Shown here one piece after another: positions 1 to 47,933 of a stretch of 47,933 bases of DNA. Source of the stretch: an uncultured Gammaproteobacteria bacterium (GTDB taxonomy: Bacteria > Patescibacteriota > Microgenomatia > Daviesbacterales > UBA10151); contig CAYICZ010000004.1 of NCBI GenBank assembly GCA_964362195.1, positions 1 through 47,933 of the forward strand, written 5' to 3'. The position numbers were made by a program, and so were the translations under genes. The notes under the pieces are model-generated. The model had not been told where the DNA came from, did not search any database, and worked only from the letters and a program-made list of their open reading frames with translations. Numbering within the stretch: the stretch's first letter is position 1; the number at the start of each line of letters is the position of its first letter.

Positions 1-55
1 ACCCGTGACTTCCACTTTACAAAAGTGGCGCTCTAACCAACTGAGCTACATCGGC
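1..55 (-). tRNA. tRNA-Thr(UGU), 3' end cut off by window edge
   Basis: Reverse complement reads GCCGATG TA GCTC AGTTGGTTA GAGC G CCACT TT-TGT-AA AGTGG AAGTC ACGGGT...: acceptor 5' strand, D arm, anticodon arm with TGT, start of T arm. Confidence 0.95.
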
Positions 56-372
56 AATATAGTATATTCTATCAAAAAATTAGGGATATATGTGAGAAGG
101 GGGTGAAAATGGATAATCCCGCCAGTAAGCGGATACTTATCCAAACAAAAATAATAATAATAATTTCTCCCTACAATTTGTCGTCAACCGGATTTTTCCC
201 TCAGTAATTTGAGGTGGGTGTCCTGCCGTGTACCGTAATGGTGCATGGACTGCGGACTCCCATATAGTTACAAAACAATGAAGAAAAATATTCCGGTTTT
301 AAACGTGCAAAGCAGGGATGCCCTGCGGCAGTCCTTTTCAGCCATCTACTAAATGTCTTAAAGGATAACTTA

Positions 373-402
373 ATATTAATTCTTACTAATAGCTCTTGTC
401 AA
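373..402 (-). promoter_or_regulatory. Putative sigma70 promoter pointing toward the tRNA
   Basis: Minus strand TTGACA (402-397), 18 bp, TAATAT (378-373). Confidence 0.5.
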
Positions 403-446
403 GGGGCATTTTAGCCTTAAATTAAATCCAAAAACATTTTGGGTAC

Positions 447-479
447 TTGACAAAGTAATATGCACATGTTAATGTGCAT
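447..479 (+). promoter_or_regulatory. Sigma70 promoter with overlapping inverted-repeat operator
   Basis: TTGACA (447-452), 17 bp, TGn-TAATGT (470-475); perfect IR ATGCACAT-gtta-ATGTGCAT (460-479) covers the -10. Confidence 0.7.
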
Positions 480-483
480 GTGT

Positions 484-681
484 ATGTTAAACAGGCGAGT
501 TCATACTCTTTTTGATAAGGATTTATGGAATAGATTAACTAAAATGGCTAAATCTCAAAATATTTCTTTTGGTGAGTTGATCAGAAGGGCTGTGGGGGAG
601 TATCTGGATAAGCAGGGTGAGCTGCAAAGCAAAGAGCGCCCGGCACCTTTTAATAGATTTTTCAAACCCGCCAGCCGCTAA
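484..681 (+). CDS. CopG/ribbon-helix-helix family regulator
   Basis: RRVHTLFDKDLWNRLTKMAKSQNISFGELIRRAVGEYL fits the beta-alpha-alpha RHH pattern; start moved to ATG 484, 8 nt after the -10. Confidence 0.75.
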   Translation: MLNRRVHTLFDKDLWNRLTKMAKSQNISFGELIRRAVGEYLDKQGELQSKERPAPFNRFFKPASR

Positions 682-698
682 CGTGTTATACTTTTTAG

Positions 699-1913
699 AT
701 GGAAAAAAGCAAAAAATCACCGCTTTTCTTTATCTATTTTGCCACTTTTGTAAACATTATTGGCTTTGGCATGGTCTTTCCTCTGCTGCCTTTTTATGCC
801 AGAGAATTTCAGGCCTCGGAAACTTTAATTGGCCTTTTGGCCTCCTCTTTTGCAGTGGGTGAGTTTTTCTTTGCCCCCATTTGGGGAAGATTATCCGACA
901 GGTTTGGCAGAAAACCGGTTATTTTAACCTCTCTTTTGGGCATCAGCTTTGCCTTCGGCTCATTCGCAGTTGCCAACAATTTAACCTGGCTTTTTATTGC
1001 CAGATTTTTGCAGGGAGTGTTTTCAGCCGGCACTTTTACCTCGGCATCAGCCTATGTGGCTGATATTACCACCAGGCAAGAGCGCATCCAGGGCATGAGC
1101 AAGCTGGGGGCATCGGTGGCAGCAGGATTCATCTTCGGCCCGGCAGTTGGAGGGATACTATCTTCCCTCAACCATCAGCTGCCCTTTTTTGCAGCCTCCG
1201 CTTTAACAATTGTTAATCTGATTTTTGTCCAAATACTGCTTAAAGAATCTTTAAAAGTTAAAGAAGAAAGATTAGTTTTAAAGGAGGGATTTTTAAATAT
1301 AAAAGCCATGTATCACGGCCTGCGGGGTGAGTTAGGAACACTTTTTATACTTATATTCTTATGGTCATATGCCCTCTCCAACAACCAGGTGGCAATTCCT
1401 CTTTTTGGGGCGGAGGTATTGGTTATTTCTGCTGTCACCATCGGTATCTTTTTTTCCCTGCAGGGTTTTACATCAGCTTTTGTTCAATGGTTTTTACTTG
1501 CCAAAATTTCCCATAAAATAGGGGAGCATCACGCGGCTGTTTTAGGGTTGTCAATAATGGCTTTAAGTTTGTTTTTGATGCCTTTCTCTGCCGTGCCGTA
1601 TCTTCTGGCGCTACTTATGATGGCCTTTTCCTTTGGTTCTGCCATTACCCGGCCAACTGTCCAGACTCTTATTTCCAAAAAAACCCACGAAGGCCAGGGT
1701 ACCACCATGGGCATTGCTGCCTCTTTTGAAAGTCTAGGGAGGATAATCGGACCGATTTTGGGCGGGGTTGTCTTTTATTCGCTTGGATACAAAGCAGCCT
1801 TTTTAATGGTGGTAGTAGTTATTGCCGCAATGTTATTTTATGTAATTCTTAAAAAGAAATTCCTAAAACCCGAGGCCCGTCCTGAGCGAAGTCGAAAGGT
1901 ATCTACTTACTAG
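699..1913 (+). CDS. MFS transporter (TetA/DHA1-like drug:H+ antiporter family)
   Basis: About 12 hydrophobic segments; motif A GRLSDRFGRKPV; motif C GFIFGPAVGG. Confidence 0.93.
   Translation: MEKSKKSPLFFIYFATFVNIIGFGMVFPLLPFYAREFQASETLIGLLASSFAVGEFFFAPIWGRLSDRFGRKPVILTSLLGISFAFGSFAVANNLTWLFIARFLQGVFSAGTFTSASAYVADITTRQERIQGMSKLGASVAAGFIFGPAVGGILSSLNHQLPFFAASALTIVNLIFVQILLKESLKVKEERLVLKEGFLNIKAMYHGLRGELGTLFILIFLWSYALSNNQVAIPLFGAEVLVISAVTIGIFFSLQGFTSAFVQWFLLAKISHKIGEHHAAVLGLSIMALSLFLMPFSAVPYLLALLMMAFSFGSAITRPTVQTLISKKTHEGQGTTMGIAASFESLGRIIGPILGGVVFYSLGYKAAFLMVVVVIAAMLFYVILKKKFLKPEARPERSRKVSTY
1875..1900 (+). repeat. Small palindromic element in frame in the MFS C-terminus (ARPERSRK)
   Basis: GTCCTGAGCGAAGTCGAAAGG; shares GTCCTGAGCGA (11 bp) with the copy at 26315. 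Confidence 0.65.
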
Positions 1914-1974
1914 AATGTGCGGAGCTTAAGTTCTCGTTTGATTTATAAACCTATAGTCGGTATAATGGCAAATT

Positions 1975-3165
1975 ATGGCTAGTCCGGAGACCAGAAATAC
2001 TAATTTTGTCGGCCTAGATCCGTTAAGATTTTCCCCGGCTGCCAGGTTTGTAAAGGAAGCTGTGGAGGATGGCGCTCATTTTGGCAATGCAGAAAAAGAC
2101 CCTGCATGGGAGAGAAAAGTTGATATCACCCTGACATATTATTTTGGTAAATACGAAGGGGTGGGTAACAACCGGTCATTATCCGCCGGGGAAGTGGGCA
2201 GGATATTTCCCGGGCAAAACGGTTCTCTAACCAGAGCAAGGGTCTGGCAGATTTTGAATGAAACAGTGCCTAACTTATATCAGGGGTGCTCCCCGGATAT
2301 TCAAGGCAGATATTCCCCGGAGGCGCTAAAAAAACAGCTGGCCAAGCCGACATTTTTAACTCTTCCAAAAGGCACCACCAGAAATATTATTGCGGATGTG
2401 GATGCTGGTGTGCCTTATACCAGCTTAAAAGAAAGATATAATTATGATAGTTTATCTGTAGCCAGGAGAATATTAGAGCCGTTTGGAATATTTGTGCCGT
2501 ATGGGGAGAGCAGACAGCAGACCCTATTGTTTATAGAACAGTTGAAAAAAGTAGGGCCGGAGACTGACAAAGAAACCATCAAGGCCCTGCTTGGACAGGC
2601 AAAGAATGGTTTTATGATGAATCATAAGGACATTTTTGATCAATATTTTATATCCCTGTCAAAACTACTGTACAACTTGGGATTTCATTTTACTCATAAA
2701 GACGGCGGTATAACTGTTTTTATAAATAAACTGGGTCAGTCTGATATTCCCTTTGGACAATTTATACGGGAGGTTAAAAGCGGCCCTCAAAAAGGACCAC
2801 ACCGGTATTTTTTTGTGTTTAGGGTACAGAAAAAACAGATTGAAGAAACTTTATTACCTGATCCGGATTTGGCAAGATTTTTGCAAAGCAAGGTCAGCCA
2901 AATAACCGGGGTAAAGGCAGAAAAACTGCCAAATACCCATGAATTACGACATAGTGGAGATTACCGGAGTGTAGGCAATCTATGCAGGAGACTGGGAATC
3001 AAAGTTGGAGGACGAGGGCTTAAGATGATGGAAGATTTATTAGCTGATTGTCCTTGTCCAGTTTTTAAATATTCAAATGATAATAGTTATTTTTATCCGG
3101 TTGAATTCGAAAGCCAATTGGCTGATTTTTTAGTTACATTGACTCAAGCATGGAAGGGGGAGTAG
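1975..3165 (+). CDS. Orphan protein with sigma70 region 4-like HTH
   Basis: 396-aa ORF; LSAGEVGRIF...LTRARVWQI resembles TLxEVGxxFxVTRERVRQI; own promoter TTGATT-17-TATAAT-8-ATG. Confidence 0.6.
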   Translation: MASPETRNTNFVGLDPLRFSPAARFVKEAVEDGAHFGNAEKDPAWERKVDITLTYYFGKYEGVGNNRSLSAGEVGRIFPGQNGSLTRARVWQILNETVPNLYQGCSPDIQGRYSPEALKKQLAKPTFLTLPKGTTRNIIADVDAGVPYTSLKERYNYDSLSVARRILEPFGIFVPYGESRQQTLLFIEQLKKVGPETDKETIKALLGQAKNGFMMNHKDIFDQYFISLSKLLYNLGFHFTHKDGGITVFINKLGQSDIPFGQFIREVKSGPQKGPHRYFFVFRVQKKQIEETLLPDPDLARFLQSKVSQITGVKAEKLPNTHELRHSGDYRSVGNLCRRLGIKVGGRGLKMMEDLLADCPCPVFKYSNDNSYFYPVEFESQLADFLVTLTQAWKGE

Positions 3166-3177
3166 AATTGGCCGGCT

Positions 3178-4221
3178 ATGGCAGAAAGAGTAGATACAAG
3201 ACCAAGGGTAGTTTTGGCCCTGTTGGCAGGCATGACTTTGGGAGTAACCTTTGGTTTAACCGGATGTTCTGAACCACTTCCCGCAGTCAGCACGGTATCT
3301 CCGTTAAATGAGGGGGATTTAAATCCTCCCACTGAAGCGGAACTTGGTAGAGAAGCCCTGGACCTTTTTACAAAGCCATCTCGATTCAGCAGACAGCTGG
3401 TTATTGAAAGGGCTAGATTTTGGCAGGAAGTATCTGGTGGGAATGGAGATTTTAAAATTAACAGGGGATATTTGGTGGCAGGGAATGGCAGATTGTTTAG
3501 TTTAGGTACACCTGACGGATTGACCATTGCCAATGTTTTGGTAGAAGCAAGTCTTATGAATAGATTTCCCGATGCGGCGCCCTGGTGGAAAGCACTGCCT
3601 GATACGGCTCTTGATGATATTTGGTGGATGTCAAAAAGAGTCACTATTTCACCTCTTTCCACAAATTTTATCAGTCCGCATGATTTAGTGGACTTAGCCC
3701 GAGGCATGCGAATTCTTGAATCAGCTGGCCAGGAAATACCTATTAGTGTGGCAATTAATCCCACTAAGCGTCTGCCAGCCAAAACACTTAATTTTACTGG
3801 GGAACCGTACAGAGATTTGGCTGTTTTTGTTTTGGAGAAAAATCCTAATCTGCTGGAAGATTATAAAAAAGCTGTGGATGAGGCTTTAGCTAATATCAGC
3901 CAACCATCTTTGCGGCTGGAGTTTCTTAGTGTCAGTAAATACGGGTACCTGACTTACCAAGACAGCCCAAAACAGGAACTCTTAACCACCCTTGCCTACT
4001 TTTTAAGGAATGCGGAAGATATTAAAAGGAGAATAGAAGTTGCCAAGAAAGCAGGGTTTACAGATGAGGCGGGAATTTTAGAAGTTAAACTTAAGATACT
4101 TAAGCAGTGGCTGGAAAGACCGGTTAAAGATACGGCTTCTTTAGGAATGTCTTTGCTGCAGACTTCAAATGAGGCTTTCCATCCGGGCTGCCCCGAATGC
4201 AGGCTACTGTTTCCTCAATAG
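3178..4221 (+). CDS. Hypothetical putative lipoprotein
   Basis: 347-aa ORF; hydrophobic N-terminus ending LTGC (lipobox-like); C-terminal CPEC; promoter TTGACT-18-TAGAAT. Confidence 0.6.
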   Translation: MAERVDTRPRVVLALLAGMTLGVTFGLTGCSEPLPAVSTVSPLNEGDLNPPTEAELGREALDLFTKPSRFSRQLVIERARFWQEVSGGNGDFKINRGYLVAGNGRLFSLGTPDGLTIANVLVEASLMNRFPDAAPWWKALPDTALDDIWWMSKRVTISPLSTNFISPHDLVDLARGMRILESAGQEIPISVAINPTKRLPAKTLNFTGEPYRDLAVFVLEKNPNLLEDYKKAVDEALANISQPSLRLEFLSVSKYGYLTYQDSPKQELLTTLAYFLRNAEDIKRRIEVAKKAGFTDEAGILEVKLKILKQWLERPVKDTASLGMSLLQTSNEAFHPGCPECRLLFPQ

Positions 4222-4239
4222 CATTCCGATACAGTTTCG

Positions 4240-4458
4240 TTAGAATCCTCTTTCCATTCTATCAAAGATGAGCTGTAGTCCCAACCTAAGTTTTGCAGAT
4301 AATGGTCTCGTCTGGGAGTGTTGTCTTATGTGTCTGCGACGGGGACGCTTTTCTGTGTATGGAGGATTTACATCACCAAGCTCGGGAGTTATTACCCCGC
4401 GTAACTGCCCAAGAAAAGCATGAAGTTCTACTCTTGAACCTCTGACTAACTCCCGCAT
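4240..4458 (-). CDS. Small basic hypothetical protein
   Basis: 72-aa ORF filling the gap without overlap; TGnTATATT upstream. Confidence 0.45.
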   Translation of the reverse strand: MRELVRGSRVELHAFLGQLRGVITPELGDVNPPYTEKRPRRRHIRQHSQTRPLSAKLRLGLQLIFDRMERGF

Positions 4459-4484
4459 ATGTTTAGAAGCCTAATATACCACTG

Positions 4485-5108
4485 TTAAGCGCCAAGTAAA
4501 ACAGCCGCAATTAATCTGGCTATACTAAAAACAAATCCCAGCATCCCGGTCAAAAGCAGGAATATTAAAATCATAAAGCCATATGGCTCTATTTTTTGAT
4601 AACTTTTTGCCAAATTATATGGTAGCTGTGACATTAAAACTTTTGATCCATCAAGAGGAGGAATAGGCAGGAGATTAAAAATTCCCAAAAGAAGATTGAT
4701 TGTTACTGTAAATTGTAAGATGGATCCTAAAATATCAGGGAAAGTTTGGGGAAGGGCATTTAAGAAATGATAGAGTACTGCAGCAGCAATGGCCAAACTA
4801 AAGTTTGCTAAAATTCCTGCAGCAGAAACAAAAAGCTCACCCTTTCTAATGTTTGAAAAATTAAGAGGGTTAACAGGCACGGGTTTGGCCCAGCCAAAAA
4901 GGATGGGGGAGCCTGTTAGGATTAGAAGGCCTGGTAAAAGAACGGTTCCAATTGGATCTATATGAGGTAGGGGATTTAAAGTCAGTCTGCCAGCATGTTC
5001 TGCTGTACGATCTCCAAATTTTCTGGCCACAAATCCATGCATAACTTCATGGACTATAACTGAAAAAAGCAAAATTACTATTGATAGGGCTAGAAACTCC
5101 GGGTTCAT
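4485..5108 (-). CDS. Site-2 protease, peptidase M50 family
   Basis: HEVMH zinc motif, GRLTLNPLPHID, NLLPIPPLDG. Confidence 0.93.
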   Translation of the reverse strand: MNPEFLALSIVILLFSVIVHEVMHGFVARKFGDRTAEHAGRLTLNPLPHIDPIGTVLLPGLLILTGSPILFGWAKPVPVNPLNFSNIRKGELFVSAAGILANFSLAIAAAVLYHFLNALPQTFPDILGSILQFTVTINLLLGIFNLLPIPPLDGSKVLMSQLPYNLAKSYQKIEPYGFMILIFLLLTGMLGFVFSIARLIAAVLLGA

Positions 5109-5126
5109 TATGTTATATTACCATAT

Positions 5127-5366
5127 ATGTTAGCGTGCACAAGATGTGGAAAGACAAAAGTTATATCAGCCTATTCCAGGCACAAGAAAGGTTCATCCGG
5201 AGCCGGGGGAGTTTGGGCGCTGCGGGCCCCCATTCATCAAAGAACTCAAAAACCAAACCTGCATGTTTACAAGGGTAAAAAATACTGCACCAAGTGTTTA
5301 AGGATAGTAAAAGTGAACTTAACGATAACGAAACCTATACTCCAAGAGGTTACTGCTGCTGCTTAA
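5127..5366 (+). CDS. rpmB: 50S ribosomal protein L28 (zinc-binding type)
   Basis: CTRCGK...SRH...R.QKPNL...CTKCLR. Confidence 0.85.
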   Translation: MLACTRCGKTKVISAYSRHKKGSSGAGGVWALRAPIHQRTQKPNLHVYKGKKYCTKCLRIVKVNLTITKPILQEVTAAA

Positions 5367-5420
5367 GTTATATCCTATAGGATTTGATATATCCAACGAG
5401 AAGTGGTATGATTTTAGCGT

Positions 5421-6179
5421 ATGGTGCAGTTAGAATTAGATATTAGATTTCCAACAGATCGTAGCGATGAAGAAACCGTTTTTTATAGGAGCAGGATTTT
5501 AAGAGAATTTAAACAAGGGCAAAGAAGCAATTCCAAAAATTTTCAGACTTTCTCTTTTGAAGAAGCTATCTTAAAATTTTCCGCAAAAACTAACCTTTAT
5601 TTTAAAGAATTAAGTGATAATAGTGGAGATGATATTGATCAGTGGGTTGCCAGAGCTTTAGGTAAGGCCTTACCTTATTTTGCAGGTAAAAAGGGAAATT
5701 TTAGAAGCTTAGGGCATTTCTGGAAAACTTATTATGAAGATATAATTTATCATTTAGCTGTAGATAGGCACCGTTTAATAGTAGGACGGCAACATGAAAC
5801 TATACTTCCTTTTCCATCCAAAGAGGTTAGAGAACAGAGGCGAATTGGTTTTCAGCCACCCTTATTAAGAGAAGCTAGGGTAAATTTGGCAGGTCATGAT
5901 CTAAGCAAACAATTCCTGGCTGATTTACGAAACCCCAGAGGGGTTTTATTTGGTAAAGAAATTATTGGTTTAAACCCTGATTATGTTGTTGGGTTAGATA
6001 AACATAGAAAGAGAGCTTTAATTTTAAAATCTTTAAACCCTAGACTCTCGAGTAAAGAAATTGCGAAAATTTTGGAGGATGAAGGGTTTGGGACATTTGC
6101 AGATTCTGCAGTGAGAGTCTGGTTTAAAAGAGCTAAAGATCATCAGAGTACCGGGCTACTTACTACACAAGCTGTTTAA
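5421..6179 (+). CDS. Orphan ECF sigma factor-like protein
   Basis: C-terminal LDKHRKRALIL...LSSKEIAKIL...SAVRVWFKRAK resembles ECF region 4; promoter TTGATA-17-TATGAT-8-ATG. Confidence 0.55.
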   Translation: MVQLELDIRFPTDRSDEETVFYRSRILREFKQGQRSNSKNFQTFSFEEAILKFSAKTNLYFKELSDNSGDDIDQWVARALGKALPYFAGKKGNFRSLGHFWKTYYEDIIYHLAVDRHRLIVGRQHETILPFPSKEVREQRRIGFQPPLLREARVNLAGHDLSKQFLADLRNPRGVLFGKEIIGLNPDYVVGLDKHRKRALILKSLNPRLSSKEIAKILEDEGFGTFADSAVRVWFKRAKDHQSTGLLTTQAV

Positions 6180-6204
6180 CGGAAAATCCGGGTAGCCGTT
6201 GAGG
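6177..6204 (-). repeat. Stranded second copy of the fmt 3' end (LNGYPDFPL)
   Basis: 6181-6200 is identical to 7276-7295 (GGAAAATCCGGGTAGCCGTT); flanking mismatches are synonymous in the fmt frame. Confidence 0.85.
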
Positions 6205-6213
6205 GAACCCCTT

Positions 6214-7257
6214 TTAGGCAGCTTCAGCTAAATTTTCCAAATCCGGGAGGATAGGTTCCGAGATACCACTAACTTTTCTCCAGAAATACTGTTCTACATC
6301 CCAAATATAAACTGTTTCCGGTTTAAGACCATAAGTTTCAATCAGCCCTCTTTGGGCTTTGCCTGCTTCATAAGGATAGACCGCCCCCATTTTGTTATCT
6401 GTCCAGGGAAACATCTGCAGTTCCGGTACCTTTACTCCTTTGCCAAAAACTCTGCACAGAGAAGCTAAAGCCTGGATAACTGACCAGGGTGGCATTGCTT
6501 TATCAGCCTGGTTGTAGATATTTATACCCAAGATGTCGCTATTTTCGATCACATGCAAAATTAGTTCAGGGGTATCAAACGGGATGTTTTGTAGGATCGG
6601 GCGGCGGTAAGGGTCCAGTGATCTGACCATTTGTACCTCCTGAAGATTGAATTCTGGCGAAACATAGCGGTAATTGGTTAGCGGCAATCTTTGGGAGAAA
6701 GCTTCATTTTCCACCTGGATGGAGGTGATCTCTCTGATCGGGAGGAAACGTTCGGAAACGTCTGTTAATAATTTAAAAACCAGATCTCTAAACTCCGGAT
6801 CAGTATCAATTTGACCGGGATGTTTCAAATAAGGAAATTTTTCCTCCAGATCTTTTGGTACATGCACCTCTGGCCACCAAATGGTTTTTACCCCCATCTG
6901 TAAGGCAATACGCTTACCTTTTTTAATAGCTTCATTAATACAGAAATCTATTGTAGAATAATCGGCTTTGCCGTTGTAACCGTAGGCCACATCAAAAGGT
7001 ACGGCAATTCTAACGTTTCCAAAGGGTAAAGCAAGTATGTCGTTAATAGTCTGACGAAAGTTTAATCCTAACCAATTAATTCTTTTAGGACTAAGATTTA
7101 CCCCCATTTGATCAGGTGATAATTTTAAGCTGGTTTGGGTCGTTTCTTGAGGTTGATCATTTAGTCCCAGGCCTACTTCGGCAGTCAATAAAAGAGCAGC
7201 CATGCCTTTTAAAAAATCACGTCTGGTAGTCTGACTTTCTTTCGGTTCGATAGTCAT
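6214..7257 (-). CDS. Putative clan GH-A glycoside hydrolase-like protein with twin-arginine-like N-terminus
   Basis: TRRDFLK followed by a hydrophobic helix; VRIAVPF, QVENE (acid/base-like), VPELQ (nucleophile-like). Confidence 0.6.
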   Translation of the reverse strand: MTIEPKESQTTRRDFLKGMAALLLTAEVGLGLNDQPQETTQTSLKLSPDQMGVNLSPKRINWLGLNFRQTINDILALPFGNVRIAVPFDVAYGYNGKADYSTIDFCINEAIKKGKRIALQMGVKTIWWPEVHVPKDLEEKFPYLKHPGQIDTDPEFRDLVFKLLTDVSERFLPIREITSIQVENEAFSQRLPLTNYRYVSPEFNLQEVQMVRSLDPYRRPILQNIPFDTPELILHVIENSDILGINIYNQADKAMPPWSVIQALASLCRVFGKGVKVPELQMFPWTDNKMGAVYPYEAGKAQRGLIETYGLKPETVYIWDVEQYFWRKVSGISEPILPDLENLAEAA

Positions 7258-8171
7258 TTATTTGTTGATTTTAGGGGAAAATCCGGGTAGCCGTTCAGGA
7301 AATCTTTTAAAGATATAGCTTTTTTGCCTTCCATTTGCAACATATTTCCTGGTAGGAATTTAACTATGCGGGCTTGCCCGCTGGAGCCCGAAGGGCGAAA
7401 GCGGGTCCAAACCCCCGGCCAGGGGTAATATGCCCGAATCATTCTGTTTAATTTTTGTGGATCAGGTTGGTTATCAATGGGGAAGTAGCCACTTTCTCTG
7501 GTTAATTTATCACAAAATGTAGCGATCGCATCATTTTGTTTTTTCAAAGTTATCTTTCCTGCAGCAAAATCCTCAATAATTTTGGGTAAAACCTCAGCCG
7601 CTTGCTGAAACATTTTTTTACTCAAAGTATCAAAATTATCTTCATTAAAGAGCTCTAAAGTATCTTGATAAATAATGGGTCCATGATCCACTTCCTCATC
7701 CATTTTTATGATAGTTATTCCGGTTTCGCTGTCTCCATTTAATATAGCTTGCTGAATAGGTGAAGGACCTCTGTATTTGGGTAAGAGTGATGGGTGAACA
7801 TTCAAGCTTCCGAATTTTGGAATGTTTAAGATAAATTTTGGAATAATTTTGCCGAAAGAAGCAACTACAAATAGATCAGGCTTGAAATTTGAGATTTGGG
7901 ATTGGAAATTTTCATCCAGCTTTCCGGAAGTAAATATTGGTCCTTTGAAATAATTAGCTACAGCAGAATCTGAAGCAGTAACCACTGCCACAACCTCAAA
8001 ATTATCTTCCAGCGCCTGCAAGATAGGAATAACAAAAAGATCACTTCCAAAAAAGATAACTTTAATTTCGTTTAGTTTGATCTTTCCTAAATATTTTTCA
8101 ACCTCTTTCATATAAACCGGGATGATTTCTAAAGTAGAAAGGGGGACTTGTGGATGCTGCAGCTTTATCAT
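7254..8171 (-). CDS. fmt: Methionyl-tRNA formyltransferase
   Basis: IFFGS, LNVHPSLLPKYRGPSPIQ, VDHGPI, IRAYYPWPG; adjacent to def. Confidence 0.95.
   Translation of the reverse strand: MIKLQHPQVPLSTLEIIPVYMKEVEKYLGKIKLNEIKVIFFGSDLFVIPILQALEDNFEVVAVVTASDSAVANYFKGPIFTSGKLDENFQSQISNFKPDLFVVASFGKIIPKFILNIPKFGSLNVHPSLLPKYRGPSPIQQAILNGDSETGITIIKMDEEVDHGPIIYQDTLELFNEDNFDTLSKKMFQQAAEVLPKIIEDFAAGKITLKKQNDAIATFCDKLTRESGYFPIDNQPDPQKLNRMIRAYYPWPGVWTRFRPSGSSGQARIVKFLPGNMLQMEGKKAISLKDFLNGYPDFPLKSTNK
7368..7405. repeat. Palindromic element in frame in fmt (RFRPSGSSGQAR)
   Basis: CCCGCT-GGA-GCCC-GAA-GGGC-GAA-AGCGGG stem/internal loop/stem; GC-rich island in an AT-rich gene. Confidence 0.8.
7882..7909. repeat. 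Period-7 tract in fmt (NFQSQISNF)
   Basis: TTGAAAT TTGAGAT TTGGGAT TGGAAAT. Confidence 0.75.
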
Positions 8172-8683
8172 ATGGTGATTTCCTCAAAATTATCCATGCC
8201 TGTTTTGTCTTTTCCGGTGAATTTATAAAATTTTCCTTTTTGCTCAAGTACCCTGTCTTGAAACAGGACACCATTTAAATGATCTATTTCATGCTGGAAA
8301 ATCCAGGCCAAAACCCCTTTTAAAGCTTTTGTAATCATCTTTCCGGTCTCATTCTGGTATGAAATTTTGATATTGGTGTATCTTTTAACCTCACCCCAAA
8401 CATTAGGGGCAGACAAACACCCTTCAAAATATTTTTTGGTTCTTTTGCCAGTTGAGAGTATTTTTGGATTAATCACAGAGACAAAATTTTTATCATGTTT
8501 AACCACAAAAAAGCTCTCATTCAGACCTACCTGAGTTGAGGCAAGTCCCACCCCCTCAGGATCATTAAAAGTTTTGGTAAGTTTTATCATTTCTTTTAAG
8601 GTTTTAAGCAAAGCAGAGTTAATCTTTTTAACCCGCTTTGTTTGTACTCTAAGCCTTGGATCAGGCGCTATAACTATTTGCAT
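8168..8683 (-). CDS. def: Peptide deformylase
   Basis: GVGLASTQVG, EGCLS, QHEIDHLNG; start set at MQIV, 7 nt after TGnTACAAT. Confidence 0.96.
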   Translation of the reverse strand: MQIVIAPDPRLRVQTKRVKKINSALLKTLKEMIKLTKTFNDPEGVGLASTQVGLNESFFVVKHDKNFVSVINPKILSTGKRTKKYFEGCLSAPNVWGEVKRYTNIKISYQNETGKMITKALKGVLAWIFQHEIDHLNGVLFQDRVLEQKGKFYKFTGKDKTGMDNFEEITI

Positions 8684-8719
8684 AAGTGGAATTGTAGCAT
8701 TTAGGATAAATTGAGGCAA

Positions 8720-9067
8720 TTAAAAGCGTCTTTCTCCTCTTAGAAATTTCTGGGCTTTTGAGGCTGCGTTTGATAAAGGAGAACCTTTTTCTTTGAAATA
8801 CCAGATATGGCCAGCCAATCTGGCACCCTCCTTGGTAAATACTGAATAACCTTTCTCCTTATGAAGCAACTCGTCTGGAATGAGTCCTGCATCTACCCAA
8901 TCTCGAAGGGCATATCTGCTTATACGAGGAAGACGTTTTCTGATCCAGGATGGCTTAATAAAAGTAGGGGTTTTAGGTGAATCTAGTTCTTCCTCATATG
9001 CATTCAACTTATCATCTATTTCATCGAGTAACCATTCTTTAACTACTGTTTCTGGGCTATCAACCAT
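8720..9067 (-). CDS. MerR-type HTH domain protein
   Basis: ISRYALRDWVDAGLIP...KGYSVFT resembles the MerR HTH and wing. Confidence 0.6.
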   Translation of the reverse strand: MVDSPETVVKEWLLDEIDDKLNAYEEELDSPKTPTFIKPSWIRKRLPRISRYALRDWVDAGLIPDELLHKEKGYSVFTKEGARLAGHIWYFKEKGSPLSNAASKAQKFLRGERRF

Positions 9068-9076
9068 GAGTATATT

Positions 9077-9340
9077 TTAACTTATTTTCTTAAGTTCTGA
9101 AAGCTTCCACATAAACACCTTAGCTTTGTTTTTGGCATTGTAGTAGCCTTTGGTATAATTTAGGGCCTCCTCTAAAATTTGTCTTGGCAACTCTTTGGCA
9201 AGCTTTATATATAAAGAATAGTGCTTGGTATCATCCAGCGATTCTGCCAGGAATACTCCATAAACCTGAAATTCTTTGCTCAAATTTTTCGGCCTGTCTT
9301 TAAATTTAGTCTCGCCGAGTATATTATTTAGTGACTTCAT
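9077..9340 (-). CDS. Hypothetical small helical protein
   Basis: 87-aa ORF overlapping the stop of the upstream ligase gene. Confidence 0.7.
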   Translation of the reverse strand: MKSLNNILGETKFKDRPKNLSKEFQVYGVFLAESLDDTKHYSLYIKLAKELPRQILEEALNYTKGYYNAKNKAKVFMWKLSELKKIS

Positions 9341-11306
9341 TGAGTTGCTGTTTGGCTTCCGGATAATCCGGCTTTAATTTTAGGGCTTGCTGCAGCACTT
9401 TTATTTCCTCATCTTTTTTAGTGCGCGAAGCGCGCGAGCTTTGCTCATTTTGGCTATCTAAAATTAAAGCTTTATTATAGTAAAGCTTGGGATCTGTTGG
9501 AGCTAAAGATATAGCCTGGTTTAGCGCATTTAAAGTTGTATCCAGATATTTGTTATCCAAAGAGGCCAATTCAAAATAGGTCCTGATAGCTGTTCTCCAA
9601 AAAGAGACATTTTTAGGGCTGTTCTTTAAAACCTGACCCATCTGGGCAACCGCTTCGTCTTTTAGCGCAGCAGATAAAGTTGCATCAGTTTGCTCTAAGG
9701 CTGCTGCAGCCTGGGCAGCGGAAAAAGCTAACTCAGATTGATAAAAAGGCTCGGAAGAATTCAGTTCCAAAGCAGAAGAAATGAAATTATATGCTTTGCC
9801 GGGATTTCCCAAATCAAAAGCTTTTTGGCCCTGGTTAAATAGTGTGTCAGCTGTCCAGATTTTAATAACAGAATATAAAAGATAAATGGTGAATAGTGCC
9901 ACAATAACTTTAGCAGCTTGGGCATAAATTGGCCTTTTGTAAATAAAACTAAACCCTAAACCCGATACCCTGAACCCTGTTGTGGCTTCTGTTGCCACAA
10001 AAACAAGTGCCGGGAAAAGATAGAAAAATACGGCAATAATCACAACTGAGAATAAAAAGAAGTTATAGATAAGAAAGGAAATATATGAAGAAAGCAAAGC
10101 GACTATAAAAATATTAGGCTTTGACCCCAGGATTTTTTTGAAGCTCCAATAAATAAATGAGCCTATTAAGAGTATATATGTGCCAAATCCCAAAATTCCT
10201 GTGTTGGCTAAATAATTTAAATATTCATTATGAGCCTTGTTATATAAAAAGTCCCACTCAGAAGTTTTATTATGCTCAGAGGGCCTATATTGATAATATG
10301 AATAAGCAAAAGTTTCCAAACCTGTTCCTAAAATAGGGTTATGTTTAAAGATTTCCAAAGCCCCTTTCCAGACAATAAAGCGGATTTGTCCGGATTCAGT
10401 TCCCCCATTTTCCAGCTGAGTTGTAGAAGTTTGAGGTAGTGCTATAGCAGGTCTGGTAGGTGAGGCAAACCTGGAAACAAGCCTGAGAGAGGTTAAGGCA
10501 GATCCAAATAATAAATTAACTGCCAAAAAAGAACCAAGCACTATTAAAATAATTTTGTTTTGTTTGAGTTTGGAAAATGCAAATCCTAAAAATACTGCCA
10601 TTCCTCCTATTAACCCTAATGTTGGACCTCTGGAGTAAGTGAAGGTAAAAGCCAGATAATAAATAATAAGTACCAAGTACCAAATTCCAAGTTCCAAATT
10701 CTTTTTAGCTGCTAAAAAGAAATATAAAGCAGGGAAGATAAGCATAGCAAGATATGCAGCCAGCCAATTGGGCTGGCCTAAGGTAGCAAATACCCTGGCC
10801 TGTACATCCTGTACCCAGCAGGAGGCATTAAACTCACTCCGTAAAATAATACAGGATAAGGAAACGCCAAAATGTTCAAAAATACCCCACAAAGAAATAA
10901 TAAATCCGGCAGCTAAACCAAATTTTAAAGTTGTTAAAACTTGTGTCTTGTTAATATTTGAAACAAAGGCCCAGTAAAGTAATAGATAAGAGATAATAGA
11001 TAATAATCCTCCATTGGATCTGGAATAATATCCCCAAATGGAGGTATGGATATCTATGGAAAAAATAGTAGATAAAACATTTGCTCCTAAAAATAGTAAA
11101 AGAGGAATATCTAGCGGAGTACGTTTAATCGTTAATCGTTTATCGTTTATCGTTTTTAAAACCCAAGTTCCAATAATAAGAATAGTGATTCCGTAAGTAA
11201 GCAACATCTTGTTATATTCAAAAAGCTCGTAATTTAGCGAAGTCCAAAAAAGTGGAGTGAGGAAAAAGAGAAGATAGAAAGAGTAACTGATAATTTTATC
11301 TAACAT
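9324..11306 (-). CDS. O-antigen ligase (Wzy_C/O-OTase-like) family membrane protein with C-terminal TPR repeats
   Basis: Many TM helices; RVFATLGQPN, TYSRG, R..VWKGA, AHNEYL; TPR-like AISLAPTDP and ALKLKPDY. Confidence 0.88.
   Translation of the reverse strand: MLDKIISYSFYLLFFLTPLFWTSLNYELFEYNKMLLTYGITILIIGTWVLKTINDKRLTIKRTPLDIPLLLFLGANVLSTIFSIDIHTSIWGYYSRSNGGLLSIISYLLLYWAFVSNINKTQVLTTLKFGLAAGFIISLWGIFEHFGVSLSCIILRSEFNASCWVQDVQARVFATLGQPNWLAAYLAMLIFPALYFFLAAKKNLELGIWYLVLIIYYLAFTFTYSRGPTLGLIGGMAVFLGFAFSKLKQNKIILIVLGSFLAVNLLFGSALTSLRLVSRFASPTRPAIALPQTSTTQLENGGTESGQIRFIVWKGALEIFKHNPILGTGLETFAYSYYQYRPSEHNKTSEWDFLYNKAHNEYLNYLANTGILGFGTYILLIGSFIYWSFKKILGSKPNIFIVALLSSYISFLIYNFFLFSVVIIAVFFYLFPALVFVATEATTGFRVSGLGFSFIYKRPIYAQAAKVIVALFTIYLLYSVIKIWTADTLFNQGQKAFDLGNPGKAYNFISSALELNSSEPFYQSELAFSAAQAAAALEQTDATLSAALKDEAVAQMGQVLKNSPKNVSFWRTAIRTYFELASLDNKYLDTTLNALNQAISLAPTDPKLYYNKALILDSQNEQSSRASRTKKDEEIKVLQQALKLKPDYPEAKQQLNEVTK
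9421..9440. repeat. GCGC-GAA-GCGC mini-hairpin in frame (SSRASRT)
   Basis: GTGCGCGAAGCGCGCGAGCT interrupts a TPR helix pair. Confidence 0.6.
9946..9980. repeat. Period-7 tract in ligase gene (TGFRVSGLGFS)
   Basis: AAACTAA ACCCTAA ACCCGAT ACCCTGA ACCCTGT. Confidence 0.8.
10664..10701. repeat. Period-7 tract in ligase gene (NLELGIWYLVL)
   Basis: TAATAAG TACCAAG TACCAAA TTCCAAG TTCCAAA TTC. Confidence 0.8.
11122..11157. repeat. Period-7 tract in ligase gene (KTINDKRLTIK)
   Basis: CGTTAAT CGTTTAT CGTTTAT CGTTTTT; 11126-11154 is the exact reverse complement of 14488-14516. Confidence 0.9.
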
Positions 11307-11309
11307 AAA

Positions 11310-11389
11310 TAGGGTACAGCGACTAGGGTATAGGGTTTAGTAAGAAAAATCAACTATACCCTAACCTCTAGACCCTAAACCCTACCCTA
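11310..11389. repeat. Inverted pair of TAGGGTW / WACCCTA heptamer tracts in a divergent intergenic region
   Basis: TAGGGTA cagcgac TAGGGTA TAGGGTT TAG ... TACCCTA ACCTCTA GACCCTA AACCCTA CCCTA. Confidence 0.85.
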
Positions 11390-11404
11390 TGTTAAACTCC
11401 CATC

Positions 11405-12469
11405 ATGTTTGGTAAGATCTGGTCATATTTTTCACATGATATAGGAATAGATTTAGGTACTGTTAATACTCTTGTTTTAGTTAAAGGTAAAGGGATAGTA
11501 ATCAGGGAACCAACCGTGGTGGCACTTCATAAAAAAACTAGGCAGGTTTTGGCAATCGGGACAGAGGCCAAAAGAATGCTGGGCAGGACCCCTGCTGCAA
11601 TTGAGGCAGTGAGGCCTCTTCGAAACGGGGTAATTTCTGATTTTGATACAACAGAGGCCATGCTTAGATATTTTATTCATAAGGTTCACGAAAGTCCGGC
11701 AGGTTCCAAATGGTATTCTCTTCCAAAAATTCCAAAGCCAAGGATTGTTGTTGGTATTCCATCAGGAGTGACAGAGGTGGAAAGAAGGGCTGTTCAGGAT
11801 GCCTGTTTATCTGCCGGAGCCAGGGAGGCATATTTAATTGAAGAGCCAATGGCTGCGGCAATCGGGGCCAAACTGCCGGTTGAAGATCCGGAAGGAGTCA
11901 TGATTGTAGATATTGGTGGAGGTACATGCGAAATTGCTATTATTTCCTTAGGAGGAATGGTAATAAACAGATCAATCAGGGTGGCCGGGGACGGGATGGA
12001 TGAAGCGATTGTAAACTATATGCGGACCAGGTATGGCATGCTGATTGGTGAGCGGACAGCCGAAGAGGTCAAAATGGAAATAGGTTCGGCATATCCTGTG
12101 GGCAAAGATGATTTGGCAACTGTGGTGCGGGGCAGGGACCTATCAACAGGTCTGCCTAAATCCTTAAAATTAAGCGCATCAGAAATCAGGGAGGCATTAA
12201 CACCAATAATTTCCGAGATAATAGGGGCAATTCAGGAAGTTTTAGAAGAAACTCCGCCGGAACTTTTAACAGATATAGTTGAGCGGGGGATATTTTTGAC
12301 AGGAGGAGGGGCTTTAATTTCTGGTTTGGATAAAAAAATTGCCGAGGAAACAAAACTGCCGGTTTATATTGCAGATGATCCGCTGACCACAGTTGTCAGA
12401 GGCTGTGGGGAAGTCTTAAATAATCTGGATTTACTATCTAAAGTAAGGGTAACCGGCGGATTAAGATAA
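11405..12469 (+). CDS. mreB: Rod shape-determining protein MreB
   Basis: IGIDLGT, EPMAAAIGA, VDIGGGT, LTGGGAL. Confidence 0.97.
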   Translation: MFGKIWSYFSHDIGIDLGTVNTLVLVKGKGIVIREPTVVALHKKTRQVLAIGTEAKRMLGRTPAAIEAVRPLRNGVISDFDTTEAMLRYFIHKVHESPAGSKWYSLPKIPKPRIVVGIPSGVTEVERRAVQDACLSAGAREAYLIEEPMAAAIGAKLPVEDPEGVMIVDIGGGTCEIAIISLGGMVINRSIRVAGDGMDEAIVNYMRTRYGMLIGERTAEEVKMEIGSAYPVGKDDLATVVRGRDLSTGLPKSLKLSASEIREALTPIISEIIGAIQEVLEETPPELLTDIVERGIFLTGGGALISGLDKKIAEETKLPVYIADDPLTTVVRGCGEVLNNLDLLSKVRVTGGLR

Positions 12470-13104
12470 TGAAAAAAGCTGTCCTGTTTGATATTGATGG
12501 AGTTTTGATTGATTCTTGGGATTTTGTCTTTGTGGCAGTTAAACATGCGCTAAAAAAGCCAGGTCACACTATTTCTGAGGAAGTAATAGTAAGCGCTATG
12601 GGAGGAAGGGCCCTTCTGGATTTTTATAAATTTTTGCTTCCAAAAGAAGATTATAAACTGATTGCCAAAAGCCACCAAAAATACCAGCAGGATAAATTTG
12701 ATTTGGGGAAACCATTTCCAAATGCCAAAAAGATTTTAAAAAAGTTAAAGTCCCAGGGATTTTTAATGGCTGCCATAAGTAATAGGACTAAAATAAGTTT
12801 AAAAACAACTTTGGATAGGGCAGAATTTTCCCCGTTCTTTGATATTGTTTTATCTGCAGAGGATGTTTTAAACCCCAAGCCTCACCCTGAGCATGTTTTG
12901 GCTGCATTAACTTATTTAAAAGTAAAACCCGCAAACTCATTTATGATCGGGGATACAAAAGATGATATTTTGGCAGGAAAATCTGCCAAGGTTAAAACAA
13001 TCGGAGTAACCTATGGCTTTGCCGGAAAAACAATTACTGACCATAATCCGGATTTTGTAATTGATGATTTGGAAGAATTAATAAAAGTGTTAAGATACAC
13101 CTAA
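12469..13104 (+). CDS. HAD-IA hydrolase (PpaX/Gph-like)
   Basis: FDIDGVL, ISN, KPHP, GDTKDD motifs. Confidence 0.9.
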   Translation: MKKAVLFDIDGVLIDSWDFVFVAVKHALKKPGHTISEEVIVSAMGGRALLDFYKFLLPKEDYKLIAKSHQKYQQDKFDLGKPFPNAKKILKKLKSQGFLMAAISNRTKISLKTTLDRAEFSPFFDIVLSAEDVLNPKPHPEHVLAALTYLKVKPANSFMIGDTKDDILAGKSAKVKTIGVTYGFAGKTITDHNPDFVIDDLEELIKVLRYT

Positions 13105-13130
13105 TGTTAAAGATACCTTTCTACGATCCA
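13104..13130 (+). pseudogene. Stranded former 5' end of pyrD (MLKIPFYDP)
   Basis: ATG TTA AAG ATA CCT TTC TAC GAT CCA versus pyrD ATG CTT AAA ACA CCC TTT TAC GAT CCG (13568-13594); overlaps the HAD stop (TAATG) and has its own TGnTAAGAT. Confidence 0.85.
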
Positions 13131-13216
13131 TTAGATTTTTAGTTTATCTTTTGCCAATTTAATGGTTTGATCTTGAAAGAATTTTTTGACCTTTTCCCAG
13201 GAAACAGAAGTAACAT
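13131..13216 (-). pseudogene. Internally deleted remnant of a probable AbiEii-type nucleotidyltransferase toxin
   Basis: ATG directly after the DUF6922-like stop, then out-of-frame VSWEKVKKFFQDQTIKLAKDKLKI*, resembling the C-terminus of such toxins as I recall them. Confidence 0.55.
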
Positions 13217-13525
13217 TTAGTAAGGCCAGAGTCGCATCGGTGGATTTGGGAATCCCTTTTTAAAATACATTATCTCTCGCTTGGGCATCTTAAAAAATTT
13301 ACCCCAGTATGTTGCGGCCCGTTTTGATAATCCGCGGCGATCTCGAAGAGTTTGTTTAATTATCTCCTCATCGAAATTTCTGAAGAGCCACTTAGTAGCT
13401 CGCTCATTTCCGAAGTTTAGGATTCTTTCGATAATGTAGTTAGGGTGGGTTTTCTTTAGATCTATTTTATTAAAATCTACGTCCCAAAAATAATGTTCTA
13501 AGAAAATTGGAAGCCTTTTCTGCAT
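13217..13525 (-). CDS. DUF6922-like protein (putative antitoxin partner)
   Basis: LEHYFWDVDFNKIDL, YIIERILNFGN, WL, LS.R...YW. Confidence 0.75.
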   Translation of the reverse strand: MQKRLPIFLEHYFWDVDFNKIDLKKTHPNYIIERILNFGNERATKWLFRNFDEEIIKQTLRDRRGLSKRAATYWGKFFKMPKREIMYFKKGFPNPPMRLWPY

Positions 13526-13567
13526 ACTTATATTTTAGCTTAATTTAAGGTAGAATTACAGGTGAAA

Positions 13568-14650
13568 ATGCTTAAAACACCCTTTTACGATCCGAATAAG
13601 AGTTATGAGGAAAATTATGATCAGGGGCCGTTTGGGGCATTTGCAGACGGAGTTGATTTAAGGACAGACGAAGAACCAAAATATGAATTTTTAGGTTTTA
13701 AGATTAATACCCCTTTTGGAATTCCCTCCGGTCCTTTAGTTAATTCTAAATTCTGTAAAGCCGCTTTTGAAAAAGGATTTAATGTAATTCATTATAAAAC
13801 CAGAAGATCTGGTGAGTTTCCCTGCAACCAATTTCCTAATGTTTTATTTGTAGAAACTGACGGGGATTTAACTTTAGAAAAAGCAAAAAAATCTCTTAAA
13901 GGGAGTAATATTGCTCCTGATGATTTATCAAAGATAAGTATTACCAACTCTTTCGGTAATCCATCACCTGATGCAAAAGTTTGGCAGGAGGATATGAAAA
14001 AGGCAGTGAAAGCAGCAGGATACGGTCAGCTGTTGATTGCTTCAGTTGTGGGAACAATTAAAGAGGGTTTTTCTGCCGAGGATTATTACGGCGATTTTGC
14101 GCTTGCTGCAAAATATGCAAAAGAGGCTGGAGTAAAAGTTATTGAAGTTAATTTATCCTGTCCGAATGTGGCATCAGAAGGTGTTTTATGCTACTCTGCT
14201 GATGCAGTAGAGGCTATCTGTAAAAAAGTAAGAGAAGTAATTGGTGATAAAGTTAAACTCCTGGCAAAAGTGGGTTATTTCTCCTCTGATCAACAAATTC
14301 TCCTGGAAGATATTATCAAAAGAATAAATTCATATATTGATGGAATTTCAGCAATTAATACAATTCCGGCTCCGGTGGTTGATGAAAATGGGAAGCAAGC
14401 TTTACCTGGAGAAGGAAGACTTTCAGCAGGGATTTGTGGAGCAGGGATTAAATGGGCAGGGCTGGATATGGTTAGGAGATTGCGATTAACGATAAACGAT
14501 AAACGATTAACGATTATAGGAGTAGGTGGAGTGACAAAGCCTGAGGATTATTTTGAGTATATTAATGCCGGGGCTGATGTAGTCCAATCTGCAACAGGAG
14601 CTATGTGGAACCCTGAACTTGCTCAAGAAATCAAACAACTGGCGAAATAA
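13568..14650 (+). CDS. pyrD: Dihydroorotate dehydrogenase-like FMN enzyme
   Basis: YKT, EVNLSCPN, LAK, AINT, IIGVGGV, GADVVQ; convergent with pyrCEF; alternative GTG start at 13562. Confidence 0.85.
   Translation: MLKTPFYDPNKSYEENYDQGPFGAFADGVDLRTDEEPKYEFLGFKINTPFGIPSGPLVNSKFCKAAFEKGFNVIHYKTRRSGEFPCNQFPNVLFVETDGDLTLEKAKKSLKGSNIAPDDLSKISITNSFGNPSPDAKVWQEDMKKAVKAAGYGQLLIASVVGTIKEGFSAEDYYGDFALAAKYAKEAGVKVIEVNLSCPNVASEGVLCYSADAVEAICKKVREVIGDKVKLLAKVGYFSSDQQILLEDIIKRINSYIDGISAINTIPAPVVDENGKQALPGEGRLSAGICGAGIKWAGLDMVRRLRLTINDKRLTIIGVGGVTKPEDYFEYINAGADVVQSATGAMWNPELAQEIKQLAK
14483..14517. repeat. Period-7 tract in pyrD (RLTINDKRLTI)
   Basis: CGATTAA CGATAAA CGATAAA CGATTAA CGATTAT. Confidence 0.9.
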
Positions 14651-15686
14651 TTCTTCCTGAACCTTTTTCTGCTAAAATTTGACCGTTTTCAAAAACTTTT
14701 TCTCCTCTTAAATAAACTGTTTTTACTTTACCCACTACTTTTTTGCCCTCAAAAGGGGACCACTTGCACTTTGTGTAGAAGGGAATAGGGTTTAGGGTAT
14801 AGGGTTTAGTATCATCAACTTCTATATAAGTATTTTCATCAGTTGGAATGTTAAAAATCCTTTTAGGGTTGTCAAATAAAAGCCTTTTAATATCATCTAT
14901 AGTAAGTTTGTCTTCGCTAACTGCTGTTAATAAAAGTGGAAGAGTTGTCTCAAGTCCGGGTACTCCAAATGGAGGATTTTCACTCTCCTTTTCTGCTTTA
15001 GTATGTGGCGCATGGTCAGATTCAATAAGGTCTATGGAATCTAGGTTACTCCATAGAAAATCCTGGTCAGCTTGGGTTTTTAAAAATGGCTTCATTCTGC
15101 CATATGGCCCAAGTTTTTGGCCATCTATGTCTGTTAGAAAAAGATGGTGGGGAGTAACTCCACAAGTTAAAGGTAGCCCCTCTTTTTTTGCAGTCATAAT
15201 TTGGGACAATTCTTCTTTGGATGAAACATGACAAATATGGGTTTTCTTGTTGGTGGACTTAATAATTTTTAAAGCCATAGGCAAAGTTTTCCCTTCACAA
15301 TGTAAAAGAATTGGCTGACTTTCTGGCCAAGCTTCATAAATGGCCCTCAATTTTTCTTCATCAATTAAAAAATTTCCGGTTGTAACATTTAAATAAAGTT
15401 TTATTCCAAAGACTTGACTTGCCACTTTAGGAAATTCTTCTAAATTATCACCCAAAGATCCAAAGTAAAAACCTATATCGCAAACAGTATTTTTTCTGGC
15501 CAGTTCCATTTTTTGTTGGAGTAGCTCTTGGGTGATTATGGGCACTTTATTGTTGGGCATATCCAAAACAGTAGCAAATCCTCCGGCTAGCGCAGCAGAG
15601 GTGCCGGTTAAAAAATCCTCCTTTTCCTCCTGTCCCGGAGTCCGAAGGTGTACATGGATATCAATTAGACCGGGTAAAGTAATCAT
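14631..15686 (-). CDS. pyrC: Dihydroorotase
   Basis: PGLIDIHVHLR, DMPN, HICHVS, VTPHHL, SDHAPH. Confidence 0.93.
   Translation of the reverse strand: MITLPGLIDIHVHLRTPGQEEKEDFLTGTSAALAGGFATVLDMPNNKVPIITQELLQQKMELARKNTVCDIGFYFGSLGDNLEEFPKVASQVFGIKLYLNVTTGNFLIDEEKLRAIYEAWPESQPILLHCEGKTLPMALKIIKSTNKKTHICHVSSKEELSQIMTAKKEGLPLTCGVTPHHLFLTDIDGQKLGPYGRMKPFLKTQADQDFLWSNLDSIDLIESDHAPHTKAEKESENPPFGVPGLETTLPLLLTAVSEDKLTIDDIKRLLFDNPKRIFNIPTDENTYIEVDDTKPYTLNPIPFYTKCKWSPFEGKKVVGKVKTVYLRGEKVFENGQILAEKGSGRIISPVV
14779..14811. repeat. Period-7 tract in pyrC (TKPYTLNPIP)
   Basis: AAGGGAA TAGGGTT TAGGGTA TAGGGTT TAGTA; 14793-14811 is identical to 11324-11342. Confidence 0.85.
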
Positions 15687-16327
15687 TCAAAGCCGTTTTT
15701 CTTTCCCCAATTTGCAGGGTCAGAGGTCCAGTCTAAAATAGTTGATATTTCTTCCTTATTTATATGCCCCATTTTCCGGGCAGTATTTAGTACATCTGCA
15801 AAAGTTGTAAGAGAAACAAGTTTAAGTTTATTTTCTGCAAAGCTTGTTTTGGCTTTTTCCATACCATAAGTTATTATGGAGAAAACATACACTATTTGTC
15901 CTCCTGCTTCCCTTACAGCTTTAACAGAATTTATGGCACTTTCCCCGGTGGAGACCAAATCTTCAATCACAATTGCTTTTTGCCCTTCTTTAATTATTCC
16001 CTCCATTAAATTTTCCTTGCCATGGTCTTTTGCCTTGCCCCGCACATAAACCATAGGCAAGTTTAACTTATCTGCAATCCAGGCAGCGTGCGGGATACCG
16101 GCCGTAGCTGTGCCTGCTACCACATCAAATTTTGCTCCTGATTTATTGATGGCTTCAATATATAAATCCCTAATTTCCCTTCTTTTATCAGGATAAGCCA
16201 TCAATACCCGACAGTCTGTATAAACAGGAGAAATAATACCTGAAGCATACTTAAAGGGTTTTTTAGAATTTAAGGTAATGGCATTAAGTTCCAGCAGTAT
16301 CTTGGCAACTTGCTCTGAGGTGCTCAT
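15683..16327 (-). CDS. pyrE: Orotate phosphoribosyltransferase
   Basis: ASGIISPVYTDCR, YVRGKAKDHG, VIEDLVSTG. Confidence 0.95.
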   Translation of the reverse strand: MSTSEQVAKILLELNAITLNSKKPFKYASGIISPVYTDCRVLMAYPDKRREIRDLYIEAINKSGAKFDVVAGTATAGIPHAAWIADKLNLPMVYVRGKAKDHGKENLMEGIIKEGQKAIVIEDLVSTGESAINSVKAVREAGGQIVYVFSIITYGMEKAKTSFAENKLKLVSLTTFADVLNTARKMGHINKEEISTILDWTSDPANWGKKNGFE

Positions 16328-17067
16328 TTTAGCGCCTCCTGGATTTGCCGGCTTAAATCAAGGGCAGCTTGTCTTGGATTATCTGAAAAGATTATTCCTC
16401 TGGAGGATGAAACAATAATTCCTGCACCCTTACTGTTAATTGCGCTTTTTAATGATTTAAGTTCTCCACCTTGTGCTCCAATTCCCGGGATTAAAATCGG
16501 CATGTCTCCGATAATTTCCCTTATTTTTTTCAGCTCCTCAGGATAAGTTGCCCCTACCACCACTCCTGCATTTTCACCCCAATCTTTTACATGTTCAGCA
16601 ACTACTTGATACAAAGGTTTACCATCTACTATTAAATCCTGGAATTCTCCTGCTCCCGGATTTGAAGTTCTAACCAAAACGAATATCCCCTTATCAACTC
16701 TATTCAAAAATGGCTGCAAGGCCGCTTTTCCTAAATACGGGTGGACTGTTAAGCCGTCTGCTCCCAGATTATCAAATACTGCTTTAGCATATTCTTCATT
16801 GGTATTACCAATATCAGCTCTTTTAGCATCCAAAATAATTGGCATTTCAGGGTCTTTTTGATGAATATAATCAATAGTTTGTTTAAGGGATTCTAATCCT
16901 TCTACTCCGGCTGCTTCATAAAAAGCAGAGTTAGGTTTATAGGCACAGACTAAATCAAAGGTTTGGTCAATAATAGATTTGTTTAATTTAAAATCAGGGG
17001 AGTCAAGTCCAACGCAAGCAAATTTACCTTCATTCCATTTATTTTTAAGTTTAGTAAGATAAGTCAT
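16324..17067 (-). CDS. pyrF: Orotidine-5'-phosphate decarboxylase (subfamily 2)
   Basis: CVGLD, YKPNSAFY, LDAKRADIGNT, RTSNPG, PGIGAQGG, SSRG. Confidence 0.95.
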   Translation of the reverse strand: MTYLTKLKNKWNEGKFACVGLDSPDFKLNKSIIDQTFDLVCAYKPNSAFYEAAGVEGLESLKQTIDYIHQKDPEMPIILDAKRADIGNTNEEYAKAVFDNLGADGLTVHPYLGKAALQPFLNRVDKGIFVLVRTSNPGAGEFQDLIVDGKPLYQVVAEHVKDWGENAGVVVGATYPEELKKIREIIGDMPILIPGIGAQGGELKSLKSAINSKGAGIIVSSSRGIIFSDNPRQAALDLSRQIQEALK

Positions 17068-17129
17068 TGATTAGCTTGCGATTAATATACCGCATTTGCT
17101 AAAAAAATGCTAATATTGTGTCGAACTAA

Positions 17130-17918
17130 ATGGACAAAATAATCCCTGATTTTAAAATCTTTTTAACCGTAATTTTTCTTAGTTTAGGAATATTTATTTT
17201 AGATTCATTTCATTTTTTAACTATTCCAAAAAGATTAGCATTTTATATTACAAATCCTATTTCTTTTGGGCTTTATTCCAGCAGCAAAAGTTTGGGCAGA
17301 CAATTTTATTTTATTTTTCAAGCCAGGCAATCTGCTATGGAAGTTAAAGCATTAAAAGAACAGATAGGACAGTTGCTTTCTGAAAACGCCAGAATTAGAA
17401 AAAATTTAGCAGAAACGCAAAGTTTACTTTCTCAGGAAAAACACTTAGATCCACAAACGTATAATCTTTTACCGGCCCGACCGATAGGATTAAGCCGGTA
17501 TTTAAAGATTGATAAGGGATCGCAGGATGGAATAAAGGTAGGAGAAGTAGTGGTATTTAATGAAAATTTAATAGGTAGAATTGTTTTTGTATCTGATGAT
17601 GCTTCTAATGTTGCTCTATTAATAGATCCTGATTCCAGGGTAGCTGCATTTTCTCAAGGAATAGATGGCAGGGCAAAGGGAATACTGCTGGGACAATTTG
17701 GTACTGATATTCTTTTTGACAAGATTTTGCATGAAGAAAAAATTAATATTGGAGATTTAGTTTATTCAGAAGGAACAGAAGAGTATTTACCAAGAGGTTT
17801 AATTTTAGGGAAAGTTACTCAAGTTATGGAGCAGAAAAATGAATTATTTAAAAGAGCAAAAGTCCAAAACATTTTTGATCCAAGAGATTTGGATTTAGTA
17901 TTTGTGATTAAAGAATAA
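17130..17918 (+). CDS. mreC: Rod shape-determining protein MreC
   Basis: TM, coiled coil, IDKGSQDGIKVG, PRGLILG. Confidence 0.9.
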   Translation: MDKIIPDFKIFLTVIFLSLGIFILDSFHFLTIPKRLAFYITNPISFGLYSSSKSLGRQFYFIFQARQSAMEVKALKEQIGQLLSENARIRKNLAETQSLLSQEKHLDPQTYNLLPARPIGLSRYLKIDKGSQDGIKVGEVVVFNENLIGRIVFVSDDASNVALLIDPDSRVAAFSQGIDGRAKGILLGQFGTDILFDKILHEEKINIGDLVYSEGTEEYLPRGLILGKVTQVMEQKNELFKRAKVQNIFDPRDLDLVFVIKE

Positions 17919-17921
17919 AAA

Positions 17922-18368
17922 ATGAAAACTTTAATTATAATTTTAATTATTGCCTCGTTTTTGCAGACAACTATTTTGCCAATTAATCTGGTTTTAATTA
18001 TTTTAATCTGCAGATCTTATCTAAAAATCTCTCCCTCAAATTTATATTTGGCATTTATTTTTGGGCTGTTTTTATCGCATTTACATCTTATAACCTTAGG
18101 ACTGAACAGTTTAATTTTCATAGTTTGTGTTCAAATAACTCAAGGTTTATCTAAAACAAGACTGGCAGGCAACTCCTTACTGATAGTTCCGATAACTTTT
18201 GTTTTGTTAAGCATCTTTGGTATCTTAACTTCAGTTTTTCTCAATCAGTCAATAAATCTTTTTCCTAAAGTATTGCTTGAAAGCTTAATCTCGCTACCCA
18301 TACTTTATATTCTTAAGGTTTGGGAAGAAAGATTTAAAGTTTCAGGTGATATTAAATTAAAAATGTAA
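17922..18368 (+). CDS. mreD: MreD-like membrane protein
   Basis: About 5 TM helices; lies between mreC and PBP2. Confidence 0.7.
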   Translation: MKTLIIILIIASFLQTTILPINLVLIILICRSYLKISPSNLYLAFIFGLFLSHLHLITLGLNSLIFIVCVQITQGLSKTRLAGNSLLIVPITFVLLSIFGILTSVFLNQSINLFPKVLLESLISLPILYILKVWEERFKVSGDIKLKM

Positions 18369-18371
18369 ATT

Positions 18372-20141
18372 ATGGCTAAAAAAATAGAAAGTGAGGATTG
18401 GAAAGATGCACTACTCCCACACTTTGATTTATCCCAAGTGCACCGGATTTCAAAAGACCATTGGAGAGTCACAATATTTTTAATTTTTTGCATAACCATA
18501 TTTTTTGTACTTTTTCTACGCCTTTTTAATTTACAGATTATTAACGGAAAACAAAATCTACAGTTGGCTGATGGTAACAGAATACAAATTAAGTTAATTC
18601 ATGCCCCAAGAGGTCTTATTTATGACCGCAGTGGTAAGATATTAGCATCAAACTCACCTGCCTTTAGACTACTTGACAAACCATCAAAGAAAACAAGATT
18701 AATTTCCAGGGATGAGGCTTTGGAACTGGAAGTTAACAACGATCCGGCTGCGTTGGATTTAGAGGTTGATCATGTTCGAAATTATTCCATGGGCGAGAAA
18801 TTAGCTCATGTTTTAGGTTATGTGGGAGAGATTTCAGAAGATCAGTTAAAAAGCTCTCAATATTTAGGCTATCATCTTGGAGATAGAATAGGTAAAAGCG
18901 GAATAGAATTCCAGTATGAAAAGTATTTAAGAGGAGTTGATGGCGGAGAAATTATTGAAGTTAACTCAAAAGGATTCAAGATTAGAACACTCAGGACTAA
19001 TGCTCCAATACCAGGTCAGAATATTTATCTAAATATTGATGAAGATTTGCAGGATAAACTTTTTAATTTAACAAAAGAAGCTGCTGCCAAAGCAGGCAGT
19101 TGCTGCGCTGCTAGCATTGCAGAAGATCCTAACAATGGGCAAATTTTGGCTTTAGTCTCTTTGCCTTCTTTTGATCCGAATGTTTTTACCAATCAAGACG
19201 ATTCTGCAATTTCAGAAATTTTTTCAAACCCTGATTTTCCGGTTTTAAACAGAAGCATTTCCGGAACCTATCCGCCCGGTTCTACTTTTAAAATTATCTC
19301 ATCTTTAGCAGTTCTGGCTTCCGGGAAAATTAGTCCCGGTACCACATTTTTGGATAATGGTTTTATTTACTTAGGTCCTTATAAATTTACTAACTGGTAC
19401 TTTAATGAGTATGGCAGGACAGAGGGGCCGGTTGATTTATTAAAAGCTATCCAGCGTTCCAATGATACCTACTTTTATCAAGCCTCGCAAATAATTGGGG
19501 AAAAATCATTGATTGATATGGCCAGAAAATTAAAGTTGGGAGAGAAATTTAATATAGATTTACCATCAGAAGAGTCTGGTTTAATCCCGGATGATGCCTG
19601 GAAAAGAGCAACTTTTAATCAGGTCTGGTATCCCGGAGACACCTTGCATATGGTAATAGGTCAGGGTTATGTTCTTACAACCCCCATCCAGATTTTAGCA
19701 ATAACTTCTTTTATAGCCGCAGATGGAATTTTATATCAACCTCAATTGGTGCTGACTAATTTTAAACCAAAGGTATTAGTTTCCAATATAATTTCCTCTG
19801 ACAAGATTAATTTAGTCAAAGAGGGATTAAAACTTGTGCCAAAGCAGGGGGGAACAGCCTGGCCATTTTTTAGCTTTCCCATTACAACTGCCGGAAAAAC
19901 AGGGACAGCAGAATATGGTGATCCCAAGAACAAAACTCATGCCTGGTATACATCATATGCACCTGCTGATAATCCAAAAATTGCTTTGACTGTTTTGGTA
20001 GAAGGAGGTGGGGAAGGATCAAATGTGGCGTCCCCTGTGGCCAAAGAGTTTTATAGATGGTACTTATCTCCTGATAAAAATAAATTAATTCAGGATATAT
20101 ATACCCAAGCCACAGATTCAGGAAAAACTTTGGGGGAATAA
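18372..20141 (+). CDS. mrdA: Penicillin-binding protein 2
   Basis: APRGLIYDR, PGSTFK (SxxK), SND (SxN variant), KTGTAE. Confidence 0.93.
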   Translation: MAKKIESEDWKDALLPHFDLSQVHRISKDHWRVTIFLIFCITIFFVLFLRLFNLQIINGKQNLQLADGNRIQIKLIHAPRGLIYDRSGKILASNSPAFRLLDKPSKKTRLISRDEALELEVNNDPAALDLEVDHVRNYSMGEKLAHVLGYVGEISEDQLKSSQYLGYHLGDRIGKSGIEFQYEKYLRGVDGGEIIEVNSKGFKIRTLRTNAPIPGQNIYLNIDEDLQDKLFNLTKEAAAKAGSCCAASIAEDPNNGQILALVSLPSFDPNVFTNQDDSAISEIFSNPDFPVLNRSISGTYPPGSTFKIISSLAVLASGKISPGTTFLDNGFIYLGPYKFTNWYFNEYGRTEGPVDLLKAIQRSNDTYFYQASQIIGEKSLIDMARKLKLGEKFNIDLPSEESGLIPDDAWKRATFNQVWYPGDTLHMVIGQGYVLTTPIQILAITSFIAADGILYQPQLVLTNFKPKVLVSNIISSDKINLVKEGLKLVPKQGGTAWPFFSFPITTAGKTGTAEYGDPKNKTHAWYTSYAPADNPKIALTVLVEGGGEGSNVASPVAKEFYRWYLSPDKNKLIQDIYTQATDSGKTLGE

Positions 20142-20767
20142 TGGATACTAAACAAGTAACTATTCTTGATAAAGACTACCCCAAACTCTTGAAGGAAATT
20201 TATGATCCGCCAATAGTTTTATATTATAAAGGAAGTTTAAATTGTTTAAGTAAAAAATGCATTGCTGTTGTGGGAACAAGGAAAATGACAGGTTATGGCA
20301 GGACTGTTTGCGAACAATTTGTTAAAGAGTTGGTAAGATCTAATTTAACTATTATTTCAGGTTTAGCCAGAGGAATAGATGCGCTAGCTCACAAAACTGC
20401 TGTTGAAGCTAATGGTCAAACAGTGGCGGTTTTAGGAAGTGGCTTAAATAATATTTATCCTCCTGAAAATAAACAGCTGGCCATGGATATAATAAACGGA
20501 CATGGAGCTGTTATCTCGGAGTATCCACCTGATTATTTACCCCGGCCAGGCAATTTTCCCGTCCGGAACAGAATTATTTCAGGATTATCTTTAGGAGTTT
20601 TGGTTGTTGAAGCAGCAGAGAATAGCGGATCAAACATCACTGCCAGATTAGCTCTTGAGCAGGGAAGGGATGTTTTTGCAATAGCGCCAAATGATTTAAT
20701 AAAAGATGGAGCCTTTGCAGTTTTTGAACCGGAAGAAATATTGGATGAGTTAGGTCTTAAGTGGTAA
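20141..20767 (+). CDS. dprA: DNA-processing protein DprA (core domain only)
   Basis: YPKLLKEIYDPP, AVVGTR, ISGLARGID, FPVRNRIISGLS. Confidence 0.93.
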   Translation: MDTKQVTILDKDYPKLLKEIYDPPIVLYYKGSLNCLSKKCIAVVGTRKMTGYGRTVCEQFVKELVRSNLTIISGLARGIDALAHKTAVEANGQTVAVLGSGLNNIYPPENKQLAMDIINGHGAVISEYPPDYLPRPGNFPVRNRIISGLSLGVLVVEAAENSGSNITARLALEQGRDVFAIAPNDLIKDGAFAVFEPEEILDELGLKW

Positions 20768-20778
20768 ACTAAAAAAGT

Positions 20779-21132
20779 ATGCCCAAAGGATTTTTGGTTG
20801 CTTTAATTTTAGCAGTAGTATTATTTAGCGGATATTTTACTTTGGCTGTTAATAATGCATTTGTTAAAACAGGCCCCACAAAACAAGAAATTGAAACAGC
20901 TGTTAATCAAGCCAGACATATATATTCTCAAAGAGCAAAATTAAATGAGGATTTTTCCAATGGGCCATGTCTCACAGAAAGTTTAATGCCTGGTTGGGTT
21001 GTTGATATTGTGCATAGTCCCAGATTGCCAATTGATGATTTGCCGGCGAATCAGTGCCAATCATTCCGGGAGGGAAGAGCTAATCATTTTGTAGAACTTG
21101 ATTTAAATGGTAACTTAGTAAGAGTTTATTAA
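20779..21132 (+). CDS. Hypothetical membrane-anchored protein with Cys pair
   Basis: N-terminal TM; NGPCL...NQC...HFVELD. Confidence 0.75.
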   Translation: MPKGFLVALILAVVLFSGYFTLAVNNAFVKTGPTKQEIETAVNQARHIYSQRAKLNEDFSNGPCLTESLMPGWVVDIVHSPRLPIDDLPANQCQSFREGRANHFVELDLNGNLVRVY

Positions 21133-21136
21133 ACAT

Positions 21137-23641
21137 ATGAAATATTTATCAATTCCAATCCACTTAGTTGAATTTTGGTACCCTGAAGGCATTGCATTCT
21201 TTTTAAGAACCTGGAAAAATTTAACGCTTTTTTTAGAAGAGGATTTAGCTGTTAGTTTAATGTGGAGACTTCTTTTTACTCCACTTTTTCATGATTCATC
21301 CTATGTAGGTAGATTTTTAAGTTTTTTGTTTAGGTTGTCCCGGATCTTAATGGGGCTTTTTGCATTTGCTCTTTCGACTATTGGATTAAGCTTTATTGCT
21401 ATATATTGGTTTGTCTTACCGGTTTTGGCTTACTTGAATATGCCCCAATTTTTATCACAGGGCCTATTTTTAGCAGGGTTAGGCTTATTTCTAGTCCATA
21501 TCACTACCCATCCTCACAAAAAAGTCTGGCAGGTGGGGACAGGAAATCTTTGGTCTGCCTCAACTTTAAAAAAAGAGGATTTAACGTTTCCTAAACTACT
21601 CGCCAGTTTGGAGGTTTCAGATTTGTTGGCTAACCTGGAATTACAACTTGATCATTTACCTGATTTAGAAATTAAAGATATAGAAGAGGTAGCAAAAAAA
21701 GCATATGAATTGGCAAAAGGCTCTGAAAGTGAATATATAACTCCCCGCCATTTTTTTGTAAGCCTTCTGGAGCAAATTCCGGATATTGATAATCAATTAC
21801 TAAAGTTAGATCTAAGATTGCAGGATTTTGAACACGCGCTAAATTATTTGGAAAAGAAGAAAAATACCTGGAGAAGGATTTTTATTTGGGACGATGAATT
21901 TAGTATCCGCCATCTGCAAGGTGTAAACAGGGGTTGGATTGGGATACCAACTCCAAATTTGGATTTAGCGAGTACGGATTTAACCAAAAAAATGGCTACT
22001 GAAGCTTTTCCAACTTTGATTCGGGAGCATTCTGTCATTTCGGAGGTGATTAATATTTTATCGCAAAATAGCGGACGTAATGTAATATTAGTTGGTTTTC
22101 CCGGAGCTGGTAAGTCAGCTTTAATTAAACATCTGGCAAAGCAGATAGTTTTAGGAAATGCTCCTGAGGCGCTGGCCACCAAGAGGCTTGTCCTTTTGGA
22201 TTTAACAAAACTGTTGTCCGGCATTAAAACTCAGGGGGAGCTGGCAGAGCGGATTAAGATTATCTTTGAAGAAGTTTCTTCATCCGGGAATATAATTATT
22301 GTGATTGAGGAGATTCATGAGCTGGGTGTTGGAGAGGTTGGATCCAGCTTAAACCTTTATTCTTTAATGGAAAATTATCTGGAGGAGGATGCTTTTCAAT
22401 TTATTGGCACAACTGAGCCGGATAATTACTCAAGAATTTTGGAAAAGAATGCTTCATTTGCCCGGGTTTTTCGCAAAATAGAGCTGGCTCCGGCATCGGT
22501 TAATGACACTCTAAATATTTTGATGTATAGAAGTATCGAAGCTGAAAGGAAAGATAAAATTAAGGTTACTTATGTGGCTATCAAGACAGCTGTGGAACTT
22601 TCTCAAAAGTTTGTGCGGGATCGGGTATTACCTGATAGTGCAATTTCTGTTTTAAAGGAAAGCTTGACGCAGTCAGTTAACGGCTGGGTAACTAAAGATG
22701 TAGTGAGGCGGGTAATCTCATCCAGGGTTAAAGTTCCCATGATGGAGGTAGGAAATGCTGATAAAGCTAAACTGCTTAATTTAGAGCAGGAGTTGCATGC
22801 CAGATTAATTGGTCAAGAACAGGCAGTAAAAGGTGTTTCAGATGCACTGCGCAGATCTGCAACAGGTATGTCTGATGATGGTAGGCCGATTGGATCATTT
22901 TTATTTGTCGGCCCGACAGGAGTTGGTAAAACAGAGCTGGCTAAAACTTTAGCTGAAGTATATTTTAAGACCCAAGGGGCATTTTTGCGATTTGATATGT
23001 CTGAGTATCAGAATCAGGAATCAATAGTTAGGTTAATCGGCGGATCCGGAGAAGGTGGATTATTAACAGAAGCTGTCAGAAACAGGCCTTATGCCCTGTT
23101 ACTTTTAGATGAGTTTGAAAAGGCTAATGATAAAATTCTAACATTGTTCCTACAAGTATTAGATGATGGGAGATTAACCGATGGAGCTGGCAGAACTATT
23201 GATTTTGAAAATACCATTATTATAGCCACCTCCAATGCCGCCTCGTTAACAATTGCCCAGGGTTTGCAAGCTGGTAAAAATTTGGAGGAAATAGATAAAG
23301 AGGTTAATGATGAATTGCTTAAAGTATTCAGGCCCGAGCTTATTAACAGATTTGATGAGGTGGTTTTGTTTAAACCGCTGTCGCAGGAGGATTTACAAAA
23401 AATAGTTACAAATAAGTTAAAAATTATGCAAAATAACTTAAAATCTAAAGGGTATTTGGTGGAGTTTTCACCGGAGTTGGTTGCAGAACTGGCAAAGCGA
23501 GGCTTTGACCCGGTGCTTGGAGCAAGGCCTCTTCGGAGACTAATGCAAGATACGCTGGAGGCAAATTTTTCTAAACTTATTTTGGAGGGAAAATTAACTA
23601 AAGGTTCTTCATTTAAAGTCGGAATAGACTTATTATCCTGA
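21137..23641 (+). CDS. Clp/Hsp100-type double AAA+ ATPase with N-terminal membrane segments
   Basis: GFPGAGKS / IEEIH; GPTGVGKT / LLDEFEK; RFDMSEY, GRLTD, GARPLRR; hydrophobic stretch near aa 60-122. Confidence 0.9.
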   Translation: MKYLSIPIHLVEFWYPEGIAFFLRTWKNLTLFLEEDLAVSLMWRLLFTPLFHDSSYVGRFLSFLFRLSRILMGLFAFALSTIGLSFIAIYWFVLPVLAYLNMPQFLSQGLFLAGLGLFLVHITTHPHKKVWQVGTGNLWSASTLKKEDLTFPKLLASLEVSDLLANLELQLDHLPDLEIKDIEEVAKKAYELAKGSESEYITPRHFFVSLLEQIPDIDNQLLKLDLRLQDFEHALNYLEKKKNTWRRIFIWDDEFSIRHLQGVNRGWIGIPTPNLDLASTDLTKKMATEAFPTLIREHSVISEVINILSQNSGRNVILVGFPGAGKSALIKHLAKQIVLGNAPEALATKRLVLLDLTKLLSGIKTQGELAERIKIIFEEVSSSGNIIIVIEEIHELGVGEVGSSLNLYSLMENYLEEDAFQFIGTTEPDNYSRILEKNASFARVFRKIELAPASVNDTLNILMYRSIEAERKDKIKVTYVAIKTAVELSQKFVRDRVLPDSAISVLKESLTQSVNGWVTKDVVRRVISSRVKVPMMEVGNADKAKLLNLEQELHARLIGQEQAVKGVSDALRRSATGMSDDGRPIGSFLFVGPTGVGKTELAKTLAEVYFKTQGAFLRFDMSEYQNQESIVRLIGGSGEGGLLTEAVRNRPYALLLLDEFEKANDKILTLFLQVLDDGRLTDGAGRTIDFENTIIIATSNAASLTIAQGLQAGKNLEEIDKEVNDELLKVFRPELINRFDEVVLFKPLSQEDLQKIVTNKLKIMQNNLKSKGYLVEFSPELVAELAKRGFDPVLGARPLRRLMQDTLEANFSKLILEGKLTKGSSFKVGIDLLS

Positions 23642-24003
23642 TGAAAAAAAGGATTTTGATAAGTTTAATGCTTTTTGTTTTTCCAGTCACTGTTTTTGCT
23701 CAAGTAAATTTAGATCAGGTAAATCAAAAAGTTTGCGACAGGTTTGAAGAAGATGTTTCAAGACTGGCTGCAATTATGGAAGAAGTTAGAGCGAGAAAAG
23801 GAATAACAGAAACCAGGGTGGCTTTTGGAGGGATTGATGATGCAATTAAATCTGCTGATTACCAGATAACCTACGTTGCAGAGGCAATTGCCTATGAGCG
23901 GGCCCAAAAATTTTCATCTGCAAAGCAACTTCGTTCCAGTCTGGAGATTTTAAAAGGGAAAGTCATACGTGCTAAAGTGCAGGTAGGAAAGGCATTAGAG
24001 TGA
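23641..24003 (+). CDS. Hypothetical secreted helical protein
   Basis: Signal peptide ending VFA; start abuts the upstream stop. Confidence 0.7.
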   Translation: MKKRILISLMLFVFPVTVFAQVNLDQVNQKVCDRFEEDVSRLAAIMEEVRARKGITETRVAFGGIDDAIKSADYQITYVAEAIAYERAQKFSSAKQLRSSLEILKGKVIRAKVQVGKALE

Positions 24004-24254
24004 AAAAGATTCTCATATTTATAATTGTTACGCTTATAAGCCTAATAGGGTTAAAAATATTTGTATTGACACCCTTGGGGTGGACAGGTAACTTAATTAA
24101 TCCTATGGGTCAGAAAAGTCAGAGTTTTGATATAAGATCTACACCAGCTACTACCCCAAATGCCCCAAAGTCTTTTCAGTTTGATTCTTCAACTGATTTA
24201 AAGATGGAGCTGGACAAAGTTAACCCGCAAGTTCTGGATTCGGACTTTGAGTGA
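24000..24254 (+). CDS. Hypothetical membrane-anchored protein
   Basis: N-terminal TM; GTGA overlap with the previous gene. Confidence 0.65.
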   Translation: MKKILIFIIVTLISLIGLKIFVLTPLGWTGNLINPMGQKSQSFDIRSTPATTPNAPKSFQFDSSTDLKMELDKVNPQVLDSDFE

Positions 24255-24299
24255 TCGCTTGACAAGCAATATACAATTACCCCACAGTATTTATAGGTT

Positions 24300-26282
24300 A
24301 TGCAAAATTTAGTAATAGTTGAATCACCAACAAAGGCCCGCACTTTGCAAAAGTTTTTAGGGGATAAATATCAAATTGAAGCCTCAATGGGCCATGTTCG
24401 GGATTTACCAAAGTCAGAACTGGGGGTGGATATTGAGAATAATTTTGAACCGGAATATATTATCCCCAGAGATAAGAAAAAGAGGGTTAATGAATTAAAA
24501 AAGCTGGCATTAGGTGCAGATAAGCTATATTTAGCTACAGATCCTGACCGTGAAGGGGAAGCCATAGCCTGGCACATTGCGCATATATTAGAGAAAAGAA
24601 AAGAGGATATGCAAAGGGTAGAGTTTCATGAAATCACAGAAAGTGCCATAAAAGATGCATTTACTCATCCCCGTGAGCTTGATTTAAAACTGGTTGATGC
24701 CCAGCAAGCCAGAAGAATTCTAGATAGGCTTGTAGGTTATAAGCTTTCACCTTTGCTTTGGGCAAAGATTAAAAAAGGATTATCCGCAGGAAGAGTGCAA
24801 TCAGTTGCGCTAAGGCTGATAGTTGAGCGGGAAAGAGAAGTTTTAGCTTTCAAGCCAAATGAATATTGGAGTATAGAAGCAGAGTTGGAAGCAGAAAAAG
24901 ATAAATTCATAGCAAACTTAATAGAACAAAATGGAAAAAAGCTGGAGATTAAAAACAAGCAAGAGGCTGATGGACATCTTAAAAATCTTGAGAAAGCAAA
25001 ATATGAAGTTTCAAAAGTTATACAAAAAGAAGTCAGACGCTATCCTTATCCTCCTTTTACCACTTCAACTTTGCAGCAAACTGCGGCAAATAGGTTGGGA
25101 ATGTCTGCTAAAAAAACTATGATGCTTGCCCAAAATTTATATGAACATGGATTTATTACCTACATGAGAACAGATTCTGTAAATTTATCCACTCAGGCAA
25201 TCTCTCAGGTGAGAGGTTATATTGAAGACTCAATCGGCAGGGCATATTTGCCGAAAACTGCCAGAGTTTTTAAATCCAAATCTAAAAATGCCCAGGAAGC
25301 ACATGAGGCAATCAGGGTGACAGATGTAAGCATAAAGGGTGAGGAATTAAAGGGAAAGGGGAATTTCAACAAGGATCACATCAGATTATATGATTTGATT
25401 TGGAAAAGGTTTGTGGCTTGCCAAATGAATGAGGCAGTAATGGATCAAACTGCCATTGATATTTCAGCAGAGCAGTATTTATTTAGAGCCACAGGTTCTG
25501 TTATTAAATTTGACGGTTGGCTAAAGCTATATGGAAAAGATGTTGAAGAGGAAGATACGGAGAAAAATCAGGCTTTGCCAAAATTGTCTGAGAATCAAAT
25601 ATTAAAATTACTCCGGCTTCTTCCCGGCCAACATTTTACAGAGCCTCCTCCTAAGTTTACTGAAGCCTCTTTAATTAAAAAACTGGAAGAGTTGGGGATA
25701 GGCAGGCCTTCCACTTATGCTCCTATTTTATCAACCATTCAGGAGCGATTTTATGTGGAAAAAATAGAGCGGAAGTTTATTCCCACAAAATTAGGGATAA
25801 CTGTGATAGACTTCCTGCTTAAATATTTTTCGGATATTTTGGATTATTCGTTTACAGCTAAAATGGAGGATGAACTGGATGAAATTGCCAGAGGAGAGAG
25901 AAAGTGGAAACCTACTATAAAAGAGTTTTACGAACCTTTTGAGAAAAAGCTTGAGGAAACAGAGGAAAAAGCTGAAAAAGTGAAAATGGAACTTGAGTAT
26001 GTAGATAAAAAGTGCCCGCAGTGCGGTAAGCAATTAATTGTCAGGGTTGGTAAGTTTGGTAAATTCCTGGCCTGCTCCGGATTTCCTGAGTGTAAATATA
26101 CGCAAGGTCTGGAGGAAAAAATTGATGCTAAATGTCCGCTGGATGGCGGAGATATTATGGTAAGAAGAACCAAGAGAGGTAAAACTTTTTATGGCTGTAA
26201 AAACTGGCCGACTTGCAAATTTGCTTCCTGGACAAAACCTAAAGGAGCCAATCCAGATCCAACTGTTGACACAAAAGGCTAA
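24300..26282 (+). CDS. topA: DNA topoisomerase I
   Basis: LVIVESP, ATDPDREGE, SAGRVQS, ITYMRTDS, C-terminal zinc ribbons. Confidence 0.97.
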   Translation: MQNLVIVESPTKARTLQKFLGDKYQIEASMGHVRDLPKSELGVDIENNFEPEYIIPRDKKKRVNELKKLALGADKLYLATDPDREGEAIAWHIAHILEKRKEDMQRVEFHEITESAIKDAFTHPRELDLKLVDAQQARRILDRLVGYKLSPLLWAKIKKGLSAGRVQSVALRLIVEREREVLAFKPNEYWSIEAELEAEKDKFIANLIEQNGKKLEIKNKQEADGHLKNLEKAKYEVSKVIQKEVRRYPYPPFTTSTLQQTAANRLGMSAKKTMMLAQNLYEHGFITYMRTDSVNLSTQAISQVRGYIEDSIGRAYLPKTARVFKSKSKNAQEAHEAIRVTDVSIKGEELKGKGNFNKDHIRLYDLIWKRFVACQMNEAVMDQTAIDISAEQYLFRATGSVIKFDGWLKLYGKDVEEEDTEKNQALPKLSENQILKLLRLLPGQHFTEPPPKFTEASLIKKLEELGIGRPSTYAPILSTIQERFYVEKIERKFIPTKLGITVIDFLLKYFSDILDYSFTAKMEDELDEIARGERKWKPTIKEFYEPFEKKLEETEEKAEKVKMELEYVDKKCPQCGKQLIVRVGKFGKFLACSGFPECKYTQGLEEKIDAKCPLDGGDIMVRRTKRGKTFYGCKNWPTCKFASWTKPKGANPDPTVDTKG

Positions 26283-26303
26283 ATTTAGTATTATATTGAG
26301 GGC
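26266..26303 (+). promoter_or_regulatory. pyrG promoter with GGGC at the predicted start site
   Basis: TTGACA (26266-71), 17 bp, TATTAT (26289-94), then ATTGA GGGC. Confidence 0.7.
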
Positions 26304-26311
26304 CTCAAAAA

Positions 26312-26337
26312 CTTGTCCTGAGCGATTAGCGAAGGAT
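26312..26337. repeat. Small palindromic element in the pyrG leader
   Basis: TCCT-GA-GC-GATTA-GC-GA-AGGA; related to 1875-1900. Confidence 0.7.
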
Positions 26338-26356
26338 CCCCCAATTAAAATTAACT

Positions 26357-27970
26357 ATGAAATATATTTTTGTGTCAGGTGGTGTTATTAGTGGGATTGG
26401 TAAAGGTATTGCTACCTCTTCGATTGCTCTCCTTTTAAAATCTGCAGGTTATAAAGTTTCTCCTATAAAAATGGACCCATACTTAAATGTTGATGCAGGC
26501 ACCATGAATCCAATAGAACACGGTGAGGTGTTTGTTTTGGATGATGGTACGGAAACAGATCAGGATTTGGGTCACTATGAGCGGTTTTTAAATCAATCCT
26601 TAAATAAAAATAATATTGCCACTCAAGGCTCAATTTATCTGTCTGTAATTCAAAGAGAAAGAAATCTGGAATATGACGGTGAATGTGTGGATGTTGTGAC
26701 ATATGTAACAGATGAAATAATTAAAAGAATCAAAGAAGCGGGTAGAGCAAATAATGCAGATGTAGTGGTCATAGAAATTGGCGGGACCTCAGGCGAGTAT
26801 CAAAACGTTTTGTTTTTGGAAGCAAACAGGATCATGAAGTTGAAAAACCCCTCAGATGTGGCCCATGTTCATATAACTTATCTGCCGATTCCAGCCTCAA
26901 TTGGGGAGATGAAGAGCAAGCCCGCTCAAATGTCTGTCCGCGATTTAAATGCAGTGGGGATTCAGCCTGATATACTCTTGGCTCGCTCGGAAAGACCTTT
27001 GGATCAAAACAGGATTAAAAAACTGGCCATCTCAACCGGTTTGGAACCGGAAGATATAATCTCTGCTCCTGATGTGGATTCAATTTATAAAGTGCCTATT
27101 GGTTTTGAAAATCAAAATTTAACAGAAAGGTTACTGGGGAAATTAGGACTTAAAAAAGAGGAAAAAGACTTAAAAGATTGGAGAGAGTTTGTGGAAAAAA
27201 TTGATAAGGCTGCAAAAACTGTAAAAATTGCGATAGTTGGAAAGTACTTCTCAACCGGGGACTTTACTTTAGCTGATTCTTATATTTCTGTGATTGAGGC
27301 AGTTAAACATGCTAGCTGGAGTCAGGGTTTAAAACCGGAAATCACCTGGCTGGATTCAGGTAAAGTTTTGGATAATGTAGAGGTTTTGAAAAAATATCAG
27401 GGGATTATTGTGCCGGGAGGATTTGGTTCAAGGGATATTGAAGGGAAAATTGCCACCATTAAATATGCCAGGGAAAACAAAGTGCCATACTTTGGTTTAT
27501 GTTACGGAATGCAGTTGGCAGTAGTGGAATATGCAAGAGATGTTTTGGAACTTAGCGGAGCTCATACAACAGAAATAGATCCTGATACGAAGTTTCCGGT
27601 AATTCATATAATGCCTGATCAGGAGAAAAAAATGCTGGCCAAAGAGTATGGTGCTACCATGAGACTGGGTGCATGGGACTGTAAGCTGAAAGCCGGGACC
27701 AAAGTAAGATCTTTATATGGAAAAGAAGAAATATCAGAACGTCACAGACACAGGTTTGAATTTAATAATGACTTTTTATCTCAATTTATGAAAAAAGGCT
27801 TGACAATTTCCGGTACTTCACCTGATGGGAAATTAGTAGAGATTATTGAGCTGAAAGATCACCCGTTTTTTGTAGGAACCCAATTTCATCCGGAATTAAA
27901 ATCTCGTCCACTTTCGCCTCATCCATTATTTGTAGGCTTTGTTAAGGCTGCCTCAGAAGTAAAAGTATGA
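26357..27970 (+). CDS. pyrG: CTP synthase
   Basis: SGGVISGIGKG, DPYLNVDAGTMNP, GLCYGMQ, QFHPE. Confidence 0.98.
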   Translation: MKYIFVSGGVISGIGKGIATSSIALLLKSAGYKVSPIKMDPYLNVDAGTMNPIEHGEVFVLDDGTETDQDLGHYERFLNQSLNKNNIATQGSIYLSVIQRERNLEYDGECVDVVTYVTDEIIKRIKEAGRANNADVVVIEIGGTSGEYQNVLFLEANRIMKLKNPSDVAHVHITYLPIPASIGEMKSKPAQMSVRDLNAVGIQPDILLARSERPLDQNRIKKLAISTGLEPEDIISAPDVDSIYKVPIGFENQNLTERLLGKLGLKKEEKDLKDWREFVEKIDKAAKTVKIAIVGKYFSTGDFTLADSYISVIEAVKHASWSQGLKPEITWLDSGKVLDNVEVLKKYQGIIVPGGFGSRDIEGKIATIKYARENKVPYFGLCYGMQLAVVEYARDVLELSGAHTTEIDPDTKFPVIHIMPDQEKKMLAKEYGATMRLGAWDCKLKAGTKVRSLYGKEEISERHRHRFEFNNDFLSQFMKKGLTISGTSPDGKLVEIIELKDHPFFVGTQFHPELKSRPLSPHPLFVGFVKAASEVKV

Positions 27971-28093
27971 GCAAAATTTGTTGTACAGGTAGATCAATTA
28001 AAGGGAAGTTTAGAATTCAAAAAGACTGGCATTCGCGGTCGGTCGAAACCTTAGGCTAGTCCAGTCATCGTGATGTAATTATTGTAACATAAT

Positions 28094-28756
28094 ATGGATA
28101 AAAAGCAAGGTAGATTAATTGTAATAGATGGAATAGATGGATCAGGAAAAACAACCCAGATTGAACTCTTAAAACAATATTTAGCCTCGCAAGGCCTGGC
28201 CTTGCAAGTTGAAGTGATAAATTTTCCAAGATATGAAGATAATGAATATGGGAAATTAATAAAGCGATATTTGGAGGGGGAGTTTGGGGATGTGAGTCCT
28301 TATTTAATCTCGCTAGCGTTTGCAGGGGATAGGTTTTTAGCAAGACCCTTGATTGAGGAATGGTTAAGAGAAGGAAAAATAGTTATAGCAAATAGATATG
28401 TTTCATCCTCCAAAGCTCACCTTAGTACTAATCTTCCAGAAGAAAAAAGGAAAGAGTTCATGGAATGGATTGACAGATTGGAGTATCAAATAAATGGTAT
28501 GCCAAAGCCGGATTTAAATATTCTTTTAAATGTTGATCCAAAAATTGGGCAAAAAAATGCTTTGAGTAAAAATTTACCTGATATTCATGAAAAAAGCATA
28601 CAGCATGAAGAAAAAGCTGCAAAAATTTATTTAGATCTTTCAAGGACGGAAGGGAATTGGGTAGTTGTAAATTGTATGATTGGTGATAAAATGAGGCCCA
28701 AAGAAGATATACAAAAGGATATAACTGTTATCTTAAATCTAACAAATGAGCATTAA
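28094..28756 (+). CDS. tmk: Thymidylate kinase
   Basis: DGIDGSGKTTQ, FPRY, ANRY, PDL. Confidence 0.92.
   Translation: MDKKQGRLIVIDGIDGSGKTTQIELLKQYLASQGLALQVEVINFPRYEDNEYGKLIKRYLEGEFGDVSPYLISLAFAGDRFLARPLIEEWLREGKIVIANRYVSSSKAHLSTNLPEEKRKEFMEWIDRLEYQINGMPKPDLNILLNVDPKIGQKNALSKNLPDIHEKSIQHEEKAAKIYLDLSRTEGNWVVVNCMIGDKMRPKEDIQKDITVILNLTNEH
28189..28205. repeat. Perfect palindrome in frame in tmk (QGLAL)
   Basis: GCAAGGCC-T-GGCCTTGC. Confidence 0.6.
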
Positions 28757-29234
28757 AACAAAAACCCAGGTAGGCTTAATAATTATTTTAGCAGTATTTG
28801 CCTTAAGTTTACTTTTGTCTCAAAAAGCTACTCCAAATGTTTCTCCTCTTTTTAGTCTTAAAAGAGTTCAGGAAAAAGTTTTTCTTAAATTAAAATCAAA
28901 TCCGGAAGCAAGAGTAGATTATATGGTTTTTTTATTAAACAACAGATTATATGAACTGGATGCAGTAGTTAAGGCTAAAAGCTATGACTTCGTGCTTCCA
29001 TCCGCTTCCAGGTATTCAACTTTAGCCGGGCAAATTACAGATTTAATTATTGCAAATAATATAAAAGATAGTATAGAGCCTGTTAAAAAGATATTTGAAA
29101 ATCATAGTAAAGTTTTAAATGATTTGTATGTATTTTACCCTGAAAATATTCAGGATAATGTGGAATGGAAATATATTCAGGATGATATAAACTATTTAAA
29201 AATTTATCTTGATCAGCTATCATCTGTTAAATAA
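28746..29234 (+). CDS. Membrane-anchored DUF5667-like protein
   Basis: TM then P..PLFSLKRVQEKV...RL.E. Confidence 0.6.
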   Translation: MSIKTKTQVGLIIILAVFALSLLLSQKATPNVSPLFSLKRVQEKVFLKLKSNPEARVDYMVFLLNNRLYELDAVVKAKSYDFVLPSASRYSTLAGQITDLIIANNIKDSIEPVKKIFENHSKVLNDLYVFYPENIQDNVEWKYIQDDINYLKIYLDQLSSVK

Positions 29235-29869
29235 TGGTAAAAAAATCTTCAAAAAAAACATCTACCCAAGGTATAGTTGGAACTTTGCCTGATTGGGTAA
29301 TTAAAGAATATATTAAAAAAAAGATCATTAAAATTGACCCGCTTCCAAAAGAATGGGAAGAAGCAGTGGATGAGGTCACCATAGATTTTCATTTGGGAAA
29401 TAAACTAAGAGTTTTTAGCGGGGATGGCTGGGATATTATAGATACCAAATATGCCACGAAAGTTGATATGGAAAAAATGATGAAGCTGGGGGAGCTAAAA
29501 CCAGGTCAGCCATTTATTTTAACAGACCATGATTTTGTGATTGCCACTACTAAAGAAAAACTAACCTTGCCTGATAATATTGTGGGTCATTTGCATGGAA
29601 AATCATCTTTAGCAAGACTGGGAGTGGTTGTCCATTCAACTGCTGCCAGGTTTGACCCGGGTTGGGATGGGCATCCGGTTTTGGAATTTGGCACTTTTTT
29701 AAAAGGTAAAAAGTTAGTAATTTATGAAGGATCCCCAATTTGTGCTTTTTCTTTTGAAAAGCTATCAGCACCGGTGAGTAGATCTTATAAAGCTTCTCCT
29801 AATAATAGATATGGGGGATCAGATATGCCGCAAGTTTCTAATTTAATGGGAAAAAGAAAAAGGAAATGA
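29234..29869 (+). CDS. dcd: dCTP deaminase
   Basis: IDFHLG, GKSSLARLG, HSTA, DPGWDG, VLEF. Confidence 0.88.
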   Translation: MVKKSSKKTSTQGIVGTLPDWVIKEYIKKKIIKIDPLPKEWEEAVDEVTIDFHLGNKLRVFSGDGWDIIDTKYATKVDMEKMMKLGELKPGQPFILTDHDFVIATTKEKLTLPDNIVGHLHGKSSLARLGVVVHSTAARFDPGWDGHPVLEFGTFLKGKKLVIYEGSPICAFSFEKLSAPVSRSYKASPNNRYGGSDMPQVSNLMGKRKRK

Positions 29870-30426
29870 GCGTACTTGGAATAAATGAAATCCACAAAAG
29901 AATTAAAAAGCACGGCTTAATTAAAAATTTAGGCAAAAGAGAGCTTGAGAACCCGGAAGGAGTGGGAATTGATCTTCGCTTAGGTTCTGTTCATAAAATA
30001 ATCAAGGGTGGAGCTTTTATAGAAATGGATGGAGTGGAGTTGGGAAAAAGATTAGGGGTGGAAACAAAACTAGTTGCGCAGTTTGTGGAAGGAAAAGTAC
30101 AAGAGGTTGTTATAAAACCTGGACAATATTTTTTAGTACAAACTTACGAGGAAATAAATACACCTTTGGATTTAATGCCTTTACTTCATCCCAGAACTTC
30201 CCTTTTTAGATCAGGACTACTGCTTTTAAATTCTAAAACAGATCCGGGCTATGTTGGCAAACTCACCATGGGACTTACAAATTTATCCCCCTTTCCTGTA
30301 AAGCTGCAACTGGGTGCCAGGATTTGTAATATAATCTTTCATAAAATAGAAGGAAAAACTGTTAAGTATAGGGGGCAGCATCAGGGAGGCAGAGTTTCTC
30401 CCAAAAAAACAGAAAGGCAGGTATGA
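29866..30426 (+). CDS. dCTP deaminase/dUTPase family paralog, probably dUTPase
   Basis: [26 protein letters not shown]; lacks the deaminase Glu (LTMGL). Confidence 0.7.
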
Positions 30427-31376
30427 AAAAGCACGAAGAATACCAATATCTGGATCTATTAAAAGACATCATGAAAAATGGGGTAAACAAGCCTGTTTTT
30501 AATAATCCGGGGGTCCACATCAAATCTGTTTTTGGCAGGCAACTAAGGTTTGATTTATCAAAAGGTTTTCCTTTGCTTACAACCAAAAAAGTATTTTTGC
30601 GCGGAATTATTCATGAACTGCTTTGGTTTATAAAAGGGGATTCAAATATTAAATATCTGGTTGATTGTGACGTGCATATTTGGGATGAATGGGCGTATAA
30701 AGCTTACAAAGTGCAAAGTGCAAAGGGAAAAGTGAAAAGTTTAACACAGGAAGAATTTATACAAAAAATAAAACAGCTACCAACCAGTGATCCTTTTGTT
30801 AAAAATTGGGGGGATTTGGGAAATGTTTATGGAGTGCAGTGGAGAAAATGGAAAACATCTGATGGAAGGATAATTGATCAGCTGGCTTGGGCCATTAATG
30901 AGTTAAAAACCACCCCTTTTAGAAAATCAATTGTTGTTTCTGCCTGGAATCCGGAATTTATTTATGAGATGGCCTCACCTGGGAAATCCATGGCCCTGCC
31001 TCCCTGCCATACTCTTTTTCAATTTAATGTAAAGGCTGGCAGGTTATCACTGCAACTTTATCAGCGCTCTGCAGATACATTTTTAGGTGTTCCTTTCAAC
31101 ATAGCATCTTATGCTTTATTTACGCAGATGGTCGCTCAAGTGGTGGGATTTAAACCCGGAGAATTTGTCCATACATTTGGTGACGTACATATATATAGTA
31201 ATCATATGAGTCAGGTTAAAGAGCAATTAAAGAGGGTTCCAAGAAAATTTCCAAAAATGAAAATTAATCCTAAGATAAAAAATATTGATGATTTTAAACT
31301 GGAAGACTTTACCCTTGAGAACTACAATCCATATCCTCCTATTAAGGGAGAGGTGACAGTAGTAGGAGGATTTTGA
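30423..31376 (+). CDS. thyA: Thymidylate synthase
   Basis: [31 protein letters not shown]. Confidence 0.97.
30707..30741. repeat. Period-7 tract in thyA ([11 protein letters not shown])
   Basis: CAAAGTG CAAAGTG CAAAGGG AAAAGTG AAAAGTT. Confidence 0.85.
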
Positions 31377-31855
31377 TGCAAATTAGTATGATTGCGGCAA
31401 TAGCATCTGAAAATAGGGCTTTAGGAAGAGATAATGAATTAATTTATAAAATTCCTGAAGATTTAAAACGGTTTAAAGAATTAACCTCAGGTCATGTTGT
31501 TATTATGGGCAGAAAAACTTTTGAATCAATTGGTAAAGCGCTGCCTAACAGGATAAATATTGTTATTACCCATGATCCTAATTTTTCAGCAGAAAATGTG
31601 GTGGTTGCCCATTCTCTTGATGAAGCATTGAGACTGGCTGAATTAAAAGAAGAAAAAGAAGTTTTCGTAATTGGTGGAGGAATGCTTTATAAAGAAGCAA
31701 TTGAAAAAGCAGATAAACTTTATTTAACAATTGTAGAAGGCTCACCTGATGCAGATACTTATTTTCCGGATTATTCTGAATTTAAAAAGAAAGTCTTTGA
31801 AGAAAGCCATGAGGAAGATGGTTTGAAGTATAAATTCTTAGACCTTGAAAGATAA
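31376..31855 (+). CDS. folA: Dihydrofolate reductase
   Basis: IAA, EDLKRFK, MGRKTFESI, LPNR, IGGG, DTYFP. Confidence 0.96.
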   Translation: MQISMIAAIASENRALGRDNELIYKIPEDLKRFKELTSGHVVIMGRKTFESIGKALPNRINIVITHDPNFSAENVVVAHSLDEALRLAELKEEKEVFVIGGGMLYKEAIEKADKLYLTIVEGSPDADTYFPDYSEFKKKVFEESHEEDGLKYKFLDLER

Positions 31856-31941
31856 CATATTTTATAGTAAACTTACACACATTACACACTCATAATTTTA
31901 AGTCTCTGAAGCTATATAACTATGAGGAGGATCAAGAGACT
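31845..31941 (+). promoter_or_regulatory. rpsB promoter and S2-leader (t44-like) element
   Basis: TTGAAA-17-TAAACT; leader has ACACAC twice and a CTCATA/TATGAG stem ending at GAGGAGG, as in S2 autoregulatory leaders. Confidence 0.6.
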
Positions 31942-32772
31942 ATGTATAAGCTACCTACTTTAGAAGAACTTTTGGAAGCTGGTGTTCATTTTGGACACCA
32001 GGTTAGACGTGGTCATCCCAGGATGAAGCCATATATTTATGGAGCCAGAGAAGGTGTCCACATTATTGATTTAACTTTATCTGAAAAAAATTTAAAAGAA
32101 GCTTGTGAATTTGTATATAATTTAGGCAGGGATGGAAAAGTTCTGCTTTTTGTAGGAACAAAAAAGCAAGCCAGACCAATTGTGGAAGAAGCTGTAAAAG
32201 CTTCAGTTGCCCCTTACATGATTGAAAGGTGGATGGGTGGATTTTTAACTAATTTTGAAGAGATTAAAAAAAGAATTAAGCTTTTGAAAGACTTAAGAGA
32301 ACAGAAAACAAAAGGTGAGTTGTCCAAGTACACAAAAAAAGAGCAACTCTTACTTGATAGAAAAATGATTGGTTTAGAAAAAGATTTTAAGGGAGTTATG
32401 GATATGGTTGGCATGCCGGATGCTATATTTGTAGTGGACGGCGTCTCAGATAATATTGCTGTTAAAGAAGCAATCAGGCTGGGGATAAAAGTGGTGGCTA
32501 TTGCCGATTCAAATTGTAATGTGTCTGAAATAGATTACCCGATTCCGGGAAATGATGATGCCATAAAATCTATTACAATATTAGTGGGGGCAGTAGCGAC
32601 AGCTTACGAAGAAGGGAAAAAATCCCACTCCGCTAAAGCTTCGCAAGACAAGGAAGCAGCAGAGAAAAAAGCTCTTGAGGTTGAATTACCCGAGGAGATA
32701 AAGTTGGAAGTGGCTGAAGCAGAGGAAAAGATTGAAAAAGCAGCTGTTAAAGATGCAGAAAGAGTAGTATGA
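31942..32772 (+). CDS. rpsB: 30S ribosomal protein S2
   Basis: LLEAGVHFGH, FVGTKKQA, RWMGGFLTN, IPGNDDA. Confidence 0.98.
   Translation: MYKLPTLEELLEAGVHFGHQVRRGHPRMKPYIYGAREGVHIIDLTLSEKNLKEACEFVYNLGRDGKVLLFVGTKKQARPIVEEAVKASVAPYMIERWMGGFLTNFEEIKKRIKLLKDLREQKTKGELSKYTKKEQLLLDRKMIGLEKDFKGVMDMVGMPDAIFVVDGVSDNIAVKEAIRLGIKVVAIADSNCNVSEIDYPIPGNDDAIKSITILVGAVATAYEEGKKSHSAKASQDKEAAEKKALEVELPEEIKLEVAEAEEKIEKAAVKDAERVV
32623..32653. repeat. Palindromic element in frame in the rpsB tail (SHSAKASQDK)
   Basis: Minus strand TCTTGC-GAA-GC-TTTA-GC-GGA-GTGGGA; same GAA/GGA internal loop as the fmt element. Confidence 0.65.
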
Positions 32773-33218
32773 ATCTAGATCTAATAAAAAAACTACGGGA
32801 ACAGACAGGGGCAGGAATAGCCGATTGCAAAGAGGCTTTAAAAGAATCTAAAAATGATCTTGAATTTGCCAAAGATATTTTGCGAAAAAGAGGTTTTGAA
32901 AAAGGAGCAAAAAAGTCAGACAGAGAAGTTAAAGCAGGTTTGGTGGATGTTTATTCTCATAATGGAAAAGTTGGGGTTTTAGTTGAGGTTTTGTGTGAGA
33001 GCGATTTTGTGGCCAGGACAGATGATTTTAAAAATCTCTCGCATGAACTCTCATTGCAAATTGCTTCTATGAATCCTTCATCTGTTGAAGAATTGCTGGC
33101 GCAGGAGTATATTAGAGACAATTCAATGACTATTGATCAGCTAATAAAATCAGTTTCCTCTAAACTGGGAGAGAATATTCAAGTTGGAAGATTTGAGCGC
33201 ATAGCGCTCGGCGAATAA
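32769..33218 (+). CDS. tsf: Elongation factor Ts (short form)
   Basis: IKKLREQTGAGIADCKEAL, CESDFVAR, LGENI. Confidence 0.95.
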   Translation: MNLDLIKKLREQTGAGIADCKEALKESKNDLEFAKDILRKRGFEKGAKKSDREVKAGLVDVYSHNGKVGVLVEVLCESDFVARTDDFKNLSHELSLQIASMNPSSVEELLAQEYIRDNSMTIDQLIKSVSSKLGENIQVGRFERIALGE

Positions 33219-33223
33219 TCTAA

Positions 33224-33778
33224 ATGGATCCTAATTTAACGCAGCCATTTGAAAAAATAGAAAGCACACTCCATCATTTTAAGGTGGAAATTGCAGGAAT
33301 CCGGGCAGGCAGGGCAAATCCGGGTTTAATAGAAAATATTCCGGTTGAAGCATATGGCGGGAAAATGAAATTAATTGAGGTGGGGAATATTTCTGTTCCT
33401 CAGTCCTCTTTACTTACAGTTTCTGTCTGGGATGCCTCGATTTTGCAAAATGTGATCAAAGCAATTCAGGAAGCTAATTTAGGTTTAAATCCCTCAAACG
33501 AAGGAACACTAATCAGGTTGGCAATCCCTCCGCTAACTCAGGAGAGACGTGAAGAGTTTATAAAAATCCTGCACTCAAAAATGGAGGAAGCTAAAGTGCA
33601 GATCAGGCAGGTAAGAGCGGATTTTAGAAATGACTGGAAGGCGCAGTCTGAAGATGGAACAATATCTGAGGATGAATTTAACAGAAGAGAAAAACTACTG
33701 CAGGAGCTGGTTGATAAAAAAATAAATGAAGTTGAAGATTTAGGAAAAGCCAAGACTGAAGAGTTAATACAAATTTGA
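33224..33778 (+). CDS. frr: Ribosome recycling factor
   Basis: IRAGRANP, LGLNP, IPPLTQERR. Confidence 0.96.
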   Translation: MDPNLTQPFEKIESTLHHFKVEIAGIRAGRANPGLIENIPVEAYGGKMKLIEVGNISVPQSSLLTVSVWDASILQNVIKAIQEANLGLNPSNEGTLIRLAIPPLTQERREEFIKILHSKMEEAKVQIRQVRADFRNDWKAQSEDGTISEDEFNRREKLLQELVDKKINEVEDLGKAKTEELIQI

Positions 33779-34860
33779 TGATCTTTTCTATAATCATTTT
33801 TATTTTCACCCTACTGATTTTAGTTGTGATTCATGAACTGGGTCATTTTTTAATGGCCAAAAAATTTGGTATAAAAGTAGAAGAGTTTGGTTTTGGTATT
33901 CCTCCTAAAATTTGGGGTAAAAAGATAGGTGAAACTTTGTATTCACTAAACGCCCTGCCTTTGGGAGGATTTGTCAGGCTTTTGGGGGAAGATGATCCCG
34001 GGCGCCCGCAAAATATCAGAGACTTTCGGGCAAAACCGGTTCATCAGAGAATAATCGTAGTGGTGGCAGGAGTGACAATGAATTTAGTTTTGGCCTGGGC
34101 TATTTTTTACACAATTTTAATTTATCAAAATTTTAAAATAATTTATCCAACTCTTGAGCCGGCTGTATATATTGGATTTTTAGAAAAGGATTTCCCGGCA
34201 GAAAAATCAGGAATAAATATAGGGGATAGAATTTTAAAAGTAGATAGTAAAGATGTTAAAACAATTGAAACAGCCAGGAATTTCATTAAAGAGAAAAAAG
34301 GTAATCCGGTCACTTTGACTTTATCTGATATTGAAGGAAACAATCAAAAAATAATACAAGTGATCCCGAAACTTGTTGAAAAGGGAGATTTTTTAATCGG
34401 TGTTGGGTTTAGTCCTTTGGCTATAAAACAATACAAAACTCCAACTGAAAAACTATTTTCCGGAATAGCTTATTCCTGGAATCTAACCAAATTAACTTTT
34501 GGCGGTTTTGGAAAACTCCTAACGGATTTAATTACCGGTAATTTTAAAACAGCTTCCGAATCTGTAAGTGGACCGGTTGGGCTTGCCAATATGAGCAATG
34601 ATATTCTCTCCTCAGGTAGACAAGCTCTACCTTTTTACCTTTGGTTTATGGGAGTAATTTCTTTGACTTTATCAATTTTTAATGTATTACCTATTCCTGC
34701 TCTGGATGGGGGAAGACTTTTATTTTTGGTAATTGAGGCAACTTTTAAAAAAAAGGTCAGGGAAGATATTGAGATGAGAGTACATCAGATAGGTTTTGTG
34801 ATTTTGCTTAGCCTGGCGCTTTTGGTGACTTATTCTGATATTAGTAAAATATTTCATTGA
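33778..34860 (+). CDS. rseP: RseP-like M50 intramembrane protease with PDZ domain
   Basis: HELGH, PLGGFV, PDZ-like PAEKSGI, NVLPIPALDGG. Confidence 0.92.
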   Translation: MIFSIIIFIFTLLILVVIHELGHFLMAKKFGIKVEEFGFGIPPKIWGKKIGETLYSLNALPLGGFVRLLGEDDPGRPQNIRDFRAKPVHQRIIVVVAGVTMNLVLAWAIFYTILIYQNFKIIYPTLEPAVYIGFLEKDFPAEKSGINIGDRILKVDSKDVKTIETARNFIKEKKGNPVTLTLSDIEGNNQKIIQVIPKLVEKGDFLIGVGFSPLAIKQYKTPTEKLFSGIAYSWNLTKLTFGGFGKLLTDLITGNFKTASESVSGPVGLANMSNDILSSGRQALPFYLWFMGVISLTLSIFNVLPIPALDGGRLLFLVIEATFKKKVREDIEMRVHQIGFVILLSLALLVTYSDISKIFH

Positions 34861-34876
34861 TTGTTATACTGAATTT

Positions 34877-35878
34877 GTGATTAGACTGCTCAGTATACTA
34901 ACTATAATTTTAGCAATTATCCTTTTTCCTCCTGCTACCCTGGCAGTCCTGTCCAATAATGCTGTGCCAGGAGATGCAGCATATCCTATTAAAAGAACCT
35001 TGGAAGATGTTATTTATGCAGCTGCTTCTATTAATCCAACATCTAAAGCCTGGTTTTCTGCAGCCAGATCTGATCGAAGATATAAGGAGATTAAAATATT
35101 AGTTACTTCAGGGAAACAAGCCAAAACAACTCTTCAAGAACTAGTTTCTCAGGCTGATATAACGGTAGAACAGATGACACAGGTTCAAGATAAAACACAA
35201 AGAAAACAGCTACTTAATGATTATGTGCAAACTTTAGATAAATATGAAGAAAACTTAAAACAATTAAGTTCTGATGTAACTCCTACTCAAACTCCTACTC
35301 CTATACCTACAGTTACAGCTGTACCTTCAGTTAAACCACAGCCTACTGGCGTACAACCAACTCTAACTTCAGTTCCAACCCCTATTCCAACACCTTCTCC
35401 AGAGCCGATAAATTCTAATCCGCCTGTTTCTCTTACCTCTCCTACTGATCTTAATAATGCAGCAGATCAACTGAAGAAAATTCAAGATAAAGCAAAGAAT
35501 GCAACTCTGTCAAGTATTGGACCTTTATCTATAATAGGAGATACAGCTCCTCAAAATTTGCCGACACCTACTCCAAAGGTAAGTCCTTTCCCAACATGTA
35601 AAACGGATTGCGGGTATTGTACTACCAGGCAACTTTGTGATCAGGGAAAAGTTTATGATACTTGTGTAGATAATTTAGACAGGAAAAATGATGATAAGGC
35701 TTTCTGCACTGGGCCAGAGGCAAAAACTTTCAGATGTTATGCCTCGGATAATGAGTTTTGCAGAAGTGTAGATCCCAACAATCCTTCAAATGAGTTTATC
35801 TATTCTTGCTTAGCTTGTAACAGCCCAACTTTAACTCCTGGGTTCAAGCCAATTCCACTGAATGATAATTTAGAGTAG
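34877..35878 (+). CDS. Surface protein: DUF5667-like domain, Pro/Thr linker, Cys-rich C-terminus
   Basis: N-terminal TM; AVPGDAAYPIKR; PT repeats; 10 Cys in the last ~95 aa. Confidence 0.7.
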   Translation: MIRLLSILTIILAIILFPPATLAVLSNNAVPGDAAYPIKRTLEDVIYAAASINPTSKAWFSAARSDRRYKEIKILVTSGKQAKTTLQELVSQADITVEQMTQVQDKTQRKQLLNDYVQTLDKYEENLKQLSSDVTPTQTPTPIPTVTAVPSVKPQPTGVQPTLTSVPTPIPTPSPEPINSNPPVSLTSPTDLNNAADQLKKIQDKAKNATLSSIGPLSIIGDTAPQNLPTPTPKVSPFPTCKTDCGYCTTRQLCDQGKVYDTCVDNLDRKNDDKAFCTGPEAKTFRCYASDNEFCRSVDPNNPSNEFIYSCLACNSPTLTPGFKPIPLNDNLE

Positions 35879-35888
35879 AATATTGATA

Positions 35889-37112
35889 ATGAAATATTCG
35901 AAACTTTTTCCTAAAACTTTAAAACAAGCACCCAGCGGTGCGGAGTCTGTAAATCACCAACTTTTGGTCCGGGCAGGGTTTATTCACCAGGAAATGGCAG
36001 GGGTTTATACCTATTTGCCTTTAGGCTGGAAAGTATTGGATAAAATCTCAGATATAGTCAGGGAGGAAATGAATATCGTTGATGGGCAAGAACTAATTAT
36101 GCCTGTTTTGCACTCTGCCCAGAATTGGAAAAAAACCGGAAGATACGTCTCACTTGATGTGTTATACAGACTAAAAGGAACCGGCGATGCTGATTTAGTT
36201 TTAGGCCCAACTCATGAGGAAATTATTTATCCCTTGCTTGCAGAATACATAAATTCCTACAAAGATTTACCTCTTGCCTTGTATCAAATTCAGGTTAAAT
36301 TTAGGAATGAACCCAGGGCAAAAGCAGGATTACTTCGGGGGAGAGAGTTTTTAATGAAAGATTTATATTCTTTTCATACCTCGGACGAAGACCGCGATGA
36401 ATATTATGAAAAAGTCAGAAAGGCCTATCTTAAAATATTTACCAAGATTGGTTTACCGGTGGTTGAAACAAAAGCCGGTGGAGGTACTTTTTCTTCTATT
36501 TCACAGGAATTTCAGACTTTAACTCCATCAGGTGAAGATACAGTTTTTATTTGCGAAAAGTGTTCTCATGCTATAAACAAGGAATTAATTGAAGGAACAG
36601 ATTGTCCTGAATGTGGAGGCAAGTTAAAAGAGGAAAAGGCAATTGAGGTAGGAAATATATTTCCTTTAAAAAGAGCCTATGCTGAGGCATTTAATCTTAA
36701 CTTCACAGATCAAAATGGCCAGAAAACTATAGTTTCTGCAGGTTGTTATGGCTTGGGGATATCCAGAACCATGGGAGCGATTGTGGAAGTATTTCATGAT
36801 GAAAAAGGCATTATCTGGCCGGAATCTGTAGCGCCATATCAGGTGCATTTAATCGGACTGGGACTAGAAGATGAAAAAGTTAAATCAGAAGCTGAAAAAG
36901 TTTATAAGTTGCTGCAAGCAGATGGAGTTGAAGTTTTATATGATGATCGGGTGGAAGTTTCAGCCGGAGCAAAATTTGCAGATTGTGATTTAATCGGAAT
37001 TCCATACAGAATAGTTATTTCCAAAAAAACAGGAGAAAAGCTGGAAGTTAAAAAAAGATCAGAAAAACAAACTCAATTTGTCTACTTAGATGAATTGATA
37101 AAAATGCTATAA
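35889..37112 (+). CDS. proS: Proline--tRNA ligase (short, no editing domain)
   Basis: LLVRAGF, GPTHEE, KFRNEPR, REFLMKD, GCYGLG; start at MKYS, 7 nt after TAGAAT. Confidence 0.96.
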   Translation: MKYSKLFPKTLKQAPSGAESVNHQLLVRAGFIHQEMAGVYTYLPLGWKVLDKISDIVREEMNIVDGQELIMPVLHSAQNWKKTGRYVSLDVLYRLKGTGDADLVLGPTHEEIIYPLLAEYINSYKDLPLALYQIQVKFRNEPRAKAGLLRGREFLMKDLYSFHTSDEDRDEYYEKVRKAYLKIFTKIGLPVVETKAGGGTFSSISQEFQTLTPSGEDTVFICEKCSHAINKELIEGTDCPECGGKLKEEKAIEVGNIFPLKRAYAEAFNLNFTDQNGQKTIVSAGCYGLGISRTMGAIVEVFHDEKGIIWPESVAPYQVHLIGLGLEDEKVKSEAEKVYKLLQADGVEVLYDDRVEVSAGAKFADCDLIGIPYRIVISKKTGEKLEVKKRSEKQTQFVYLDELIKML

Positions 37113-37119
37113 TATAATT

Positions 37120-37344
37120 ATGATTTTTGAGGCAAGAAATAGTATGCCAGGGTATCCTTTTTACAGATCTGAACCAGAATTTTTAAAATGGTTTTTTAAT
37201 CGTTTTGATACCACCCCTGAGGAAAAAGATATTGATAGATGGAAAATAGTTGTAGAGCAGCAGTTAAGAAGTGCTCTAGAGTTACCTTTATTAAAAGCAG
37301 GTATGCCCCTGCCTTCAAAGATGCATCTTTTTAACAGGAATTGA
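37120..37344 (+). CDS. Small orphan protein
   Basis: 74-aa ORF with TGnTATAAT-6-ATG. Confidence 0.55.
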   Translation: MIFEARNSMPGYPFYRSEPEFLKWFFNRFDTTPEEKDIDRWKIVVEQQLRSALELPLLKAGMPLPSKMHLFNRN

Positions 37345-37378
37345 TTTTAAGGCTCATTTCTAATACAATACTTGCCAG

Positions 37379-38446
37379 ATGATAGCCAAAAATATAGTCA
37401 AACAGCCGAAAAGTATAGTTGAAGTAACAGTTACTGTCCCCTGGGAGGATTTATCTGGCACTTGGGATCAGACTTTAGCTAAAATGGTAACTGATGTAGA
37501 AATTGCCGGTTTTAGAAAAGGGGCGGCCCCTTTGCCAATGGTGGAATCTCAGCTTGGCCAAAGACTTCAGGATGAGGTATTAAAAACTGCTATGCCTAAT
37601 TTATTAATCCAGGCTCTTTCCGGATCTGATATTGTCCCAATTGATTACCCAAAATATGATTTAGTTTCTTTTGTGAAAGGCACTCAGTTGCAGTTTAAAG
37701 CAACTATTACCAACAGGCCAACTGTAACTGTGGGGAATTATAAAACAATTAAAGCTACAAAGCCTGTTATCAAACCGGTAACAGATGAGGAAGAGCAAAA
37801 AGTTATTGATGATTTATTCAAAAGATGGAAAGCGAAAAATTCTGTTGTACAACAACCAGCCTCTCAAACTGGGCCCGGCGGTTCAATAAATTTTAATGTC
37901 GGATCACAAACTAATGGACAAGCTGACACCCCAAACGAAGAATTCGCCAAAGCCATGGGGGCGATATCCTTAATTGATTTAAAAACTAAAGTCAGAAAAG
38001 ATTTGGAGGCCAATGTTACTTACAACAATGAACTGGACTACGAGGAAGCAATTTTGCAGGAAGTTGAAAAAATCACCACAGTTGAACTTCCGGATATTTT
38101 AATCCAGGACGAGTTAAATAGGATGCTGGTTTCCCTCCAAAGGAGGGTTGCAGATATGGGACTTCTTTTGGAGGATTATTTAAAAGGACAGGGTAAAACT
38201 TTGGAGCAGATTAAACAGGAATGGAAAGCTCAAGCTGAGAAAAATGTCAGGATGGAACTGGGATTGGCAGAGATTGCAAGGTCTGAGAATGTTAACATAA
38301 CTGATGCTGAGTTGCAAGCCGAAATAGATAAAATACAAGACCAAAAAGTAAAAGCGCAATTCGGCACTCAGGAACCGCGTCTTCATCTAAGACATGCACT
38401 AAGGCAAACCAGAACCTTAGATCTTTTAAAGAAAATGGTTGGTTAA
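37379..38446 (+). CDS. tig: Trigger factor lacking the PPIase domain
   Basis: IAGFRKGAAP ribosome-binding loop; C-terminal domain; low-complexity linker in place of FKBP. Confidence 0.88.
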   Translation: MIAKNIVKQPKSIVEVTVTVPWEDLSGTWDQTLAKMVTDVEIAGFRKGAAPLPMVESQLGQRLQDEVLKTAMPNLLIQALSGSDIVPIDYPKYDLVSFVKGTQLQFKATITNRPTVTVGNYKTIKATKPVIKPVTDEEEQKVIDDLFKRWKAKNSVVQQPASQTGPGGSINFNVGSQTNGQADTPNEEFAKAMGAISLIDLKTKVRKDLEANVTYNNELDYEEAILQEVEKITTVELPDILIQDELNRMLVSLQRRVADMGLLLEDYLKGQGKTLEQIKQEWKAQAEKNVRMELGLAEIARSENVNITDAELQAEIDKIQDQKVKAQFGTQEPRLHLRHALRQTRTLDLLKKMVG

Positions 38447-38779
38447 ATGAATGATTGTATCTTTTGTAAGATAATTAATAAAGAGATTCCCAAGGAATTT
38501 AGAGCTGAGTCAGAGAACTTAGTTGCTTTTGATGATATTAATCCTTCAGCAGATATACATATAGTAATAGTCCCCAAAAAGCATATAGGAGCAATGAGTG
38601 ATATTACACTTGAGCATGGAAATTTACTGGCTGAAATTTATCAAACAGCCAGTAAGTTAGCTGTAGACAATAATCTGACAGATAATTTATACAGAGTAGT
38701 GGTGAATGGCGGAAAAGCCCAACACATACCCCATTTACATTTTCACTTTTTAGGGGGACAATGGAAGAAATTCATCTGA
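38447..38779 (+). CDS. HIT family nucleotide hydrolase (Hint-like)
   Basis: CIFCKI, AFDDINP, HLHFH. Confidence 0.93.
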   Translation: MNDCIFCKIINKEIPKEFRAESENLVAFDDINPSADIHIVIVPKKHIGAMSDITLEHGNLLAEIYQTASKLAVDNNLTDNLYRVVVNGGKAQHIPHLHFHFLGGQWKKFI

Positions 38780-38794
38780 AGGAGGTGTTTTTAT

Positions 38795-38992
38795 TTGTCA
38801 ATTGTTGTTAAAGCCGGACCTGGTGATTCAACAGATTCAGTTATTAGAAAATTTCAAAAAAAAGTAGTTATGGAAGGTTTAGTGCAAGAGATCAGAGATA
38901 GATCAGTTTATAAAAAGCCTTCTCAAAAGCGCCAGGAGTATCTGGCTGAAAAAAGAAGAAAAATTATGAGGGCCCGTAGATATGGTGGATAA
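38795..38992 (+). CDS. rpsU: 30S ribosomal protein S21
   Basis: IRKFQKKV, YKKPSQKR; TTG start after strong SD AAGGAGGTG; precedes yqeY. Confidence 0.88.
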   Translation: MSIVVKAGPGDSTDSVIRKFQKKVVMEGLVQEIRDRSVYKKPSQKRQEYLAEKRRKIMRARRYGG

Positions 38993-39419
38993 GATTCAAT
39001 CAGATTTAAAACAAGCACAACTGTCAAGAGATGAGATTAAGGTTTCAACCTTAAGGCTTTTGCTTTCTGAAATTAAGAATGCAGAGATTGCCAAGGGTGG
39101 AGATCTTGGTGGTCCGGATATAGTTGCTATAGTTCAAAAAGAAGTAAAAAAAAGAAAAGAAGCTGCAATAGGTTTTCGTTCTGGAGGAAGAGAAGAAGCA
39201 GCTCAAAAAGAAGAAGCTGAAGCTAAAATTTTAGAAGGATATTTACCTACTCAGCTTTCAAATGAGGAATTGACTAAAATTATAGAAACAACTATAACTG
39301 AAGTAGGGGCAACTTCCATTAAGGATATGGGCAAGGTAATTGGCATAGTTATGGGTAAAGTCCGTAGCCAAGCAGACGGTGGATCAGTAAGCAGTATAGT
39401 TAAAGAAAAACTTTCATGA
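38982..39419 (+). CDS. yqeY: GatB/YqeY domain protein
   Basis: KEVKKRKE, YLPTQLS, KDMGKV, ADG. Confidence 0.93.
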   Translation: MVDKIQSDLKQAQLSRDEIKVSTLRLLLSEIKNAEIAKGGDLGGPDIVAIVQKEVKKRKEAAIGFRSGGREEAAQKEEAEAKILEGYLPTQLSNEELTKIIETTITEVGATSIKDMGKVIGIVMGKVRSQADGGSVSSIVKEKLS

Positions 39420-39829
39420 TTAATATAATTGTAAATTCAGATCCAAGATACAATATAAACCGCGCAGCTCTAAAAGCTGCAGTTTTGGAAGCTCTTATGA
39501 AAAATAGAGTTTCCGGCAAAATTGAAGTGGGGATTAATATTGTCGGGGATAGAAAAATGCACGAGCTAAACAATAAGTTCCGCGGCATTGACTCAACTAC
39601 TGATATTTTATCTTTTGCGCTGGAGGATTCAAATCCTTCCAGTTTGCAGCATATCCCCAGAATTGGTTTTATTTCTTCACCGGATAAAATTTTAAGACTT
39701 GGAGATATTGTTATCTCTTACCCGGAAGCATTGGAAGATGCATCATATGATGGAACATCAGTTGATGATGAAATAAAAAGTCTTGTTCAGCATGGTATAA
39801 ATCATCTTTTAGGAATTCACCACCTTTAA
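39416..39829 (+). CDS. ybeY: rRNA maturation endoribonuclease YbeY
   Basis: LNNKFRG, TDILSF, LGDIVIS, HGINHLLGIHH. Confidence 0.92.
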   Translation: MINIIVNSDPRYNINRAALKAAVLEALMKNRVSGKIEVGINIVGDRKMHELNNKFRGIDSTTDILSFALEDSNPSSLQHIPRIGFISSPDKILRLGDIVISYPEALEDASYDGTSVDDEIKSLVQHGINHLLGIHHL

Positions 39830-41337
39830 TGAAAAATGAGAATATTGCTTACTATTTAAAATACCGTCCGCAAAATCTTGATGATCTGATTGGTCAGGAA
39901 CAGGTTAAGAAAACTCTTCTTTCAGCCTTTTTAACGGGGAAGCTGTCCCATGCATATCTTTTTGTGGGACCGAGGGGAACAGGTAAAACCTCCACGGCAA
40001 GAATACTTGCTAAAATGGTAAATTGTGAAGGAGAGAACCCTCCCTGTAATAAATGTGATATATGTATTTCTATTACTGATGGATCGAATTTGGATTTAAT
40101 CGAAATCGATGCGGCATCAAACAGGGGCATTGAGGATATAAGATCACTTAGGGAAAAGATAAAACTTTCACCAACCAAAGCTAAGAAAAAAGTTTACATA
40201 ATTGATGAGGTTCATATGTTAACCACCGAGGCCTTTAATGCATTACTTAAAACTTTGGAAGAGCCGCCCAAACATGTATTATTTATTTTAGCTACCACCG
40301 AAGTTTCCAAAGTACCTCAAACAATTTTGTCCCGTGTTCAAAGATTAGATTTTAAATTGGCAACTATGTCTCAATTAATGGAAACTTTACAAAAAATTAT
40401 CTTAATAGAAAAGATAGATATTGATGATGAGGCTTTAAAATTTTTAATCAAAAGATCAGATGGATCTTTTAGAGATGGGGTAAAACTACTAGATCAGATA
40501 GCTTCTATGGAAGGAAAAATTACATCTGAAGTTTTGGAAAAGTTTTTAAAATCTTCAAATTTTGAAAATCTTTTTAAACTGATAAAAGATTTTTCTCAAA
40601 AAGATACAACAGGAGCCCTAACTTTAATAGTTAAAGAACTAGAAGGCGGAGTTGATATAAAAGAATTTATATTTTCTTTAATGCACATTTTGCGAAATTT
40701 AGTTTTTATTAAAAATAATTTAGGGGACCAATTGGTCAAAGAAGATTATTCAGAGGAGGATTACCAAAATCTCATCAAAGTTTCTGAAAGTTTTACCAAT
40801 CAGGATCTAGTGAAAAGTTTAGATATTTTACAAAAGGCATTGGAGAAGATGAAAACAAGTTCAATTCCATCGTTGCCTTTAGAGTTGTCAGTAGTGGAAA
40901 TATGTGGATCAGAAAAAACTCATCCTCAATCTTCTATCATCGAAACTCTACCTTCCACTCTCGATCATCCATCGTCGAATGATCCTTCTGATATTTTGAA
41001 AATTAAAGAAAAGTGGACTTTTGTGCTGGAAACTATCAGACCATACAATTTTTCCTTGGAAGCCTTACTTCGCTCTATTAATGTAATTGAATGTAGCGAT
41101 ACGCAGGTTTTTATGGAGGTGCCATACTCTTTTCATCAAAGAATCCTGGAAGCTCCCAAGAACAAAGATATTTTAGAATCAATACTTTCTGAAATTCTAG
41201 GCAGGAACATTAAGGTTTCGACTGTTTTGGGTAATAGACCAACCAGGCAGGAAGATATTGCTAATATAGAACTGGCAGCAGATGATGATATTATCCGCGC
41301 CGCTGCAGAAATCTTCAGTTCTGACAGTGTAAATTAA
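39829..41337 (+). CDS. dnaX: DNA polymerase III subunit gamma/tau
   Basis: KYRPQ, GPRGTGKT, EIDAASN, IIDEVHML, LKTLEEPP. Confidence 0.96.
   Translation: MKNENIAYYLKYRPQNLDDLIGQEQVKKTLLSAFLTGKLSHAYLFVGPRGTGKTSTARILAKMVNCEGENPPCNKCDICISITDGSNLDLIEIDAASNRGIEDIRSLREKIKLSPTKAKKKVYIIDEVHMLTTEAFNALLKTLEEPPKHVLFILATTEVSKVPQTILSRVQRLDFKLATMSQLMETLQKIILIEKIDIDDEALKFLIKRSDGSFRDGVKLLDQIASMEGKITSEVLEKFLKSSNFENLFKLIKDFSQKDTTGALTLIVKELEGGVDIKEFIFSLMHILRNLVFIKNNLGDQLVKEDYSEEDYQNLIKVSESFTNQDLVKSLDILQKALEKMKTSSIPSLPLELSVVEICGSEKTHPQSSIIETLPSTLDHPSSNDPSDILKIKEKWTFVLETIRPYNFSLEALLRSINVIECSDTQVFMEVPYSFHQRILEAPKNKDILESILSEILGRNIKVSTVLGNRPTRQEDIANIELAADDDIIRAAAEIFSSDSVN
40922..40977. repeat. Degenerate period-7 tract in the dnaX linker
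   Basis: ATCCTCA ATCTTCT ATCATCG AAACTCT ACCTTCC ACTCTCG ATCATCC ATCGTCG. Confidence 0.7.
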
Positions 41338-41388
41338 GAATTGTCACTTGTCACAGTTTGAAATCTGTTATATTATCTTCGCATCAAA

Positions 41389-42690
41389 ATGGCATTACAC
41401 GTTGCTGCAAAAAAAATTCCTGGATTAATTAAAGAAGAAGCACATAGGCAAAAGTATGGACTGGAAATGATCCCTTCGGAAAATTATGTTTCAGCGGATG
41501 TACTGAAAGCTTTGGGTTCAATTCTTACCAACAAATACTCAGAAGGTTTTCCCGGCAGAAGATATTACGGCGGCAATGAGATCATAGATAAAATAGAAAA
41601 TTATGCCATTGATTTAGCAAAGAAATTATTTGGTGTTCCGGTTGCGCTAGTCCAACCTTATTCCGGCTCTCCTGCAAATTTAATAATCACCATGGCTGTT
41701 TGTAATCCGGGTGATGTTGTTATGGGTTTGGCGCTATCATCAGGTGGACATTTAACTCATGGGGCTAAGTTGTCCTTTTCTTCTATTTTCTACAAAGCAG
41801 TAAATTATCATGTTGGAGATGATTGGAAAATAGATTTTGATGAGTTGGAAAAATTGGCCCAAGAAAATAAACCCAAATTAATCTGGGTAGGAACAACAGC
41901 TTATCCATTTAAGCTGGATTATAAAAAGTTTAGAGAAATTGCTGATATGGTAGGTGCCACCTTAGTTGCAGATTGCTCGCATATAACCGGCTTAATAATA
42001 GGAGGAGTACATGAGTCTCCTGTTCCATATGCAGATATTATTATGACCACAACTCATAAAACCCTCCGTGGTCCAAGAGGGGCAATAATTTTAGCAACTG
42101 AGCGAGGCGTCAAAAAAGATCCAGAAATAAAAGCTAAGTTGGAAAGAGCTCTAATTCCCGGAACCCAGGGTGGGCCGCATAATCATCAGACAGCAGCAAT
42201 TGCCGTATCTTTGGAAGAGGCGCTAAAACCAAGCTTTAAAAAATATGCTGTGCAGATTGCAAAAAATGCTAGAGTTTTAGCTAAAGAATTAGGGACTGTT
42301 TCAGAGACTCATTTAATTCTTTTATCTTTAACTAAATATGGATACGGGATGGGTTATCAGGCCCAATATGCACTTGAGGAGGCAGGGATAACTGTTAATA
42401 AAAACACCATTCCCGGAGAACCGGCTTCTCCTTTTTATCCCTCCGGAATTAGACTAGGTACACCTGCGCTAACAACCCGTGGAATGAAAGAAAAAGATAT
42501 GGTAAAAATTGCTGCTTGGATTAAAAGAGTTTTGGAGGAAATTAAAGGTTTGGATTTACCAAAAGAACAGGACAAAAGAAAAGAATTTCTGAAAGAGGTT
42601 AAAATAAAACTTCATCAAAACAAAAATCTTAAGAAAATAAGAACTGAGGTAGAAAGCTTTGCTGGAAAATTTCCTGTACCTGGTATATAA
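41389..42690 (+). CDS. glyA: Serine hydroxymethyltransferase
   Basis: IPSEN, NKYSEG, GGHLTHG, TTTHKTLRGPRG, SGIRLGT. Confidence 0.97.
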   Translation: MALHVAAKKIPGLIKEEAHRQKYGLEMIPSENYVSADVLKALGSILTNKYSEGFPGRRYYGGNEIIDKIENYAIDLAKKLFGVPVALVQPYSGSPANLIITMAVCNPGDVVMGLALSSGGHLTHGAKLSFSSIFYKAVNYHVGDDWKIDFDELEKLAQENKPKLIWVGTTAYPFKLDYKKFREIADMVGATLVADCSHITGLIIGGVHESPVPYADIIMTTTHKTLRGPRGAIILATERGVKKDPEIKAKLERALIPGTQGGPHNHQTAAIAVSLEEALKPSFKKYAVQIAKNARVLAKELGTVSETHLILLSLTKYGYGMGYQAQYALEEAGITVNKNTIPGEPASPFYPSGIRLGTPALTTRGMKEKDMVKIAAWIKRVLEEIKGLDLPKEQDKRKEFLKEVKIKLHQNKNLKKIRTEVESFAGKFPVPGI

Positions 42691-42696
42691 TTAGTT

Positions 42697-43500
42697 ATGA
42701 CTAAAGTTTCCGGTAAAGATGTAGCAGAAGCAATTTTAAAAAAATTAGAAAAAGAAATTCAAAAAAATAATCTCCATCCGTCTCTTGCAATAATTTTAGC
42801 AAATAATAATCCCTCATCCAGAATTTATGTAAACAATAAAATAAAAGCAGCAAAAAGAATTGGCATTGATGCAAAACTTTATGAATTTTCTGAAAATGAA
42901 TCTGAAGAATGTCTGGAAACAATTCAAGGATTGAACTCTGATCAAAAAATAAATGGAATAATAGTTCAGTATCCTGTTTATAACACCTGGAATTTTGATG
43001 AATTTGAAAATAGTATTTTCCCACAAAAGGATGTGGATGGGTTTTTAGAAAATTCTCCTTATTCTGGCGCCACGGCTTTGGCTGTATGGGAAATGTTAAC
43101 TGCTTTTACCTATATAGAAGGATTTAGAAAAACAGAAGATTTTTTAAAAGGCAAAAAAATTGTGCTAATTGGTAAGGGTAAAGCAGCTGGAGGGCCGACA
43201 TTTAAACTTTTAGAAAAAAAAGGGTTTAAGGTAAATGTGGTGGAAAAAGATACAGAAAATCCAACCCAAATTATAAAAAAAGGGGATGTAATAATTTCAG
43301 CAACAGGGGTTAAAAATATTGTGAATAAAAATAACTTAAAAAAGGATAGCTTTGTTGTTGGAGTTGGATTTGGAGACCTTAATGAGGAGGAAGTTTCAAA
43401 AATTGCTAGACTTTATAACCCAAATATTGGAGGAATAGGACCTTTAACAATTGTGAGCTTACTTAAGAATGTGGTAGAATCAGCAAAGAAAGCAAACTAA
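42697..43500 (+). CDS. folD: Methylene-THF dehydrogenase/cyclohydrolase (divergent)
   Basis: YVNNK, GIIVQYP, KDVDG, GGIGPLT. Confidence 0.88.
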   Translation: MTKVSGKDVAEAILKKLEKEIQKNNLHPSLAIILANNNPSSRIYVNNKIKAAKRIGIDAKLYEFSENESEECLETIQGLNSDQKINGIIVQYPVYNTWNFDEFENSIFPQKDVDGFLENSPYSGATALAVWEMLTAFTYIEGFRKTEDFLKGKKIVLIGKGKAAGGPTFKLLEKKGFKVNVVEKDTENPTQIIKKGDVIISATGVKNIVNKNNLKKDSFVVGVGFGDLNEEEVSKIARLYNPNIGGIGPLTIVSLLKNVVESAKKAN

Positions 43501-43502
43501 AT

Positions 43503-43781
43503 ATGGGACTGATGGATAATTTAAAACAACTTGGGGATCTTAAAAAAATGAGAGACCAGGCTATGGAAGTGCAAAAAAAACTGGCTGCAATTAAAATTAC
43601 TGTAGAGCATAAAGGGGTGATAGTAGTGATGACAGCAGACCAGAAAGTTGTCTCAATTTCAGGTGAAATGGATCATGGGAAAATTACAGAGGCTATTAAT
43701 GAGGCATTAAAGCAATCTCAAAAAGTAGCAGCTGATGAAATGAAACCAATGATGGGTGGGATGGGTATTCCAGGGATGTAA
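43503..43781 (+). CDS. ybaB: YbaB/EbfC nucleoid-associated protein
   Basis: MRDQAMEVQKKL, AINEA, MGIPGM; near dnaX and recR. Confidence 0.85.
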   Translation: MGLMDNLKQLGDLKKMRDQAMEVQKKLAAIKITVEHKGVIVVMTADQKVVSISGEMDHGKITEAINEALKQSQKVAADEMKPMMGGMGIPGM

Positions 43782-43785
43782 GAAT

Positions 43786-44214
43786 ATGTTTGAAGCTGTA
43801 GAAACAAATGTCGGTCATATAATAGCTGATGGAACAAGTACCAGAAAGGTAGCGCGGGCAGCTGCAACTTTAGCTGGAATTTCAAATATGGGAATTTGGG
43901 ATCTATCTAATCACGGTGATGATCTTCGAGAAAGAGTTGCAGTTATTAGCCCCACTACTCTTAGGAGAATACAAAGACATCCAGATCCTGAGATAGATTA
44001 TGAAATAACTGTAGGCAGGATTTACGATATTGGGCCAACAAATAGGTATATTGTAAGGGTAAATTCAGGAGTAGATTTAAGCTCTTTTGAAAATATCGGC
44101 GAACTGCTTAAACAATCTGAGCGAAATTCTTTTTTCGGAAAATTAAGATCACTTTGGAGCAGAGTTCATTTTACAATAGATGCAGCTAACGGCAAAAACC
44201 CCAATCAGTGGTAA
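43786..44214 (+). CDS. Orphan protein between ybaB and recR
   Basis: About 142-aa ORF filling the gap; no recognised motif. Confidence 0.6.
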   Translation: MFEAVETNVGHIIADGTSTRKVARAAATLAGISNMGIWDLSNHGDDLRERVAVISPTTLRRIQRHPDPEIDYEITVGRIYDIGPTNRYIVRVNSGVDLSSFENIGELLKQSERNSFFGKLRSLWSRVHFTIDAANGKNPNQW

Positions 44215-44247
44215 TTCCCAACAACTCTTGTTACAATTGTGCCCACT

Positions 44248-44844
44248 ATGGCGCATGTTCCTAAACCTGTTAAGAATTTAATTGAGGCTTTTGAAAGACT
44301 TCCCGGAATTGGCCCCAAAACCGCAGAAAGATTAACCTTTTATTTACTCCATGCCCCAAAAGAAGAATCAGACATGCTGGCAAAAGCTGCTGTTGAGATG
44401 AAAGAAAAAACTAAAATTTGCTCAATTTGTTTTAACATAGGAGAAGAAGAGCCCTGTTATATTTGTGCAGATTCCACAAGAGACCAATCCATAATTATGG
44501 TTGTTGAAAATCCGCTGGATGTTATGTCTTTGGAAAAGGCAAACTTCAAAGGGTTATATCATGTTTTACATGGAGTGATTTCTCCAATGGATAATATCGG
44601 ACCGGATGAGTTGCATATCAGAGAATTACTCCCAAGACTTAAGGGTGGAAAAGTAAAAGAATTAATTTTGGCAACTAATCCCACAATGGAAGGGGAGGCA
44701 ACAGCCATGTATATTCAAAGACTTATTTCTCCGCTGGGAATTAAAGTTACCAGAATTGCCAGAGGCTTGCCGGTTGGATCTGATATAGAGTATGCAGATG
44801 AAACAACGCTGTCTCGGGCGCTTGAAGGACGTAGCGATTACTAA
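44248..44844 (+). CDS. recR: Recombination mediator RecR
   Basis: LPGIGPKTAER, C4 zinc finger, YHVLHG, EGEATA, RIARG. Confidence 0.97.
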   Translation: MAHVPKPVKNLIEAFERLPGIGPKTAERLTFYLLHAPKEESDMLAKAAVEMKEKTKICSICFNIGEEEPCYICADSTRDQSIIMVVENPLDVMSLEKANFKGLYHVLHGVISPMDNIGPDELHIRELLPRLKGGKVKELILATNPTMEGEATAMYIQRLISPLGIKVTRIARGLPVGSDIEYADETTLSRALEGRSDY

Positions 44845-44856
44845 TATACTTAACTC

Positions 44857-45264
44857 ATGGCTGATAATGTAATGGGTGGAATAGGACAAATAACCGGGGA
44901 GGTTGGAGAGGTTGTCAAAGAAGTTGCCAAGGATGTTAAAGATGCGGTTGGAGAGGCCATAGAAGCCGGTGTTCAAGGAGCAGCGGGTTCTTCCTTAACT
45001 CCTCAACAGATTCAACAAAAGCAAGCAGAAGATCAAAAGAATTTAAGCGAAACCAGAAGAAAAATTGAATTCTTGAAGAAAATAGACCAGGAACAAAAAA
45101 TAGTCAGAGAGGCAAATAAACAAAAAGAAACACAAAGGCTGCAAAATCAGCAGCAGGAAAAACAAGTTAAAGAAATAAAGTTGGAACAAAAGAAAAAACA
45201 GCCAATTAATCCGGCATTAGCCTTTCTTGGTAAACCTGAGAAAAAAGGAGGAGTAGGTGGTTAA
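44857..45264 (+). CDS. Hypothetical Q/K/E-rich coiled-coil protein
   Basis: 135-aa ORF; promoter TTGAAG-17-TATACT-6-ATG. Confidence 0.7.
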   Translation: MADNVMGGIGQITGEVGEVVKEVAKDVKDAVGEAIEAGVQGAAGSSLTPQQIQQKQAEDQKNLSETRRKIEFLKKIDQEQKIVREANKQKETQRLQNQQQEKQVKEIKLEQKKKQPINPALAFLGKPEKKGGVGG

Positions 45265-46624
45265 GCTTTACAATTTTTTATCTCATAAAATAGAAGACTT
45301 TGAACCAATAAATCCACCTAAAGTTGGTTTTTATAGCTGTGGTCCTACAACTTATGATTTTGTACATATTGGCAATCTAAGGACTTTTATATTTGAAGAT
45401 ATTTTGCAAAGAGTACTGGAGATAGAGGGTTTTGAAGTTAAAAGAGTCATGAATATCACGGATATAGATGACAAGATAATAAAAGGGGCAAGGGAAAAGG
45501 GGGAAGAGATAAGTGAATTTTCAAAGCCTTATGAGCATGCTTTTATGCTGGATTTAGATAAACTTAATATCAAATATGCAAATGTTTTTCCTAAAGCAAC
45601 AGAGCATATAGGACATATGATCAAATATATTGAGGAGTTAATTGAAAAAGGCCTAGCTTATGTGGAAAAAGACGGATCTGTATATTTTGATATTTCAAAG
45701 TTTCCAGATTACGGGAGATTGTCTGGAGTTGATAAAAGGGAGCTAAAAACTGGAACAAGAGTTTTATCAGATGAATATACAAAAGATAATGTTTCAGATT
45801 TTGCTTTATGGAAAGCAGTTACTCCCGATGAAGTTGGGTATGATTCACCCTGGGGAAGAGGCAGGCCCGGCTGGCATATTGAATGTTCTGTGATGAGCCA
45901 GGAATATTTAGGGATTACATTTGATATTCATGCTGGCGGGGTGGATTTAATATTTCCTCATCATGAAAATGAAATTGCTCAATCCGAGGGAAAAACATCT
46001 CACAAATTTGTAAACTTTTTTGTGGAAGGTGAACACTTATTAGTGGATGGCCAAAAAATGGCCAAGTCATCAGGAAATTTTTACAAGTTGAAAGACCTGG
46101 AAGATAAAAACTTTGATCCGTTTGCACTCAGATACCTTTGCTTAACAGCACATTATAGAGATAAACTTAATTTTACTTGGGAATCATTAGGCTCGGCACA
46201 AAATGCTTTGAATAATTTAAGAGAGCAAATCAGGGGTTGGGAAGTGTCTTCCGGCTTGTCAGAACAAGCTAATCTTCAAGATAACCCATTTTGGCAGAAG
46301 TTTGCCCAGGCTGCCAGAAATGATTTAAATATGCCACAAGCTGTTGGGGTGCTTTGGGAAATGGTACACAGTGATGATTCCATTTCTTCAAAAGCAAAAG
46401 TAATTTTAGAGATGGATAAAATTTTGGGACTAAACTTAAATGATTATTTAGGTAAATCGATTGAGGTACCTAAAGAAGTTATGGAGTTGATTGAAAAACG
46501 CGAAAATGTTAGAAAAAAAGGTGATTTTACTGCGTCGGATATAATTCGCAAGAAAATTAATGCAGCAGGTTATGAAATTGAAGATACTCCATCTGGACCA
46601 AAGGTAAAGTCGGTGGTAAACTAA
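45257..46624 (+). CDS. cysS: Cysteine--tRNA ligase
   Basis: CGPT, HIGN, PGWHIECS, HHENE, KMAKS. Confidence 0.97.
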   Translation: MVKLYNFLSHKIEDFEPINPPKVGFYSCGPTTYDFVHIGNLRTFIFEDILQRVLEIEGFEVKRVMNITDIDDKIIKGAREKGEEISEFSKPYEHAFMLDLDKLNIKYANVFPKATEHIGHMIKYIEELIEKGLAYVEKDGSVYFDISKFPDYGRLSGVDKRELKTGTRVLSDEYTKDNVSDFALWKAVTPDEVGYDSPWGRGRPGWHIECSVMSQEYLGITFDIHAGGVDLIFPHHENEIAQSEGKTSHKFVNFFVEGEHLLVDGQKMAKSSGNFYKLKDLEDKNFDPFALRYLCLTAHYRDKLNFTWESLGSAQNALNNLREQIRGWEVSSGLSEQANLQDNPFWQKFAQAARNDLNMPQAVGVLWEMVHSDDSISSKAKVILEMDKILGLNLNDYLGKSIEVPKEVMELIEKRENVRKKGDFTASDIIRKKINAAGYEIEDTPSGPKVKSVVN

Positions 46625-46630
46625 ATTCTT

Positions 46631-47290
46631 GTGGAAGATAATATTGTAACTATTGACGGGCCAACCTCAAGCGGCAAAAATTCAGTCGGATTTTTACTTT
46701 CCAAAAAATTAGGCTATCAATATATTGATACTGGAATGATTTATCGCGCCGGCTGTTTTAAAATGCTAAAACAAAATGTTTCTTCCCAAGATCTTGAAAA
46801 AATCCTGGAAATATATAGAAATTTAGATATAAAATTTGAAACCAATGATCATTGGAGAATGTTTTTAGATGGAATAGATGTAACTGATTTTCTGCATACG
46901 CCTGAGATTTCAAGATTAGTTCCCATTGTTTCTGCAAAGCCGCAGGTAAGACAGGCTATGAGGGAAATTCAAAAAAGACTGGGGGCAAACGGAAAAATTG
47001 TGATGGGTGGGCGGGATATTGGTTCTGAGATTTATCCTCAGGCAAAGTATAAATTTTTCCTGACAGCAACTCCAGAGGTCCGGGCCCGGAGAAGATTTAA
47101 GCAATTAATCCAAAAAAATCCAAGTATTAAATATGAGGATGTGTTAAAAGATATGGAAAATAGAGATCAGCAGGATATAACAAGGGAAGCCTCACCTTTG
47201 CGGGTGCCAAAAGATGCCATTACAATTGATAATTCTAATTTGAGTATTGAACAGACAGTTGATGAAATGTTGAAACATATAAATGCATAA
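46631..47290 (+). CDS. cmk: Cytidylate kinase
   Basis: TIDGPTSSGK, DTGMIYR, GRDIG, RARRR, RD..D..R.ASPL. Confidence 0.95.
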   Translation: MEDNIVTIDGPTSSGKNSVGFLLSKKLGYQYIDTGMIYRAGCFKMLKQNVSSQDLEKILEIYRNLDIKFETNDHWRMFLDGIDVTDFLHTPEISRLVPIVSAKPQVRQAMREIQKRLGANGKIVMGGRDIGSEIYPQAKYKFFLTATPEVRARRRFKQLIQKNPSIKYEDVLKDMENRDQQDITREASPLRVPKDAITIDNSNLSIEQTVDEMLKHINA

Positions 47291-47933
47291 GATCTCTACT
47301 TTAAAAAATGGGTTGACTTTAATAACAGTGGATTTGCCCCATTTGGATTCTGTCACAACCTTAGTAGCAGTTGGGGCAGGGTCAAGATATGAAACACGGA
47401 ATATAAATGGGATATCCCATTTTCTGGAACACATGTTTTTTAAAGGTTCACACAAATTTCCAACAGCTGAACAGATTTCAAATTTAATTGATGGGATTGG
47501 AGCTATAAATAATGCTGCCACCAGCAAAGAAGTAACCTATTATTGGATAAAATCAGCAGGAAAACATATTGAACTGGCTTGCGATATTTTATCTTCAATG
47601 ATTAAAGAGTCCCTTTTATCTAAAGAAGAAATTGAAAGAGAAAAAGGGGTAATTGTGGAAGAACTTAGGATGCTCCGCGATATTCCATCGCGTGTAGTTT
47701 GGGATCTTTATGAAAGGTTGCAATTTGGGAATCAACCTTTAGGTTGGGATTTGGGCGGGGATGAAAAAACAATAAATTCATTTGTTAGGGATGATTTTGT
47801 AAAATATATGGAATCTTTGTATTCCCCTAAAAATATGGCTTTAGTTTTTGCAGGTAAATTGCCCAATGATATTGAAGAGTTGGCTGAAAAATATTTTCTG
47901 GATCTTCCAGTAAAACCGCAGTCTAAATTCACT
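47283..47933 (+). CDS. M16 family zinc peptidase, runs off the window (absent from the ORF track)
   Basis: ATG 47283: MHKISTLKNGLTLI...GAGSRYE...GISHFLEHMFFKG...NAATS...ERE; HxxEH motif. Confidence 0.93.
   Translation, partial: MHKISTLKNGLTLITVDLPHLDSVTTLVAVGAGSRYETRNINGISHFLEHMFFKGSHKFPTAEQISNLIDGIGAINNAATSKEVTYYWIKSAGKHIELACDILSSMIKESLLSKEEIEREKGVIVEELRMLRDIPSRVVWDLYERLQFGNQPLGWDLGGDEKTINSFVRDDFVKYMESLYSPKNMALVFAGKLPNDIEELAEKYFLDLPVKPQSKFT

What the first reader, a model, noticed from the sequence alone, without database searches (positions are those of the whole stretch)
1875..32653. Family of tiny GA-internal-loop palindromes inserted in frame in proteins
Seen: GC-rich 20-40 bp islands in the MFS tail (1875, ARPERSRK), fmt (7368, RFRPSGSSGQAR), the TPR region (9421, SSRASRT), the rpsB tail (32623, SHSAKASQDK) and the pyrG leader (26312). 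Most fold as outer stem, GA/GA or GGA/GAA internal loop, short GC stem; all contain CGAAG on one strand. Known: GCGAAGC-type GNA loops and sheared G.A pairs form exceptionally stable ssDNA hairpins; REP elements are spread by RAYT/HUH enzymes; Rickettsia palindromic elements insert in frame. Inference: a structure-conserved, sequence-variable ssDNA element much smaller than RPEs, mobilised in trans and adding new peptide loops.
Basis: partly seen in the sequence, partly recalled or inferred. Interest (0 to 1): 0.7.

Follow-up and report, generated by a model that had tools for sequence, protein, structure and literature searches.

The report
Tagged DNA hairpin repeats inside genes
Four of the five GC-rich islands are real copies or insertions of small DNA hairpin repeats of an already described kind, here in a variant form that sits in frame inside housekeeping genes of a tiny groundwater bacterium.

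Summary
Four of five sites are real; the rpsB site is not an insertion and does not fold. Sites 1875 (MFS tail) and 26312 (pyrG leader) belong to a repeat family matched by GAGCRNAGN{0,1}CGAAR: 10 copies versus 0 for the reversed control in this genome, 161 versus 18 in 15 family relatives, 563 versus 168 in 201 genomes of the phylum. A longer tagged form occurs in many phyla. CGAAG alone is not enriched.

The anatomy is a GTC tag, an AT-starting outer stem, a tandem GA/GA internal loop, a variable inner hairpin and an ATC tail. This matches CGTC-tagged REPs (Di Nocera 2013) and the NTS/SRM repeats of Ssn GIY-YIG ssDNA nucleases (Chenal 2025). The published SRM pattern misses it (0 of 94 copies).

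GA-type copies flank nine Ssn-like genes, including two in the same family. This genome has no such gene, so its roughly 16 copies look orphaned. RAYT genes carry different hairpins.

Copies are read in frame in UvrA (twice), LeuRS, ArgRS, PolA and FemAB. The fmt and TPR islands are true in-frame insertions. The fmt codon is a turnover hot spot, and its hairpin is nucleotide-identical across three genera.

This scan had already reported in-frame RAYT-type REPs in this genome.

Verdict: new variant of a known kind.

The parts
1879..1903 (+). GA-type tagged hairpin copy A (GTC tag, CCT/AGG outer stem, GAGCGAAGTCGAA core). Read as RPERSRK in a 13-residue C-terminal extension of an MFS transporter.
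   Evidence: The closest orthologs stop at ..FLKP / ..FLKKE. MFS_1 family.
26315..26338 (+). GA-type tagged hairpin copy B (GTCCTGAGCGATTAGCGAAGGATC). Intergenic, between topA and pyrG, 19 nt before the pyrG start codon.
   Evidence: Folds as a 4-bp outer stem / GA / GC / loop at -3.0 kcal/mol. The same inner GAGCGATTAGCGA flanks an Ssn-like gene in family relative G206 (L306).
7368..7405 (+). fmt insertion. The hairpin CCCGC / TGGA / GCCC-GAA-GGGC / GAAA / GCGGG lies on the + strand. It is read on the - strand as RFRPSGSSGQAR in the Fmt C-terminal domain. It has no GTC-AT tag.
   Evidence: Fold -8.0 kcal/mol, z -1.96. 0 of 99 nt differ among own, G211 and G208, against 243 of 783 in the flanks. 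Tree of states.
9420..9446 (-). 27-nt in-frame insertion (EQSSRASRT) in a TPR loop of a Wzy_C/TPR protein. It holds two mini-hairpins, GCGCG-AAG-CGCGC and GAGC-TTT-GCTC. A second, intergenic copy is at C21:3175.
   Evidence: (absent from 14 of 14 orthologs).
Not an insertion, no fold, not a family member.
   Evidence: The orthologs of G206 and G214 carry a GA-type variant (CCCTGAGCTTGTCGAAGGG, antisense) at the aligned place.

Best explanation
The islands at 1875 and 26312, and about 14 further copies in this genome, are small tagged hairpin repeats. They belong to the class described as CGTC-tagged REPs (Di Nocera 2013), which is the same class as the NTS/SRM repeats bound and cut as single-stranded DNA by small GIY-YIG nucleases of the Ssn family (Chenal 2025).

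They are a variant of that class. After the GTC tag comes an outer stem that usually starts with AT, then a tandem G.A/A.G internal loop, then an inner hairpin. The inner hairpin is minimal (GC-GAA-GC) in most copies but can be replaced by longer, unrelated stems. A tail of ATC closes the unit.

Shown:
- The family is enriched in this genome, its family and its phylum.
- The same 26-mer occurs in many phyla.
- GA-type units flank Ssn-like genes in inverted orientation in nine cases.
- The Ssn N-terminal motif differs between GA-type-flanked and perfect-hairpin-flanked genes.
- Copies survive in frame at permissive places in housekeeping proteins.
- Single codon positions in Fmt and UvrA hold different units in different genera.

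Inferred:
- The GA-type unit is the recognition site of one Ssn subclade.
- Spread and exchange happen on single-stranded DNA through that enzyme or with its help.
- The copies in this genome are orphans left after loss of the enzyme gene.
- The untagged fmt and TPR insertions are diverged or related units of the same kind (about even odds).
For: Enrichment of GAGCRNAGN{0,1}CGAAR against the reversed control:
- 10 vs 0 in this genome.
- 161 vs 18 summed over 15 family relatives.
- 563 vs 168 over 201 phylum genomes; 114 genomes have more motif than control and 29 have fewer.

Hits are in Alpha-, Delta- and Gammaproteobacteria, Bacteroidota, Chloroflexi, Planctomycetota, Fibrobacter, Bacillota and others. 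41 of 94 copies are one identical 26-mer.

Shared anatomy with the known class: GTC tag, AT at stem positions 1-2, ATC/CCA-like tail.

Co-location: canonical NTS units flank GIY-YIG genes in Patescibacteria genome G177 and stand in clusters with GA-type units in G009.

GA-type units flank Ssn-like genes on one or both sides in L298 (G203, same family), L304 and L306 (same family), L300, L303, L039, L015, L156 (Bacillota) and L102 (Planctomycetota). Further adjacencies can be read from the tables: G028, G079 and G118 (+ 72) and G203 (+ 97).

Co-variation: the motif LYTG is in 7 of 9 GA-flanked Ssn proteins and 0 of 9 perfect-hairpin-flanked ones. My hand-computed hypergeometric probability is 36/31824. 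Kin are not independent.

In the phylum sample, Ssn-positive genomes hold more copies: mean 4.5 (n=61) against 2.0 (n=140), Mann-Whitney p 1e-6, uncorrected for kinship.

In-frame copies in this genome are in UvrA (twice), LeuRS, ArgRS, PolA, FemAB and MFS.

Insertion status: Fmt, TPR, and UvrA hot spots in 20 aligned sequences.

Nucleotide-level conservation of the fmt hairpin. The tree needs at least 4-5 events at the one fmt codon.
Against: - The published degenerate SRM pattern matches 0 of 94 GA-type copies. It gives one unrelated hit in this genome.
- This genome has no Ssn group-1 gene. Its best match scores 62 bits, against at least 109 bits for true ones. Its three small GIY-YIG genes are other types and carry no GA-type unit in the flanks printed (about 250 nt, less at contig ends). 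One lies beside a group I intron. One lies among tRNA-like sequence (my reading; no tRNA scan was run).
- Within the family, copy number does not depend on Ssn. My sums give a mean of 12 in 8 positive genomes and about 9 in 8 negative ones. The closed genome G205 has 13 copies and no Ssn.
- 20 Ssn-negative phylum genomes hold 5 or more copies, and 11 Ssn-positive ones hold none.
- Only 2 of 80 cross-phylum loci have an Ssn-like gene within 1.2 kb.
- Chenal 2025 shows nuclease activity and an effect on transformation, not transposition.
- The fmt and TPR units lack the GTC-AT tag.
- Window copies A and B lack the AT after GTC.
- Predicted folds of the minimal copies are no better than shuffles.
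Confidence: 0.72

Rival explanations
1. REP elements spread by the genome's own RAYT (Y1/HUH) transposases.
For: There are five Y1_Tnp matches in the genome. Three of them are bracketed by their own hairpins, a REPtron layout. In-frame RAYT-type REPs were noted earlier in this genome (e1-1293137).
Against: The bracketing hairpins are different sequences: ACACCTCGAAGGTGT, AACCTCGGGGGTT and CCACCCCGGGGGTGG, with TAGCTT/AAGCTAAA-like flanks. No GA-type unit was seen in the printed flanks of any Y1 gene (by eye). GA-type units do flank GIY-YIG genes in relatives. Di Nocera 2013 found no RAYT flanked by CGTC units.
Confidence: 0.05
2. Locally selected structural signals, not mobile DNA. These would be mRNA or DNA hairpins acting as stabilisers, attenuators or terminators, each evolved or kept in place.
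For: The fmt hairpin is frozen at synonymous sites. Copy B sits in the pyrG 5' leader and copy A at a gene's 3' end. Di Nocera 2013 argues that many REPs act as RNA elements.
Against: The same 26-mer lies in unrelated genes and phyla. Units are present or absent between sister genera, and different units sit at one codon. There are nested and doublet copies. Units bracket an enzyme gene. No Rfam family matched in the 8 loci searched: five with GA-type copies C, E, G, J+L and M, plus L074, L075 and L006. In the whole window only a tRNA reached threshold.
Confidence: 0.1
3. A separate hairpin class with an unknown mobiliser. Its resemblance to SRM/CGTC repeats and its neighbourhood to Ssn genes would be secondary, for example because hairpins insert next to other hairpins.
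For: The published SRM pattern fails. Many Ssn-negative genomes are rich in copies. Units nest inside one another.
Against: The GA-type unit is the immediate inverted bracket of nine Ssn-like genes in four phyla. The Ssn sequence motif co-varies with unit type.
Confidence: 0.1
4. Chance GC-rich codon runs with accidental self-complementarity.
For: This holds for the rpsB stretch and for the class-I aaRS WPFATL match at C8:1882. CGAAG and the generic shape are not enriched.
Against: Counts are 10 vs 0, 161 vs 18 and 563 vs 168 against the reversed-pattern control. Ortholog alignments show true insertions.
Confidence: 0.03

Closest known systems
CGTC-tagged REPs (families CGTC-1 to CGTC-4; Di Nocera, De Gregorio and Rocco 2013, PMC3733652). 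I read the abstract, sections 6, 8 and 15, passages, and supplement searches. Figure 2 with the consensus sequences is not held.
   Same: An unpaired CGTC/TGTC tag, AT at the first two stem positions, and a short 3' tail. Head-to-head dimers occur. Units are found in several phyla. Intragenic in-frame units sit in uvrA, uvrB, DNA polymerase I and tRNA synthetases. No RAYT is attached. A relative's Fmt carries VIPAKAGI, the peptide listed for R. conorii CGTC-1.
   Different: The stems described there are 8-9 bp with 4-5 nt loops, and repeats with more than one stem mismatch were discarded. Here the stem is broken by a tandem G.A/A.G loop, the loop is 3 nt, and the inner hairpin is exchangeable. 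Patescibacteria are not mentioned. The strings GCGAGCG, CTGAGCG and VIAS/VILS are absent from the four supplement files.
NTS / Ssn-related motifs with Ssn GIY-YIG ssDNA nucleases (Chenal et al. 2025, PMC11893778). I read the outline, part 1 of 4 of Results (section 5), the Ssn-family subsection (section 10), the Discussion, Methods section 17, supplement 12, and searches of 13 of 14 supplements.
   Same: An oriented 5' sequence (C)GTCAT, a hairpin and an ATC tail. The repeat-gene-repeat layout with inverted units is present. Distribution across phyla is wide.
   Different: The published search pattern matches 0 of 94 GA-type copies. NTS are rarely in genes (2% in N. meningitidis), whereas here 10 of about 16 copies lie in ORFs. 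This genome has no Ssn-type gene. No cleavage data exist for this unit.
Rickettsia palindromic elements RPE-4 and RPE-6 (equated with CGTC-4 and CGTC-1 in PMC3733652). The primary RPE papers are recalled, not read.
   Same: Small palindromic units translated in frame inside housekeeping proteins.
   Different: Different stems, and a different host group (obligate intracellular Alphaproteobacteria against free-living or episymbiotic CPR).
REP/REPIN with RAYT (REPtron)
   Same: Short ssDNA hairpins dispersed in a genome, with units bracketing the enzyme gene. This genome has such systems too.
   Different: The tag and the enzyme family differ (HUH Y1 against GIY-YIG). GA-type units do not bracket the Y1 genes here.

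Membership tests
CGTC-tagged REP superfamily (Di Nocera 2013) | Unpaired terminal tag CGTC (also TGTC or CCTC) | tested here: met
   All 8 well-preserved copies have GTC. CGTC or TGTC is present in A, B, C, E and G; AGTC or GGTC in M, N and P.
CGTC-tagged REP superfamily (Di Nocera 2013) | Complementary A and T at the first and second stem positions | tested here: inconclusive
   Met in C, E, G, M, N and P and in all 94 cross-phylum copies, where the search pattern itself required it. Not met in the two window copies A and B, which read GTC-CT.
CGTC-tagged REP superfamily (Di Nocera 2013) | Stem of 8-9 bp and loop of 4-5 nt | tested here: not met
   There are nine stem positions but two are G.A/A.G, and the loop is 3 nt (GAA/GTA) in the minimal unit. 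Inner hairpins of 2 to about 9 bp occur in other units.
CGTC-tagged REP superfamily (Di Nocera 2013) | Identity with one of the four published consensus sequences | not testable with these tools
   Figure 2 is not held. Supplement searches found no matching strings.
Ssn-related motif (Chenal 2025) | Match to HGTCWYN(0-2)YYVSBRHN(0-5)WNVSBRGN(0-2)RNCYNB | tested here: not met
   0 of 94 GA-type copies match. There is 1 unrelated hit in this genome. The same regex does find canonical NTS in Patescibacteria loci.
Ssn-related motif (Chenal 2025) | Hairpin of 20-50 nt with a conserved, oriented upstream sequence | tested here: met
Ssn-related motif (Chenal 2025) | Units flank ssnA homologues | tested here: met
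   Met in relatives and other phyla: L298, L300, L303, L304, L306, L039, L015, L156 and L102. Not met in this genome, which has no such gene.
Ssn-related motif (Chenal 2025) | Strand-specific binding and cleavage of the ssDNA by the cognate Ssn | not testable with these tools
   Needs protein and oligonucleotide assays.
Ssn nuclease family (cd10448), for this genome's small GIY-YIG genes | Sequence membership in the Ssn clade | tested here: not met
   The profile of 8 repeat-bracketed Ssn-like proteins (A2) scores this genome's genes at 62, 52 and 41 bits. Group-1 genes score 109-163 bits. CDD itself was not available.
RAYT-REP (REPtron) | Units bracket a Y1 transposase gene | tested here: not met
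   Three of the five Y1 genes are bracketed by other hairpins. No GA-type unit was seen in the printed flanks of the five (by eye).

The most novel reading that the evidence does not exclude
The GA-loop units may be a modular, so far unnamed class of Ssn recognition sites. A fixed 'GTC-AT-stem + tandem G.A' platform would carry an exchangeable inner hairpin and co-evolve with its own Ssn subclade. In Daviesbacteria, these units would be inserted, swapped and precisely removed at fixed codon positions of essential genes. That would mean a GIY-YIG ssDNA nuclease acts as the engine of a site-specific, frame-preserving hairpin exchange. It would also work in genomes that lack the gene, with the enzyme supplied from outside, for example on DNA taken up from neighbours.
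Probability: 0.25. Interest if true: 0.75.

Novelty: new variant of a known kind. Interest (0 to 1): 0.5.

Why it matters
CGTC-tagged REPs were reported in 2013 as repeats without an enzyme. In 2025 Ssn nucleases were tied to one flavour of them. This case adds three things.

First, a second, GA-loop flavour escapes the published search pattern, although the same 26-mer occurs in many phyla. Current SRM counts may therefore understate the system.

Second, it suggests a pairing between repeat flavour and Ssn subclade. That can be tested directly with oligonucleotides, and it is useful for the ssDNA-cutting tools proposed for these enzymes.

Third, in gene-dense CPR genomes the repeats persist mostly inside essential genes. 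Single codons there act as turnover hot spots. This offers natural material for asking how such hairpins enter and leave DNA without breaking a reading frame.

Tried and rejected
- CGAAG as a family mark: not enriched.
- Generic GC-rich hairpin census: 234 against about 127 in Markov simulations, with no dominant family.
- Generic GTCAT + hairpin scan: 39 of 838 GTCAT sites, no better than other pentamers and dominated by AT-rich chance hairpins.
- Covariance model: the MAFFT alignment A1 put the 3' halves out of register because of a 1-nt indel. I built no model and used patterns with a reversed-pattern control instead.
- Strand bias against GC skew: 10 of 16 copies on the G-rich strand, not informative.
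- Rfam: no family for the elements.
- NCBIfam: no family assigned to this genome's small GIY-YIG proteins.
- Literature string searches for the unit found nothing relevant. A search for REP terms together with Patescibacteria/CPR showed no such paper among the 12 listed of 494.
- Public reads: three groundwater runs of one study, held only as contigs at about 4-6x. Contigs cover sites 1875, 7368 and 9421 without differences, and no joint skips an element. Contigs drop rare variants, so this says nothing about mobility.
- One script timed out and one failed on an index error. Both were rerun.

Full report
**The genome.** The window is contig C4 of an 815-kb, 38-contig genome with 37% G+C. Earlier notes of this scan call it Candidatus Daviesbacteria (Patescibacteria). 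They had already reported RAYT genes with REP hairpins, some in frame in def, holB and murC, on other contigs. I did not verify the taxon name myself.

**The observation.** All five stretches are at the stated coordinates and give the stated peptides. The host genes are as follows:
- an MFS transporter (699-1913)
- Fmt (7254-8171, minus strand)
- a Wzy_C/TPR protein (9324-11306, minus strand)
- ribosomal protein S2 (31942-32772)
- the topA-pyrG spacer

The proposed common mark CGAAG is not enriched: 275 + 292 observed against 304 + 325 expected. The bare shape 'stem, GA, stem, loop, stem, GA, stem' is not enriched either: 15 and 22 cases against a mean of 19.7 over all 256 loop pairs. With a G/C-only inner stem the count is 7, against about 2 in ten Markov simulations.

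**A real sequence family.** Sites 1875 and 26312 share GTCCTGAGCGA, an 11-mer found only twice in the genome. Loose patterns brought up about 16 related copies. Examples are CGTCATCCTGAGCGTAGCGAAGGATATC (C6) and GTCATTGCGAGCGAAGCGAAGCAATC (C5). The pattern GAGCRNAGN{0,1}CGAAR gives these counts against the reversed control:
- 10 matches against 0 in this genome. One of the 10 is a conserved WPFATL codon run in a class-I aaRS and is probably chance.
- 161 against 18 when I sum the 15 family relatives.
- 563 against 168 over 201 genomes of the phylum. This total includes one unpublished genome, G154, with 1 match.

The outer stem co-varies between copies: ATCCT/AGGAT, ATTGC/GCAAT, ATTCT/AGAAT and ATTC/GAAT.

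**Location of the copies in this genome.** Ten of the roughly 16 copies lie in ORFs:
- UvrA, twice (VILSKVEGS and SHPERSLAKGGQVEGS)
- LeuRS. One internal, decayed copy reads VIPSVAKDL. One copy sits at residues 10-20 of the open frame, before the first Pfam domain, so it is probably in the leader.
- ArgRS (antisense reading LRSFGSAQDN)
- the PolA C-terminal fragment (VIASAAKQS)
- a FemAB-family protein (VIASEAKQS)
- the MFS tail
- two ORFs without a Pfam family

Six copies are intergenic.

**What kind of element it is.** A note on another genome (e1-5511026) pointed to Chenal et al. 2025 (PMC11893778). That paper describes NTS, CGTCATTCCCGCGMAVGCGGGAATCYRG, and the wider 'Ssn-related motifs'. 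These are hairpins bound and cut, as single-stranded DNA only, by about 94-residue single-domain GIY-YIG nucleases (Ssn). The Ssn genes are often bracketed by the repeats.

Di Nocera et al. 2013 (PMC3733652) had earlier defined the same repeats as 'CGTC-tagged REPs'. Their features are a CGTC/TGTC tag, A and T at the first two stem positions and a short tail. They report intragenic in-frame units in uvrA, uvrB, DNA polymerase I and tRNA synthetases, and 'no dedicated transposase'. They equate RPE-4 and RPE-6 of Rickettsia with CGTC-4 and CGTC-1.

The copies here have the GTC tag, mostly AT at the start of the stem, and an ATC tail. So they belong to this class by anatomy.

**How they differ from the published class.** The stem is interrupted by a tandem G.A/A.G pair and the loop is 3 nt. 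The published degenerate pattern matches none of 94 copies. The relevant strings are absent from the supplements of both papers, as far as these are held. Figure 2 of the 2013 paper is not held. I therefore cannot exclude that the unit is one of its four families.

**Link to Ssn genes.** In the 80 loci fetched with flanks there are 94 copies, and 41 of them are one identical 26-mer. Only 2 of the 80 loci hold a small GIY-YIG gene within 1.2 kb. In both (L156 Bacillota, L102 Planctomycetota) the gene is bracketed at 10-12 nt by inverted GA-type units.

I built a profile (A2) from eight repeat-bracketed proteins. It separates true Ssn-like genes (109-163 bits) from other small GIY-YIG genes (89 bits or less) in 201 phylum genomes.

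Flanks of Ssn-like genes fall into two sets:
- Nine are bracketed by GA-type units: L298, L304 and L306 in the same family as the window, plus L300, L303, L039, L015, L156 and L102.
- Nine are bracketed by perfect NTS-type hairpins: L296, L297, L299, L302, L305, L012, L021, L013 and L017.

In the GA-type set the outer platform (for example ATTGC-GA ... GA-AGCAAT) is kept while the inner hairpin varies from 2 to about 9 bp. The unit downstream of the G206 gene has the inner GAGCGATTAGCGA of window copy B.

The protein motif LYTG occurs in 7 of 9 GA-bracketed proteins and 0 of 9 of the others. My hand-computed hypergeometric probability is 36/31824, and kin are not independent. Table coordinates give further adjacencies in G028, G079 and G118 and G203.

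**Results against a simple Ssn dependence.**
- This genome has no Ssn-type gene. Its best match scores 62 bits. Its three small GIY-YIG genes are other kinds. One lies beside a group I intron. One sits among tRNA-like sequence by my reading, with no tRNA scan run.
- Eight of the 15 family relatives have an Ssn-type gene, but copy numbers are similar with and without it. The single-contig genome G205 has 13 copies and none.
- In the phylum sample, Ssn-positive genomes have more copies: mean 4.5 against 2.0, p 1e-6, uncorrected. However, 20 negative genomes hold 5 or more copies and 11 positive genomes hold none.
- Chenal et al. show cleavage and an effect on transformation, not transposition.

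I therefore read the copies in this genome as orphans of a system that is active, or was recently active, in the family.

**The fmt site.** Of 16 aligned Fmt sequences, 8 are empty at this codon (W-T-K-W-E/N-G-K-I-V). The other 8 are as follows:
- three (own, G211, G208) carry RFRPSGSSGQA(R/K)
- two (G215, G214) carry a GA-type unit read antisense (FDSAQDK, FGSAQDK)
- one (G204) carries a third hairpin with a GAA/GAA loop
- one (G207) has an AT-rich insert
- one outgroup has another insert

Ten codons downstream there is a second site. There G201 carries a GA-type unit with a 6-bp inner stem, and G209 carries a canonical NTS read VIPAKAGI.

The window's hairpin shows 0 differences in 99 compared nucleotides among three genera, against 243 of 783 in the flanking 87 codons. 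Synonymous differences are 0 of 33 codon pairs in the hairpin, against 57 of 162 in the flanks.

I built a tree from Fmt, S2 and the Wzy_C/TPR protein (1143 columns, FastTree, rooted on G222). It places the two GA-type carriers in different subclades and two empty genomes inside the clade of carriers. At least four or five gains, swaps or exact losses are therefore needed at this one codon. The unit lacks the GTC-AT tag, so its membership rests on shape and position.

**The TPR site.** The 27-nt insert (EQSSRASRT) is absent from 14 of 14 orthologs. About 40 nt, flanks included, recur between two unrelated genes at C21:3175. It is a two-copy dispersed unit without the tag.

**The MFS site.** The three closest orthologs end at ..FLKP..FLKKE or ..FFRL. 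The window gene runs on for 13 residues through the unit. 'In frame' here means a replaced stop codon.

**The rpsB site.** The stretch aligns without a gap to the Lys/Glu/Ala-rich tails of orthologs, does not fold, and lacks the core. The G206 and G214 orthologs do carry a GA-type variant at the aligned place. The tail is therefore a permissive region, but the window's stretch is not shown to be an element.

**UvrA.** In 20 aligned UvrA sequences, seven insert blocks hold tagged units of several flavours in different genera. These include the exact VIASEAKQS unit in G205 and an in-frame inverted doublet in G202. This mirrors the uvrA cases of the 2013 paper.

**Checks that gave nothing.** These are listed under Tried and rejected. 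Public contigs of three groundwater runs cover three sites unchanged, which neither shows nor excludes mobility.

**Verdict.** The finding is real for four of five sites and belongs to a known kind: CGTC-tagged REP, equivalent to SRM of Ssn nucleases. In-frame units of that kind were described in 2013. The new points are:
- the GA-loop variant and its apparent own Ssn subclade
- its escape from the published search pattern despite a wide distribution
- its presence in CPR genomes, mostly inside essential genes and at turnover hot spots
- its persistence in genomes without the enzyme gene

Noticed in passing
G000 contig C11:17203-17395 (L006:1768-1960): A group I catalytic intron (Rfam RF00028, 73.4 bits) lies directly beside a 97-codon GIY-YIG open frame on the opposite strand (C11:16936-17154). 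The host gene of the intron was not identified.
   Followed up: no
G000 contig C12:1-400 and loci L016, L018, L022, L031-L034, L037: A second type of small GIY-YIG gene (MYYVYILKS...) sits between tRNA-like sequences (my reading; no tRNA scan was run). In C12 the same roughly 50-nt tRNA-like 5' part stands on both sides of the gene. These genes have no tagged hairpins.
   Followed up: partly
G000 contigs C2:27094-27790, C16:10590-11290, C15:11510-12260: Three RAYT-like Y1 genes are each bracketed by their own hairpin: ACACCTCGAAGGTGT, AACCTCGGGGGTT and CCACCCCGGGGGTGG. The first has 11 copies genome-wide. Two further Y1 genes (C1, C22) show no such hairpin.
   Followed up: partly
G000 contig C16:8381-8440 and C24:1790-1840: Nested units. 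The second UvrA copy has another hairpin (TCGCC-AAA-GGCGG) inside its core. The C24 copy looks like one unit inserted into another.
   Followed up: no
L266 (G202 UvrA) and L055 (G209 Fmt): In-frame composite inserts: an inverted doublet of tagged units, read as 35 residues in UvrA, and a canonical NTS followed by further hairpins in Fmt.
   Followed up: no
G000 contig C22:9096-9764: There are five copies of CCCGGGTGGCCTA in a conserved context. The spacings are 135, 263, 135 and 135 nt, which suggests repeated protein domains in one gene.
   Followed up: no
window 26267-26295: TTGACA, 17 nt, TATTAT stands upstream of copy B. By eye, this would put the hairpin in the pyrG 5' leader. I did not run the promoter scan.
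   Followed up: no
window 1-55 (minus strand): The 5' part of a tRNA gene (model positions 1-52 of 71), cut off at its 3' end by the window's start (Rfam RF00005, 41.3 bits).
   Followed up: no

Follow-up and report, generated by a model that had tools for sequence, protein, structure and literature searches.

Minimal mobile elements are whole-gene cassettes that are swapped between conserved genes by transformation and homologous recombination. Some integrative elements target a gene's 3′ end, for which they bring a substitute; integrase-less derivatives of them exist, such as the CIMEs at fda in Streptococcus thermophilus. The minimal mobile elements of Neisseria are treated in PMC3787668, a part of which is drawn on here. 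The closest known mechanism to the one that we propose is the C-terminal displacement model of rhs genes, which, in the part of Jackson et al. (2009, PMC2935791) used here, invokes homologous recombination with a circle that carries a core fragment, a tip and the intervening genes; the same text gives cdiA and mafB as similar loci. C-terminal displacement has so far been known for polymorphic toxin genes, and our analysis of the 3′ end of fmt, the gene for methionyl-tRNA formyltransferase, extends it to housekeeping genes; our literature searches brought up no description of it at fmt or in bacteria of the Candidate Phyla Radiation.

The window, meaning the whole stretch of 47,933 nucleotides that was analysed, belongs to a genome (G000) from a metagenome assembly of 38 contigs, and is laid out around fmt as follows:

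5127..5366, + strand: rpmB (ribosomal protein L28), converging on fmt; it is conserved and bounds the variable interval on the far side; the protein name was read off the sequence, with no Pfam match.
5421..6179, + strand: ORF252, lying outside the repeats, its last 23 nt overlapping the stranded fmt tail; no Pfam family suggests a function.
6157..6207, − strand: stranded fmt end, putatively the resident one, LNGYPDFPLNSLCSK then stop, in frame 1.
6214..7257, − strand: cargo gene for a glycoside hydrolase (GH)-like protein of 347 aa.
7254..7275, − strand: present fmt tail, PLKSTNK then stop, reaching beyond the repeat; its TGA overlaps the cargo ATG.
7270..7302, − strand: functional repeat copy inside fmt, FLNGYPDFPLK, with the exact core at 7276-7295.
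7254..8171, − strand: fmt, methionyl-tRNA formyltransferase, intact, 305 aa (Pfam Formyl_trans_N 4.8e-37, Formyl_trans_C 2.1e-05).
8168..8719, − strand: def, peptide deformylase (Pfam Pep_deformylase 3.8e-42), upstream of fmt in the same operon.

A repeat search of the window found a direct repeat pair of 33 nt (88% identity, spacing 1095 nt) at 6175-6207 and 7270-7302, both copies on the − strand, which brackets the 347-aa GH-like gene. Inside the repeats lies an exact 20-nt core, AACGGCTACCCGGATTTTCC, at 6181-6200 and 7276-7295; at up to 3 mismatches it has two matches in the window, against 0 in 100 shuffles, and there are exactly two in the whole genome of 814,899 bases. The functional copy (7270-7302) reads TTC CTG AAC GGC TAC CCG GAT TTT CCC CTA AAA, the stranded copy (6175-6207) reads CTC AAC GGC TAC CCG GAT TTT CCG TTA AAC, and both encode LNGYPDFPL. 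The stranded end matches an nhmmer profile of 88 functional fmt ends with an E-value of 6.5e-05. The locus thus has what we call the displaced-end layout: an intact gene, followed downstream on the same strand by a conserved fragment of its own end with a different tail.

The initial annotation had described the GH-like gene as lying between functional fmt and a stranded LNGYPDFPL copy that shares a 20-nt identical core, which is confirmed on the sequence, and had seen only synonymous differences between the copies, which is true within 27 nt, where there are three. It had gone on to conclude that both copies evolved under coding constraint. The chance that all differences are synonymous is 0.013, or 0.066 if they are confined to the 7 non-core positions, and the pattern is weak evidence, since changes in the constrained functional copy alone would produce it as well; this argument proves too weak, and the step is not a logical necessity, while the conclusion itself finds support in the longer stranded copies of two relatives (G016 and G004, below). 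Nearest-allele counts over the last 27 nt come to 24-26 for either copy in this genome, the repeat being too short to tell locally which copy is resident, and the relatives carry more of the argument.

We surveyed 92 fmt loci of the family, in which the order def-fmt-[0 to 3.4 kb variable]-rpmB-M50 is conserved; fmt is present in 41/41 relatives, and the rpmB tblastn match adjoins M50 in 82 of the 92 loci. Empty sites, for which it had been suggested to look in related genomes, do occur: fmt and rpmB abut (at most 120 nt apart) in 28/82 loci, although no empty allele of the G000 strain itself was found. Empty and filled sites differ by exactly the cargo plus one repeat. A second fmt end downstream of the cargo was found on the same strand in 10 loci at E<0.01 (11 counting G023), and all 10 occupy the interval from fmt to rpmB, on the strand of fmt; as a control, profile matches on the minus strand all had E-values of at least 3.5. 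A degenerate version of the core motif was matched in 58/96 genomes, and its single matches, where compared with fmt loci, sit at the fmt end. Eight extra copies of this motif were seen, all on the fmt strand, seven of them downstream of fmt on the same contig and the eighth (G023) on the contig that holds rpmB; the motif run backwards gave 2 matches.

Filled sites hold at least six kinds of cargo, and in the displaced-end loci the cargo is often a MazE-PIN pair. Six hosts with a toxin-antitoxin pair directly after fmt have a common, cassette-borne fmt tail, K(S/G)IT(L/I/F)DKK (KKSITLDK in G099); by analogy, the present fmt tail of G000 may be cassette-borne too. Repeat length is 33 nt in G000 and about 35-50 nt in the toxin-antitoxin cassettes; G016 has 63 nt, and G004 at least 99 nt. 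Identity among the toxin-antitoxin cassettes is 44-73%, against 40-76% for host genes, so that they are about as diverged as the host genes; many of the events would then be old, and could partly be inherited vertically. Like minimal mobile elements, these loci have different cassettes between the same two conserved genes, without mobility genes; unlike minimal mobile elements, which involve two flanking crossovers and leave no duplicated gene end, the fmt loci keep a stranded end, which would record insertion by a single crossover.

In relatives the stranded ends keep host-type tails and flanks, and are on this evidence the resident ends: the flank of the stranded end in G111 is 84.5% identical over 400 nt to the flank of the functional end in G015, and that of G099 is 78.9% identical over 152 nt to G095. 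The stranded end of G000 would likewise be resident. The proposal of the initial annotation that incoming DNA brought its own fmt terminus and displaced the resident one is therefore upheld mainly by the relatives, not by this locus alone.

Two relatives with longer repeats point to how the displacement happened. The stranded allele of G016 (PTDLKSF) is typical of its sister clade (support 0.999), and the nearest alleles to this stranded copy are those of G073 (54/63 nt) and G072 (53/63), whereas its own functional copy matches at 47/63. In neither G016 nor G004 did neutral-decay simulations reach the observed profile score of the stranded copy (0/20000), which indicates that these stranded copies evolved as coding fmt ends. 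In both genomes a native and a foreign fmt allele are combined reciprocally in the two copies, as chimeras that switch at the EGKK codons (GAAGGNAAAAA) common to both; such reciprocal chimeras are expected from one crossover with a circle. The suggestion that a small circle integrated by short homology gains from these chimeras, although the circle itself is inferred and none was found. G099 has a functional repeat of native type, with 2 differences from G095, and a stranded repeat of foreign type, with 7; the crossover there lies 3′ of the core, and the crossover position differs between events. G016 carries two stranded copies in tandem.

As far as the cited part of PMC2935791 describes rhs, the two systems are alike in that a dissociated fragment of conserved sequence with an alternative tail lies downstream of an intact gene, in that the conserved piece varies in length, in that displaced ends may pile up in tandem (as in G016), and in that attached and displaced ends are conserved alleles and not decayed copies; the recombination with a circular intermediate of that model (PMC2935791) is also the mechanism that we infer for the fmt cassette. 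They differ in their targets, which in rhs are polymorphic toxin genes with a toxin tip and immunity cargo and here are housekeeping enzymes (fmt and a GT4 gene). At fmt only 9 to about 30 codons are displaced, with no function of their own, and what is selected would be the complete gene, or pair of genes, that follows the tail; the host lives in groundwater and has a genome of 0.8 Mb.

We propose that a cassette of ~1.1 kb carrying the GH-like gene entered the last codons of fmt via one reciprocal crossover, and would put the probability of this whole explanation, mechanism included, at roughly 60%; the architecture alone, that is, insertion of a cassette with displacement of the resident fmt end, we regard as highly probable. 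The incoming DNA would have been circular or flanked by repeats, with a short fmt 3′ end (about 33 nt) ahead of the cargo. In this way fmt would have stayed intact, its tail past the repeat (KSTNK, stop) now coming from the cassette, and the resident end, LNGYPDFPLNSLCSK with its stop, would have moved 1.1 kb downstream while keeping its overlap with the end of ORF252, the convergent gene. Because the start codon of the cargo overlaps the fmt stop as ATGA, the cargo would be expressed as part of the def-fmt operon. Conjectural parts of this proposal are the circle and its donor, the enzymes at work and, for G000, the direction of the event.

We suggest that, once DNA had been taken up, RecA drove the recombination by homology, using the best-conserved stretch of the neighbourhood, and that no recombinase specific for the fmt-end site took part; RecA and ComEC are present in the genome. 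A point against it is that integration via 20-33 nt of homology is inefficient in the model bacteria known to us. The two repeats could also delete the cassette precisely, restoring the old fmt end: the circle junction would then read the GH 3′ end, one repeat and the tail CCCCTAAAATC, and the empty junction the fmt body, one repeat and GTTAAACAGC. A check for either form, as had been recommended, came back negative, with no joint between 6181-6200 and 7276-7295 in Logan contigs, which cannot show rare forms, and a circle or tandem junction pattern (PIN 3′ end, fmt-end core and toxin-antitoxin tail) had 0 matches in the genome contigs. A scan for duplicated gene termini flanking orphan genes, also recommended, did yield a second case: a GT4 gene on contig C7 of the same genome is a different target with the same architecture.

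It is unlikely, in our view, that the fmt end is instead an attB site and the cassettes integrase-less passengers, like CIMEs or IMEX, moved in trans by a recombinase of the tyrosine or serine type whose gene lies at another place in the genome, on a phage or on a conjugative element. Direct repeats at a gene 3′ end with a replacement tail have the classical look of attL and attR, and the loci share with 3′-end integrative elements and CIMEs both the direct repeats at the two ends, with the gene kept intact by the element-borne end, and the recurrent use of one site, with possible tandem accretion, which the tandem stranded copies of G016 resemble; three tyrosine recombinases (Phage_integrase) and one serine recombinase (Resolvase) are encoded elsewhere in the genome. 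Against this, the initial annotation's statement that there is no integrase in cis holds in the scanned intervals of the family: no integrase, Resolvase or transposase family was detected by Pfam in the 104 interval ORFs, so that no recombinase lies in or beside the interval in any locus examined (13 toxin-antitoxin ORFs were outside the Pfam scan, and cluster or align with the scanned pair of G043). Where an integrase element would have a fixed core, repeat length and left boundary vary here between cassettes, from 33 to at least 99 nt, and the crossover point is not fixed either, falling at EGKK in G016 and G004 and 3′ of the core in G099; the cargo, too, is only one or two genes. The GT4 target is unrelated in sequence and has the same architecture. 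By inspection no conserved inverted-repeat core was seen, and at their synonymous sites the functional fmt ends are free to vary, which leaves no additional constraint at the level of DNA. A homology-driven process would thus fit these loci better than a recombinase encoded elsewhere.

The final layout would also be the same if the insertion had made a long target-site duplication of about 33 nt of the host, the two copies then diverging, with the cargo alone as incoming DNA; in G000 the 29/33 identity, all changes being synonymous, is compatible with change in the constrained copy alone. This becomes quite improbable in the light of the relatives, since the copies in G016 and G004 are fmt alleles of different clades, both under coding constraint, and in G099 a foreign-like stranded repeat goes with a native tail and flank; we dropped the explanation as contradicted by these three genomes. 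We know of no transposition chemistry with target duplications of a variable 33 to 99 nt.

A still poorer account is that the stranded copy is the remnant of a larger, decayed tandem duplication of fmt, unrelated to the GH gene: apart from the existence of a second fmt-end fragment nothing further speaks for it, the translated region between the copies holds no other fmt-derived sequence and has a cargo predicted to be a GH-A barrel, the stranded copies of relatives are foreign/native chimeras and not decayed paralogues, and the exact difference between empty and filled sites argues against it, so that we consider it very improbable. That the repeat is an assembly artefact or a chance match, as a metagenome assembly in 38 contigs might suggest, can hardly be credited at all, given the 0 matches in 100 shuffles, the same architecture in 10 other genomes, contigs from separate assemblies (X1 records 1 and 2, X2 records 10 and 12) that bridge both junctions with 0 mismatches (X1 and X2 being two runs of one study, possibly of the source sample, and so speaking against an artefact without being independent), and contigs of a second study in which a 95%-identical cargo lies beside an fmt end. 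In these contigs the 95% identity runs from exactly 6175 onwards and the adjoining fmt is about 83-90% identical, which also speaks for the cassette proposal. A larger decayed duplication and an assembly artefact were the two outcomes on which the initial annotation had said its reading would fall, and neither was found. A diversity-generating retroelement was also considered and rejected: the differences between the copies are A/G, C/G, G/C and G/A, which is not adenine-specific, and no reverse transcriptase gene was found in 3.5-10 kb of the window.

Insertion into the fmt end by one reciprocal crossover offers a concrete, testable mechanism for the gain or swap of single genes in small-genome bacteria without obvious mobile elements, and its footprint, a stranded gene end, is searchable in any genome. 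The fmt-rpmB interval is a natural experiment in this respect, with empty sites, varied cargo, chimeras in which the crossover is preserved and, in one case, two displaced ends in tandem. There is also a warning for annotation, as a short orphan ORF that follows a core gene may turn out to be a displaced gene end. More tentatively, short and strongly conserved 3′ ends of core genes could act as portable homology arms in ultra-small groundwater bacteria: a cassette would be excised as a circle and enter a naturally competent neighbour, where RecA alone would insert it into the same gene, reversibly and with no dedicated mobility gene, the promoter of the cassette being written into the new tail of the host protein. 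We think this wider idea, with the general recombinase-free gene gain that it includes, possible, with the odds somewhat against it; if true, portable arms would be a route of gene gain in a lineage that otherwise has few mobile elements, used mostly by toxin-antitoxin pairs and also by single metabolic genes.

The cargo protein of G000 is predicted to be a (beta/alpha)8 barrel of clan GH-A type, and so glycoside hydrolase-like. Its AlphaFold2 model (pLDDT 87.9, pTM 0.85) has as top Foldseek matches in the PDB GH42, GH35, GH5_18 and PslG (GH39), at a probability of 1.00 and with E-values of about 1e-9 to 1e-10 against GH-A barrels. In clan GH-A the acid/base Glu follows an Asn on strand 4, and the nucleophile Glu is on strand 7. 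The motif VENE and E279 are invariant across 34 sequences, and the model places N184-E185 and E279 where the predicted strands 177-182 and 274-281 end; the predicted barrel matches the clan, and these conserved residues may correspond to its two glutamates. The cargo differs from the clan in that it passes no Pfam model: no Pfam GH family was found in the protein itself at E<=0.01, while distant homologues carry PF02449, PF00150 or PF00331, and a 5-sequence cargo profile had 0 matches among PDB sequences. The N-terminus has a signal-like TRRDFLK motif and a hydrophobic helix, with a TAT_signal score of 0.0081, below the Pfam cut-off. At 41.8% GC, against 36.6 +/- 3.5% (93rd percentile of 818 ORFs), the composition of the cargo gene is mildly unusual, and not decisive.

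Only 4 homologues with more than 38% identity to the cargo were found in 5.8 billion clusters, and two cluster members at 99% identity represent strain variants whose fmt tail is the same; homologues from Logan and ENA include P0002 and P0005 (46% and 38% identical, both from Logan), P0057 and P0059. A donor with a GH gene beside fmt was not found, the loci of 5 relatives of the cargo having been scanned with no fmt end or core motif nearby. One metagenome-contig locus holds a cargo relative at 36% identity.

ORF252 had no tblastn match in the loci of relatives and is not similar, at 1e-4, to the ORFs that relatives have in the same position. Atlas gave only weak helix-turn-helix or sigma-like leads for it, below Atlas's own bar. 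At the position equivalent to ORF252, the genes of G043, G111 and G086 carry Sigma70_r4.

The 3′ end of fmt occurs twice in the window, on either side of a gene for a 347-aa protein:

4485-5108, minus strand, M50 peptidase gene
5127-5366, plus strand, rpmB-like ORF
5421-6179, plus strand, ORF252, of no family
6214-7257, minus strand, 347-aa ORF
7254-8171, minus strand, fmt
8168-8719, minus strand, def

The start codon of the 347-aa ORF and the fmt stop overlap as ATGA. Read on the minus strand, fmt ends in ...FLNGYPDFPLKSTNK and its stop (the functional copy), and a second, out-of-context copy, LNGYPDFPLNSLCSK plus stop (the stranded copy), lies just past the stop of the 347-aa ORF. The two ends have an exact 20-nt core in common (6181-6200 and 7276-7295), within a longer repeat of 33 nt at 88% identity. 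At up to three mismatches the core gave two matches in the window, against none in 100 shuffles, and the entire 815-kb source genome (G000) held the same two and none beyond. Both junctions are bridged without mismatch by separately assembled contigs (two runs of one study, possibly from the source sample). These results confirm, as written, the fmt-end duplication that the initial annotation described around this gene. Its argument that synonymous differences place both copies under constraint is weak (P 0.013 to 0.066), and constraint on both is not required; the 33-nt repeat of G000 is too short for the two copies to be assigned to alleles. The convergent ORF252 shares its final 23 nt with the stranded fmt tail, and an empty-like site in a relative (G011) has a similar convergent overlap; this is consistent with the stranded copy as the old fmt end, and the overlap may be the reason for its preservation in G000.

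We found fmt in 91 of 96 family genomes and fetched 92 loci, in which the gene order O-antigen-ligase-like, orf87, def, fmt, [variable], rpmB (convergent), M50 is kept. The proposed search for empty rpmB-fmt sites in relatives was productive: of the 82 fetched loci that include rpmB, 28 have it adjoining or overlapping fmt (at most 120 nt apart), and in the remaining 54 varied genes fill 0.2 to 3.4 kb between the two. The GH-like gene (the 347-aa ORF) and ORF252 were absent from this site in every relative examined.

Stranded fmt ends recur across the family. With the last 50 fmt residues as query, eight relatives gave second matches, 0.6-1.7 kb downstream of fmt. Matches to the degenerate core AAYGGNTAYCCNNAYTTYCC occurred in 58 of 96 genomes (two matches for the backwards control). 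Eight genomes, G000 among them, hold extra copies, all on the fmt strand; seven lie on the fmt contig, downstream of that gene, and that of G023 is on the rpmB-bearing contig. G016 has three copies in total. An nhmmer profile built from 88 functional fmt ends found extra ends with E<0.01 at 10 loci (G000, G004, G016, G043, G045, G056, G085, G086, G099 and G111) and borderline ones (E 0.012-0.17) in G008, G072 and G050, together with a second in G016. All of these, borderline ends included, are on the fmt strand between fmt and rpmB, and minus-strand matches had E values of at least 3.5. On contig C38 of G016 (locus L073, 3457-3518 and 3588-3610) two stranded ends stand in tandem, ~90 nt apart, behind one cargo, which looks like the trace of two successive displacements.

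The genes between the copies (the cargo) are a MazE/AbrB-type antitoxin and a PIN toxin in G043, G056, G086, G099, G111 and G050. The same pair lies behind fmt with no clear stranded copy in G110, G007, G006 and G049; G083 has a PIN gene alone behind fmt, and G045 only a PIN 3′ remnant, ahead of its stranded copy. Further cargos are a 211-aa ORF (G016), a 140-aa ORF (G004), 259-aa and 227-aa ORFs (G045), an HTH_3 gene with a 91-aa ORF (G085) and the GH-like gene of G000. No integrase, resolvase or transposase was found in the 104 interval ORFs scanned with Pfam, out of 118 of at least 70 aa; 13 of the other 14 are toxin-antitoxin ORFs related to the scanned G043 pair by clustering or alignment, and the 14th is a 45-aa-shorter start variant of a scanned G004 ORF. 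Between G110 and G111, of the same genus, host genes are 76% identical, antitoxins 47% and PIN toxins 59%, and G110 lacks both the stranded copy and a 120-aa extra ORF present in G111; these two cassettes (cargo with its own fmt end) seem to have been acquired separately.

Several comparisons bear on which copy is the resident one. Six hosts with the toxin-antitoxin pair directly behind fmt have one fmt tail, K(S/G)IT(L/I/F)DKK (KKSITLDK in G099), and their stranded copies carry ordinary host-type tails, such as PLKEL, PIKSF, PLKNI and PLKLI. In G043, G056, G086, G099, G110 and G007 the last eight fmt codons are encoded by a palindrome, AGTATTAC..TTGACA..GTAATACT; since this palindrome around a TTGACA box encodes the common tail, the cassette promoter region supplies the end of fmt. 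It is presumably the promoter/operator of the pair, a regulatory site doubling as a protein tail. The 400 nt after the G111 stranded core are 84.5% identical to those after the functional core of G015, and the G099 stranded flank matches the G095 functional flank at 78.9% over 152 nt; for the functional-copy flanks of the same pairs, just 22 and 25 of 70 positions match. G015 and G095 thus represent the empty state of the site, and the stranded copy is what used to be the end of fmt.

In a tree of the fmt body and def, G016 is sister (support 0.999) to a clade with functional ends PTDLKSFLNGYP. This allele sits on the stranded copy of G016; the functional end of that genome, AVPLKNF, is similar to those of the other major clade. 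Against their functional partners, the 63-nt stranded copies of G016 and G004 show 16 and 24 differences but keep the conserved family residues, and neutral-decay simulations reached the stranded-copy profile score in 0/20000 runs for each. In both genomes the copies are reciprocal chimeras that switch at a shared GAAGGNAAAAA stretch (EGKK): the functional copy is native 5′ then foreign 3′, and the stranded copy foreign 5′ then native 3′. One crossover of the chromosome with a circle that bears part of a foreign fmt end is expected to give this product. The initial interpretation, that an incoming fmt end displaced the resident one, is therefore supported, and the family-wide data set makes the displacement mechanism testable.

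A scan of all 818 ORF ends in G000 for duplicated gene ends, as had been suggested, revealed the same architecture at a different sequence (contig C7, 3921-5732; locus L176, 422-2233). There a conserved GT4 glycosyltransferase gene has the present end KERFKKEILHLTNISNLI, followed by a Gp49/HigB-like and HTH_3 pair and then by a stranded KERFKKEILELVDRNLK, which is the tail type of GT4 orthologues in 11 relatives. The new GT4 tail contains a TTGACT...TATAAT promoter, and another small ORF and PIN pair follows the stranded native tail.

We favour a homology-driven single crossover as the mechanism (probability about 0.6), because repeat length varies (33 nt in G000, ~35-50 nt in toxin-antitoxin cassettes, 63 nt in G016, at least 99 nt in G004), the crossover position shifts between events, synonymous sites vary freely and GT4 provides a second target sequence. 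G016 and G004 have their crossover at EGKK. That of G099 is placed 3′ of the core, since the G099 functional repeat is native-like (two differences from G095) and the stranded one foreign-like (seven differences). The free synonymous variation among functional fmt ends indicates that the site is conserved by protein constraint alone. G000 has RecA and ComEC. Two points speak against homology: G000 holds three tyrosine recombinases and one serine recombinase elsewhere in its genome, and 20-33 nt is a short substrate for homologous recombination. That a recombinase acting in trans moves the cassettes is improbable. Target-site duplication or a decayed paralogue would not yield the reciprocal chimeras of G016 and G004.

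In the model proposed for rhs loci (PMC2935791), incoming tips on variable-length core fragments displace the resident tip by homologous recombination with a circular intermediate. This C-terminal displacement is the closest mechanism described in the sources consulted, being alike in footprint and inferred mechanism; the fmt case differs in its targets (housekeeping genes), payload (whole genes behind a functionless tail) and host. It also resembles att-site gene-end replacement and integrase-less CIMEs, but without their fixed core, and the minimal mobile elements of Neisseria, except for the duplicated end. In the literature searched, including available portions of a study of gene exchange in groundwater Patescibacteria (PMC12455944), we found no description of gene-end displacement at fmt or in these bacteria.

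As for the provenance of the G000 cassette, contigs from a second study match the cargo at 95% from exactly 6175, the repeat edge, with adjoining fmt at ~83-90%, and carry the base of the stranded copy at 7296. This suggests a discrete unit common to related lineages, although the comparison had an 85% likeness threshold and a faster-evolving flank would give the same picture. No donor, circle or empty allele of the G000 strain was found among GH-homologue loci, in a pattern scan of a genome-contig collection or in assembled contigs.

The cargo protein passes no Pfam model; its sole match is to TAT_signal, below threshold, at the motif TRRDFLK. A search of 5.8 billion protein clusters gave four homologues with 38-46% identity and ~50 remoter ones with GH42, GH5 or GH10 models. 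In an alignment of 34 sequences, VENE and a second glutamate (E279) do not vary. Its AlphaFold2 model (pLDDT 87.9) matches GH42, GH35, GH5_18 and PslG barrels. The invariant glutamates and barrel matches bear out the "GH-like" label, and the protein is predicted to be a clan GH-A type barrel. Its N-terminus is a textbook twin-arginine motif, and no TatC or TatA family match was found in G000 (100% complete by marker genes); such a motif where the Tat system is lacking hints mildly at a foreign origin, as does the GC content of the cargo (41.8%, against 36.6 +/- 3.5% for 818 ORFs).

Other repeats were noticed in G000. On C22 (2196-5569; locus L174) the final 55 nt of a gene for an AbiEii toxin recur 2.6 kb downstream at 93% identity, bracketing two AAA_14/DUF4143 ATPase genes, and may be another displaced gene end. 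On C5 (~45362-46671; locus L175) a 318-aa ORF has a second copy of its 3′ end 320 nt downstream (34 nt at 97%), adjoining a bAvd-like gene (PF22296, 4e-18); the two copies look like a candidate variable/template repeat pair of a diversity-generating retroelement. C2 carries an exact, hairpin-like repeat of 30 nt (30800 and 40695, 9.9 kb spacing) with two tyrosine recombinase genes nearby (17035-17535 and 25260-25790); its copies may be the boundaries of an integrated element. On C16 (20613-22494) there are three exact repeats of 20-32 nt, all with 1683-nt spacing and one with tRNA-like GGATTCGAAC; either a tRNA region may have been duplicated or an element may have entered at a tRNA. In the window, a 19-nt exact direct repeat, TAGGGTATAGGGTTTAGTA (11324-11342 and 14793-14811, 3469 nt spacing), lies directly upstream of the O-antigen-ligase-like gene.

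Follow-up and report, generated by a model that had tools for sequence, protein, structure and literature searches.

How tandem repeats of seven bases come to lie in frame inside core genes, and whether they lengthen the encoded proteins or overwrite native segments of them, is the question raised by the window, which is the whole stretch of 47,933 nucleotides analysed here. A sequence-only reading of this DNA had named ten period-7 tracts, with all host ORFs said to stay open. All ten were confirmed as period-7 arrays (Table 1), and the ORFs are indeed open at these tracts.

Heptamer Arrays in the Window

TRF run on the window returned 34 rows, 10 of which have period 7 and start at 5430, 7882, 9949, 10668, 10980, 11122, 11354, 14483, 14786, and 30707. 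TRF recovers every tract named before except the one in dnaX and, of the intergenic pair, the left arm; the repeats at 5430 and 10980 are new to the list. Lag-7 identity is 0.57-0.89 across the spans named in the earlier reading. The dnaX tract has 30/56 lag-7 matches, which places it in the top 0.2% of genome windows (0.16-0.36 at other lags), and the dnaX linker is variable in length among relatives. The intergenic inverted pair is predicted to fold into a hairpin of -33.6 kcal/mol (z = -4.4), which 0/200 shuffles reach. The segment encoded at 10980..11005 is conserved and ungapped in relatives, and this stretch may be old or codon-driven in origin.

The gene names fmt, pyrD, pyrC, thyA, and dnaX were confirmed. 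The supposed ligase gene encodes an O-antigen-ligase-like Wzy_C membrane protein with TPR repeats, and a DNA ligase as host of the tracts at 9946, 10664, and 11122 was rejected on this ground. In Logan contigs (two samples, one study), the arrays at 9949-78, 10668-701, 14483-516, and 14786-809 recur with 0 differences and no indel listed, an agreement that is not independent if, as may be the case, these contigs share their source with the assembly of the window. No off-frame array variant was found in the Logan contigs of this one study, which is weak evidence.

Table 1. Heptamer arrays of the window, with strand and detection.
Feature	Span	Strand	Detection and remarks
Small heptamer repeat TTAGATA, 2.9 copies	5430..5448	+	TRF; start of ORF 5421-6179
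fmt array, sense unit AATYTCA	7882..7911	-	TRF; lag-7 identity 0.74
Wzy_C/TPR protein site 3 array, sense GGGTTYA/GGGTATC	9946..9978	-	TRF, lag-7 identity
Wzy_C site 2 array, sense TTGGWAY, in hydrophobic segment	10664..10701	-	TRF, lag-7 identity
Wzy_C period-7 stretch TAATAGA, codes LLSIISYLLLY	10980..11005	-	TRF
Wzy_C site 1 array, sense AACGATW x5	11122..11158	-	TRF, lag-7 identity
Intergenic inverted pair TAGGGTW / WACCCTA (pair I9)	11310..11390		TRF; between divergent Wzy_C and mreB
pyrD array, AACGATW x5	14483..14517	+	Lag-7 identity 0.89
pyrC array, sense ACCCTAW	14779..14811	-	TRF, lag-7 identity
thyA array, CAAAGTG	30707..30740	+	TRF; 11-residue peptide in variable loop
dnaX linker array, degenerate, nine units NATCNTC	40915..40977	+	Lag-7 matches

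Genome-Wide Signal, Location, and Unit Diversity

Strict tracts, defined by at least 18/21 lag-k matches, were counted over the whole genome (814,899 b, 38 contigs). There are 34 such tracts at k = 7 and 19 at k = 14, and all other k in 4-15 give 0-4; Markov-2 shuffles of the genome (n = 5) contain 0-1. Within 904 crude ORF calls, 32 tracts at k = 7 compare with 0-1 in within-gene codon shuffles (n = 10), and 28 exact lag-7 runs of at least 10 nt were observed versus 0.8 expected. The period-k autocorrelation against shuffled controls, which had been suggested as a check, is thus specific to lag 7 and far above the codon-shuffled controls. As tandem 7-nt units that are more frequent than chance, the arrays fall under the definition of heptanucleotide SSRs or LSSRs.

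With 32 of the 34 strict tracts inside crude ORF calls, which cover ~93% of the genome, the arrays do not show the intergenic enrichment and coding depletion seen in Xanthomonas and Nostoc; their density within genes equals that outside genes, and they are evenly spread along genes. The longest of 138 arrays from 10 genomes is at most 41 nt, and intergenic arrays are not longer than genic ones. With 46 canonical units among 61 tracts, the units are very diverse, and this speaks against a fixed template; the ACCCTAW family accounts for ~10 of the 61 tracts and AACGATW for 5. The cyclic consensus unit contains a stop codon in 19/53 units in sense and in 29/53 in antisense, and in AACGATW arrays, as read from the sequences, the A/T position alternates and TAA is never in frame. 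At least 120 stretches, spread over many phyla, contain (CCCTATA)x4. A search for a flanking motif enriched beside the arrays found none; for this reason, and with many sites having no added length, a mobile-element footprint (target-site duplication, MITE) was rejected.

Comparison with Orthologs

Ortholog alignment covered 12 array sites, and the relatives (designated here by G numbers) belong to different genera, so that several indels filtered by selection could together yield a length-neutral outcome; no comparison caught a rewriting in one step. Protein length is unchanged at five sites (two Wzy_C sites, PyrC, GatB, and one unnamed protein, C10). The remaining seven comprise PyrD (-2 aa), three sites with +3, +5, and +8 aa, Fmt (+7 aa), and two sites in variable-length regions. 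At 9/12 sites at least one other genus carries its own array, often with a different unit.

The Fmt array encodes ENFQSQISNFK directly before PDLFVVA and is the only clean case of +7 aa (three units) among the 12 sites; this is the difference from G006, the closest array-less relative, and the difference from G019/G015 is +10 aa. In G011, a different insert occupies the position of the window array (protein level only). At Wzy_C site 1, the array encodes INDKRLTIKR ahead of TPLDIP with 0 aa difference in 5/5 relatives, of which G011 also has AACGATW, and G006, G015, and G017 have AATCNTW. Site 2 is likewise of equal length in 5/5 relatives, whose units include CATACTA x4, TTACTAC x4, and CTTATCA. 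At site 3, each of the five relatives has its own near-perfect array (units CTATACC, CTTCTCA, CTTTACG, and CATACTA), with lengths of -2, +7, +7, +7, and +19 aa relative to the window protein. The pyrD array encodes RLTINDKRLT ahead of IIGVGG, 10 aa in place of a 12-aa segment (net -6 nt; -2 aa in 4/4 relatives), and no heptamer repeat is visible in the replaced segment in G011 and G006, whose proteins are 80% and 70% identical.

The pyrC array encodes KPYTLNPIP ahead of FYTKCKWSPF, at a site of identical length in 38/39 orthologs. The PyrC tree requires 10 changes between array and native states, of which no fewer than 4 are forced, and lag-7 identity of the DNA is 0.50-0.72 at four Daviesbacteria-type loci versus 0.25-0.44 at eight more distant loci. 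The thyA site is common to G017 (CAAAGTG), G006 (CAAAACT/CAAAAGT), and G011 (CAAAACT/CAAATGT); the array is missing in G015, relative to which the window ThyA has +8 aa. In GatB, exactly the 35 nt that follow PEPDLP are taken up by five CAATTGA units, and a 16-aa spacing to PELP is kept, matching most other GatB loci listed; lag-7 identity of at least 0.6 was found in 6/19 best-matching loci having the motif versus 1/51 more distant ones.

The sequence-only reading had proposed that the tract replaces a native segment of similar length at four sites. This holds for PyrC and for Wzy_C before RTPLDIP (0 aa in both) and for PyrD (-2 aa), but not for Fmt (+7 aa). Over all 12 sites, the suggested alignment for indel-neutral replacement gives 0 aa at five, but insertions in Fmt and, against one genus, in ThyA; judged from these alignments, overwriting is largely supported. 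An exact copy of the unit occurs in 2/9 array-less orthologs, with chance level in 7/9, in what is a weak test for a local seed.

Distribution among Genomes and Candidate Enzymes

Homologs are named Candidatus Daviesbacteria, and by these affinities the host belongs to the candidate phyla radiation, as a Daviesbacteria-like bacterium, rather than to the cyanobacteria. The array-bearing clade is one of Daviesbacteria-like tiny groundwater bacteria. In a RecJ clade of eight related genera (support 96/96), 8/8 genomes are array-positive with 3.0-13.3 tracts per 100 kb, and 0 arrays were found in five genomes of the same family (62-100 kb samples) and in two genomes of other families. The trait, which is clade-bound and heritable, also occurs outside the main clade in G022, G012, and G026, and at least three changes are needed.

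The array trait is tracked by none of seven families examined (RT, MutS, DinB, ExoVII, RecJ, 5'-3' exonuclease, and Ku). RT is missing in 5/11 array-positive genomes, with none found in the array-rich G011, G015, and G017, and is present in 3/7 negative genomes. The two RTs of the host genome are parts of ordinary DGRs with TR/VR pairs elsewhere in the genome; a diversity-generating retroelement as source was rejected on the RT distribution and because the arrays have neither a second copy nor an adenine pattern. MutS was detected in only 4/41 genomes of the class, and its absence fails to separate array-rich from array-free genomes. Nothing among the proteins encoded in the window suggests an array-writing enzyme. 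The earlier suggestion of an undescribed system with its own enzyme is not borne out, since none of the seven families examined follows the trait and no recognition motif was found in the flanks.

Origin of the Arrays

Essential genes carry short 7-base tandem repeats in this clade, and because many arrays replace a native stretch at unchanged protein length, ordinary repeat insertion is disfavoured and an unusual DNA-copying error process is indicated. With slightly better than even confidence, we regard the arrays as heptanucleotide simple-sequence arrays from a heritable, clade-restricted mutational process, whose molecular step we infer to be misaligned synthesis or conversion, together with selection. 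Under such a process, short patches of up to about 41 nt (5-6 units) would be copied in a register of 7 nt, at any genomic position and with nearly any unit sequence, in a lineage that would be without MutS-type mismatch repair. The likeliest step would be slipped or transiently dislocated synthesis, or out-of-register short-patch conversion, in replication or repair. Most events would hit genes because the genome is ~93% coding. Only products that keep the reading frame, contain no in-frame stop, and suit the length of the protein would pass selection, and the survivors would be length-neutral replacements at structurally constrained sites and insertions in loops; length neutrality may be intrinsic to the mechanism or a result of selection. 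Arrays would decay by point mutation and be rewritten, so that tolerant sites would come to hold different units in different genera. Reiterative or conversion-type synthesis, as proposed in the earlier reading, is still the best reading, but it is probably a property of the ordinary replication or repair of the clade.

In accord with misaligned synthesis or conversion are the lag-7 specificity, the lack of gene depletion, the unit diversity, the size limit, heritability, the scarcity of MutS, length neutrality, recurrent rewriting, and the stop-avoiding A/T alternation in AACGATW arrays. On the other side, ACCCTAW and AACGATW recur far above sequence-blind expectation and (CCCTATA)x4 is found in many phyla; 5/12 sites change length (+3, +5, +7, +8, and -2 aa) and two more lie in variable-length regions; an exact unit copy is present in only 2/9 array-less orthologs; and MutS absence is non-discriminating. 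Plain slippage does not account on its own for de novo arrays of zero net length, since it needs existing repeats and changes length in 7-nt steps.

We consider it unlikely that the arrays are ordinary microsatellites only, in which three-unit (21 nt) in-frame slippage occurred in tolerant loops and later deletions restored length. Polymerase slippage, with a ~7-nt footprint, is the published proposal for heptanucleotide SSRs (Mrazek 2007, as cited in the available parts of PMC4679880 and PMC4692102), and it would suit Fmt (exactly +7 aa vs G006), Wzy_C site 3 (three relatives exactly +7 aa over the window protein), and the variable-length regions of ThyA and DnaX. However, zero change between fixed anchor motifs at 5/12 sites, with unrelated units across genera, and a PyrC length constant in 38/39 orthologs despite at least four state switches argue otherwise; the net differences of -2, +3, +5, and +8 aa depart from multiples of 7 aa, there is small room for repeated three-unit steps in arrays of 4-5 units, and intergenic arrays do not exceed genic ones in length. 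A dedicated enzyme system, perhaps acquired horizontally, that writes heptamers into DNA (RT, primase-polymerase, HUH nuclease, or unknown protein), akin to what might underlie cyanobacterial STRRs and Beggiatoa TAACTGA repeats, appears rather improbable. The trait is all-or-none, patchy in one family, and present outside the main clade, CCCTATA arrays recur in many unrelated phyla, the ~41 nt limit resembles a fixed patch length, and the patchy TAACTGA repeats prompted a suggestion of horizontal transfer (PMC4679880, available parts); against this stand the RT distribution with its ordinary DGRs, the failure of DinB, RecJ, 5'-3' exonuclease, ExoVII, Ku, and MutS to track the trait, the diverse units, and the lack of a flanking motif or of anything suggestive in the window.

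Ectopic copying, by which short-patch recombination between loci, or between strains after DNA uptake, would have pasted one original event widely, is in our view very unlikely. The arrays of Wzy_C site 1 and pyrD are 100% complementary over 29 nt, the intergenic and pyrC arrays share 19 nt including 3-4 bases past the repeat (family D1), G019 has CATACTA arrays at two sites in one gene, two PyrC lineages of only 52% identity have identical KPY[TI]LNPIP arrays, FLYPIPYTLYP is common to three secreted proteins, and the window encodes DprA and RecR. Most units are, however, locus-specific, the AACGATW identity may be convergent because its A/T pattern is expected from stop-codon avoidance, and copying leaves period 7 and the first origin of arrays unexplained. 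Selection of the arrays for a function, as G-quadruplexes or hairpins, as binding sites of a heptamer-reading protein, or as heptad-like peptides, has hardly any probability in our judgement. GGGTWTA units could form G-quadruplexes, a four-unit preference is reported for GGGNATC repeats (PMC4692102, available parts), the intergenic pair is predicted to fold strongly, and FLYPIPYTLYP stands at the ends of three signal peptides; yet the units are highly diverse and mostly not G-rich, selection on protein cannot yield period 7 at the DNA level, arrays decay and unrelated units take over at shared sites, and related genomes manage without arrays.

Comparison with Known Repeat Systems

The arrays resemble known STRR and LSSR heptamers, except that they occupy core genes and do so in frame. 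Among long SSRs, heptanucleotides form the most abundant class in most surveyed genomes (Mrazek 2007, via the available parts of PMC4679880 and PMC4692102), and these LSSRs share with our arrays head-to-tail 7-nt units far above chance, many units, and a lineage-specific scattered distribution. As far as the available parts of PMC4692102 describe them, they are enriched between genes and depleted in coding regions, and they are reported to reach 26 units, whereas the arrays here stay within about 41 nt. Unlike LSSRs, the arrays reach the same density in genes as outside them, lie in the interior of core enzymes, and are often length-neutral replacements of native sequence. Between genera, steps of +7 aa, such as copy-number change by slippage would give, occur at Fmt and Wzy_C site 3, but most sites differ by 0 aa or by non-multiples of 7 aa.

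Cyanobacterial STRRs have characteristic few units and occur in (heterocystous) cyanobacteria. Membership was rejected for our arrays on the Candidatus Daviesbacteria homologs and the 46 canonical units. These STRRs and the TAACTGA repeats of Beggiatoaceae, cyanobacteria, and Bacteroidetes are, according to the available parts of PMC4679880, also patchy tandem heptamers with no known enzyme; they comprise one or few units per genome, mostly upstream of genes, and the few TAACTGA repeats inside ORFs, read in three frames as a 7-aa repeat, lie at protein ends or in hypothetical proteins. Unlike these, the arrays here have dozens of units and lie within conserved domains of fmt, pyrC, pyrD, thyA, gatB, and dnaX.

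In dislocation or transient-misalignment mutagenesis, base changes are templated nearby and length can stay unchanged. Template-switch mutation likewise gives nearby-templated, possibly length-neutral clusters of base changes that can alter coding sequence (Loytynoja and Goldman 2017, PMC5453318; yeast coding genes, PMC8604942), copied in the cases described in the available parts of these papers from inverted repeats or quasi-palindromes as single events. Here, by contrast, the adjacent 7 nt of the same strand would serve as template, reiterated four to five times and at genome scale in one clade. As a test of templated mutagenesis, arrays are length-neutral at 5/12 sites and a donor heptamer is recognisable in only 2/9 array-less orthologs.

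Contingency loci, with heptanucleotide examples in Haemophilus, switch expression by frameshift and consist of long, pure arrays within surface or restriction-modification genes. Our arrays share with them a repeat unit inside coding sequence that is not a multiple of three; they are short, often degenerate, and in housekeeping genes with all host frames open, and a phase-variation locus was rejected on these grounds. Borg repeat units within genes are reported to be multiples of 3 nt, whereas the unit here is 7 nt and is read in three frames. Like our arrays, the in-frame tandem repeats of Borgs are fast-evolving, arise independently, and give new peptide segments; in the available parts of PMC9879509 they create new disordered protein regions, whereas many arrays here replace existing segments.

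Period-7 arrays in the genome

The genome that holds the window comprises 814,899 bases in 38 contigs with about 37% G+C, of which the 47.9-kb window is contig C4. By the gene content of the window, which includes fmt-def, mreBCD-pbp2, pyrD/C/E/F, thyA-folA, dnaX, topA, pyrG, and several aminoacyl-tRNA synthetases, this is a small-genome bacterium; close homologs of its PyrC and GatB carry the source label Candidatus Daviesbacteria, and the sequencing runs with this stretch are groundwater metagenomes from one study only. The product of the gene called a ligase in the sequence-only reading is actually a membrane protein of the Wzy_C (O-antigen-ligase-like) type, with TPR repeats at its C-terminus. 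PyrC is 50-54% identical to its orthologs in five related genera and 70-83% identical to other Daviesbacteria-labelled proteins, and the PyrD orthologs of genomes G015 and G019 are just 33-34% identical to the window's, which suggests that the pyrimidine genes of this family were replaced or are paralogous.

In the window, Tandem Repeats Finder returned 34 rows, including 10 of period 7, and the spans named in the sequence-only reading had a lag-7 identity (base matches at a 7-nt offset) of 0.57-0.89. The dnaX tract, with nine degenerate units, ranked in the top 0.2% of genome windows at lag 7 and not at other lags. A strict test demanded 18 or more lag-k matches out of 21 and left out low-period runs; by it, the whole genome has 34 tracts at k = 7, 19 at k = 14, and 0-4 at any other k from 4 to 15, while Markov-2 shuffles gave 0-1. 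The predicted excess over codon-shuffled controls was also observed, with 32 tracts in 904 crude ORF calls against 0-1 in ten within-gene shuffles, which ruled out codon-driven periodicity. The tracts are confirmed as real and specific to period 7. Coding DNA was not depleted, as 32 of the 34 strict tracts lay in ORFs, which cover about 93% of the genome, and tract positions were even along the gene length; a looser scan found 61 tracts, 53 of them within stop-to-stop frames of at least 100 codons.

An assembly artefact was ruled out, because the arrays recur in frame across many independently assembled genomes. Four window arrays were identical, with zero differences, in Logan contigs from two samples, a match that gives no independent support since its source is probably the window's own. 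The Logan contigs, drawn from three runs of one study at a depth of roughly 4-6, listed no indels, which carries no weight on polymorphism, and many of them end at arrays. Heptamer arrays break up short-read and metagenome assemblies; public-assembly contigs tend to start, stop, or branch at three array stretches of the window (Table), and their loose ends enter other loci.

Table. Positions of arrays and related features in the window genome, with protein length relative to orthologs and the units found at the same site
Feature	Contig	Position	Length difference	Units
Wzy_C site 1	C4	11122	0 aa, 5/5 relatives	AACGATW vs AATCNTW
Wzy_C site 2	C4	10664	0 aa, 5/5 relatives	TTGGWAY, CATACTA, TTACTAC, CTTATCA
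Wzy_C site 3	C4	9946	different in every genome	five different near-perfect arrays
PyrC	C4	14631-15686 (gene)	0 aa, 5/5 relatives and 38/39 large-collection orthologs	
PyrD	C4	13562-14650 (gene)	-2 aa (12-aa segment replaced by 10 aa of AACGATW repeats)	
GatB			0 aa	CAATTGA vs GAATTAA
413-aa protein	C10		0 aa, 2/2	
507-aa protein	C14		+3 aa	AAGTATC vs AGGGGAA, length equal
UvrD-like helicase			+5 aa	
Fmt	C4		+7 aa vs G006, exactly three units	
ThyA	C4		+8 aa vs G015	CAAAGTG vs CAAAACT or CAAATGT
DnaX linker	C4		different in every genome	
Inverted array pair	C4	11310-11390		
Contig breaks at arrays	C4	9945-9981, 10668-10701, 11327-11377		
Reverse transcriptase ORFs L370, L371 (~337 aa each)	C5	8498-9508 and about 44137-44745		
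Secreted-looking protein	C6	9008-9913		
Secreted-looking protein	C8	33621-34007		
Secreted-looking protein	C8	36611-38320		
DinB-type polymerase gene	C12	5954-7210 (array 6817-6842)		

Replacement and insertion at the array sites

Twelve array sites (seven in the window, four on other contigs, plus the DnaX linker) were aligned to orthologs from five related genera (Table). The proposal that the tracts overwrite native segments of core genes was largely supported by the length-neutral sites; simple insertion or local duplication, the outcome named as refuting it, describes Fmt cleanly, a gain in length is also seen in ThyA, and at six or more sites this outcome does not apply. A footprint of transposon target-site duplication was ruled out: each event would lengthen the site by 7 nt, and zero net length could not result.

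GatB is the clearest replacement case. The spacing from PEPDLP to PELP is 16 aa in the window genome, as in most other GatB loci compared, and five CAATTGA units fill exactly the first 35 nt after PEPDLP; the segment has a common non-array form in G017, G011, and one further genome. The 12-aa native segment of PyrD shows no visible heptamer repeat in orthologs of 80% and 70% identity.

Recurrent rewriting at the same sites

Nine of the 12 sites carry, in one or more other genera, a separate period-7 array in the DNA, often of another unit (Table). Among the 21 best-matching GatB loci, the motif was present in 19, and lag-7 identity over the 42 nt after it reached at least 0.6 in six of these, with GatB of G019 as a seventh array case; in 60 more distant loci, the motif occurred in 51 and such identity in one. 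In a PyrC tree of 39 orthologs, built after masking the array segment, array and native states required 10 changes, at least four of which were forced by strongly supported branches, and all seven outgroup rows were native-type. This count is conservative, since the regular expression classed as native some segments (YTINDKRL) that are probably of AACGATW type. In the DNA of 12 further PyrC loci, lag-7 identity was 0.50-0.72 in four Daviesbacteria-type loci and 0.25-0.44 in the other eight, which are mostly Saccharibacteria-labelled.

Array-like inserts that the window genome lacks were also seen in relatives at the protein level, for example NRKSLIVNRENKNDNRY in the zinc-finger region of G019 DnaX and two long loop inserts in the Wzy_C protein of G017.

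Distribution in the clade

Seventeen other genomes of this class were put through the strict test in samples of 56-100 kb each. The density of strict lag-7 tracts (per 100 kb) was 13.3 in G011, 7.6 in G017, 7.1 in G019, 7.0 in G015, 6.7 in G006, 5.1 in G022, 3.7 in G007, 3.0 in G014 and G012, and 2.0 in G026; the samples of G001, G010, G020, G005, and G024 (same family) and of G030 and G034 (other families) held none. Other lags were near zero in nearly all samples, the exceptions being lag 12 in G001 (four) and G007 (three) and lag 8 in G012 (three). A RecJ tree with 18 genomes groups seven array-rich genera and the window genome in one clade (support 96/96); G022, G012, and G026 are array-positive yet outside it. 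The array label requires at least three changes on this tree of sampled genomes, whose kin are not independent, and two are forced by strongly supported branches.

Array sequences and signs of selection

No array in a set of 138 from 10 genomes exceeded 41 nt, and the eight intergenic ones were no longer than the rest. The arrays are not one repeated element, since 46 canonical units were counted among the 61 tracts; about 10 of these tracts have ACCCTAW-type units, which disfavours a fully sequence-blind process. A k-mer search in the flanks of the 138 arrays for a shared motif returned AT-rich words alone, and the top one, AAATTT (z = 5.7), probably reflects the array edges. Exact (CCCTATA)x4 arrays, CCCTATA being the sole unit scanned, are spread over many unrelated phyla, in at least 120 stretches, the hosts among the matches listed being Bacteroidota, Chloroflexota, Planctomycetota, Desulfobacterales, Patescibacteria, and a Nostocales strain; some of these loci (among L037-L116) reach eight or more units.

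In both AACGATW arrays each unit has a TAA, which an alternating A/T position keeps out of the reading frame throughout. Such avoidance accounts for part of the "degeneracy" of the arrays, and may also be why 29 nt of one are perfectly complementary to the other. A stop in some rotation was present in 19 of 53 consensus units in sense orientation and in 29 of 53 in antisense (background 0.40 and 0.39), a modest orientation bias. A PyrC structure model of moderate confidence (mean pLDDT 72.8), which supports no strong conclusion, puts the array in a link that follows beta-strand 287-291 and is mostly irregular.

Candidate enzymes and repair capacity

Genes of seven families were looked for in 41 genomes of the class, and their presence was compared between 11 array-positive and seven array-negative genomes, whose status derives from the 56-100 kb samples. 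Reverse transcriptase (PF00078) was found in 13 of the 41, MutS_V in four, DinB/IMS in 31, the ExoVII large subunit in eight, RecJ in 40, Pol I-type 5'-3' exonuclease in 39, and Ku in one. None of the seven separates the array-positive from the array-negative genomes, so the undescribed enzyme system suspected from the sequence alone found no support here. MutS was not found in 37 of the 41 genomes, and the search of the family's 25 genomes found no ExoVII large subunit; such gaps may be permissive, and are not sufficient. Across the group, repair capacity is strongly reduced.

Reverse transcriptase was rejected as the writer of the arrays, as its presence does not follow them across genomes. 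Two direct repeats lie near each of the two in the window genome (130 nt with 78% identity in one case, 85 nt with 86% in the other, spaced 381-468 nt apart), and in the one pair read as sequence, the differences lie almost only at one base type. By this repeat pattern, L370 and L371 are predicted to be ordinary diversity-generating retroelements.

Possible mechanisms

Any explanation would need a copying step offset by 7 nt that accepts almost any sequence, produces up to five or six units, and often keeps the length. We consider it probable, with some reserve, that this is misaligned synthesis or out-of-register short-patch conversion in replication or repair, heritable in the clade and combined with selection, which would purge frame breaks, stops, and, where constrained, altered lengths. 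Zero net length may be intrinsic to such a step, with a mismatched patch segregating as mismatch repair is missing, or may otherwise be the survivor of many uncoupled delete-and-fill events. Deriving the units from the first native heptamer was dropped, because a local-seed test against array-less orthologs gave an exact unit match in two of nine cases and chance level in seven; GatB in G019 and PyrC do fit. More tentatively, a heritable activity of DNA synthesis or repair, a "lag-7 converter", would rewrite patches no longer than about 40 nt in strict 7-nt register with length kept; it could be a replicative or repair polymerase in variant form, or an unrecognised, possibly transferable factor.

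Plain slippage by three units followed by later deletions agrees with the exact three-unit gain of Fmt, would have to reach zero net length at the length-neutral sites through those deletions, and is rather unlikely. That a dedicated, possibly transferable enzyme writes the arrays is clearly unlikely; array-positive genomes do lie outside the main RecJ clade, and no family searched follows the trait. Ectopic or inter-strain patch recombination, in which the patches would come from elsewhere, seems improbable. Functional selection for the arrays is very improbable.

Comparison with known heptamer repeats

To our knowledge, the heptanucleotide excess of prokaryotes has been known since 2007, its mechanism has never been demonstrated, and it is regarded as a mainly intergenic curiosity. 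A search of mainly open-access literature returned no paper that combines the candidate phyla radiation, Daviesbacteria, or Microgenomates with heptamers. Heptanucleotides were described as the most abundant class of long SSR in most surveyed genomes, and polymerase-footprint slippage was proposed for them (Mrazek 2007, as cited in PMC4679880 and PMC4692102). According to PMC4692102, GGGNATC repeats of Xanthomonas and Nostoc (2-26 units) are enriched between genes and depleted in coding DNA; TAACTGA repeats of Beggiatoaceae are, according to PMC4679880, mostly upstream of genes, and the few in ORFs concern protein ends or hypothetical proteins. The present arrays share with these the period of 7 and the lack of a known enzyme. 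Unlike the published heptamers, they occupy the interiors of core enzymes without coding depletion, have a size cap and diverse units, replace segments without change of length, and are recurrently rewritten. We regard them as belonging to the known heptanucleotide repeats, and there is a real chance that they will reveal a templated mutation process that is new.

The clade is a compact natural experiment, with close genera that have or lack the trait, and the anchor motifs of alignable core enzymes tell added from replaced sequence. Should lag-7 rewriting with length kept occur in a single step, it would amount to a new class of templated mutation, through which protein segments turn over in minimal genomes. 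If the "lag-7 converter" exists, tolerant segments of essential genes would be overwritten continually, and it might also explain the heptamers of cyanobacteria, giant sulfur bacteria, Bacteroidota, and others. The arrays can also mislead alignment-based analyses of their host genes.

Other array-bearing loci

The divergent genes Wzy_C and mreB are separated by a 98-nt spacer that consists mostly of two inverted heptamer arrays, which are predicted to form a long hairpin (-33.6 kcal/mol, z = -4.4); this may be a regulatory or structural element, or merely two arrays. Three secreted-looking proteins contain a near-identical peptide, [FS]LY[PA]IPYTLYP[TV], encoded by an array of ACCCTAT units right after the N-terminal hydrophobic segment. 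The only DinB-type (Y-family) polymerase gene of the genome itself holds a heptamer array.

Follow-up and report, generated by a model that had tools for sequence, protein, structure and literature searches.

In-frame heptanucleotide arrays and a 29-mer shared by two genes in a Microgenomates lineage

Two unrelated genes, one encoding an O-antigen-ligase-like protein and the other dihydroorotate dehydrogenase (pyrD), share an identical stretch of 29 nucleotides. The two copies are probably not recent copies of one another, but long-established members of a lineage-wide class of in-frame heptanucleotide arrays. The tandem repeats of this genome and its closest relatives are dominated by period-7 arrays some 30 nt long, among which CGATWAA is one of two recurrent units. 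The order of the A and T variants within the shared stretch is dictated by stop-codon avoidance and two synonymous sites. The window, that is, the whole stretch of DNA analysed, is 47,933 nt long and belongs to the 815-kb genome of a groundwater bacterium (G000).

The two copies of the 29-mer

A sequence search found the exact 29-mer twice in the window, at 11126-11154 on the reverse strand and at 14488-14516 on the forward strand. According to the ORF listing, both copies are on the coding strand and encode the peptide TINDKRLTI, as originally noted. No third copy was found in the window at up to three mismatches, and none in 100 dinucleotide shuffles. The search of the whole genome proposed along with that observation, done by a script on all 38 contigs (814,899 nt), returned these two copies alone. 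In both genes the 29-mer is part of a longer CGATWAA array (Table 1), with TRF match levels of 88% in the ligase gene and 92% in pyrD. The ligase peptide KTINDKRLTIK forms a hydrophilic stretch separating the first two hydrophobic segments of the protein.

Spanning evidence, also proposed at that time, is available in part. In run X1, Logan contigs extend across each of the arrays without gaps: record 2 spans 10960-11327 with one differing letter, and record 8 spans 14320-14937 with none. However, X1 is a second assembly and not an independent sample, and may be the source sample of the window. An assembly artefact at one of the two loci is extremely improbable. Contigs of run X2 do stop within or beside the arrays, but those of X1 cross both, the two reading frames continue into conserved sequence, and the same arrays occur in independently assembled genomes of other genera.

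Table 1. Genes and period-7 arrays considered in the window
Feature	Position	Strand	Evidence and remarks
O-antigen-ligase-like membrane protein with C-terminal TPR repeats, 660 aa	9324..11306	-	Pfam Wzy_C 1.6e-19 and several TPR families
CCCTAWA-type heptamer array, ligase gene	9949..9978	-	Read on the G-rich strand, GFRVSGLGFS
Heptamer array, coding strand TTGGWAC, hydrophobic segment of ligase gene	10668..10697	-	TRF
TAATAGA heptamer array, 3.7 copies, ligase gene	10980..11005	-	Encodes LLSIISYLLLY
CGATWAA heptamer array, ligase gene	11122..11155	-	TRF period 7, 4.7 copies; encodes KTINDKRLTIK
CTAWACC-type array, 31 nt, divergent intergenic region of ligase gene and mreB	11354..11384	+	TRF
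Dihydroorotate dehydrogenase pyrD, 362 aa	13562..14650	+	Pfam DHO_dh 1.7e-23
CGATWAA heptamer array, pyrD	14483..14516	+	TRF period 7, 4.9 copies; encodes RLTINDKRLTI
CTAWACC-type array, 3.4 copies, Amidohydro_1 (dihydroorotase-like) gene	14786..14809	-	Encodes TLNPIPF
CAAAGTG heptamer array, 4.9 copies, thymidylate synthase	30707..30740	+	TRF, Pfam

Order of the unit variants

The common order of variant units in the two genes was originally taken as a sign of a shared template or donor, with the reservation that avoidance of stop codons might constrain this order. The reservation proved to be correct. When a CGATWAA array is read in frame, one phase must have T, as otherwise CGA TAA arises, and the second must have A, as otherwise GAT TAA arises; the third phase is free, ATA and ATT both encoding isoleucine. 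Stop avoidance fixes two of the four units of the 29-mer, and the other two are the synonymous isoleucine sites. There are four stop-free orderings in all, every one with the same peptide, which is close to the situation of a nearly unique ordering that would make convergence trivial.

Given the genome's own usage of ATA and ATT, the probability of chance agreement between two pure arrays of equal phase is 0.30, and with random phase and length it is 0.11 (4000 simulated pairs). With two units forced, two synonymous sites and a chance of about 0.1-0.3, the argument for a donor from unit order fails. In the family sample, 4 of the 325 pairs of array groups share at least 29 nt. By our rough estimate, which is not a computed value, this is about the expectation from the simulated rate with some ten pure arrays.

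Period-7 arrays in the genome and its relatives

At TRF scores of at least 46, the genome contains 24 arrays of period 7, versus 2, 0 and 3 of periods 6, 8 and 9. A second detector found 16 arrays of period 7, 11 of period 14 and 0-2 of any other period; the same detector found no period-7 arrays in each of three codon-block shuffles of the genome. The excess of period 7 recurs in the syntenic DNA of the relatives, which contains 11 (G011, 80 kb), 13 (G018, 47 kb) and 10 (G006, 60 kb) arrays scoring at least 36. Crude ORFs hold 45 of 52 period-7 arrays at a coding fraction of 0.92. In ORFs, the 12 near-perfect arrays all consist of units that give no stop when repeated in tandem, and the 17 arrays with a stop-containing unit are all imperfect, both statements being partly true by construction. 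Eight perfect period-7 runs of the genome have 23-25 matches, and none has 20-22 or at least 26. When the genome and the relatives' DNA are pooled, 88 of 145 arrays are 28-34 nt long and five, forming a second mode, are exactly 52 nt; the length classes across genera are 21 nt apart, so that the frame is kept.

Among 101 period-7 TRF rows of the genome, seven have the CGATWAA unit and 16 a CTAWACC-type unit, and arrays of the latter sometimes form inverted pairs. Dozens of other heptamers form arrays too, often at one locus each. Arrays of CGATWAA occur in 31 of 60 family genomes versus 1 of 40 outside the family, and those of CTAWACC in 40 of 60 versus 0 of 40. CGATWAA is found in up to 26 gene-site groups, at relative gene positions such as 0.08, 0.85 and 0.57, and a 29-32-mer is common to three genes, the ligase gene, pyrD and a gene of G049 (L036). 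Open frames of at least 100 aa contain 30 of 37 CGATWAA arrays on the CGATWAA strand and four on the other strand, the remaining three having no such frame. Lone CGATTAA and CGATAAA heptamers outside arrays are not over-represented (z = 1.0 and -1.6).

The array codons ACG and CGA each account for 5% of the codons of their amino acid in the genome, and AAC for 23%. This codon usage supports an origin of the arrays at the DNA level rather than the protein level. Selection of TINDKRL as a peptide motif, with the DNA identity as a by-product, is very improbable and close to refuted by codon usage: it would use common codons, and it would give a periodicity of 21 nt instead of 7 nt. In its favour, the peptide recurs in many proteins, and in pyrD it fits the replaced structure, an AlphaFold model having the array run from the last part of a helix through a loop into the beginning of a strand, with pLDDT of about 90.

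Orthologues in sister genomes had been expected to lack the arrays, and this is not what was observed. The CGATWAA array of the ligase gene is present in five genera. G011, G018 and G053 carry it at the corresponding site, as does G006 in a diverged form in which every unit has TC instead of CG; its length is equal in G000, G011, G018 and G006. Where residues are identical, the same codon is used at 9 of 9 and 8 of 9 positions of the array, versus 43-50% in the remainder of the gene. The pyrD array was found in 4 of the 120 best homologues; it is common to G018 (59% identity) and P0007 (78%) and missing from G011 (80%). Insertion of this array was considered and rejected, as the other orthologues have unrelated sequence of equal length and G000 is two codons shorter. 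The 24 residues following it have their best match, 21/24, in a distant subclade carrying the array, versus a mean of 17/24 for the 27 closest homologues. Between G000 and G018 the synonymous sites are saturated on both sides of the array. By these sequence comparisons, both arrays are old and predate the split from the other genera.

The ligase gene contains four period-7 arrays. The aligned site of the CCCTAWA-type array is occupied in G006 by a perfect array whose units belong to the same family and lie on the opposite strand, and in G011 by a TTCTCAC array; G018, the shortest, lacks an array there. The site of the TTGGWAC array is aligned without gaps across relatives, and is occupied by perfect arrays of other units in G011 and G018 and by a 57-nt array in G053. 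The G053 orthologue is also flagged at the LLSIISYLLLY peptide. In the intergenic region of the ligase gene and mreB, G006 has an array near-identical to that of the window at the same place, and G019 contains a 31-mer with a difference of one nucleotide. At the thymidylate synthase site TRF flags an array of related units in G018, G006 and G011, and a stricter detector flags the first two, with G011 just under the cut-off. In an M24-type peptidase an array replaces ordinary sequence with almost no change of length; it is present in G047, G019 and G041 and missing from G018 and G007 at similar identity.

Candidate mechanisms and known repeat systems

The arrays are rather likely to be the product of slippage or conversion in a 7-nt register, filtered by selection on frame and stops, in a lineage without detected MutS. 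A DNA-level process in this register, either slipped-strand synthesis or conversion between adjacent units, would create arrays and then re-homogenise their units, and selection would discard any product with a frame shift or a stop. Surviving arrays would thus differ by three units (21 nt) and would have variant units just where a pure array gives a stop. Going from one unit to the next, a given unit position falls in turn on codon positions 1, 2 and 3, and a synonymous change in one unit would turn non-synonymous after spreading to the others. This coupling of three phases through homogenisation would explain why array DNA is more conserved than flanking synonymous sites. Concerted changes of units support the mechanism: CG to TC in the ligase array of G006, the difference of all units between L029 and L035 (CC versus CG), and the related units of thymidylate synthase (thyA) in four genera.

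Several observations speak against it. The recurrence of one rare-codon unit in so many gene-site groups is not accounted for by local slippage, the addition of three units does not predict equal-length replacement in pyrD and the M24-type peptidase, and the same unit family is found on opposite strands at one ligase site in G000 and G006. Intergenic arrays have no frame constraint but are also about 31 nt long, although there are only seven of them in the genome. Contigs of three runs list no insertions or deletions, and hence no length variants, over 10500-15000, at a depth of about 4-6 and with rare variants dropped by the contigs. Finally, the lack of a match to the Pfam MutS_V profile in the genome (completeness 100 by marker genes) is in favour of the mechanism, but array-rich and array-poor genomes are not told apart by whether MutS is missing. 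A match is missing from 91 of 101 relatives, including G005 and G024, which have 1 and 0 period-7 arrays in 100 kb.

According to Mrazek et al. (2007), as cited in PMC4679880 and PMC4692102, among long simple repeats those with heptanucleotide units are the most frequent in the majority of prokaryote genomes, polymerase slippage being the proposed cause, and the repeats with the highest likelihood of falling in coding regions are those with units in multiples of three. The arrays described here resemble the heptanucleotide repeats of these accounts in their head-to-tail 7-nt copies, strong excess over neighbouring periods and over chance in the genome, restriction to a lineage and the proposed slippage in a 7-nt register. 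They differ in that most are in ORFs, including pyrD, thyA and the peptidase, with lengths 21 nt apart and sites kept across genera. By sequence, they would belong to this already known class, distinguished by ORF location, 21-nt length classes and persistence across genera.

A second relevant system is the TAACTGA direct repeats of Beggiatoaceae, some Cyanobacteria and Bacteroidetes, for which recognition by a protein was proposed; in that account mobility was considered and no mechanism was found (MacGregor 2015, PMC4679880). As described there, the likeness to CGATWAA lies in one heptamer repeated two to six times at many loci (here seven rows in the genome), non-predictive single copies and a patchy phylogeny, and for some copies within ORFs the strand that is read is the one without stops and gives a peptide with a period of seven residues. 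Assignment to this type was nevertheless rejected. The TAACTGA sets of PMC4679880 lie for the most part between genes, a few nucleotides ahead of start codons, or at the protein periphery if in ORFs, whereas CGATWAA arrays are mostly internal to conserved proteins. Besides, other heptamers rarely form direct repeats in the TAACTGA type, and here many do in the same genomes.

The GGGAATC and GGGGA(T/C)T repeats of Xanthomonas and Nostoc are likewise genus-restricted dispersed heptamers, sometimes in inverted pairs. Rehm et al. (2015, PMC4692102) describe them as G-rich, intergenic and proposed to form quadruplexes, in contrast to the AT-rich, coding CGATWAA; the same paper cites tandem heptanucleotides of Calothrix. 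Borg tandem repeats, as reported in PMC9879509, also arise inside unbroken ORFs, add peptide segments and are genome-specific. However, their units in ORFs are all divisible by three, whereas the 7-nt unit found here keeps the frame through copy-number changes of three at a time. As in contingency (phase-variation) loci, the unit in ORFs is not a multiple of three and a change by one unit shifts the frame. A phase-variable locus was rejected given the housekeeping hosts pyrD and thyA, the equal length of the ligase array in four genomes, and the lack of length variants listed in the contigs of the three runs over 10500-15000.

It is improbable that the arrays are kept as a DNA or mRNA element recognised by a protein, e.g. 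a translational or nucleoid factor. The conservation of ligase array DNA beyond protein constraint, the retention of the 31-nt array next to mreB in G000 and G006, the family specificity of both units and the strand bias of CGATWAA arrays are consistent with such a function. However, CGATWAA arrays stand at arbitrary gene positions, the unit was replaced wholesale in G006 with the array persisting, many unrelated units behave alike, and only 5 of 14 CTAWACC arrays have an ORF start at most 40 nt downstream, versus 17% of random positions. Coupling of reading phases by homogenisation accounts for the DNA conservation without binding.

Another possibility, though a doubtful one, is that CGATWAA arrays, and perhaps those of CTAWACC, act as tiny mobile or conversion elements: about 30 nt would be copied from an existing array or a dedicated template over the target, in some cases in exchange for host DNA of equal length. 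A ligase-type array would then be the ancestor of the pyrD array, or the two would share a master copy. This would agree with the abundance of one heptamer in the family, the arrays standing in place of host sequence in pyrD and the peptidase, their patchy presence among homologues of both, the resemblance of the residues after the pyrD array to a distant array-carrying subclade, the 29-32-mer common to three genes, and the opposite orientations of one unit family at a ligase site. A comparable proposal is said to exist for the small dispersed repeats of Nostoc, 21-27 nt in length, which Elhai and colleagues in 2008 reportedly found inside conserved sequences and argued to be mobile and non-coding; these are said to be defined sequences, several of them palindromic, and not tandem heptamers. 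On the other hand, the shared variant order is within chance expectation, the two loci have no flank or target motif in common, no trace of a recent recombination tract is seen in the synonymous sites on either side of the pyrD array, both arrays are older than the divergence of the other genera, no enzyme was identified as a candidate, and the dozens of other array-forming units indicate a process without sequence specificity. Hence the signs of a small mobile element (SDR- or MITE-like) are mixed: in-place, patchy arrays, yet identity within chance and no shared flank. Two RVT_1 reverse transcriptase genes, each with an apparent target or accessory gene, form loci resembling diversity-generating retroelements on contig C5. 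A variable region of such an element was rejected, since the 29-mer has only two copies, these are identical, and the RVT_1 genes are on another contig.

Thus, of the original interpretation, the donor argument from unit order is lost, and what stands is the same rare-codon heptamer at many non-orthologous sites. As local slippage leaves this unexplained, there is still room for a sequence-specific process or a common source. Our preferred reading is slippage or conversion in a 7-nt register. It is unlikely, but conceivable, that this Microgenomates subclade (Daviesbacteria by the source names of homologues) has a sequence-specific heptamer writer, by which the master units CGATWAA and CTAWACC would be templated into the chromosome, often overwriting an equal coding length, and would spread among loci and genomes via short conversion tracts. 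If true, the arrays would represent a novel type of tiny, non-coding element, mobile or acting by conversion, through which essential proteins are remodelled.

Shared 29-mer and the order of its units

The 29-mer reported from the ligase gene and pyrD is indeed present in both, in each case on the coding strand of a long open reading frame, and both copies encode TINDKRLTI. The copies lie in period-7 arrays of the heptamer CGATWAA, where W is A or T. No additional match with three or fewer mismatches was found in the window and none in 100 shuffles, and a search of the whole genome (G000; 38 contigs, 814,899 nt, 37% G+C) returned two copies only. Both arrays are spanned without gaps by Logan contigs of the public sequencing run X1, labelled as a groundwater metagenome. 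X1 is perhaps the source sample, so this is a check of the assembly and not an independent sample. In two other runs, X2 and X3, contigs break off at the arrays or close to them, and cover is missing from some bins; no weight is given to this. The occurrence of the 29-mer in both genes is confirmed.

Coordinates of the arrays, their host genes and neighbouring features (window positions unless another contig or locus is named; G numbers are relatives' genomes, L numbers are loci from relatives, C5 and C26 are other contigs of G000)
Feature	Location	Strand	Details
Weak period-7 row	5430-5448		TRF score 31
Weak period-7 row	7882-7911		TRF score 32
Region aligned with orthologues	7254-8171		TTCTCAC array in the G011 orthologue; 8-residue gap in G006
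Ligase gene	9324..11306	-	Pfam Wzy_C and TPR repeats; 660 aa
CGATWAA array, ligase gene	11122..11155		period 7, 4.7 copies (TRF)
29-mer, ligase gene	11126-11154	-
CTAWACC-type array	11354-11384		31 nt; intergenic, between the divergently oriented ligase gene and mreB; near-identical array at the same place in G006
pyrD	13562..14650	+	Pfam DHO_dh; 362 aa
CGATWAA array, pyrD	14483..14516	+	period 7, 4.9 copies (TRF)
29-mer, pyrD	14488-14516	+
Amidohydro_1 gene	14631-15686		dihydroorotase-like, beside pyrD; unmatched by tblastn at 1e-10 in the syntenic DNA of G011, G018 and G006, where its neighbours did match
Thymidylate synthase array	30707-30740		at this site TRF also finds period-7 arrays in G018 (perfect), G006 and G011 (slightly under the cut-off of the stricter detector), their units related to the one here but not identical
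31-mer and inverted partner, G019	L015 122-196		1 nt off the array at 11354-11384; partner 13 nt away
Inverted CTAWACC-type pair	C26 6578-6641		two arrays 9 nt apart, beside an apparent tRNA gene end
First RVT_1 locus	C5 8498-11093		337-aa ORF; C-terminus of a nearby gene resembles an adjacent short asparagine-rich ORF
Second RVT_1 locus	C5 43945-45342		337-aa ORF; adjoins a gene for a small helical protein

From the identical order of variant units in the two genes, a common template or donor had been proposed. This is not supported, as the order is largely dictated by the reading frame. Since 7 nt is no whole number of codons, consecutive units fall in all three phases. In the phase CGA TWA, W must be T; in the phase GAT WAA, it must be A; in the phase ACG ATW AAC, it is unconstrained and isoleucine is encoded either way. 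Hence TINDKRL is the cyclic peptide encoded on this strand by any CGATWAA array without stops, and stop avoidance, which the original prediction had suspected of limiting unit order, forces two of the four units of the 29-mer. Given the usage of ATA and ATT in G000 (0.35 : 0.65), the probability that a pair of same-phase pure arrays coincides at both free sites is 0.30; when phase and length are random, 11% of 4000 simulated pairs have at least 29 nt in common. CGATWAA arrays were sampled from G000 and from 29 loci of relatives; by their flanks, the 37 arrays fell into 26 groups, and 4 of the 325 group pairs have at least 29 nt in common. Three of these pairs involve the arrays of the ligase gene and pyrD and one located in a different gene, of G049, and loci L038 and L054 form the fourth. 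By our own rough estimate, made without computation, four pairs is about the simulated rate for some ten pure arrays in the sample. The L038 and L054 arrays have non-consensus variants in common over 29 nt; both variants are frequent, hence they are indecisive as proof of copying. A calculation of such constraints is required before a donor is inferred from identical repeat-derived oligomers in unrelated genes.

Period-7 arrays in the genome and in its relatives

The two arrays belong to a genome-wide excess of period 7, the period of 10 of the window's 34 TRF rows. Over the whole of G000, TRF at score 30 yields 101 rows of period 7 vs. 39 and 42 of periods 6 and 8; at score 46, there are 24 rows of period 7, and 2, 0 and 3 of periods 6, 8 and 9. 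A second detector covering periods 4 to 15 gave 16 arrays of period 7, 11 of period 14 and 0-2 of each other period, and found zero arrays in three codon-block shuffles. Arrays occur approximately once per 8-16 kb, and 45 of 52 (score 36) are ORF-internal by a crude ORF calling (at least 80 aa, greedy choice, 92% of the genome covered). Among the host genes are those for thymidylate synthase, an M24-type peptidase and a dihydroorotase-like protein. Recurrent unit families are two in number, CTAWACC-type (16 rows) and CGATWAA (7 rows); other heptamers mostly occur once or twice each.

A search pattern of nearly four CGATWAA units with up to three mismatches matched 31 of 60 genomes of the family vs. 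one of 40 from other families of the class. The reversed pattern, used as a control, matched 12 of 101 genomes, mainly those without forward matches. Occurrence tracks relatedness, as seen from a manual comparison of the matches with each genome's identity to a window protein of 834 aa: CGATWAA is present in 20 of 22 genomes at 66% identity or more, in 3 of 9 at 56-61%, in 8 of 26 at 55% or less, and in none of the 3 where this protein was unmatched. CTAWACC arrays were found in 40 of the 60 genomes within the family and in 0 of 40 outside it. The general excess of period 7 (score 36 or more) is confined to some lineages. The syntenic regions of G011, G018 and G006, from the same family, contain 11 arrays in 80 kb, 13 in 47 kb and 10 in 60 kb, respectively; G024 and G005, of the same family and free of CGATWAA, have 0 and 1 in 100 kb each; and in two genomes of other families, G026 and G034, there are 7 and 1 in 100 kb each. 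G047 and G065 likewise rank among the array-rich genomes.

Age, structural place and behaviour of the arrays

Sister orthologues had been expected to lack the array. On the contrary, the ligases of G011, G018 and G053 carry it at the same place, reading LKTINDKRLT. These genomes and G006 represent different genera, and the ligases of G011, G018 and G006 align with that of G000 at about 66-67% identity. The G006 array is retained with TC for CG in every unit, a concerted change. The pyrD array is common to G018 with an identical left boundary, the stop codon being avoided by CAA in G018 and by AAA in G000. Both arrays are thus old.

At this site, four of the 120 top-ranking homologues of pyrD (4685 had E of 1e-40 or lower) carry an array, namely the protein of the window itself, P0007 (78% identical), P0099 and P0115 (both 59%). 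Some homologues bear the source names Candidatus Daviesbacteria or Candidatus Microgenomates. Synonymous sites are saturated on both flanks of the pyrD array and give no sign of a recent recombination tract, codon identity at identical residues adjoining the array being no higher than elsewhere. Past the array, three diagnostic residues agree with a distant array-bearing subclade, and the next 24 residues match this subclade best, at 21 positions, whereas the 27 nearest homologues match at 17 on average. A short tract converted between lineages is one hint to be taken from this. At the protein level, PyrD looks mosaic: its first 300 residues are nearest to one subclade (about 80% identity), and the array with the 24 residues following it matches a subclade that is otherwise only 55-59% identical.

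The signal resides in the DNA. Of the array codons, ACG and CGA each have a 5% share among the synonymous codons of G000, and AAC has 23%; selection at the peptide level would not preserve them. Identical residues of the ligase array have the same codon in 9 of 9 cases between G000 and G018, 8 of 9 between G000 and G011, and 8 of 9 between G011 and G018; outside the array, the same codon is used at 43-50% of identical residues. One possibility is that units are repeatedly converted to one another, so that each position would be selected as codon position 1, 2 and 3. A change synonymous in one unit would then be erased or counter-selected, and occasional sweeps would change all units together, as in G006. 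We infer that such conversion between units may account for the codon conservation.

In an AlphaFold model of PyrD (58-sequence alignment, mean pLDDT 89.2), the array-encoded residues, with a block pLDDT of about 89-90, form the end of the helix 292-308, the loop 309-314 and the start of the strand 315-320. Homologues are variable in sequence and fixed in length at this site. The ligase array encodes, as read from the sequence, a hydrophilic stretch flanked by two hydrophobic segments.

Alignment of 35 window genes with their syntenic orthologues from G011, G018 and G006 yielded ten array sites. At five, the array is an insertion relative to array-free orthologues. At three (ligase loop, ligase hydrophobic segment, thyA), all or most genomes have arrays of related or different units with unchanged length. 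At the pyrD site, ordinary sequence of equal length is replaced by the array, and one site lies within an N-terminus that aligns poorly. One ligase site has arrays of a single unit family in G000 and G006, but on opposite strands; the unit differs in G011, and G018 is without an array there.

Array lengths fall into classes. Perfect period-7 runs in G000 number eight at 23-25 matches, none at 20-22 and none at 26 or more; in the pooled set from G000 and the fetched DNA of relatives, 88 of 145 arrays are 28-34 nt long and five are exactly 52 nt. An array may therefore consist of a seed plus three or six extra units, because only such additions preserve the frame, and the residual 2-4 nt may be the microhomology where slippage begins. 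In near-perfect ORF arrays, tandem copies of the unit contain no stop (12 of 12), and arrays with stop-containing units are imperfect (17 of 17), both being partly true by construction.

Candidate causes, known systems and significance

Several candidate causes were rejected. MutS_V had no match in G000, nor in 91 of the 101 genomes searched; the latter include G005 and G024, which are array-poor, so loss of MutS is permissive at most. Full-length MutS occurs in four family genomes (G010, G062, G069 and G075), with 0, 0, 1 and 0 CGATWAA matches, respectively. An origin by end joining was set aside, Ku being unmatched in G000. Both reverse-transcriptase loci on C5 resemble diversity-generating retroelements in their motifs. 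One of the RVT_1 ORFs adjoins the peptidase gene bearing a CGATWAA array; given the dense spacing of arrays, this adjacency is taken as chance. Single heptamers show no enrichment of the kind expected for an uptake or binding motif. The idea that CTAWACC arrays serve as leaders immediately ahead of start codons was also dropped (5 of 14 vs. 17% of random positions, a weak signal). The inverted pair on C26 could form a long hairpin.

Local slippage leaves some observations over, and these lend some weight to a donor or 'writer' that places arrays, a model we consider improbable but not negligible. Slippage does not explain a rare-codon heptamer in up to 26 gene-site groups while single CGATWAA-type heptamers lack enrichment, arrays placed in pyrD and the peptidase gene with no added length, or the patchy distribution of carriers among homologues of similar identity. 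The affinity of the post-array PyrD residues to the distant subclade points the same way, as does the strand: CGATWAA is read in 30 of 37 arrays and the opposite strand in 4, though the opposite is easier to keep stop-free. On the other side, the MutS_V, Ku and reverse-transcriptase checks of G000 yielded no candidate enzyme. The phenomenon is real and occurs clade-wide, and the explanation for it is partial.

Passages of PMC4679880 and PMC4692102 credit Mrazek et al. 2007 with the finding that heptanucleotide repeats are over-represented in many prokaryotes, polymerase slippage being the proposed cause. The former describes dispersed arrays of a single heptamer, TAACTGA, in Beggiatoaceae, Cyanobacteria and Bacteroidetes, and the latter dispersed arrays of G-rich heptamers in Xanthomonas and Nostoc. 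As far as these passages go, those repeats are chiefly intergenic, whereas the G000 arrays are chiefly intragenic. Borg elements also have ORF-internal tandem repeats, but with units divisible by three, according to the relevant part of PMC9879509. Among the papers listed by searches of a library with few subscription journals, none reported heptamer arrays in the Candidate Phyla Radiation, Microgenomates or Daviesbacteria. What appears to be new here is a heptanucleotide system that is mainly intragenic, in frame by 21-nt steps and persistent across genera.

Heptanucleotide repeats are a long-noted, unexplained oddity of some bacterial genomes, so far seen mainly between genes. In this ultra-small bacterium from groundwater they lie within housekeeping enzymes, staying in frame by steps of three units and persisting at the same sites across genera, with units changing in concert. 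They offer a natural system for studying how new peptide segments arise and last under mutation in a register fixed at 7 nt, and a means of testing the polymerase-footprint idea behind that register. As array-rich and array-poor genomes occur in one family, they can be compared.

Follow-up and report, generated by a model that had tools for sequence, protein, structure and literature searches.

The window analysed here, a stretch of 47,933 nucleotides from the genome designated G000, contains the start of pyrD twice, with an inserted segment between the two copies and unbroken host genes on both sides. The question raised by this locus is how the insert was accommodated: whether a short piece of resident DNA was copied on the spot, whether a second gene start was brought in together with the insert, or whether the likeness of the two copies has some other cause.

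Two pyrD starts around a decayed module

The TAA stop codon of the HAD-family hydrolase gene (13102-13104; Table 1) shares its last A with the ATG (13104-13106) of a short ORF, and the resulting TAATG overlap bears out the coupling claimed in a preliminary description of this DNA. The ORF is translated as MLKIPFYDPLDF and terminated by TAG at 13140-13142; its pyrD-derived part, MLKIPFYDP, covers 13104-13130. The working gene has its ATG at 13568, and its protein begins with MLKTPFYDPNK. The two starts share 20 of their 27 bases, and the peptides they encode are the same at 8 of 9 positions. A repeat search recovered the pair independently, listing it as 13103-13129 against 13567-13593 with a spacing of 464. 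Codons 2, 3, 5, 6 and 9 differ synonymously and ACA/ATA is the sole non-synonymous change, exactly as counted before. Similarity between stub and pyrD stops at 13130, and the next three bases (TTA, 13131-13133) are the reverse-complemented stop of a minus-strand frame; the sharp boundary noted previously is real. The −10 element ascribed to the stub was not confirmed: the sole promoter-like site found upstream of it (13019-13047, a 9/12 match) falls within the HAD gene, and the region holds four such sites against 2.3 ± 1.2 in shuffled sequences. The product of the working pyrD scores below the NCBIfam equivalog cut-offs; amidohydrolase, phosphoribosyltransferase and OMP decarboxylase genes are its neighbours.

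Table 1. Features of the pyrD locus and of the companion fmt locus in the window
Feature	Positions	Strand	Remarks
Stranded old fmt 3′ end (LNGYPDFPLNSLCSK and stop)	6156-6203	-	companion scar
Inserted ORF, 347 aa	6214-7257	-	between working and stranded fmt ends; weak TAT-signal match, no family
Working fmt copy of 27-base repeat	7272-7298	-	24/27 to stranded copy
HAD-family hydrolase gene	12469-13104	+	Pfam HAD_2, E 2.1e-36
Stranded old pyrD start (stub ORF)	13104-13142	+	9 pyrD codons, then 3 insert-derived codons and TAG
AbiEii-type nucleotidyltransferase 3′ remnant	13131-13214	-	stop 13131-13133 and last 27 codons; remainder deleted
DUF6922 gene, intact, 102 aa	13217-13525	-	Pfam PF21956, E 6.1e-15
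Divergent leader, 42 bases between DUF6922 and pyrD	13526-13567		aligns with spacer in G018, G048, G104, G056
Working pyrD start, second repeat copy, MLKTPFYDP	13568-13594	+	best match G056
pyrD, dihydroorotate dehydrogenase family	13568-14650	+	Pfam DHO_dh, E 1.7e-23

The 437 bases that separate the two repeat copies are a decayed two-gene module, composed of a DUF6922 gene and an AbiEii-type nucleotidyltransferase gene. The insert had previously been presented as an anonymous minus-strand remnant; the minus-strand remnant is there, and its anonymity is lifted. The remnant frame ends with VSWEKVKKFFQDQTIKLAKDKLKI and a stop codon, and it is 78% identical over residues 164-190 (tblastn) to an intact gene of G048, whose product matches Pfam AbiEii (PF08843, E 2e-14). 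In G018 the transferase gene has an internal deletion, and a Pfam search of this truncated copy gave no AbiEii match; in G000 the gene is nearly gone. DUF6922 is present in a single copy in the G000 genome; its homologs (100-103 aa) are followed by a transferase gene in G048, G104 and G110. The closest counterparts of the G000 subtype, in G106 and G098, are 66-68% identical to it and lie at other loci. NCBIfam gave no name for the DUF6922 protein, the transferase or the insert at fmt.

In AbiE-type (type IV) toxin-antitoxin pairs the toxin is an AbiEii nucleotidyltransferase. The module resembles these pairs in its two-gene operon with an AbiEii-family second gene in intact relatives; it is also patchily distributed, often decayed and located in many different contexts, as they are. 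It differs from them in that the first gene encodes a 100-aa DUF6922 protein rather than an AbiEi-type regulator, and in that only 27 codons of the transferase are left in G000. No AbiEi-type antitoxin was found upstream of the transferase gene, the gene at that place having DUF6922 as its sole Pfam match and no NCBIfam match. By these likenesses, a toxin-antitoxin function may be proposed for the pair. A search of metagenome contigs for closer relatives of the G000 module produced three loci, the best only 59% identical. In G018 and G048 a further 3′ remnant, "Y", lies beside the module; when its source was sought by short-peptide tblastn and regular expressions over the examined loci and the genome, only those two remnants were matched.

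The leader between DUF6922 and pyrD probably arrived with the module. It provides AGGTGA ahead of the pyrD ATG, and a promoter-like site (13507-13534, a 9/12 consensus match only) ends within it, so that a promoter role of the leader is conceivable. An essential-pathway gene appears to have been rewired in this way: pyrD lost its translational coupling to HAD and, judged from sequence, would depend on the leader of a selfish-type module.

Empty sites, mosaic pyrD and further scars

A former state in which HAD and pyrD adjoin directly had been supposed, and relatives with this arrangement exist. In G011 the two genes are coupled via TGATG and there is no DUF6922 gene; the order mreB-HAD-pyrD without insert was found at 9 of 30 pyrD loci. 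The stub of G000 takes up the exact position of the G011 pyrD start, overlapping the HAD stop. The empty-site allele is nearer to the stub than to the working start (24/27 against 21/27 bases), in line with the preliminary description, and the stub is also identical at 23/27 bases to four clade-II genomes (see below). When G000 and G011 were compared gene by gene across mreB to pyrD, nothing was missing at the G000 locus; the 27 resident bases are duplicated.

A pyrD tree of 35 rows revealed two clades, clade I with 8 rows (SH-aLRT 100), including G000 and G011, and clade II with 25 (support 99). Every other module-linked pyrD (G018, G048, G104) belongs to clade II, and G000 carries the only clade-I gene with a module, which is found in none of the seven other clade-I genomes. 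Over pyrD bases 76-312, G000 matches six of the seven clade-I rows at 177-194 of 237 positions and clade II at no more than 158; the seventh clade-I row, G085, scores 78, which we attribute to an indel in the ungapped count. By its sequence, then, the body of pyrD from about base 76 groups with clade I, the clade of G011. The first 27 bases have another affinity: among 32 genomes compared their best match is the clade-II gene of G056 (25/27), and the 30 bases upstream match G056 at 23/30 and G104 at 21/30, with 4-14/30 for the others. The gene is a mosaic, and its working start is probably of foreign origin, "native" and "foreign" being read here off gene trees, for a region with other kinds of mosaicism as well. 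Bases 28-75 do not separate the clades, and for this reason the crossover was not located. In a max-chi-square test of G000, G011 and G018 the sole significant breakpoint lay at base 823 rather than at the 5′ end, where the recombination signal consists of 6 of 8 informative sites in a window picked post hoc; the 5′ stretch being too short, placement of the 5′ breakpoint by this test was rejected.

A companion scar had been described at fmt (7254-8171, minus strand, Pfam Formyl_trans_N). The gene ends with LNGYPDFPLKSTNK and a stop codon, and a stranded LNGYPDFPLNSLCSK with its own stop comes after the inserted ORF, which has no counterpart beside fmt in G011, G023 or G006. This scar is genuine; the proposed fixed length of about 27 bp does not hold, however, since repeats range from 27 bases in G000 through about 36 in G104 to about 140 in G048.

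Further scars, which the preliminary description led one to expect, were found both in this genome and outside it. A scan of all 882 ORFs of the genome for 9-mers matching at 8 or more of 9 positions, within 4 kb and on the same strand, gave six terminus duplications around inserts in 815 kb, four of them besides pyrD and fmt. Such stubs are therefore searchable by a simple 9-mer scan, and they mark insertions, their direction and sometimes the donor lineage. Two other genera contain stranded pyrD starts of their own against the same module, one of 16 codons that is ATGA-coupled to mreB (G104) and one of about 26-30 codons (G048), and both stubs adjoin the transferase stop. The joint lies 0-4 bases from this stop in all three pyrD cases and 0-70 bases from it at other loci. 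Of 28 module sites in the order, 7 have flanking direct repeats, G000 and G104 included. A 35-aa N-terminal query against 96 genomes recovered just the two longer stubs, those in G048 and G104; a query of this kind does not detect a nine-codon stub, and G000 itself gave one match. A match in G068 (E 0.22) was taken as chance. The pattern PF[YF][DN][PIN] gave no further stubs over the examined loci, with flanks of 1.5 kb in most.

Route of entry and competing readings

Import of the module from a diverged relative, through short pyrD homology and one illegitimate joint, is in our view the probable explanation, and the order of events and recombination pathway may be reconstructed as follows. 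The ancestor would have had mreB, HAD and pyrD in a row, with the pyrD ATG overlapping the HAD stop, as in G011. In the donor, a diverged relative, the DUF6922 and AbiEii-type pair would already have stood head-to-head with pyrD, and donor DNA would have recombined into the first codons of the resident pyrD. One joint would lie within the conserved 5′ homology of pyrD, with a crossover between base 18 and base 75; the other, illegitimate one would have joined base 27 of the resident pyrD to the stop of the transferase gene that came in. The product would be an insertion between imperfect direct repeats of the gene start, in which the native start survives as a dead ORF of 12 codons that is still coupled to HAD, pyrD is driven by an imported leader, ribosome-binding site and first codons, and the host genes stay unbroken. 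Later, the transferase (toxin-type) gene would have been deleted to 27 codons and DUF6922 kept intact. Linear incoming DNA with a duplicating joint and a closed circle with a single crossover seem about equally likely. Neither neighbour is damaged, because the incoming DNA takes the place of a gene end, whose old version stays behind as a short stranded repeat; the locus provides a clean, datable example of accessory-gene uptake by a genome that is very compact and has hardly any intergenic sequence.

That all three pyrD joints lie at or within 4 bases of the transferase stop would not be expected from a single random illegitimate event in each lineage. Genes for the uptake proteins ComEC and DprA are present, and they say little on uptake because 10 of 14 controls, including the E. 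coli genome, have matches to both families too. A wider reading is put forward tentatively, and we find it rather doubtful: the DUF6922 and AbiEii-type pair might be a recombinase-free mobile cassette that carries its own homology arm (the leader and first pyrD codons) from genus to genus, re-targets pyrD starts in new hosts, takes over their expression signals and strands the old start, the other repeat-flanked inserts of this small genome using the same route, which would then be a main way for reduced genomes to gain accessory genes and keep their packed host genes unbroken.

The repeat could alternatively have been made in place, by insertion with target duplication in which 27 resident bases were copied, for example by fill-in of a staggered break, both native copies diverging later. 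Near-identical repeats do flank the module elsewhere (about 43/43 bases in G056:C5, about 29/30 in G072, no mismatch in about 88 pyrD bases of G048, and 32/35 over bases 13-48 in G104), and in G000 enough time has passed for the module to lose its transferase gene, so that divergence of the repeats would be expected. The polarity of the differences argues otherwise. With G011 as outgroup, five of the seven differences between the two starts fall on the lineage of the working copy, which is under selection, and two on the freely drifting stub, whereas in-place duplication predicts that a fraction of 0.18 should fall on the working copy (P(≥5/7) = 0.003); as the repeat is only 27 bases long, every allele comparison rests on few sites. 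All five working-copy differences are synonymous and three are common to G056, which is also the best match for the leader. In G104 the copies differ at 7 of their first 12 bases and at 3 of the next 35, a pattern from which it follows that the incoming DNA there carried foreign first codons. We consider duplication in place unlikely.

The direction of transfer could also be reversed. The module and pyrD would then be resident, with mreB against the transferase stop, and HAD with nine donor pyrD codons would have entered from the left, anchored in mreB and with its illegitimate joint at the transferase stop. The mreB and transferase stops are indeed 5 bases apart in G110; in such a layout a viable joint must fall at the transferase stop, and the position of all three stubs against that stop would then be accounted for. 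Stub lengths of 9, 16 and about 26-30 codons vary as random donor ends would, and the HAD proteins of G000 and G011 are only 44% identical. This course requires two events, however, and the absence of the module from the other clade-I genomes speaks against a resident module. In the HAD tree, in which the G018 row is a wrongly picked 1107-aa ORF, six HADs of clade-II genomes form a group (support 91) that excludes G000, which is otherwise unplaced; the low identity to G011 is explained by a long branch of the latter's own (1.06). Entry of HAD from the left is thus judged improbable.

That the module came with a complete second pyrD, the old copy being later deleted to nine codons, is very unlikely. 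Two pyrD copies do occur in G033, and deletion is frequent here, as seen for the transferase in G018 and G000; the body of the G000 gene, however, is of the clade-I type found in module-free HAD-pyrD genomes, while the pyrD genes linked to the module elsewhere are all of clade II.

Site-specific integration would involve an element with a surrogate gene start, an att core TACGATCC and a recombinase supplied in trans. This sequence, repeat bases 19-26, is an identical 8-base run at the end of both copies, with divergence to its left in the manner of attL and attR. The shared 8-bp core of the preliminary description stands as an identity; it is not a common site motif, because it is conserved coding sequence for Y-D-P (TAYGAYCC), carried by 30 of the 32 others listed, with G099 and G032 as the exceptions, and because the joints of G104 and G048 lie elsewhere, at codons 16 and 26-30 as compared with codon 9 in G000. 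The att-core reading was rejected on these grounds. No recombinase gene was found in the 437-base insert and the repeats vary in length as given above, which makes integration of this kind extremely improbable. Finally, chance similarity or a chimera in the draft assembly of 38 contigs is scarcely credible: the stub lies precisely where pyrD begins in G011, wrong-side controls of the scar scan gave no matches for C-termini searched upstream and only paralog families for N-termini searched downstream, and independent assemblies of two other genera have the same architecture.

Relation to known insertion processes

Import of the kind proposed here has precedents: one-ended recombination and comparable repeats flanking restriction-modification genes are already on record. 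Insertion with long target duplication was reportedly first noted by Nobusato et al. in 2000. For restriction-modification gene complexes it was treated by Furuta, Abe and Kobayashi (2010; PMC2853133); in the available part of that paper, the repeats vary, exceed transposon duplications in length, can overlap the 3′ end of a gene (as 46-base repeats do in H. influenzae), and come mostly from naturally competent species. As portrayed there, such insertions share with the pyrD locus a small selfish-type complex without integrase or transposase, an insert of less than 20 kb, and a related genome that lacks the insert and whose single-copy target aligns with both repeats. The differences are that the cargo is a DUF6922 and AbiEii-type pair, not a restriction-modification system; that the G000 repeat, with 27 bases and 74% identity, is shorter than a 30-base criterion exceeded by G104 and G048; that one repeat copy in G000 looks foreign rather than target-derived, if weakly and on few sites; and that the insert supplies a replacement leader and first codons to the target gene.

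Transformable bacteria are the setting of homology-facilitated illegitimate recombination (de Vries and Wackernagel 2002; Prudhomme et al. 2002; Meier and Wackernagel 2003), which is outlined in the accessible portions of PMC3240628, PMC5361080 and PMC2884548 as involving 3-10 bases of microhomology, and which in its classical form couples insertion with deletion (PMC3240628). Going by these outlines, the common features are one homologous anchor, one illegitimate joint and no mobile-element enzyme; an anchor of this type is seen in G000, where the leader and first 27 bases are clade-II-like and the body is of clade I. In contrast to the classical form, resident sequence was duplicated in G000 and not deleted, and no clear microhomology is visible at its illegitimate joint; the shared bases are TTTAAA in G048 and at least TTA in G104. 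A single crossover of a re-circularised fragment with shortened homology was reported by Amarir-Bouhram et al. (2011; PMC3240628) for 56 of 60 clones, with duplications of 109-950 bases. The product is the same, an insert flanked by a duplicated homologous stretch, but that case concerned a plasmid, E. coli conjugation and much longer homology, and a circular form of the DUF6922 module would be hypothetical.

A literature search returned no description of such scars for Candidate Phyla Radiation genomes or, within the available text of the papers, for toxin-antitoxin-type modules, the related papers being concerned with restriction-modification systems, insertion sequences and integrative elements; DUF6922 was not mentioned in what was found. 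Displacement arrays in which 3′ pieces are orphaned were described for T6SS effector-immunity, Rhs and CDI loci by Kirchberger et al. (2017; PMC5361080). There, an arriving module uses a conserved portion of a gene as its anchor and pushes aside the former variable end, which is left as an orphan, much as at pyrD. The orphans of the arrays, however, are working immunity genes and their anchor gene is part of the system, while the orphan in G000 is a dead nine-codon stub and the anchor a housekeeping gene.

The stranded pyrD start and the decayed module beside it

The genome under study, G000, is an 815-kb draft in 38 contigs with a completeness of 100% as judged by marker genes, and the window is its contig C4. 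The coordinates of the features are collected in the table below. The dihydroorotate dehydrogenase-family gene pyrD scores under every NCBIfam equivalog cut-off and lies among genes for an amidohydrolase, a phosphoribosyltransferase and OMP decarboxylase. The stranded pyrD start upstream of it (hereafter the stub) is real. Its ATG overlaps the stop codon of the HAD-family hydrolase gene by a common A and opens the frame MLKIPFYDPLDF, which is terminated by a TAG at 13140-13142. The stub and the working start agree at 20 of 27 bases and 8 of 9 residues, and the pair was also recovered independently by a repeat search. Direct comparison bears out the five synonymous codon changes, the single non-synonymous one and the core of identical bases 19-26 (TACGATCC) given in the preliminary description. 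A separate "-10" for the stub, also claimed there, was not supported: four promoter-like sites were found in the region versus 2.3 +/- 1.2 in shuffles, which is no excess.

Features of the pyrD and fmt regions and of further gene-end duplications in G000
Feature	Coordinates	Strand	Description
HAD-family hydrolase gene	12469-13104		Pfam HAD_2, E 2e-36; TAA stop at 13102-13104
Stub	13104-13130		MLKIPFYDP
Transferase gene remnant	stop complement 13131-13133	minus	last 27 codons; behind DUF6922, in a different frame
DUF6922 gene	13217-13525	minus	intact, 102 aa; PF21956, E 6e-15
Leader	13526-13567		42 bases
pyrD	starts 13568		MLKTPFYDPNK; Pfam DHO_dh, E 1.7e-23
ORF beyond fmt	6214-7257		347 aa; ATGA overlap with fmt
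ORF adjoining fmt-side insert	5421-6179	plus	252 aa; no family
ORF between def and next gene	8720-9067	minus	115 aa; weak MerR match
Three further C-terminal duplications (together)	C7:385-1390, C7:4973-5735, C22:2250-5569
45-base repeat	C2:2350-2540		around about 100 bases; C-terminal duplication

Inserted between the two starts lies a two-gene module of toxin-antitoxin type in a state of decay: the nucleotidyltransferase ("transferase") half is nearly lost and the small upstream gene retained, an intact DUF6922 gene standing beside the 27-codon remnant of a gene that is whole in relatives. A toxin-antitoxin function is putative and taken from the Pfam family only. The transferase gene, about 190-213 aa, follows DUF6922 in G048, G104 and G110, with the common C-terminus W(E/D)EVKKFF..Q.IKLAK.KLKI; the G018 copy is internally deleted. 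The G048 protein, with whose last 27 residues the G000 remnant shares 78% identity, matches Pfam AbiEii (PF08843, E 2e-14). DUF6922 is present in a single copy in the G000 genome, and no mention of it was found in the literature searched. The "inserted minus-strand remnant" noticed earlier does end in a stop codon directly abutting stub codon 9, but the insert is the decayed DUF6922 and AbiEii-type module.

pyrD neighbourhoods and stranded starts in related genomes

In relatives pyrD usually comes after mreB, with HAD present or absent. Among 30 loci, one per genome, mreB-HAD-pyrD was found in 10 (including G000), mreB followed by pyrD at 19-160 bases in eight, a gap of 700-1100 bases in four, other genes in five, and a DUF6922 module adjoining pyrD in four (G018, G048, G104 and, counted also among the 10, G000). 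Three of the four long gaps hold a putative AbrB-type and Doc-type pair. For small modules the mreB-pyrD slot appears to be a hotspot. In the loci of G006 (L065), G069 (L069) and G070 (L080) the interval of 700-760 bases holds a small pair other than the DUF6922 module, putatively AbrB/MazE-type and Fic/Doc-type as judged from translations; no pyrD stub was seen in these three intervals.

Relatives with directly coupled HAD and pyrD had been proposed as a check. The closest pyrD, that of G011 (80% identity), overlaps the HAD stop as TGATG, a coupling equal to that of the stub in G000, and its start is nearer to the stub (24/27) than to the working start (21/27). The HAD proteins of G000 and G011 are just 44% identical, with both protein ends and the last 60 bases very similar, and in the HAD tree the branch leading to G011 is long. 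G011 lacks the amidohydrolase gene that in G000 overlaps the pyrD end.

A search of 96 genomes of the order with the first 35 pyrD residues, which is blind to a nine-codon stub (G000 itself gave one match), revealed a second N-terminal copy in each of G048 and G104; the double match also seen in G068 (E 0.22) was taken as chance. In G104 the module is intact and MKNQPFYDPTKSYEEN directly follows the transferase stop, its ATG overlapping the mreB stop (ATGA); the halves lie on two contigs whose overlap of about 140 bases falls within the transferase gene, from which adjacency was inferred. The G048 stub comprises about 26-30 codons, the leader and five DUF6922 codons. Over pyrD it does not differ from the working copy, whereas several leader positions are changed; a TTTAAA common to both sides contains the joint. 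In G018 the module adjoins pyrD without a stub, and in G110 and G111 it lies behind another pyrD-type gene (32% identical), the G110 transferase stop being 5 bases from the mreB stop. A 3' remnant of an unnamed gene lies beyond the module in G018 (ending in KGYKNIEDFRGKLKSIE and a stop; L026, 8433-8507) and G048 (EDFRGKLKAIS and a stop; L044, about 2500-2545). Since the latter is fused behind five DUF6922 codons, it suggests an older, deleted module copy in G048. A large G018 ORF situated between mreB and the module contains a stretch of N that is either masked or unassembled (L026, about 12070-12200). In G037 pyrD was matched as two pieces on one strand (residues 3-109 and 134-357; L013/L025, contig C70), which suggests a broken or frameshifted gene.

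Origin of the working start and route of insertion

The pyrD joints fall at three positions in three genera (codons 9, 16 and 26-30), each 0-4 bases from the transferase stop; at other loci this distance is 0-70 bases. A less likely, reverse order of events, in which the module and pyrD were resident and HAD plus nine pyrD codons came in from the left with an illegitimate joint at the transferase stop, would explain the regularity at pyrD. In a quick maximum-likelihood tree of 35 rows (33 genes of this type and two distant ones; two G033 copies omitted), G000 pyrD fell in clade I (eight rows with G011, G041, G054, G068, G006, G088 and G085; SH-aLRT 100), as its only module-linked member. All other module-linked pyrD genes (sisters G018 and G048, and G104) were in clade II (25 rows, SH-aLRT 99). 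By ungapped count, bases 76-312 of G000 pyrD match six of seven clade-I rows at 177-194 of 237 positions and clade II at no more than 158; the 78/237 of the seventh, G085, was attributed to an indel. Bases 28-75 are conserved in all (32-43/48) and allow no clade assignment. The best match to the first 27 bases (25/27) and to the 30 bases upstream (23/30) is clade-II G056, followed upstream by G104 (21/30) and the other 30 genomes (4-14/30). The leader is alignable over G000, G018, G048, G104 and G056.

With G011 as outgroup, five of seven stub-versus-working differences fell on the working copy (all synonymous, three common to G056) and two on the stub. Had both copies initially been identical, the selected copy would be expected to carry about 18% of changes, and the probability of at least five of seven is 0.003. 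Because of this polarity and of the clade-II-like 5' end on a clade-I body, we consider that the leader and working start probably arrived together with the module from a clade-II-like relative and that the stub is probably the resident start, on a tiny number of sites, judged from gene trees and with the stub also matching four clade-II genomes at 23/27. The interpretation of the scar in the preliminary description, replacement of the 5' end, is thus supported. In the 120 bases before its pyrD, G056 has a module-type leader without an adjacent DUF6922 (L063); its module is on a separate contig, where 43 bases of a neighbour's 3' end are repeated on its flanks. At window positions 14391-14650 (pyrD bases 824-1080, its last quarter) G000 agrees with G018 at 38/68 informative sites versus 59/253 in the preceding part. 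This shift, significant by max-chi-square (permutation p < 1e-4), reflects another mosaic tract or else a change specific to G011.

The process is of a known kind. The product, an insert between duplicated target pieces with no mobility gene, matches the insertion with long target duplication described by Kobayashi's group for restriction-modification genes (PMC2853133), a source that establishes no mechanism. Two known routes leave foreign DNA joined without a break to a homologous anchor. Homology-facilitated illegitimate recombination, as described in PMC3240628, removes resident DNA instead of duplicating it. The other route is a single crossover by a fragment that has re-circularised, in which the homology is duplicated (56/60 E. 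coli clones; same source). In a genome packed so tightly that genes touch or overlap, a joint placed beyond the replaced gene end would disrupt a neighbour, and survivors would therefore be expected to have joints inside that end, giving exactly such stubs. ComEC and DprA genes are present in G000, which is weak evidence. Orphaned gene ends from incoming modules are known at T6SS, Rhs and CDI loci (PMC5361080). No specific earlier description was found in the literature searched; the new details are the cargo, the host type, the replaced expression signals and one housekeeping gene start hit repeatedly in several genera.

Gene-end duplications elsewhere

The companion fmt scar, of which the pyrD case was earlier called the mirror image, again of about 27 bp, was borne out. 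fmt ends in LNGYPDFPLKSTNK, and the stranded copy, LNGYPDFPLNSLCSK, lies ten bases past the stop of the 347-aa ORF. The copies agree at 24/27 bases; at the three differing ones G011 has the stranded base twice and neither once. No counterpart of the ORF adjoins fmt in G011, G023 or G006. The 252-aa and 115-aa ORFs are without counterparts in the syntenic G011 stretch.

The termini of 882 G000 ORFs were scanned for 9-mers agreeing at 8/9 or more positions no further than 4 kb away on the same strand; hits from paralog families, and from a single protein with internal repeats, were set aside. N-termini were found upstream for pyrD and C-termini downstream for five genes: fmt; a DNA polymerase A gene with a 91-aa ORF, a DUF4258 gene and an MqsA-like gene after it (the MqsA-like match being below the Pfam cut-off); a GT4 glycosyltransferase gene with Gp49/HigB-type and HTH_3 genes after it; an AbiEii-family gene with a DUF4143 AAA ATPase behind it; and the 45-base repeat. 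Apart from fmt, the inserts at these duplications are the DUF4258 and MqsA-like genes, the Gp49/HigB-type and HTH_3 genes, the DUF4143 ATPase and the roughly 100 bases on C2. Wrong-side controls (C-termini upstream, N-termini downstream) over the same ORFs gave no hits and only paralogs, respectively. Further scars exist. Repeat length varies (27-57 bases), and the 8-base core of the pyrD starts does not represent a site motif.

Five of the 27 DUF6922 loci of the order have clear direct repeats around the module (G056:C5, G048, G064, G072, G073), with two more candidate hits; including G000 and G104, 7 of 28 module places are repeat-bracketed. In G064 (L053, about 670-750 and 2392-2470) and G073 (L057) repeats of 70-100 bases enclose the module and another gene, the left copy following the 3' end of a putative 23S rRNA gene.
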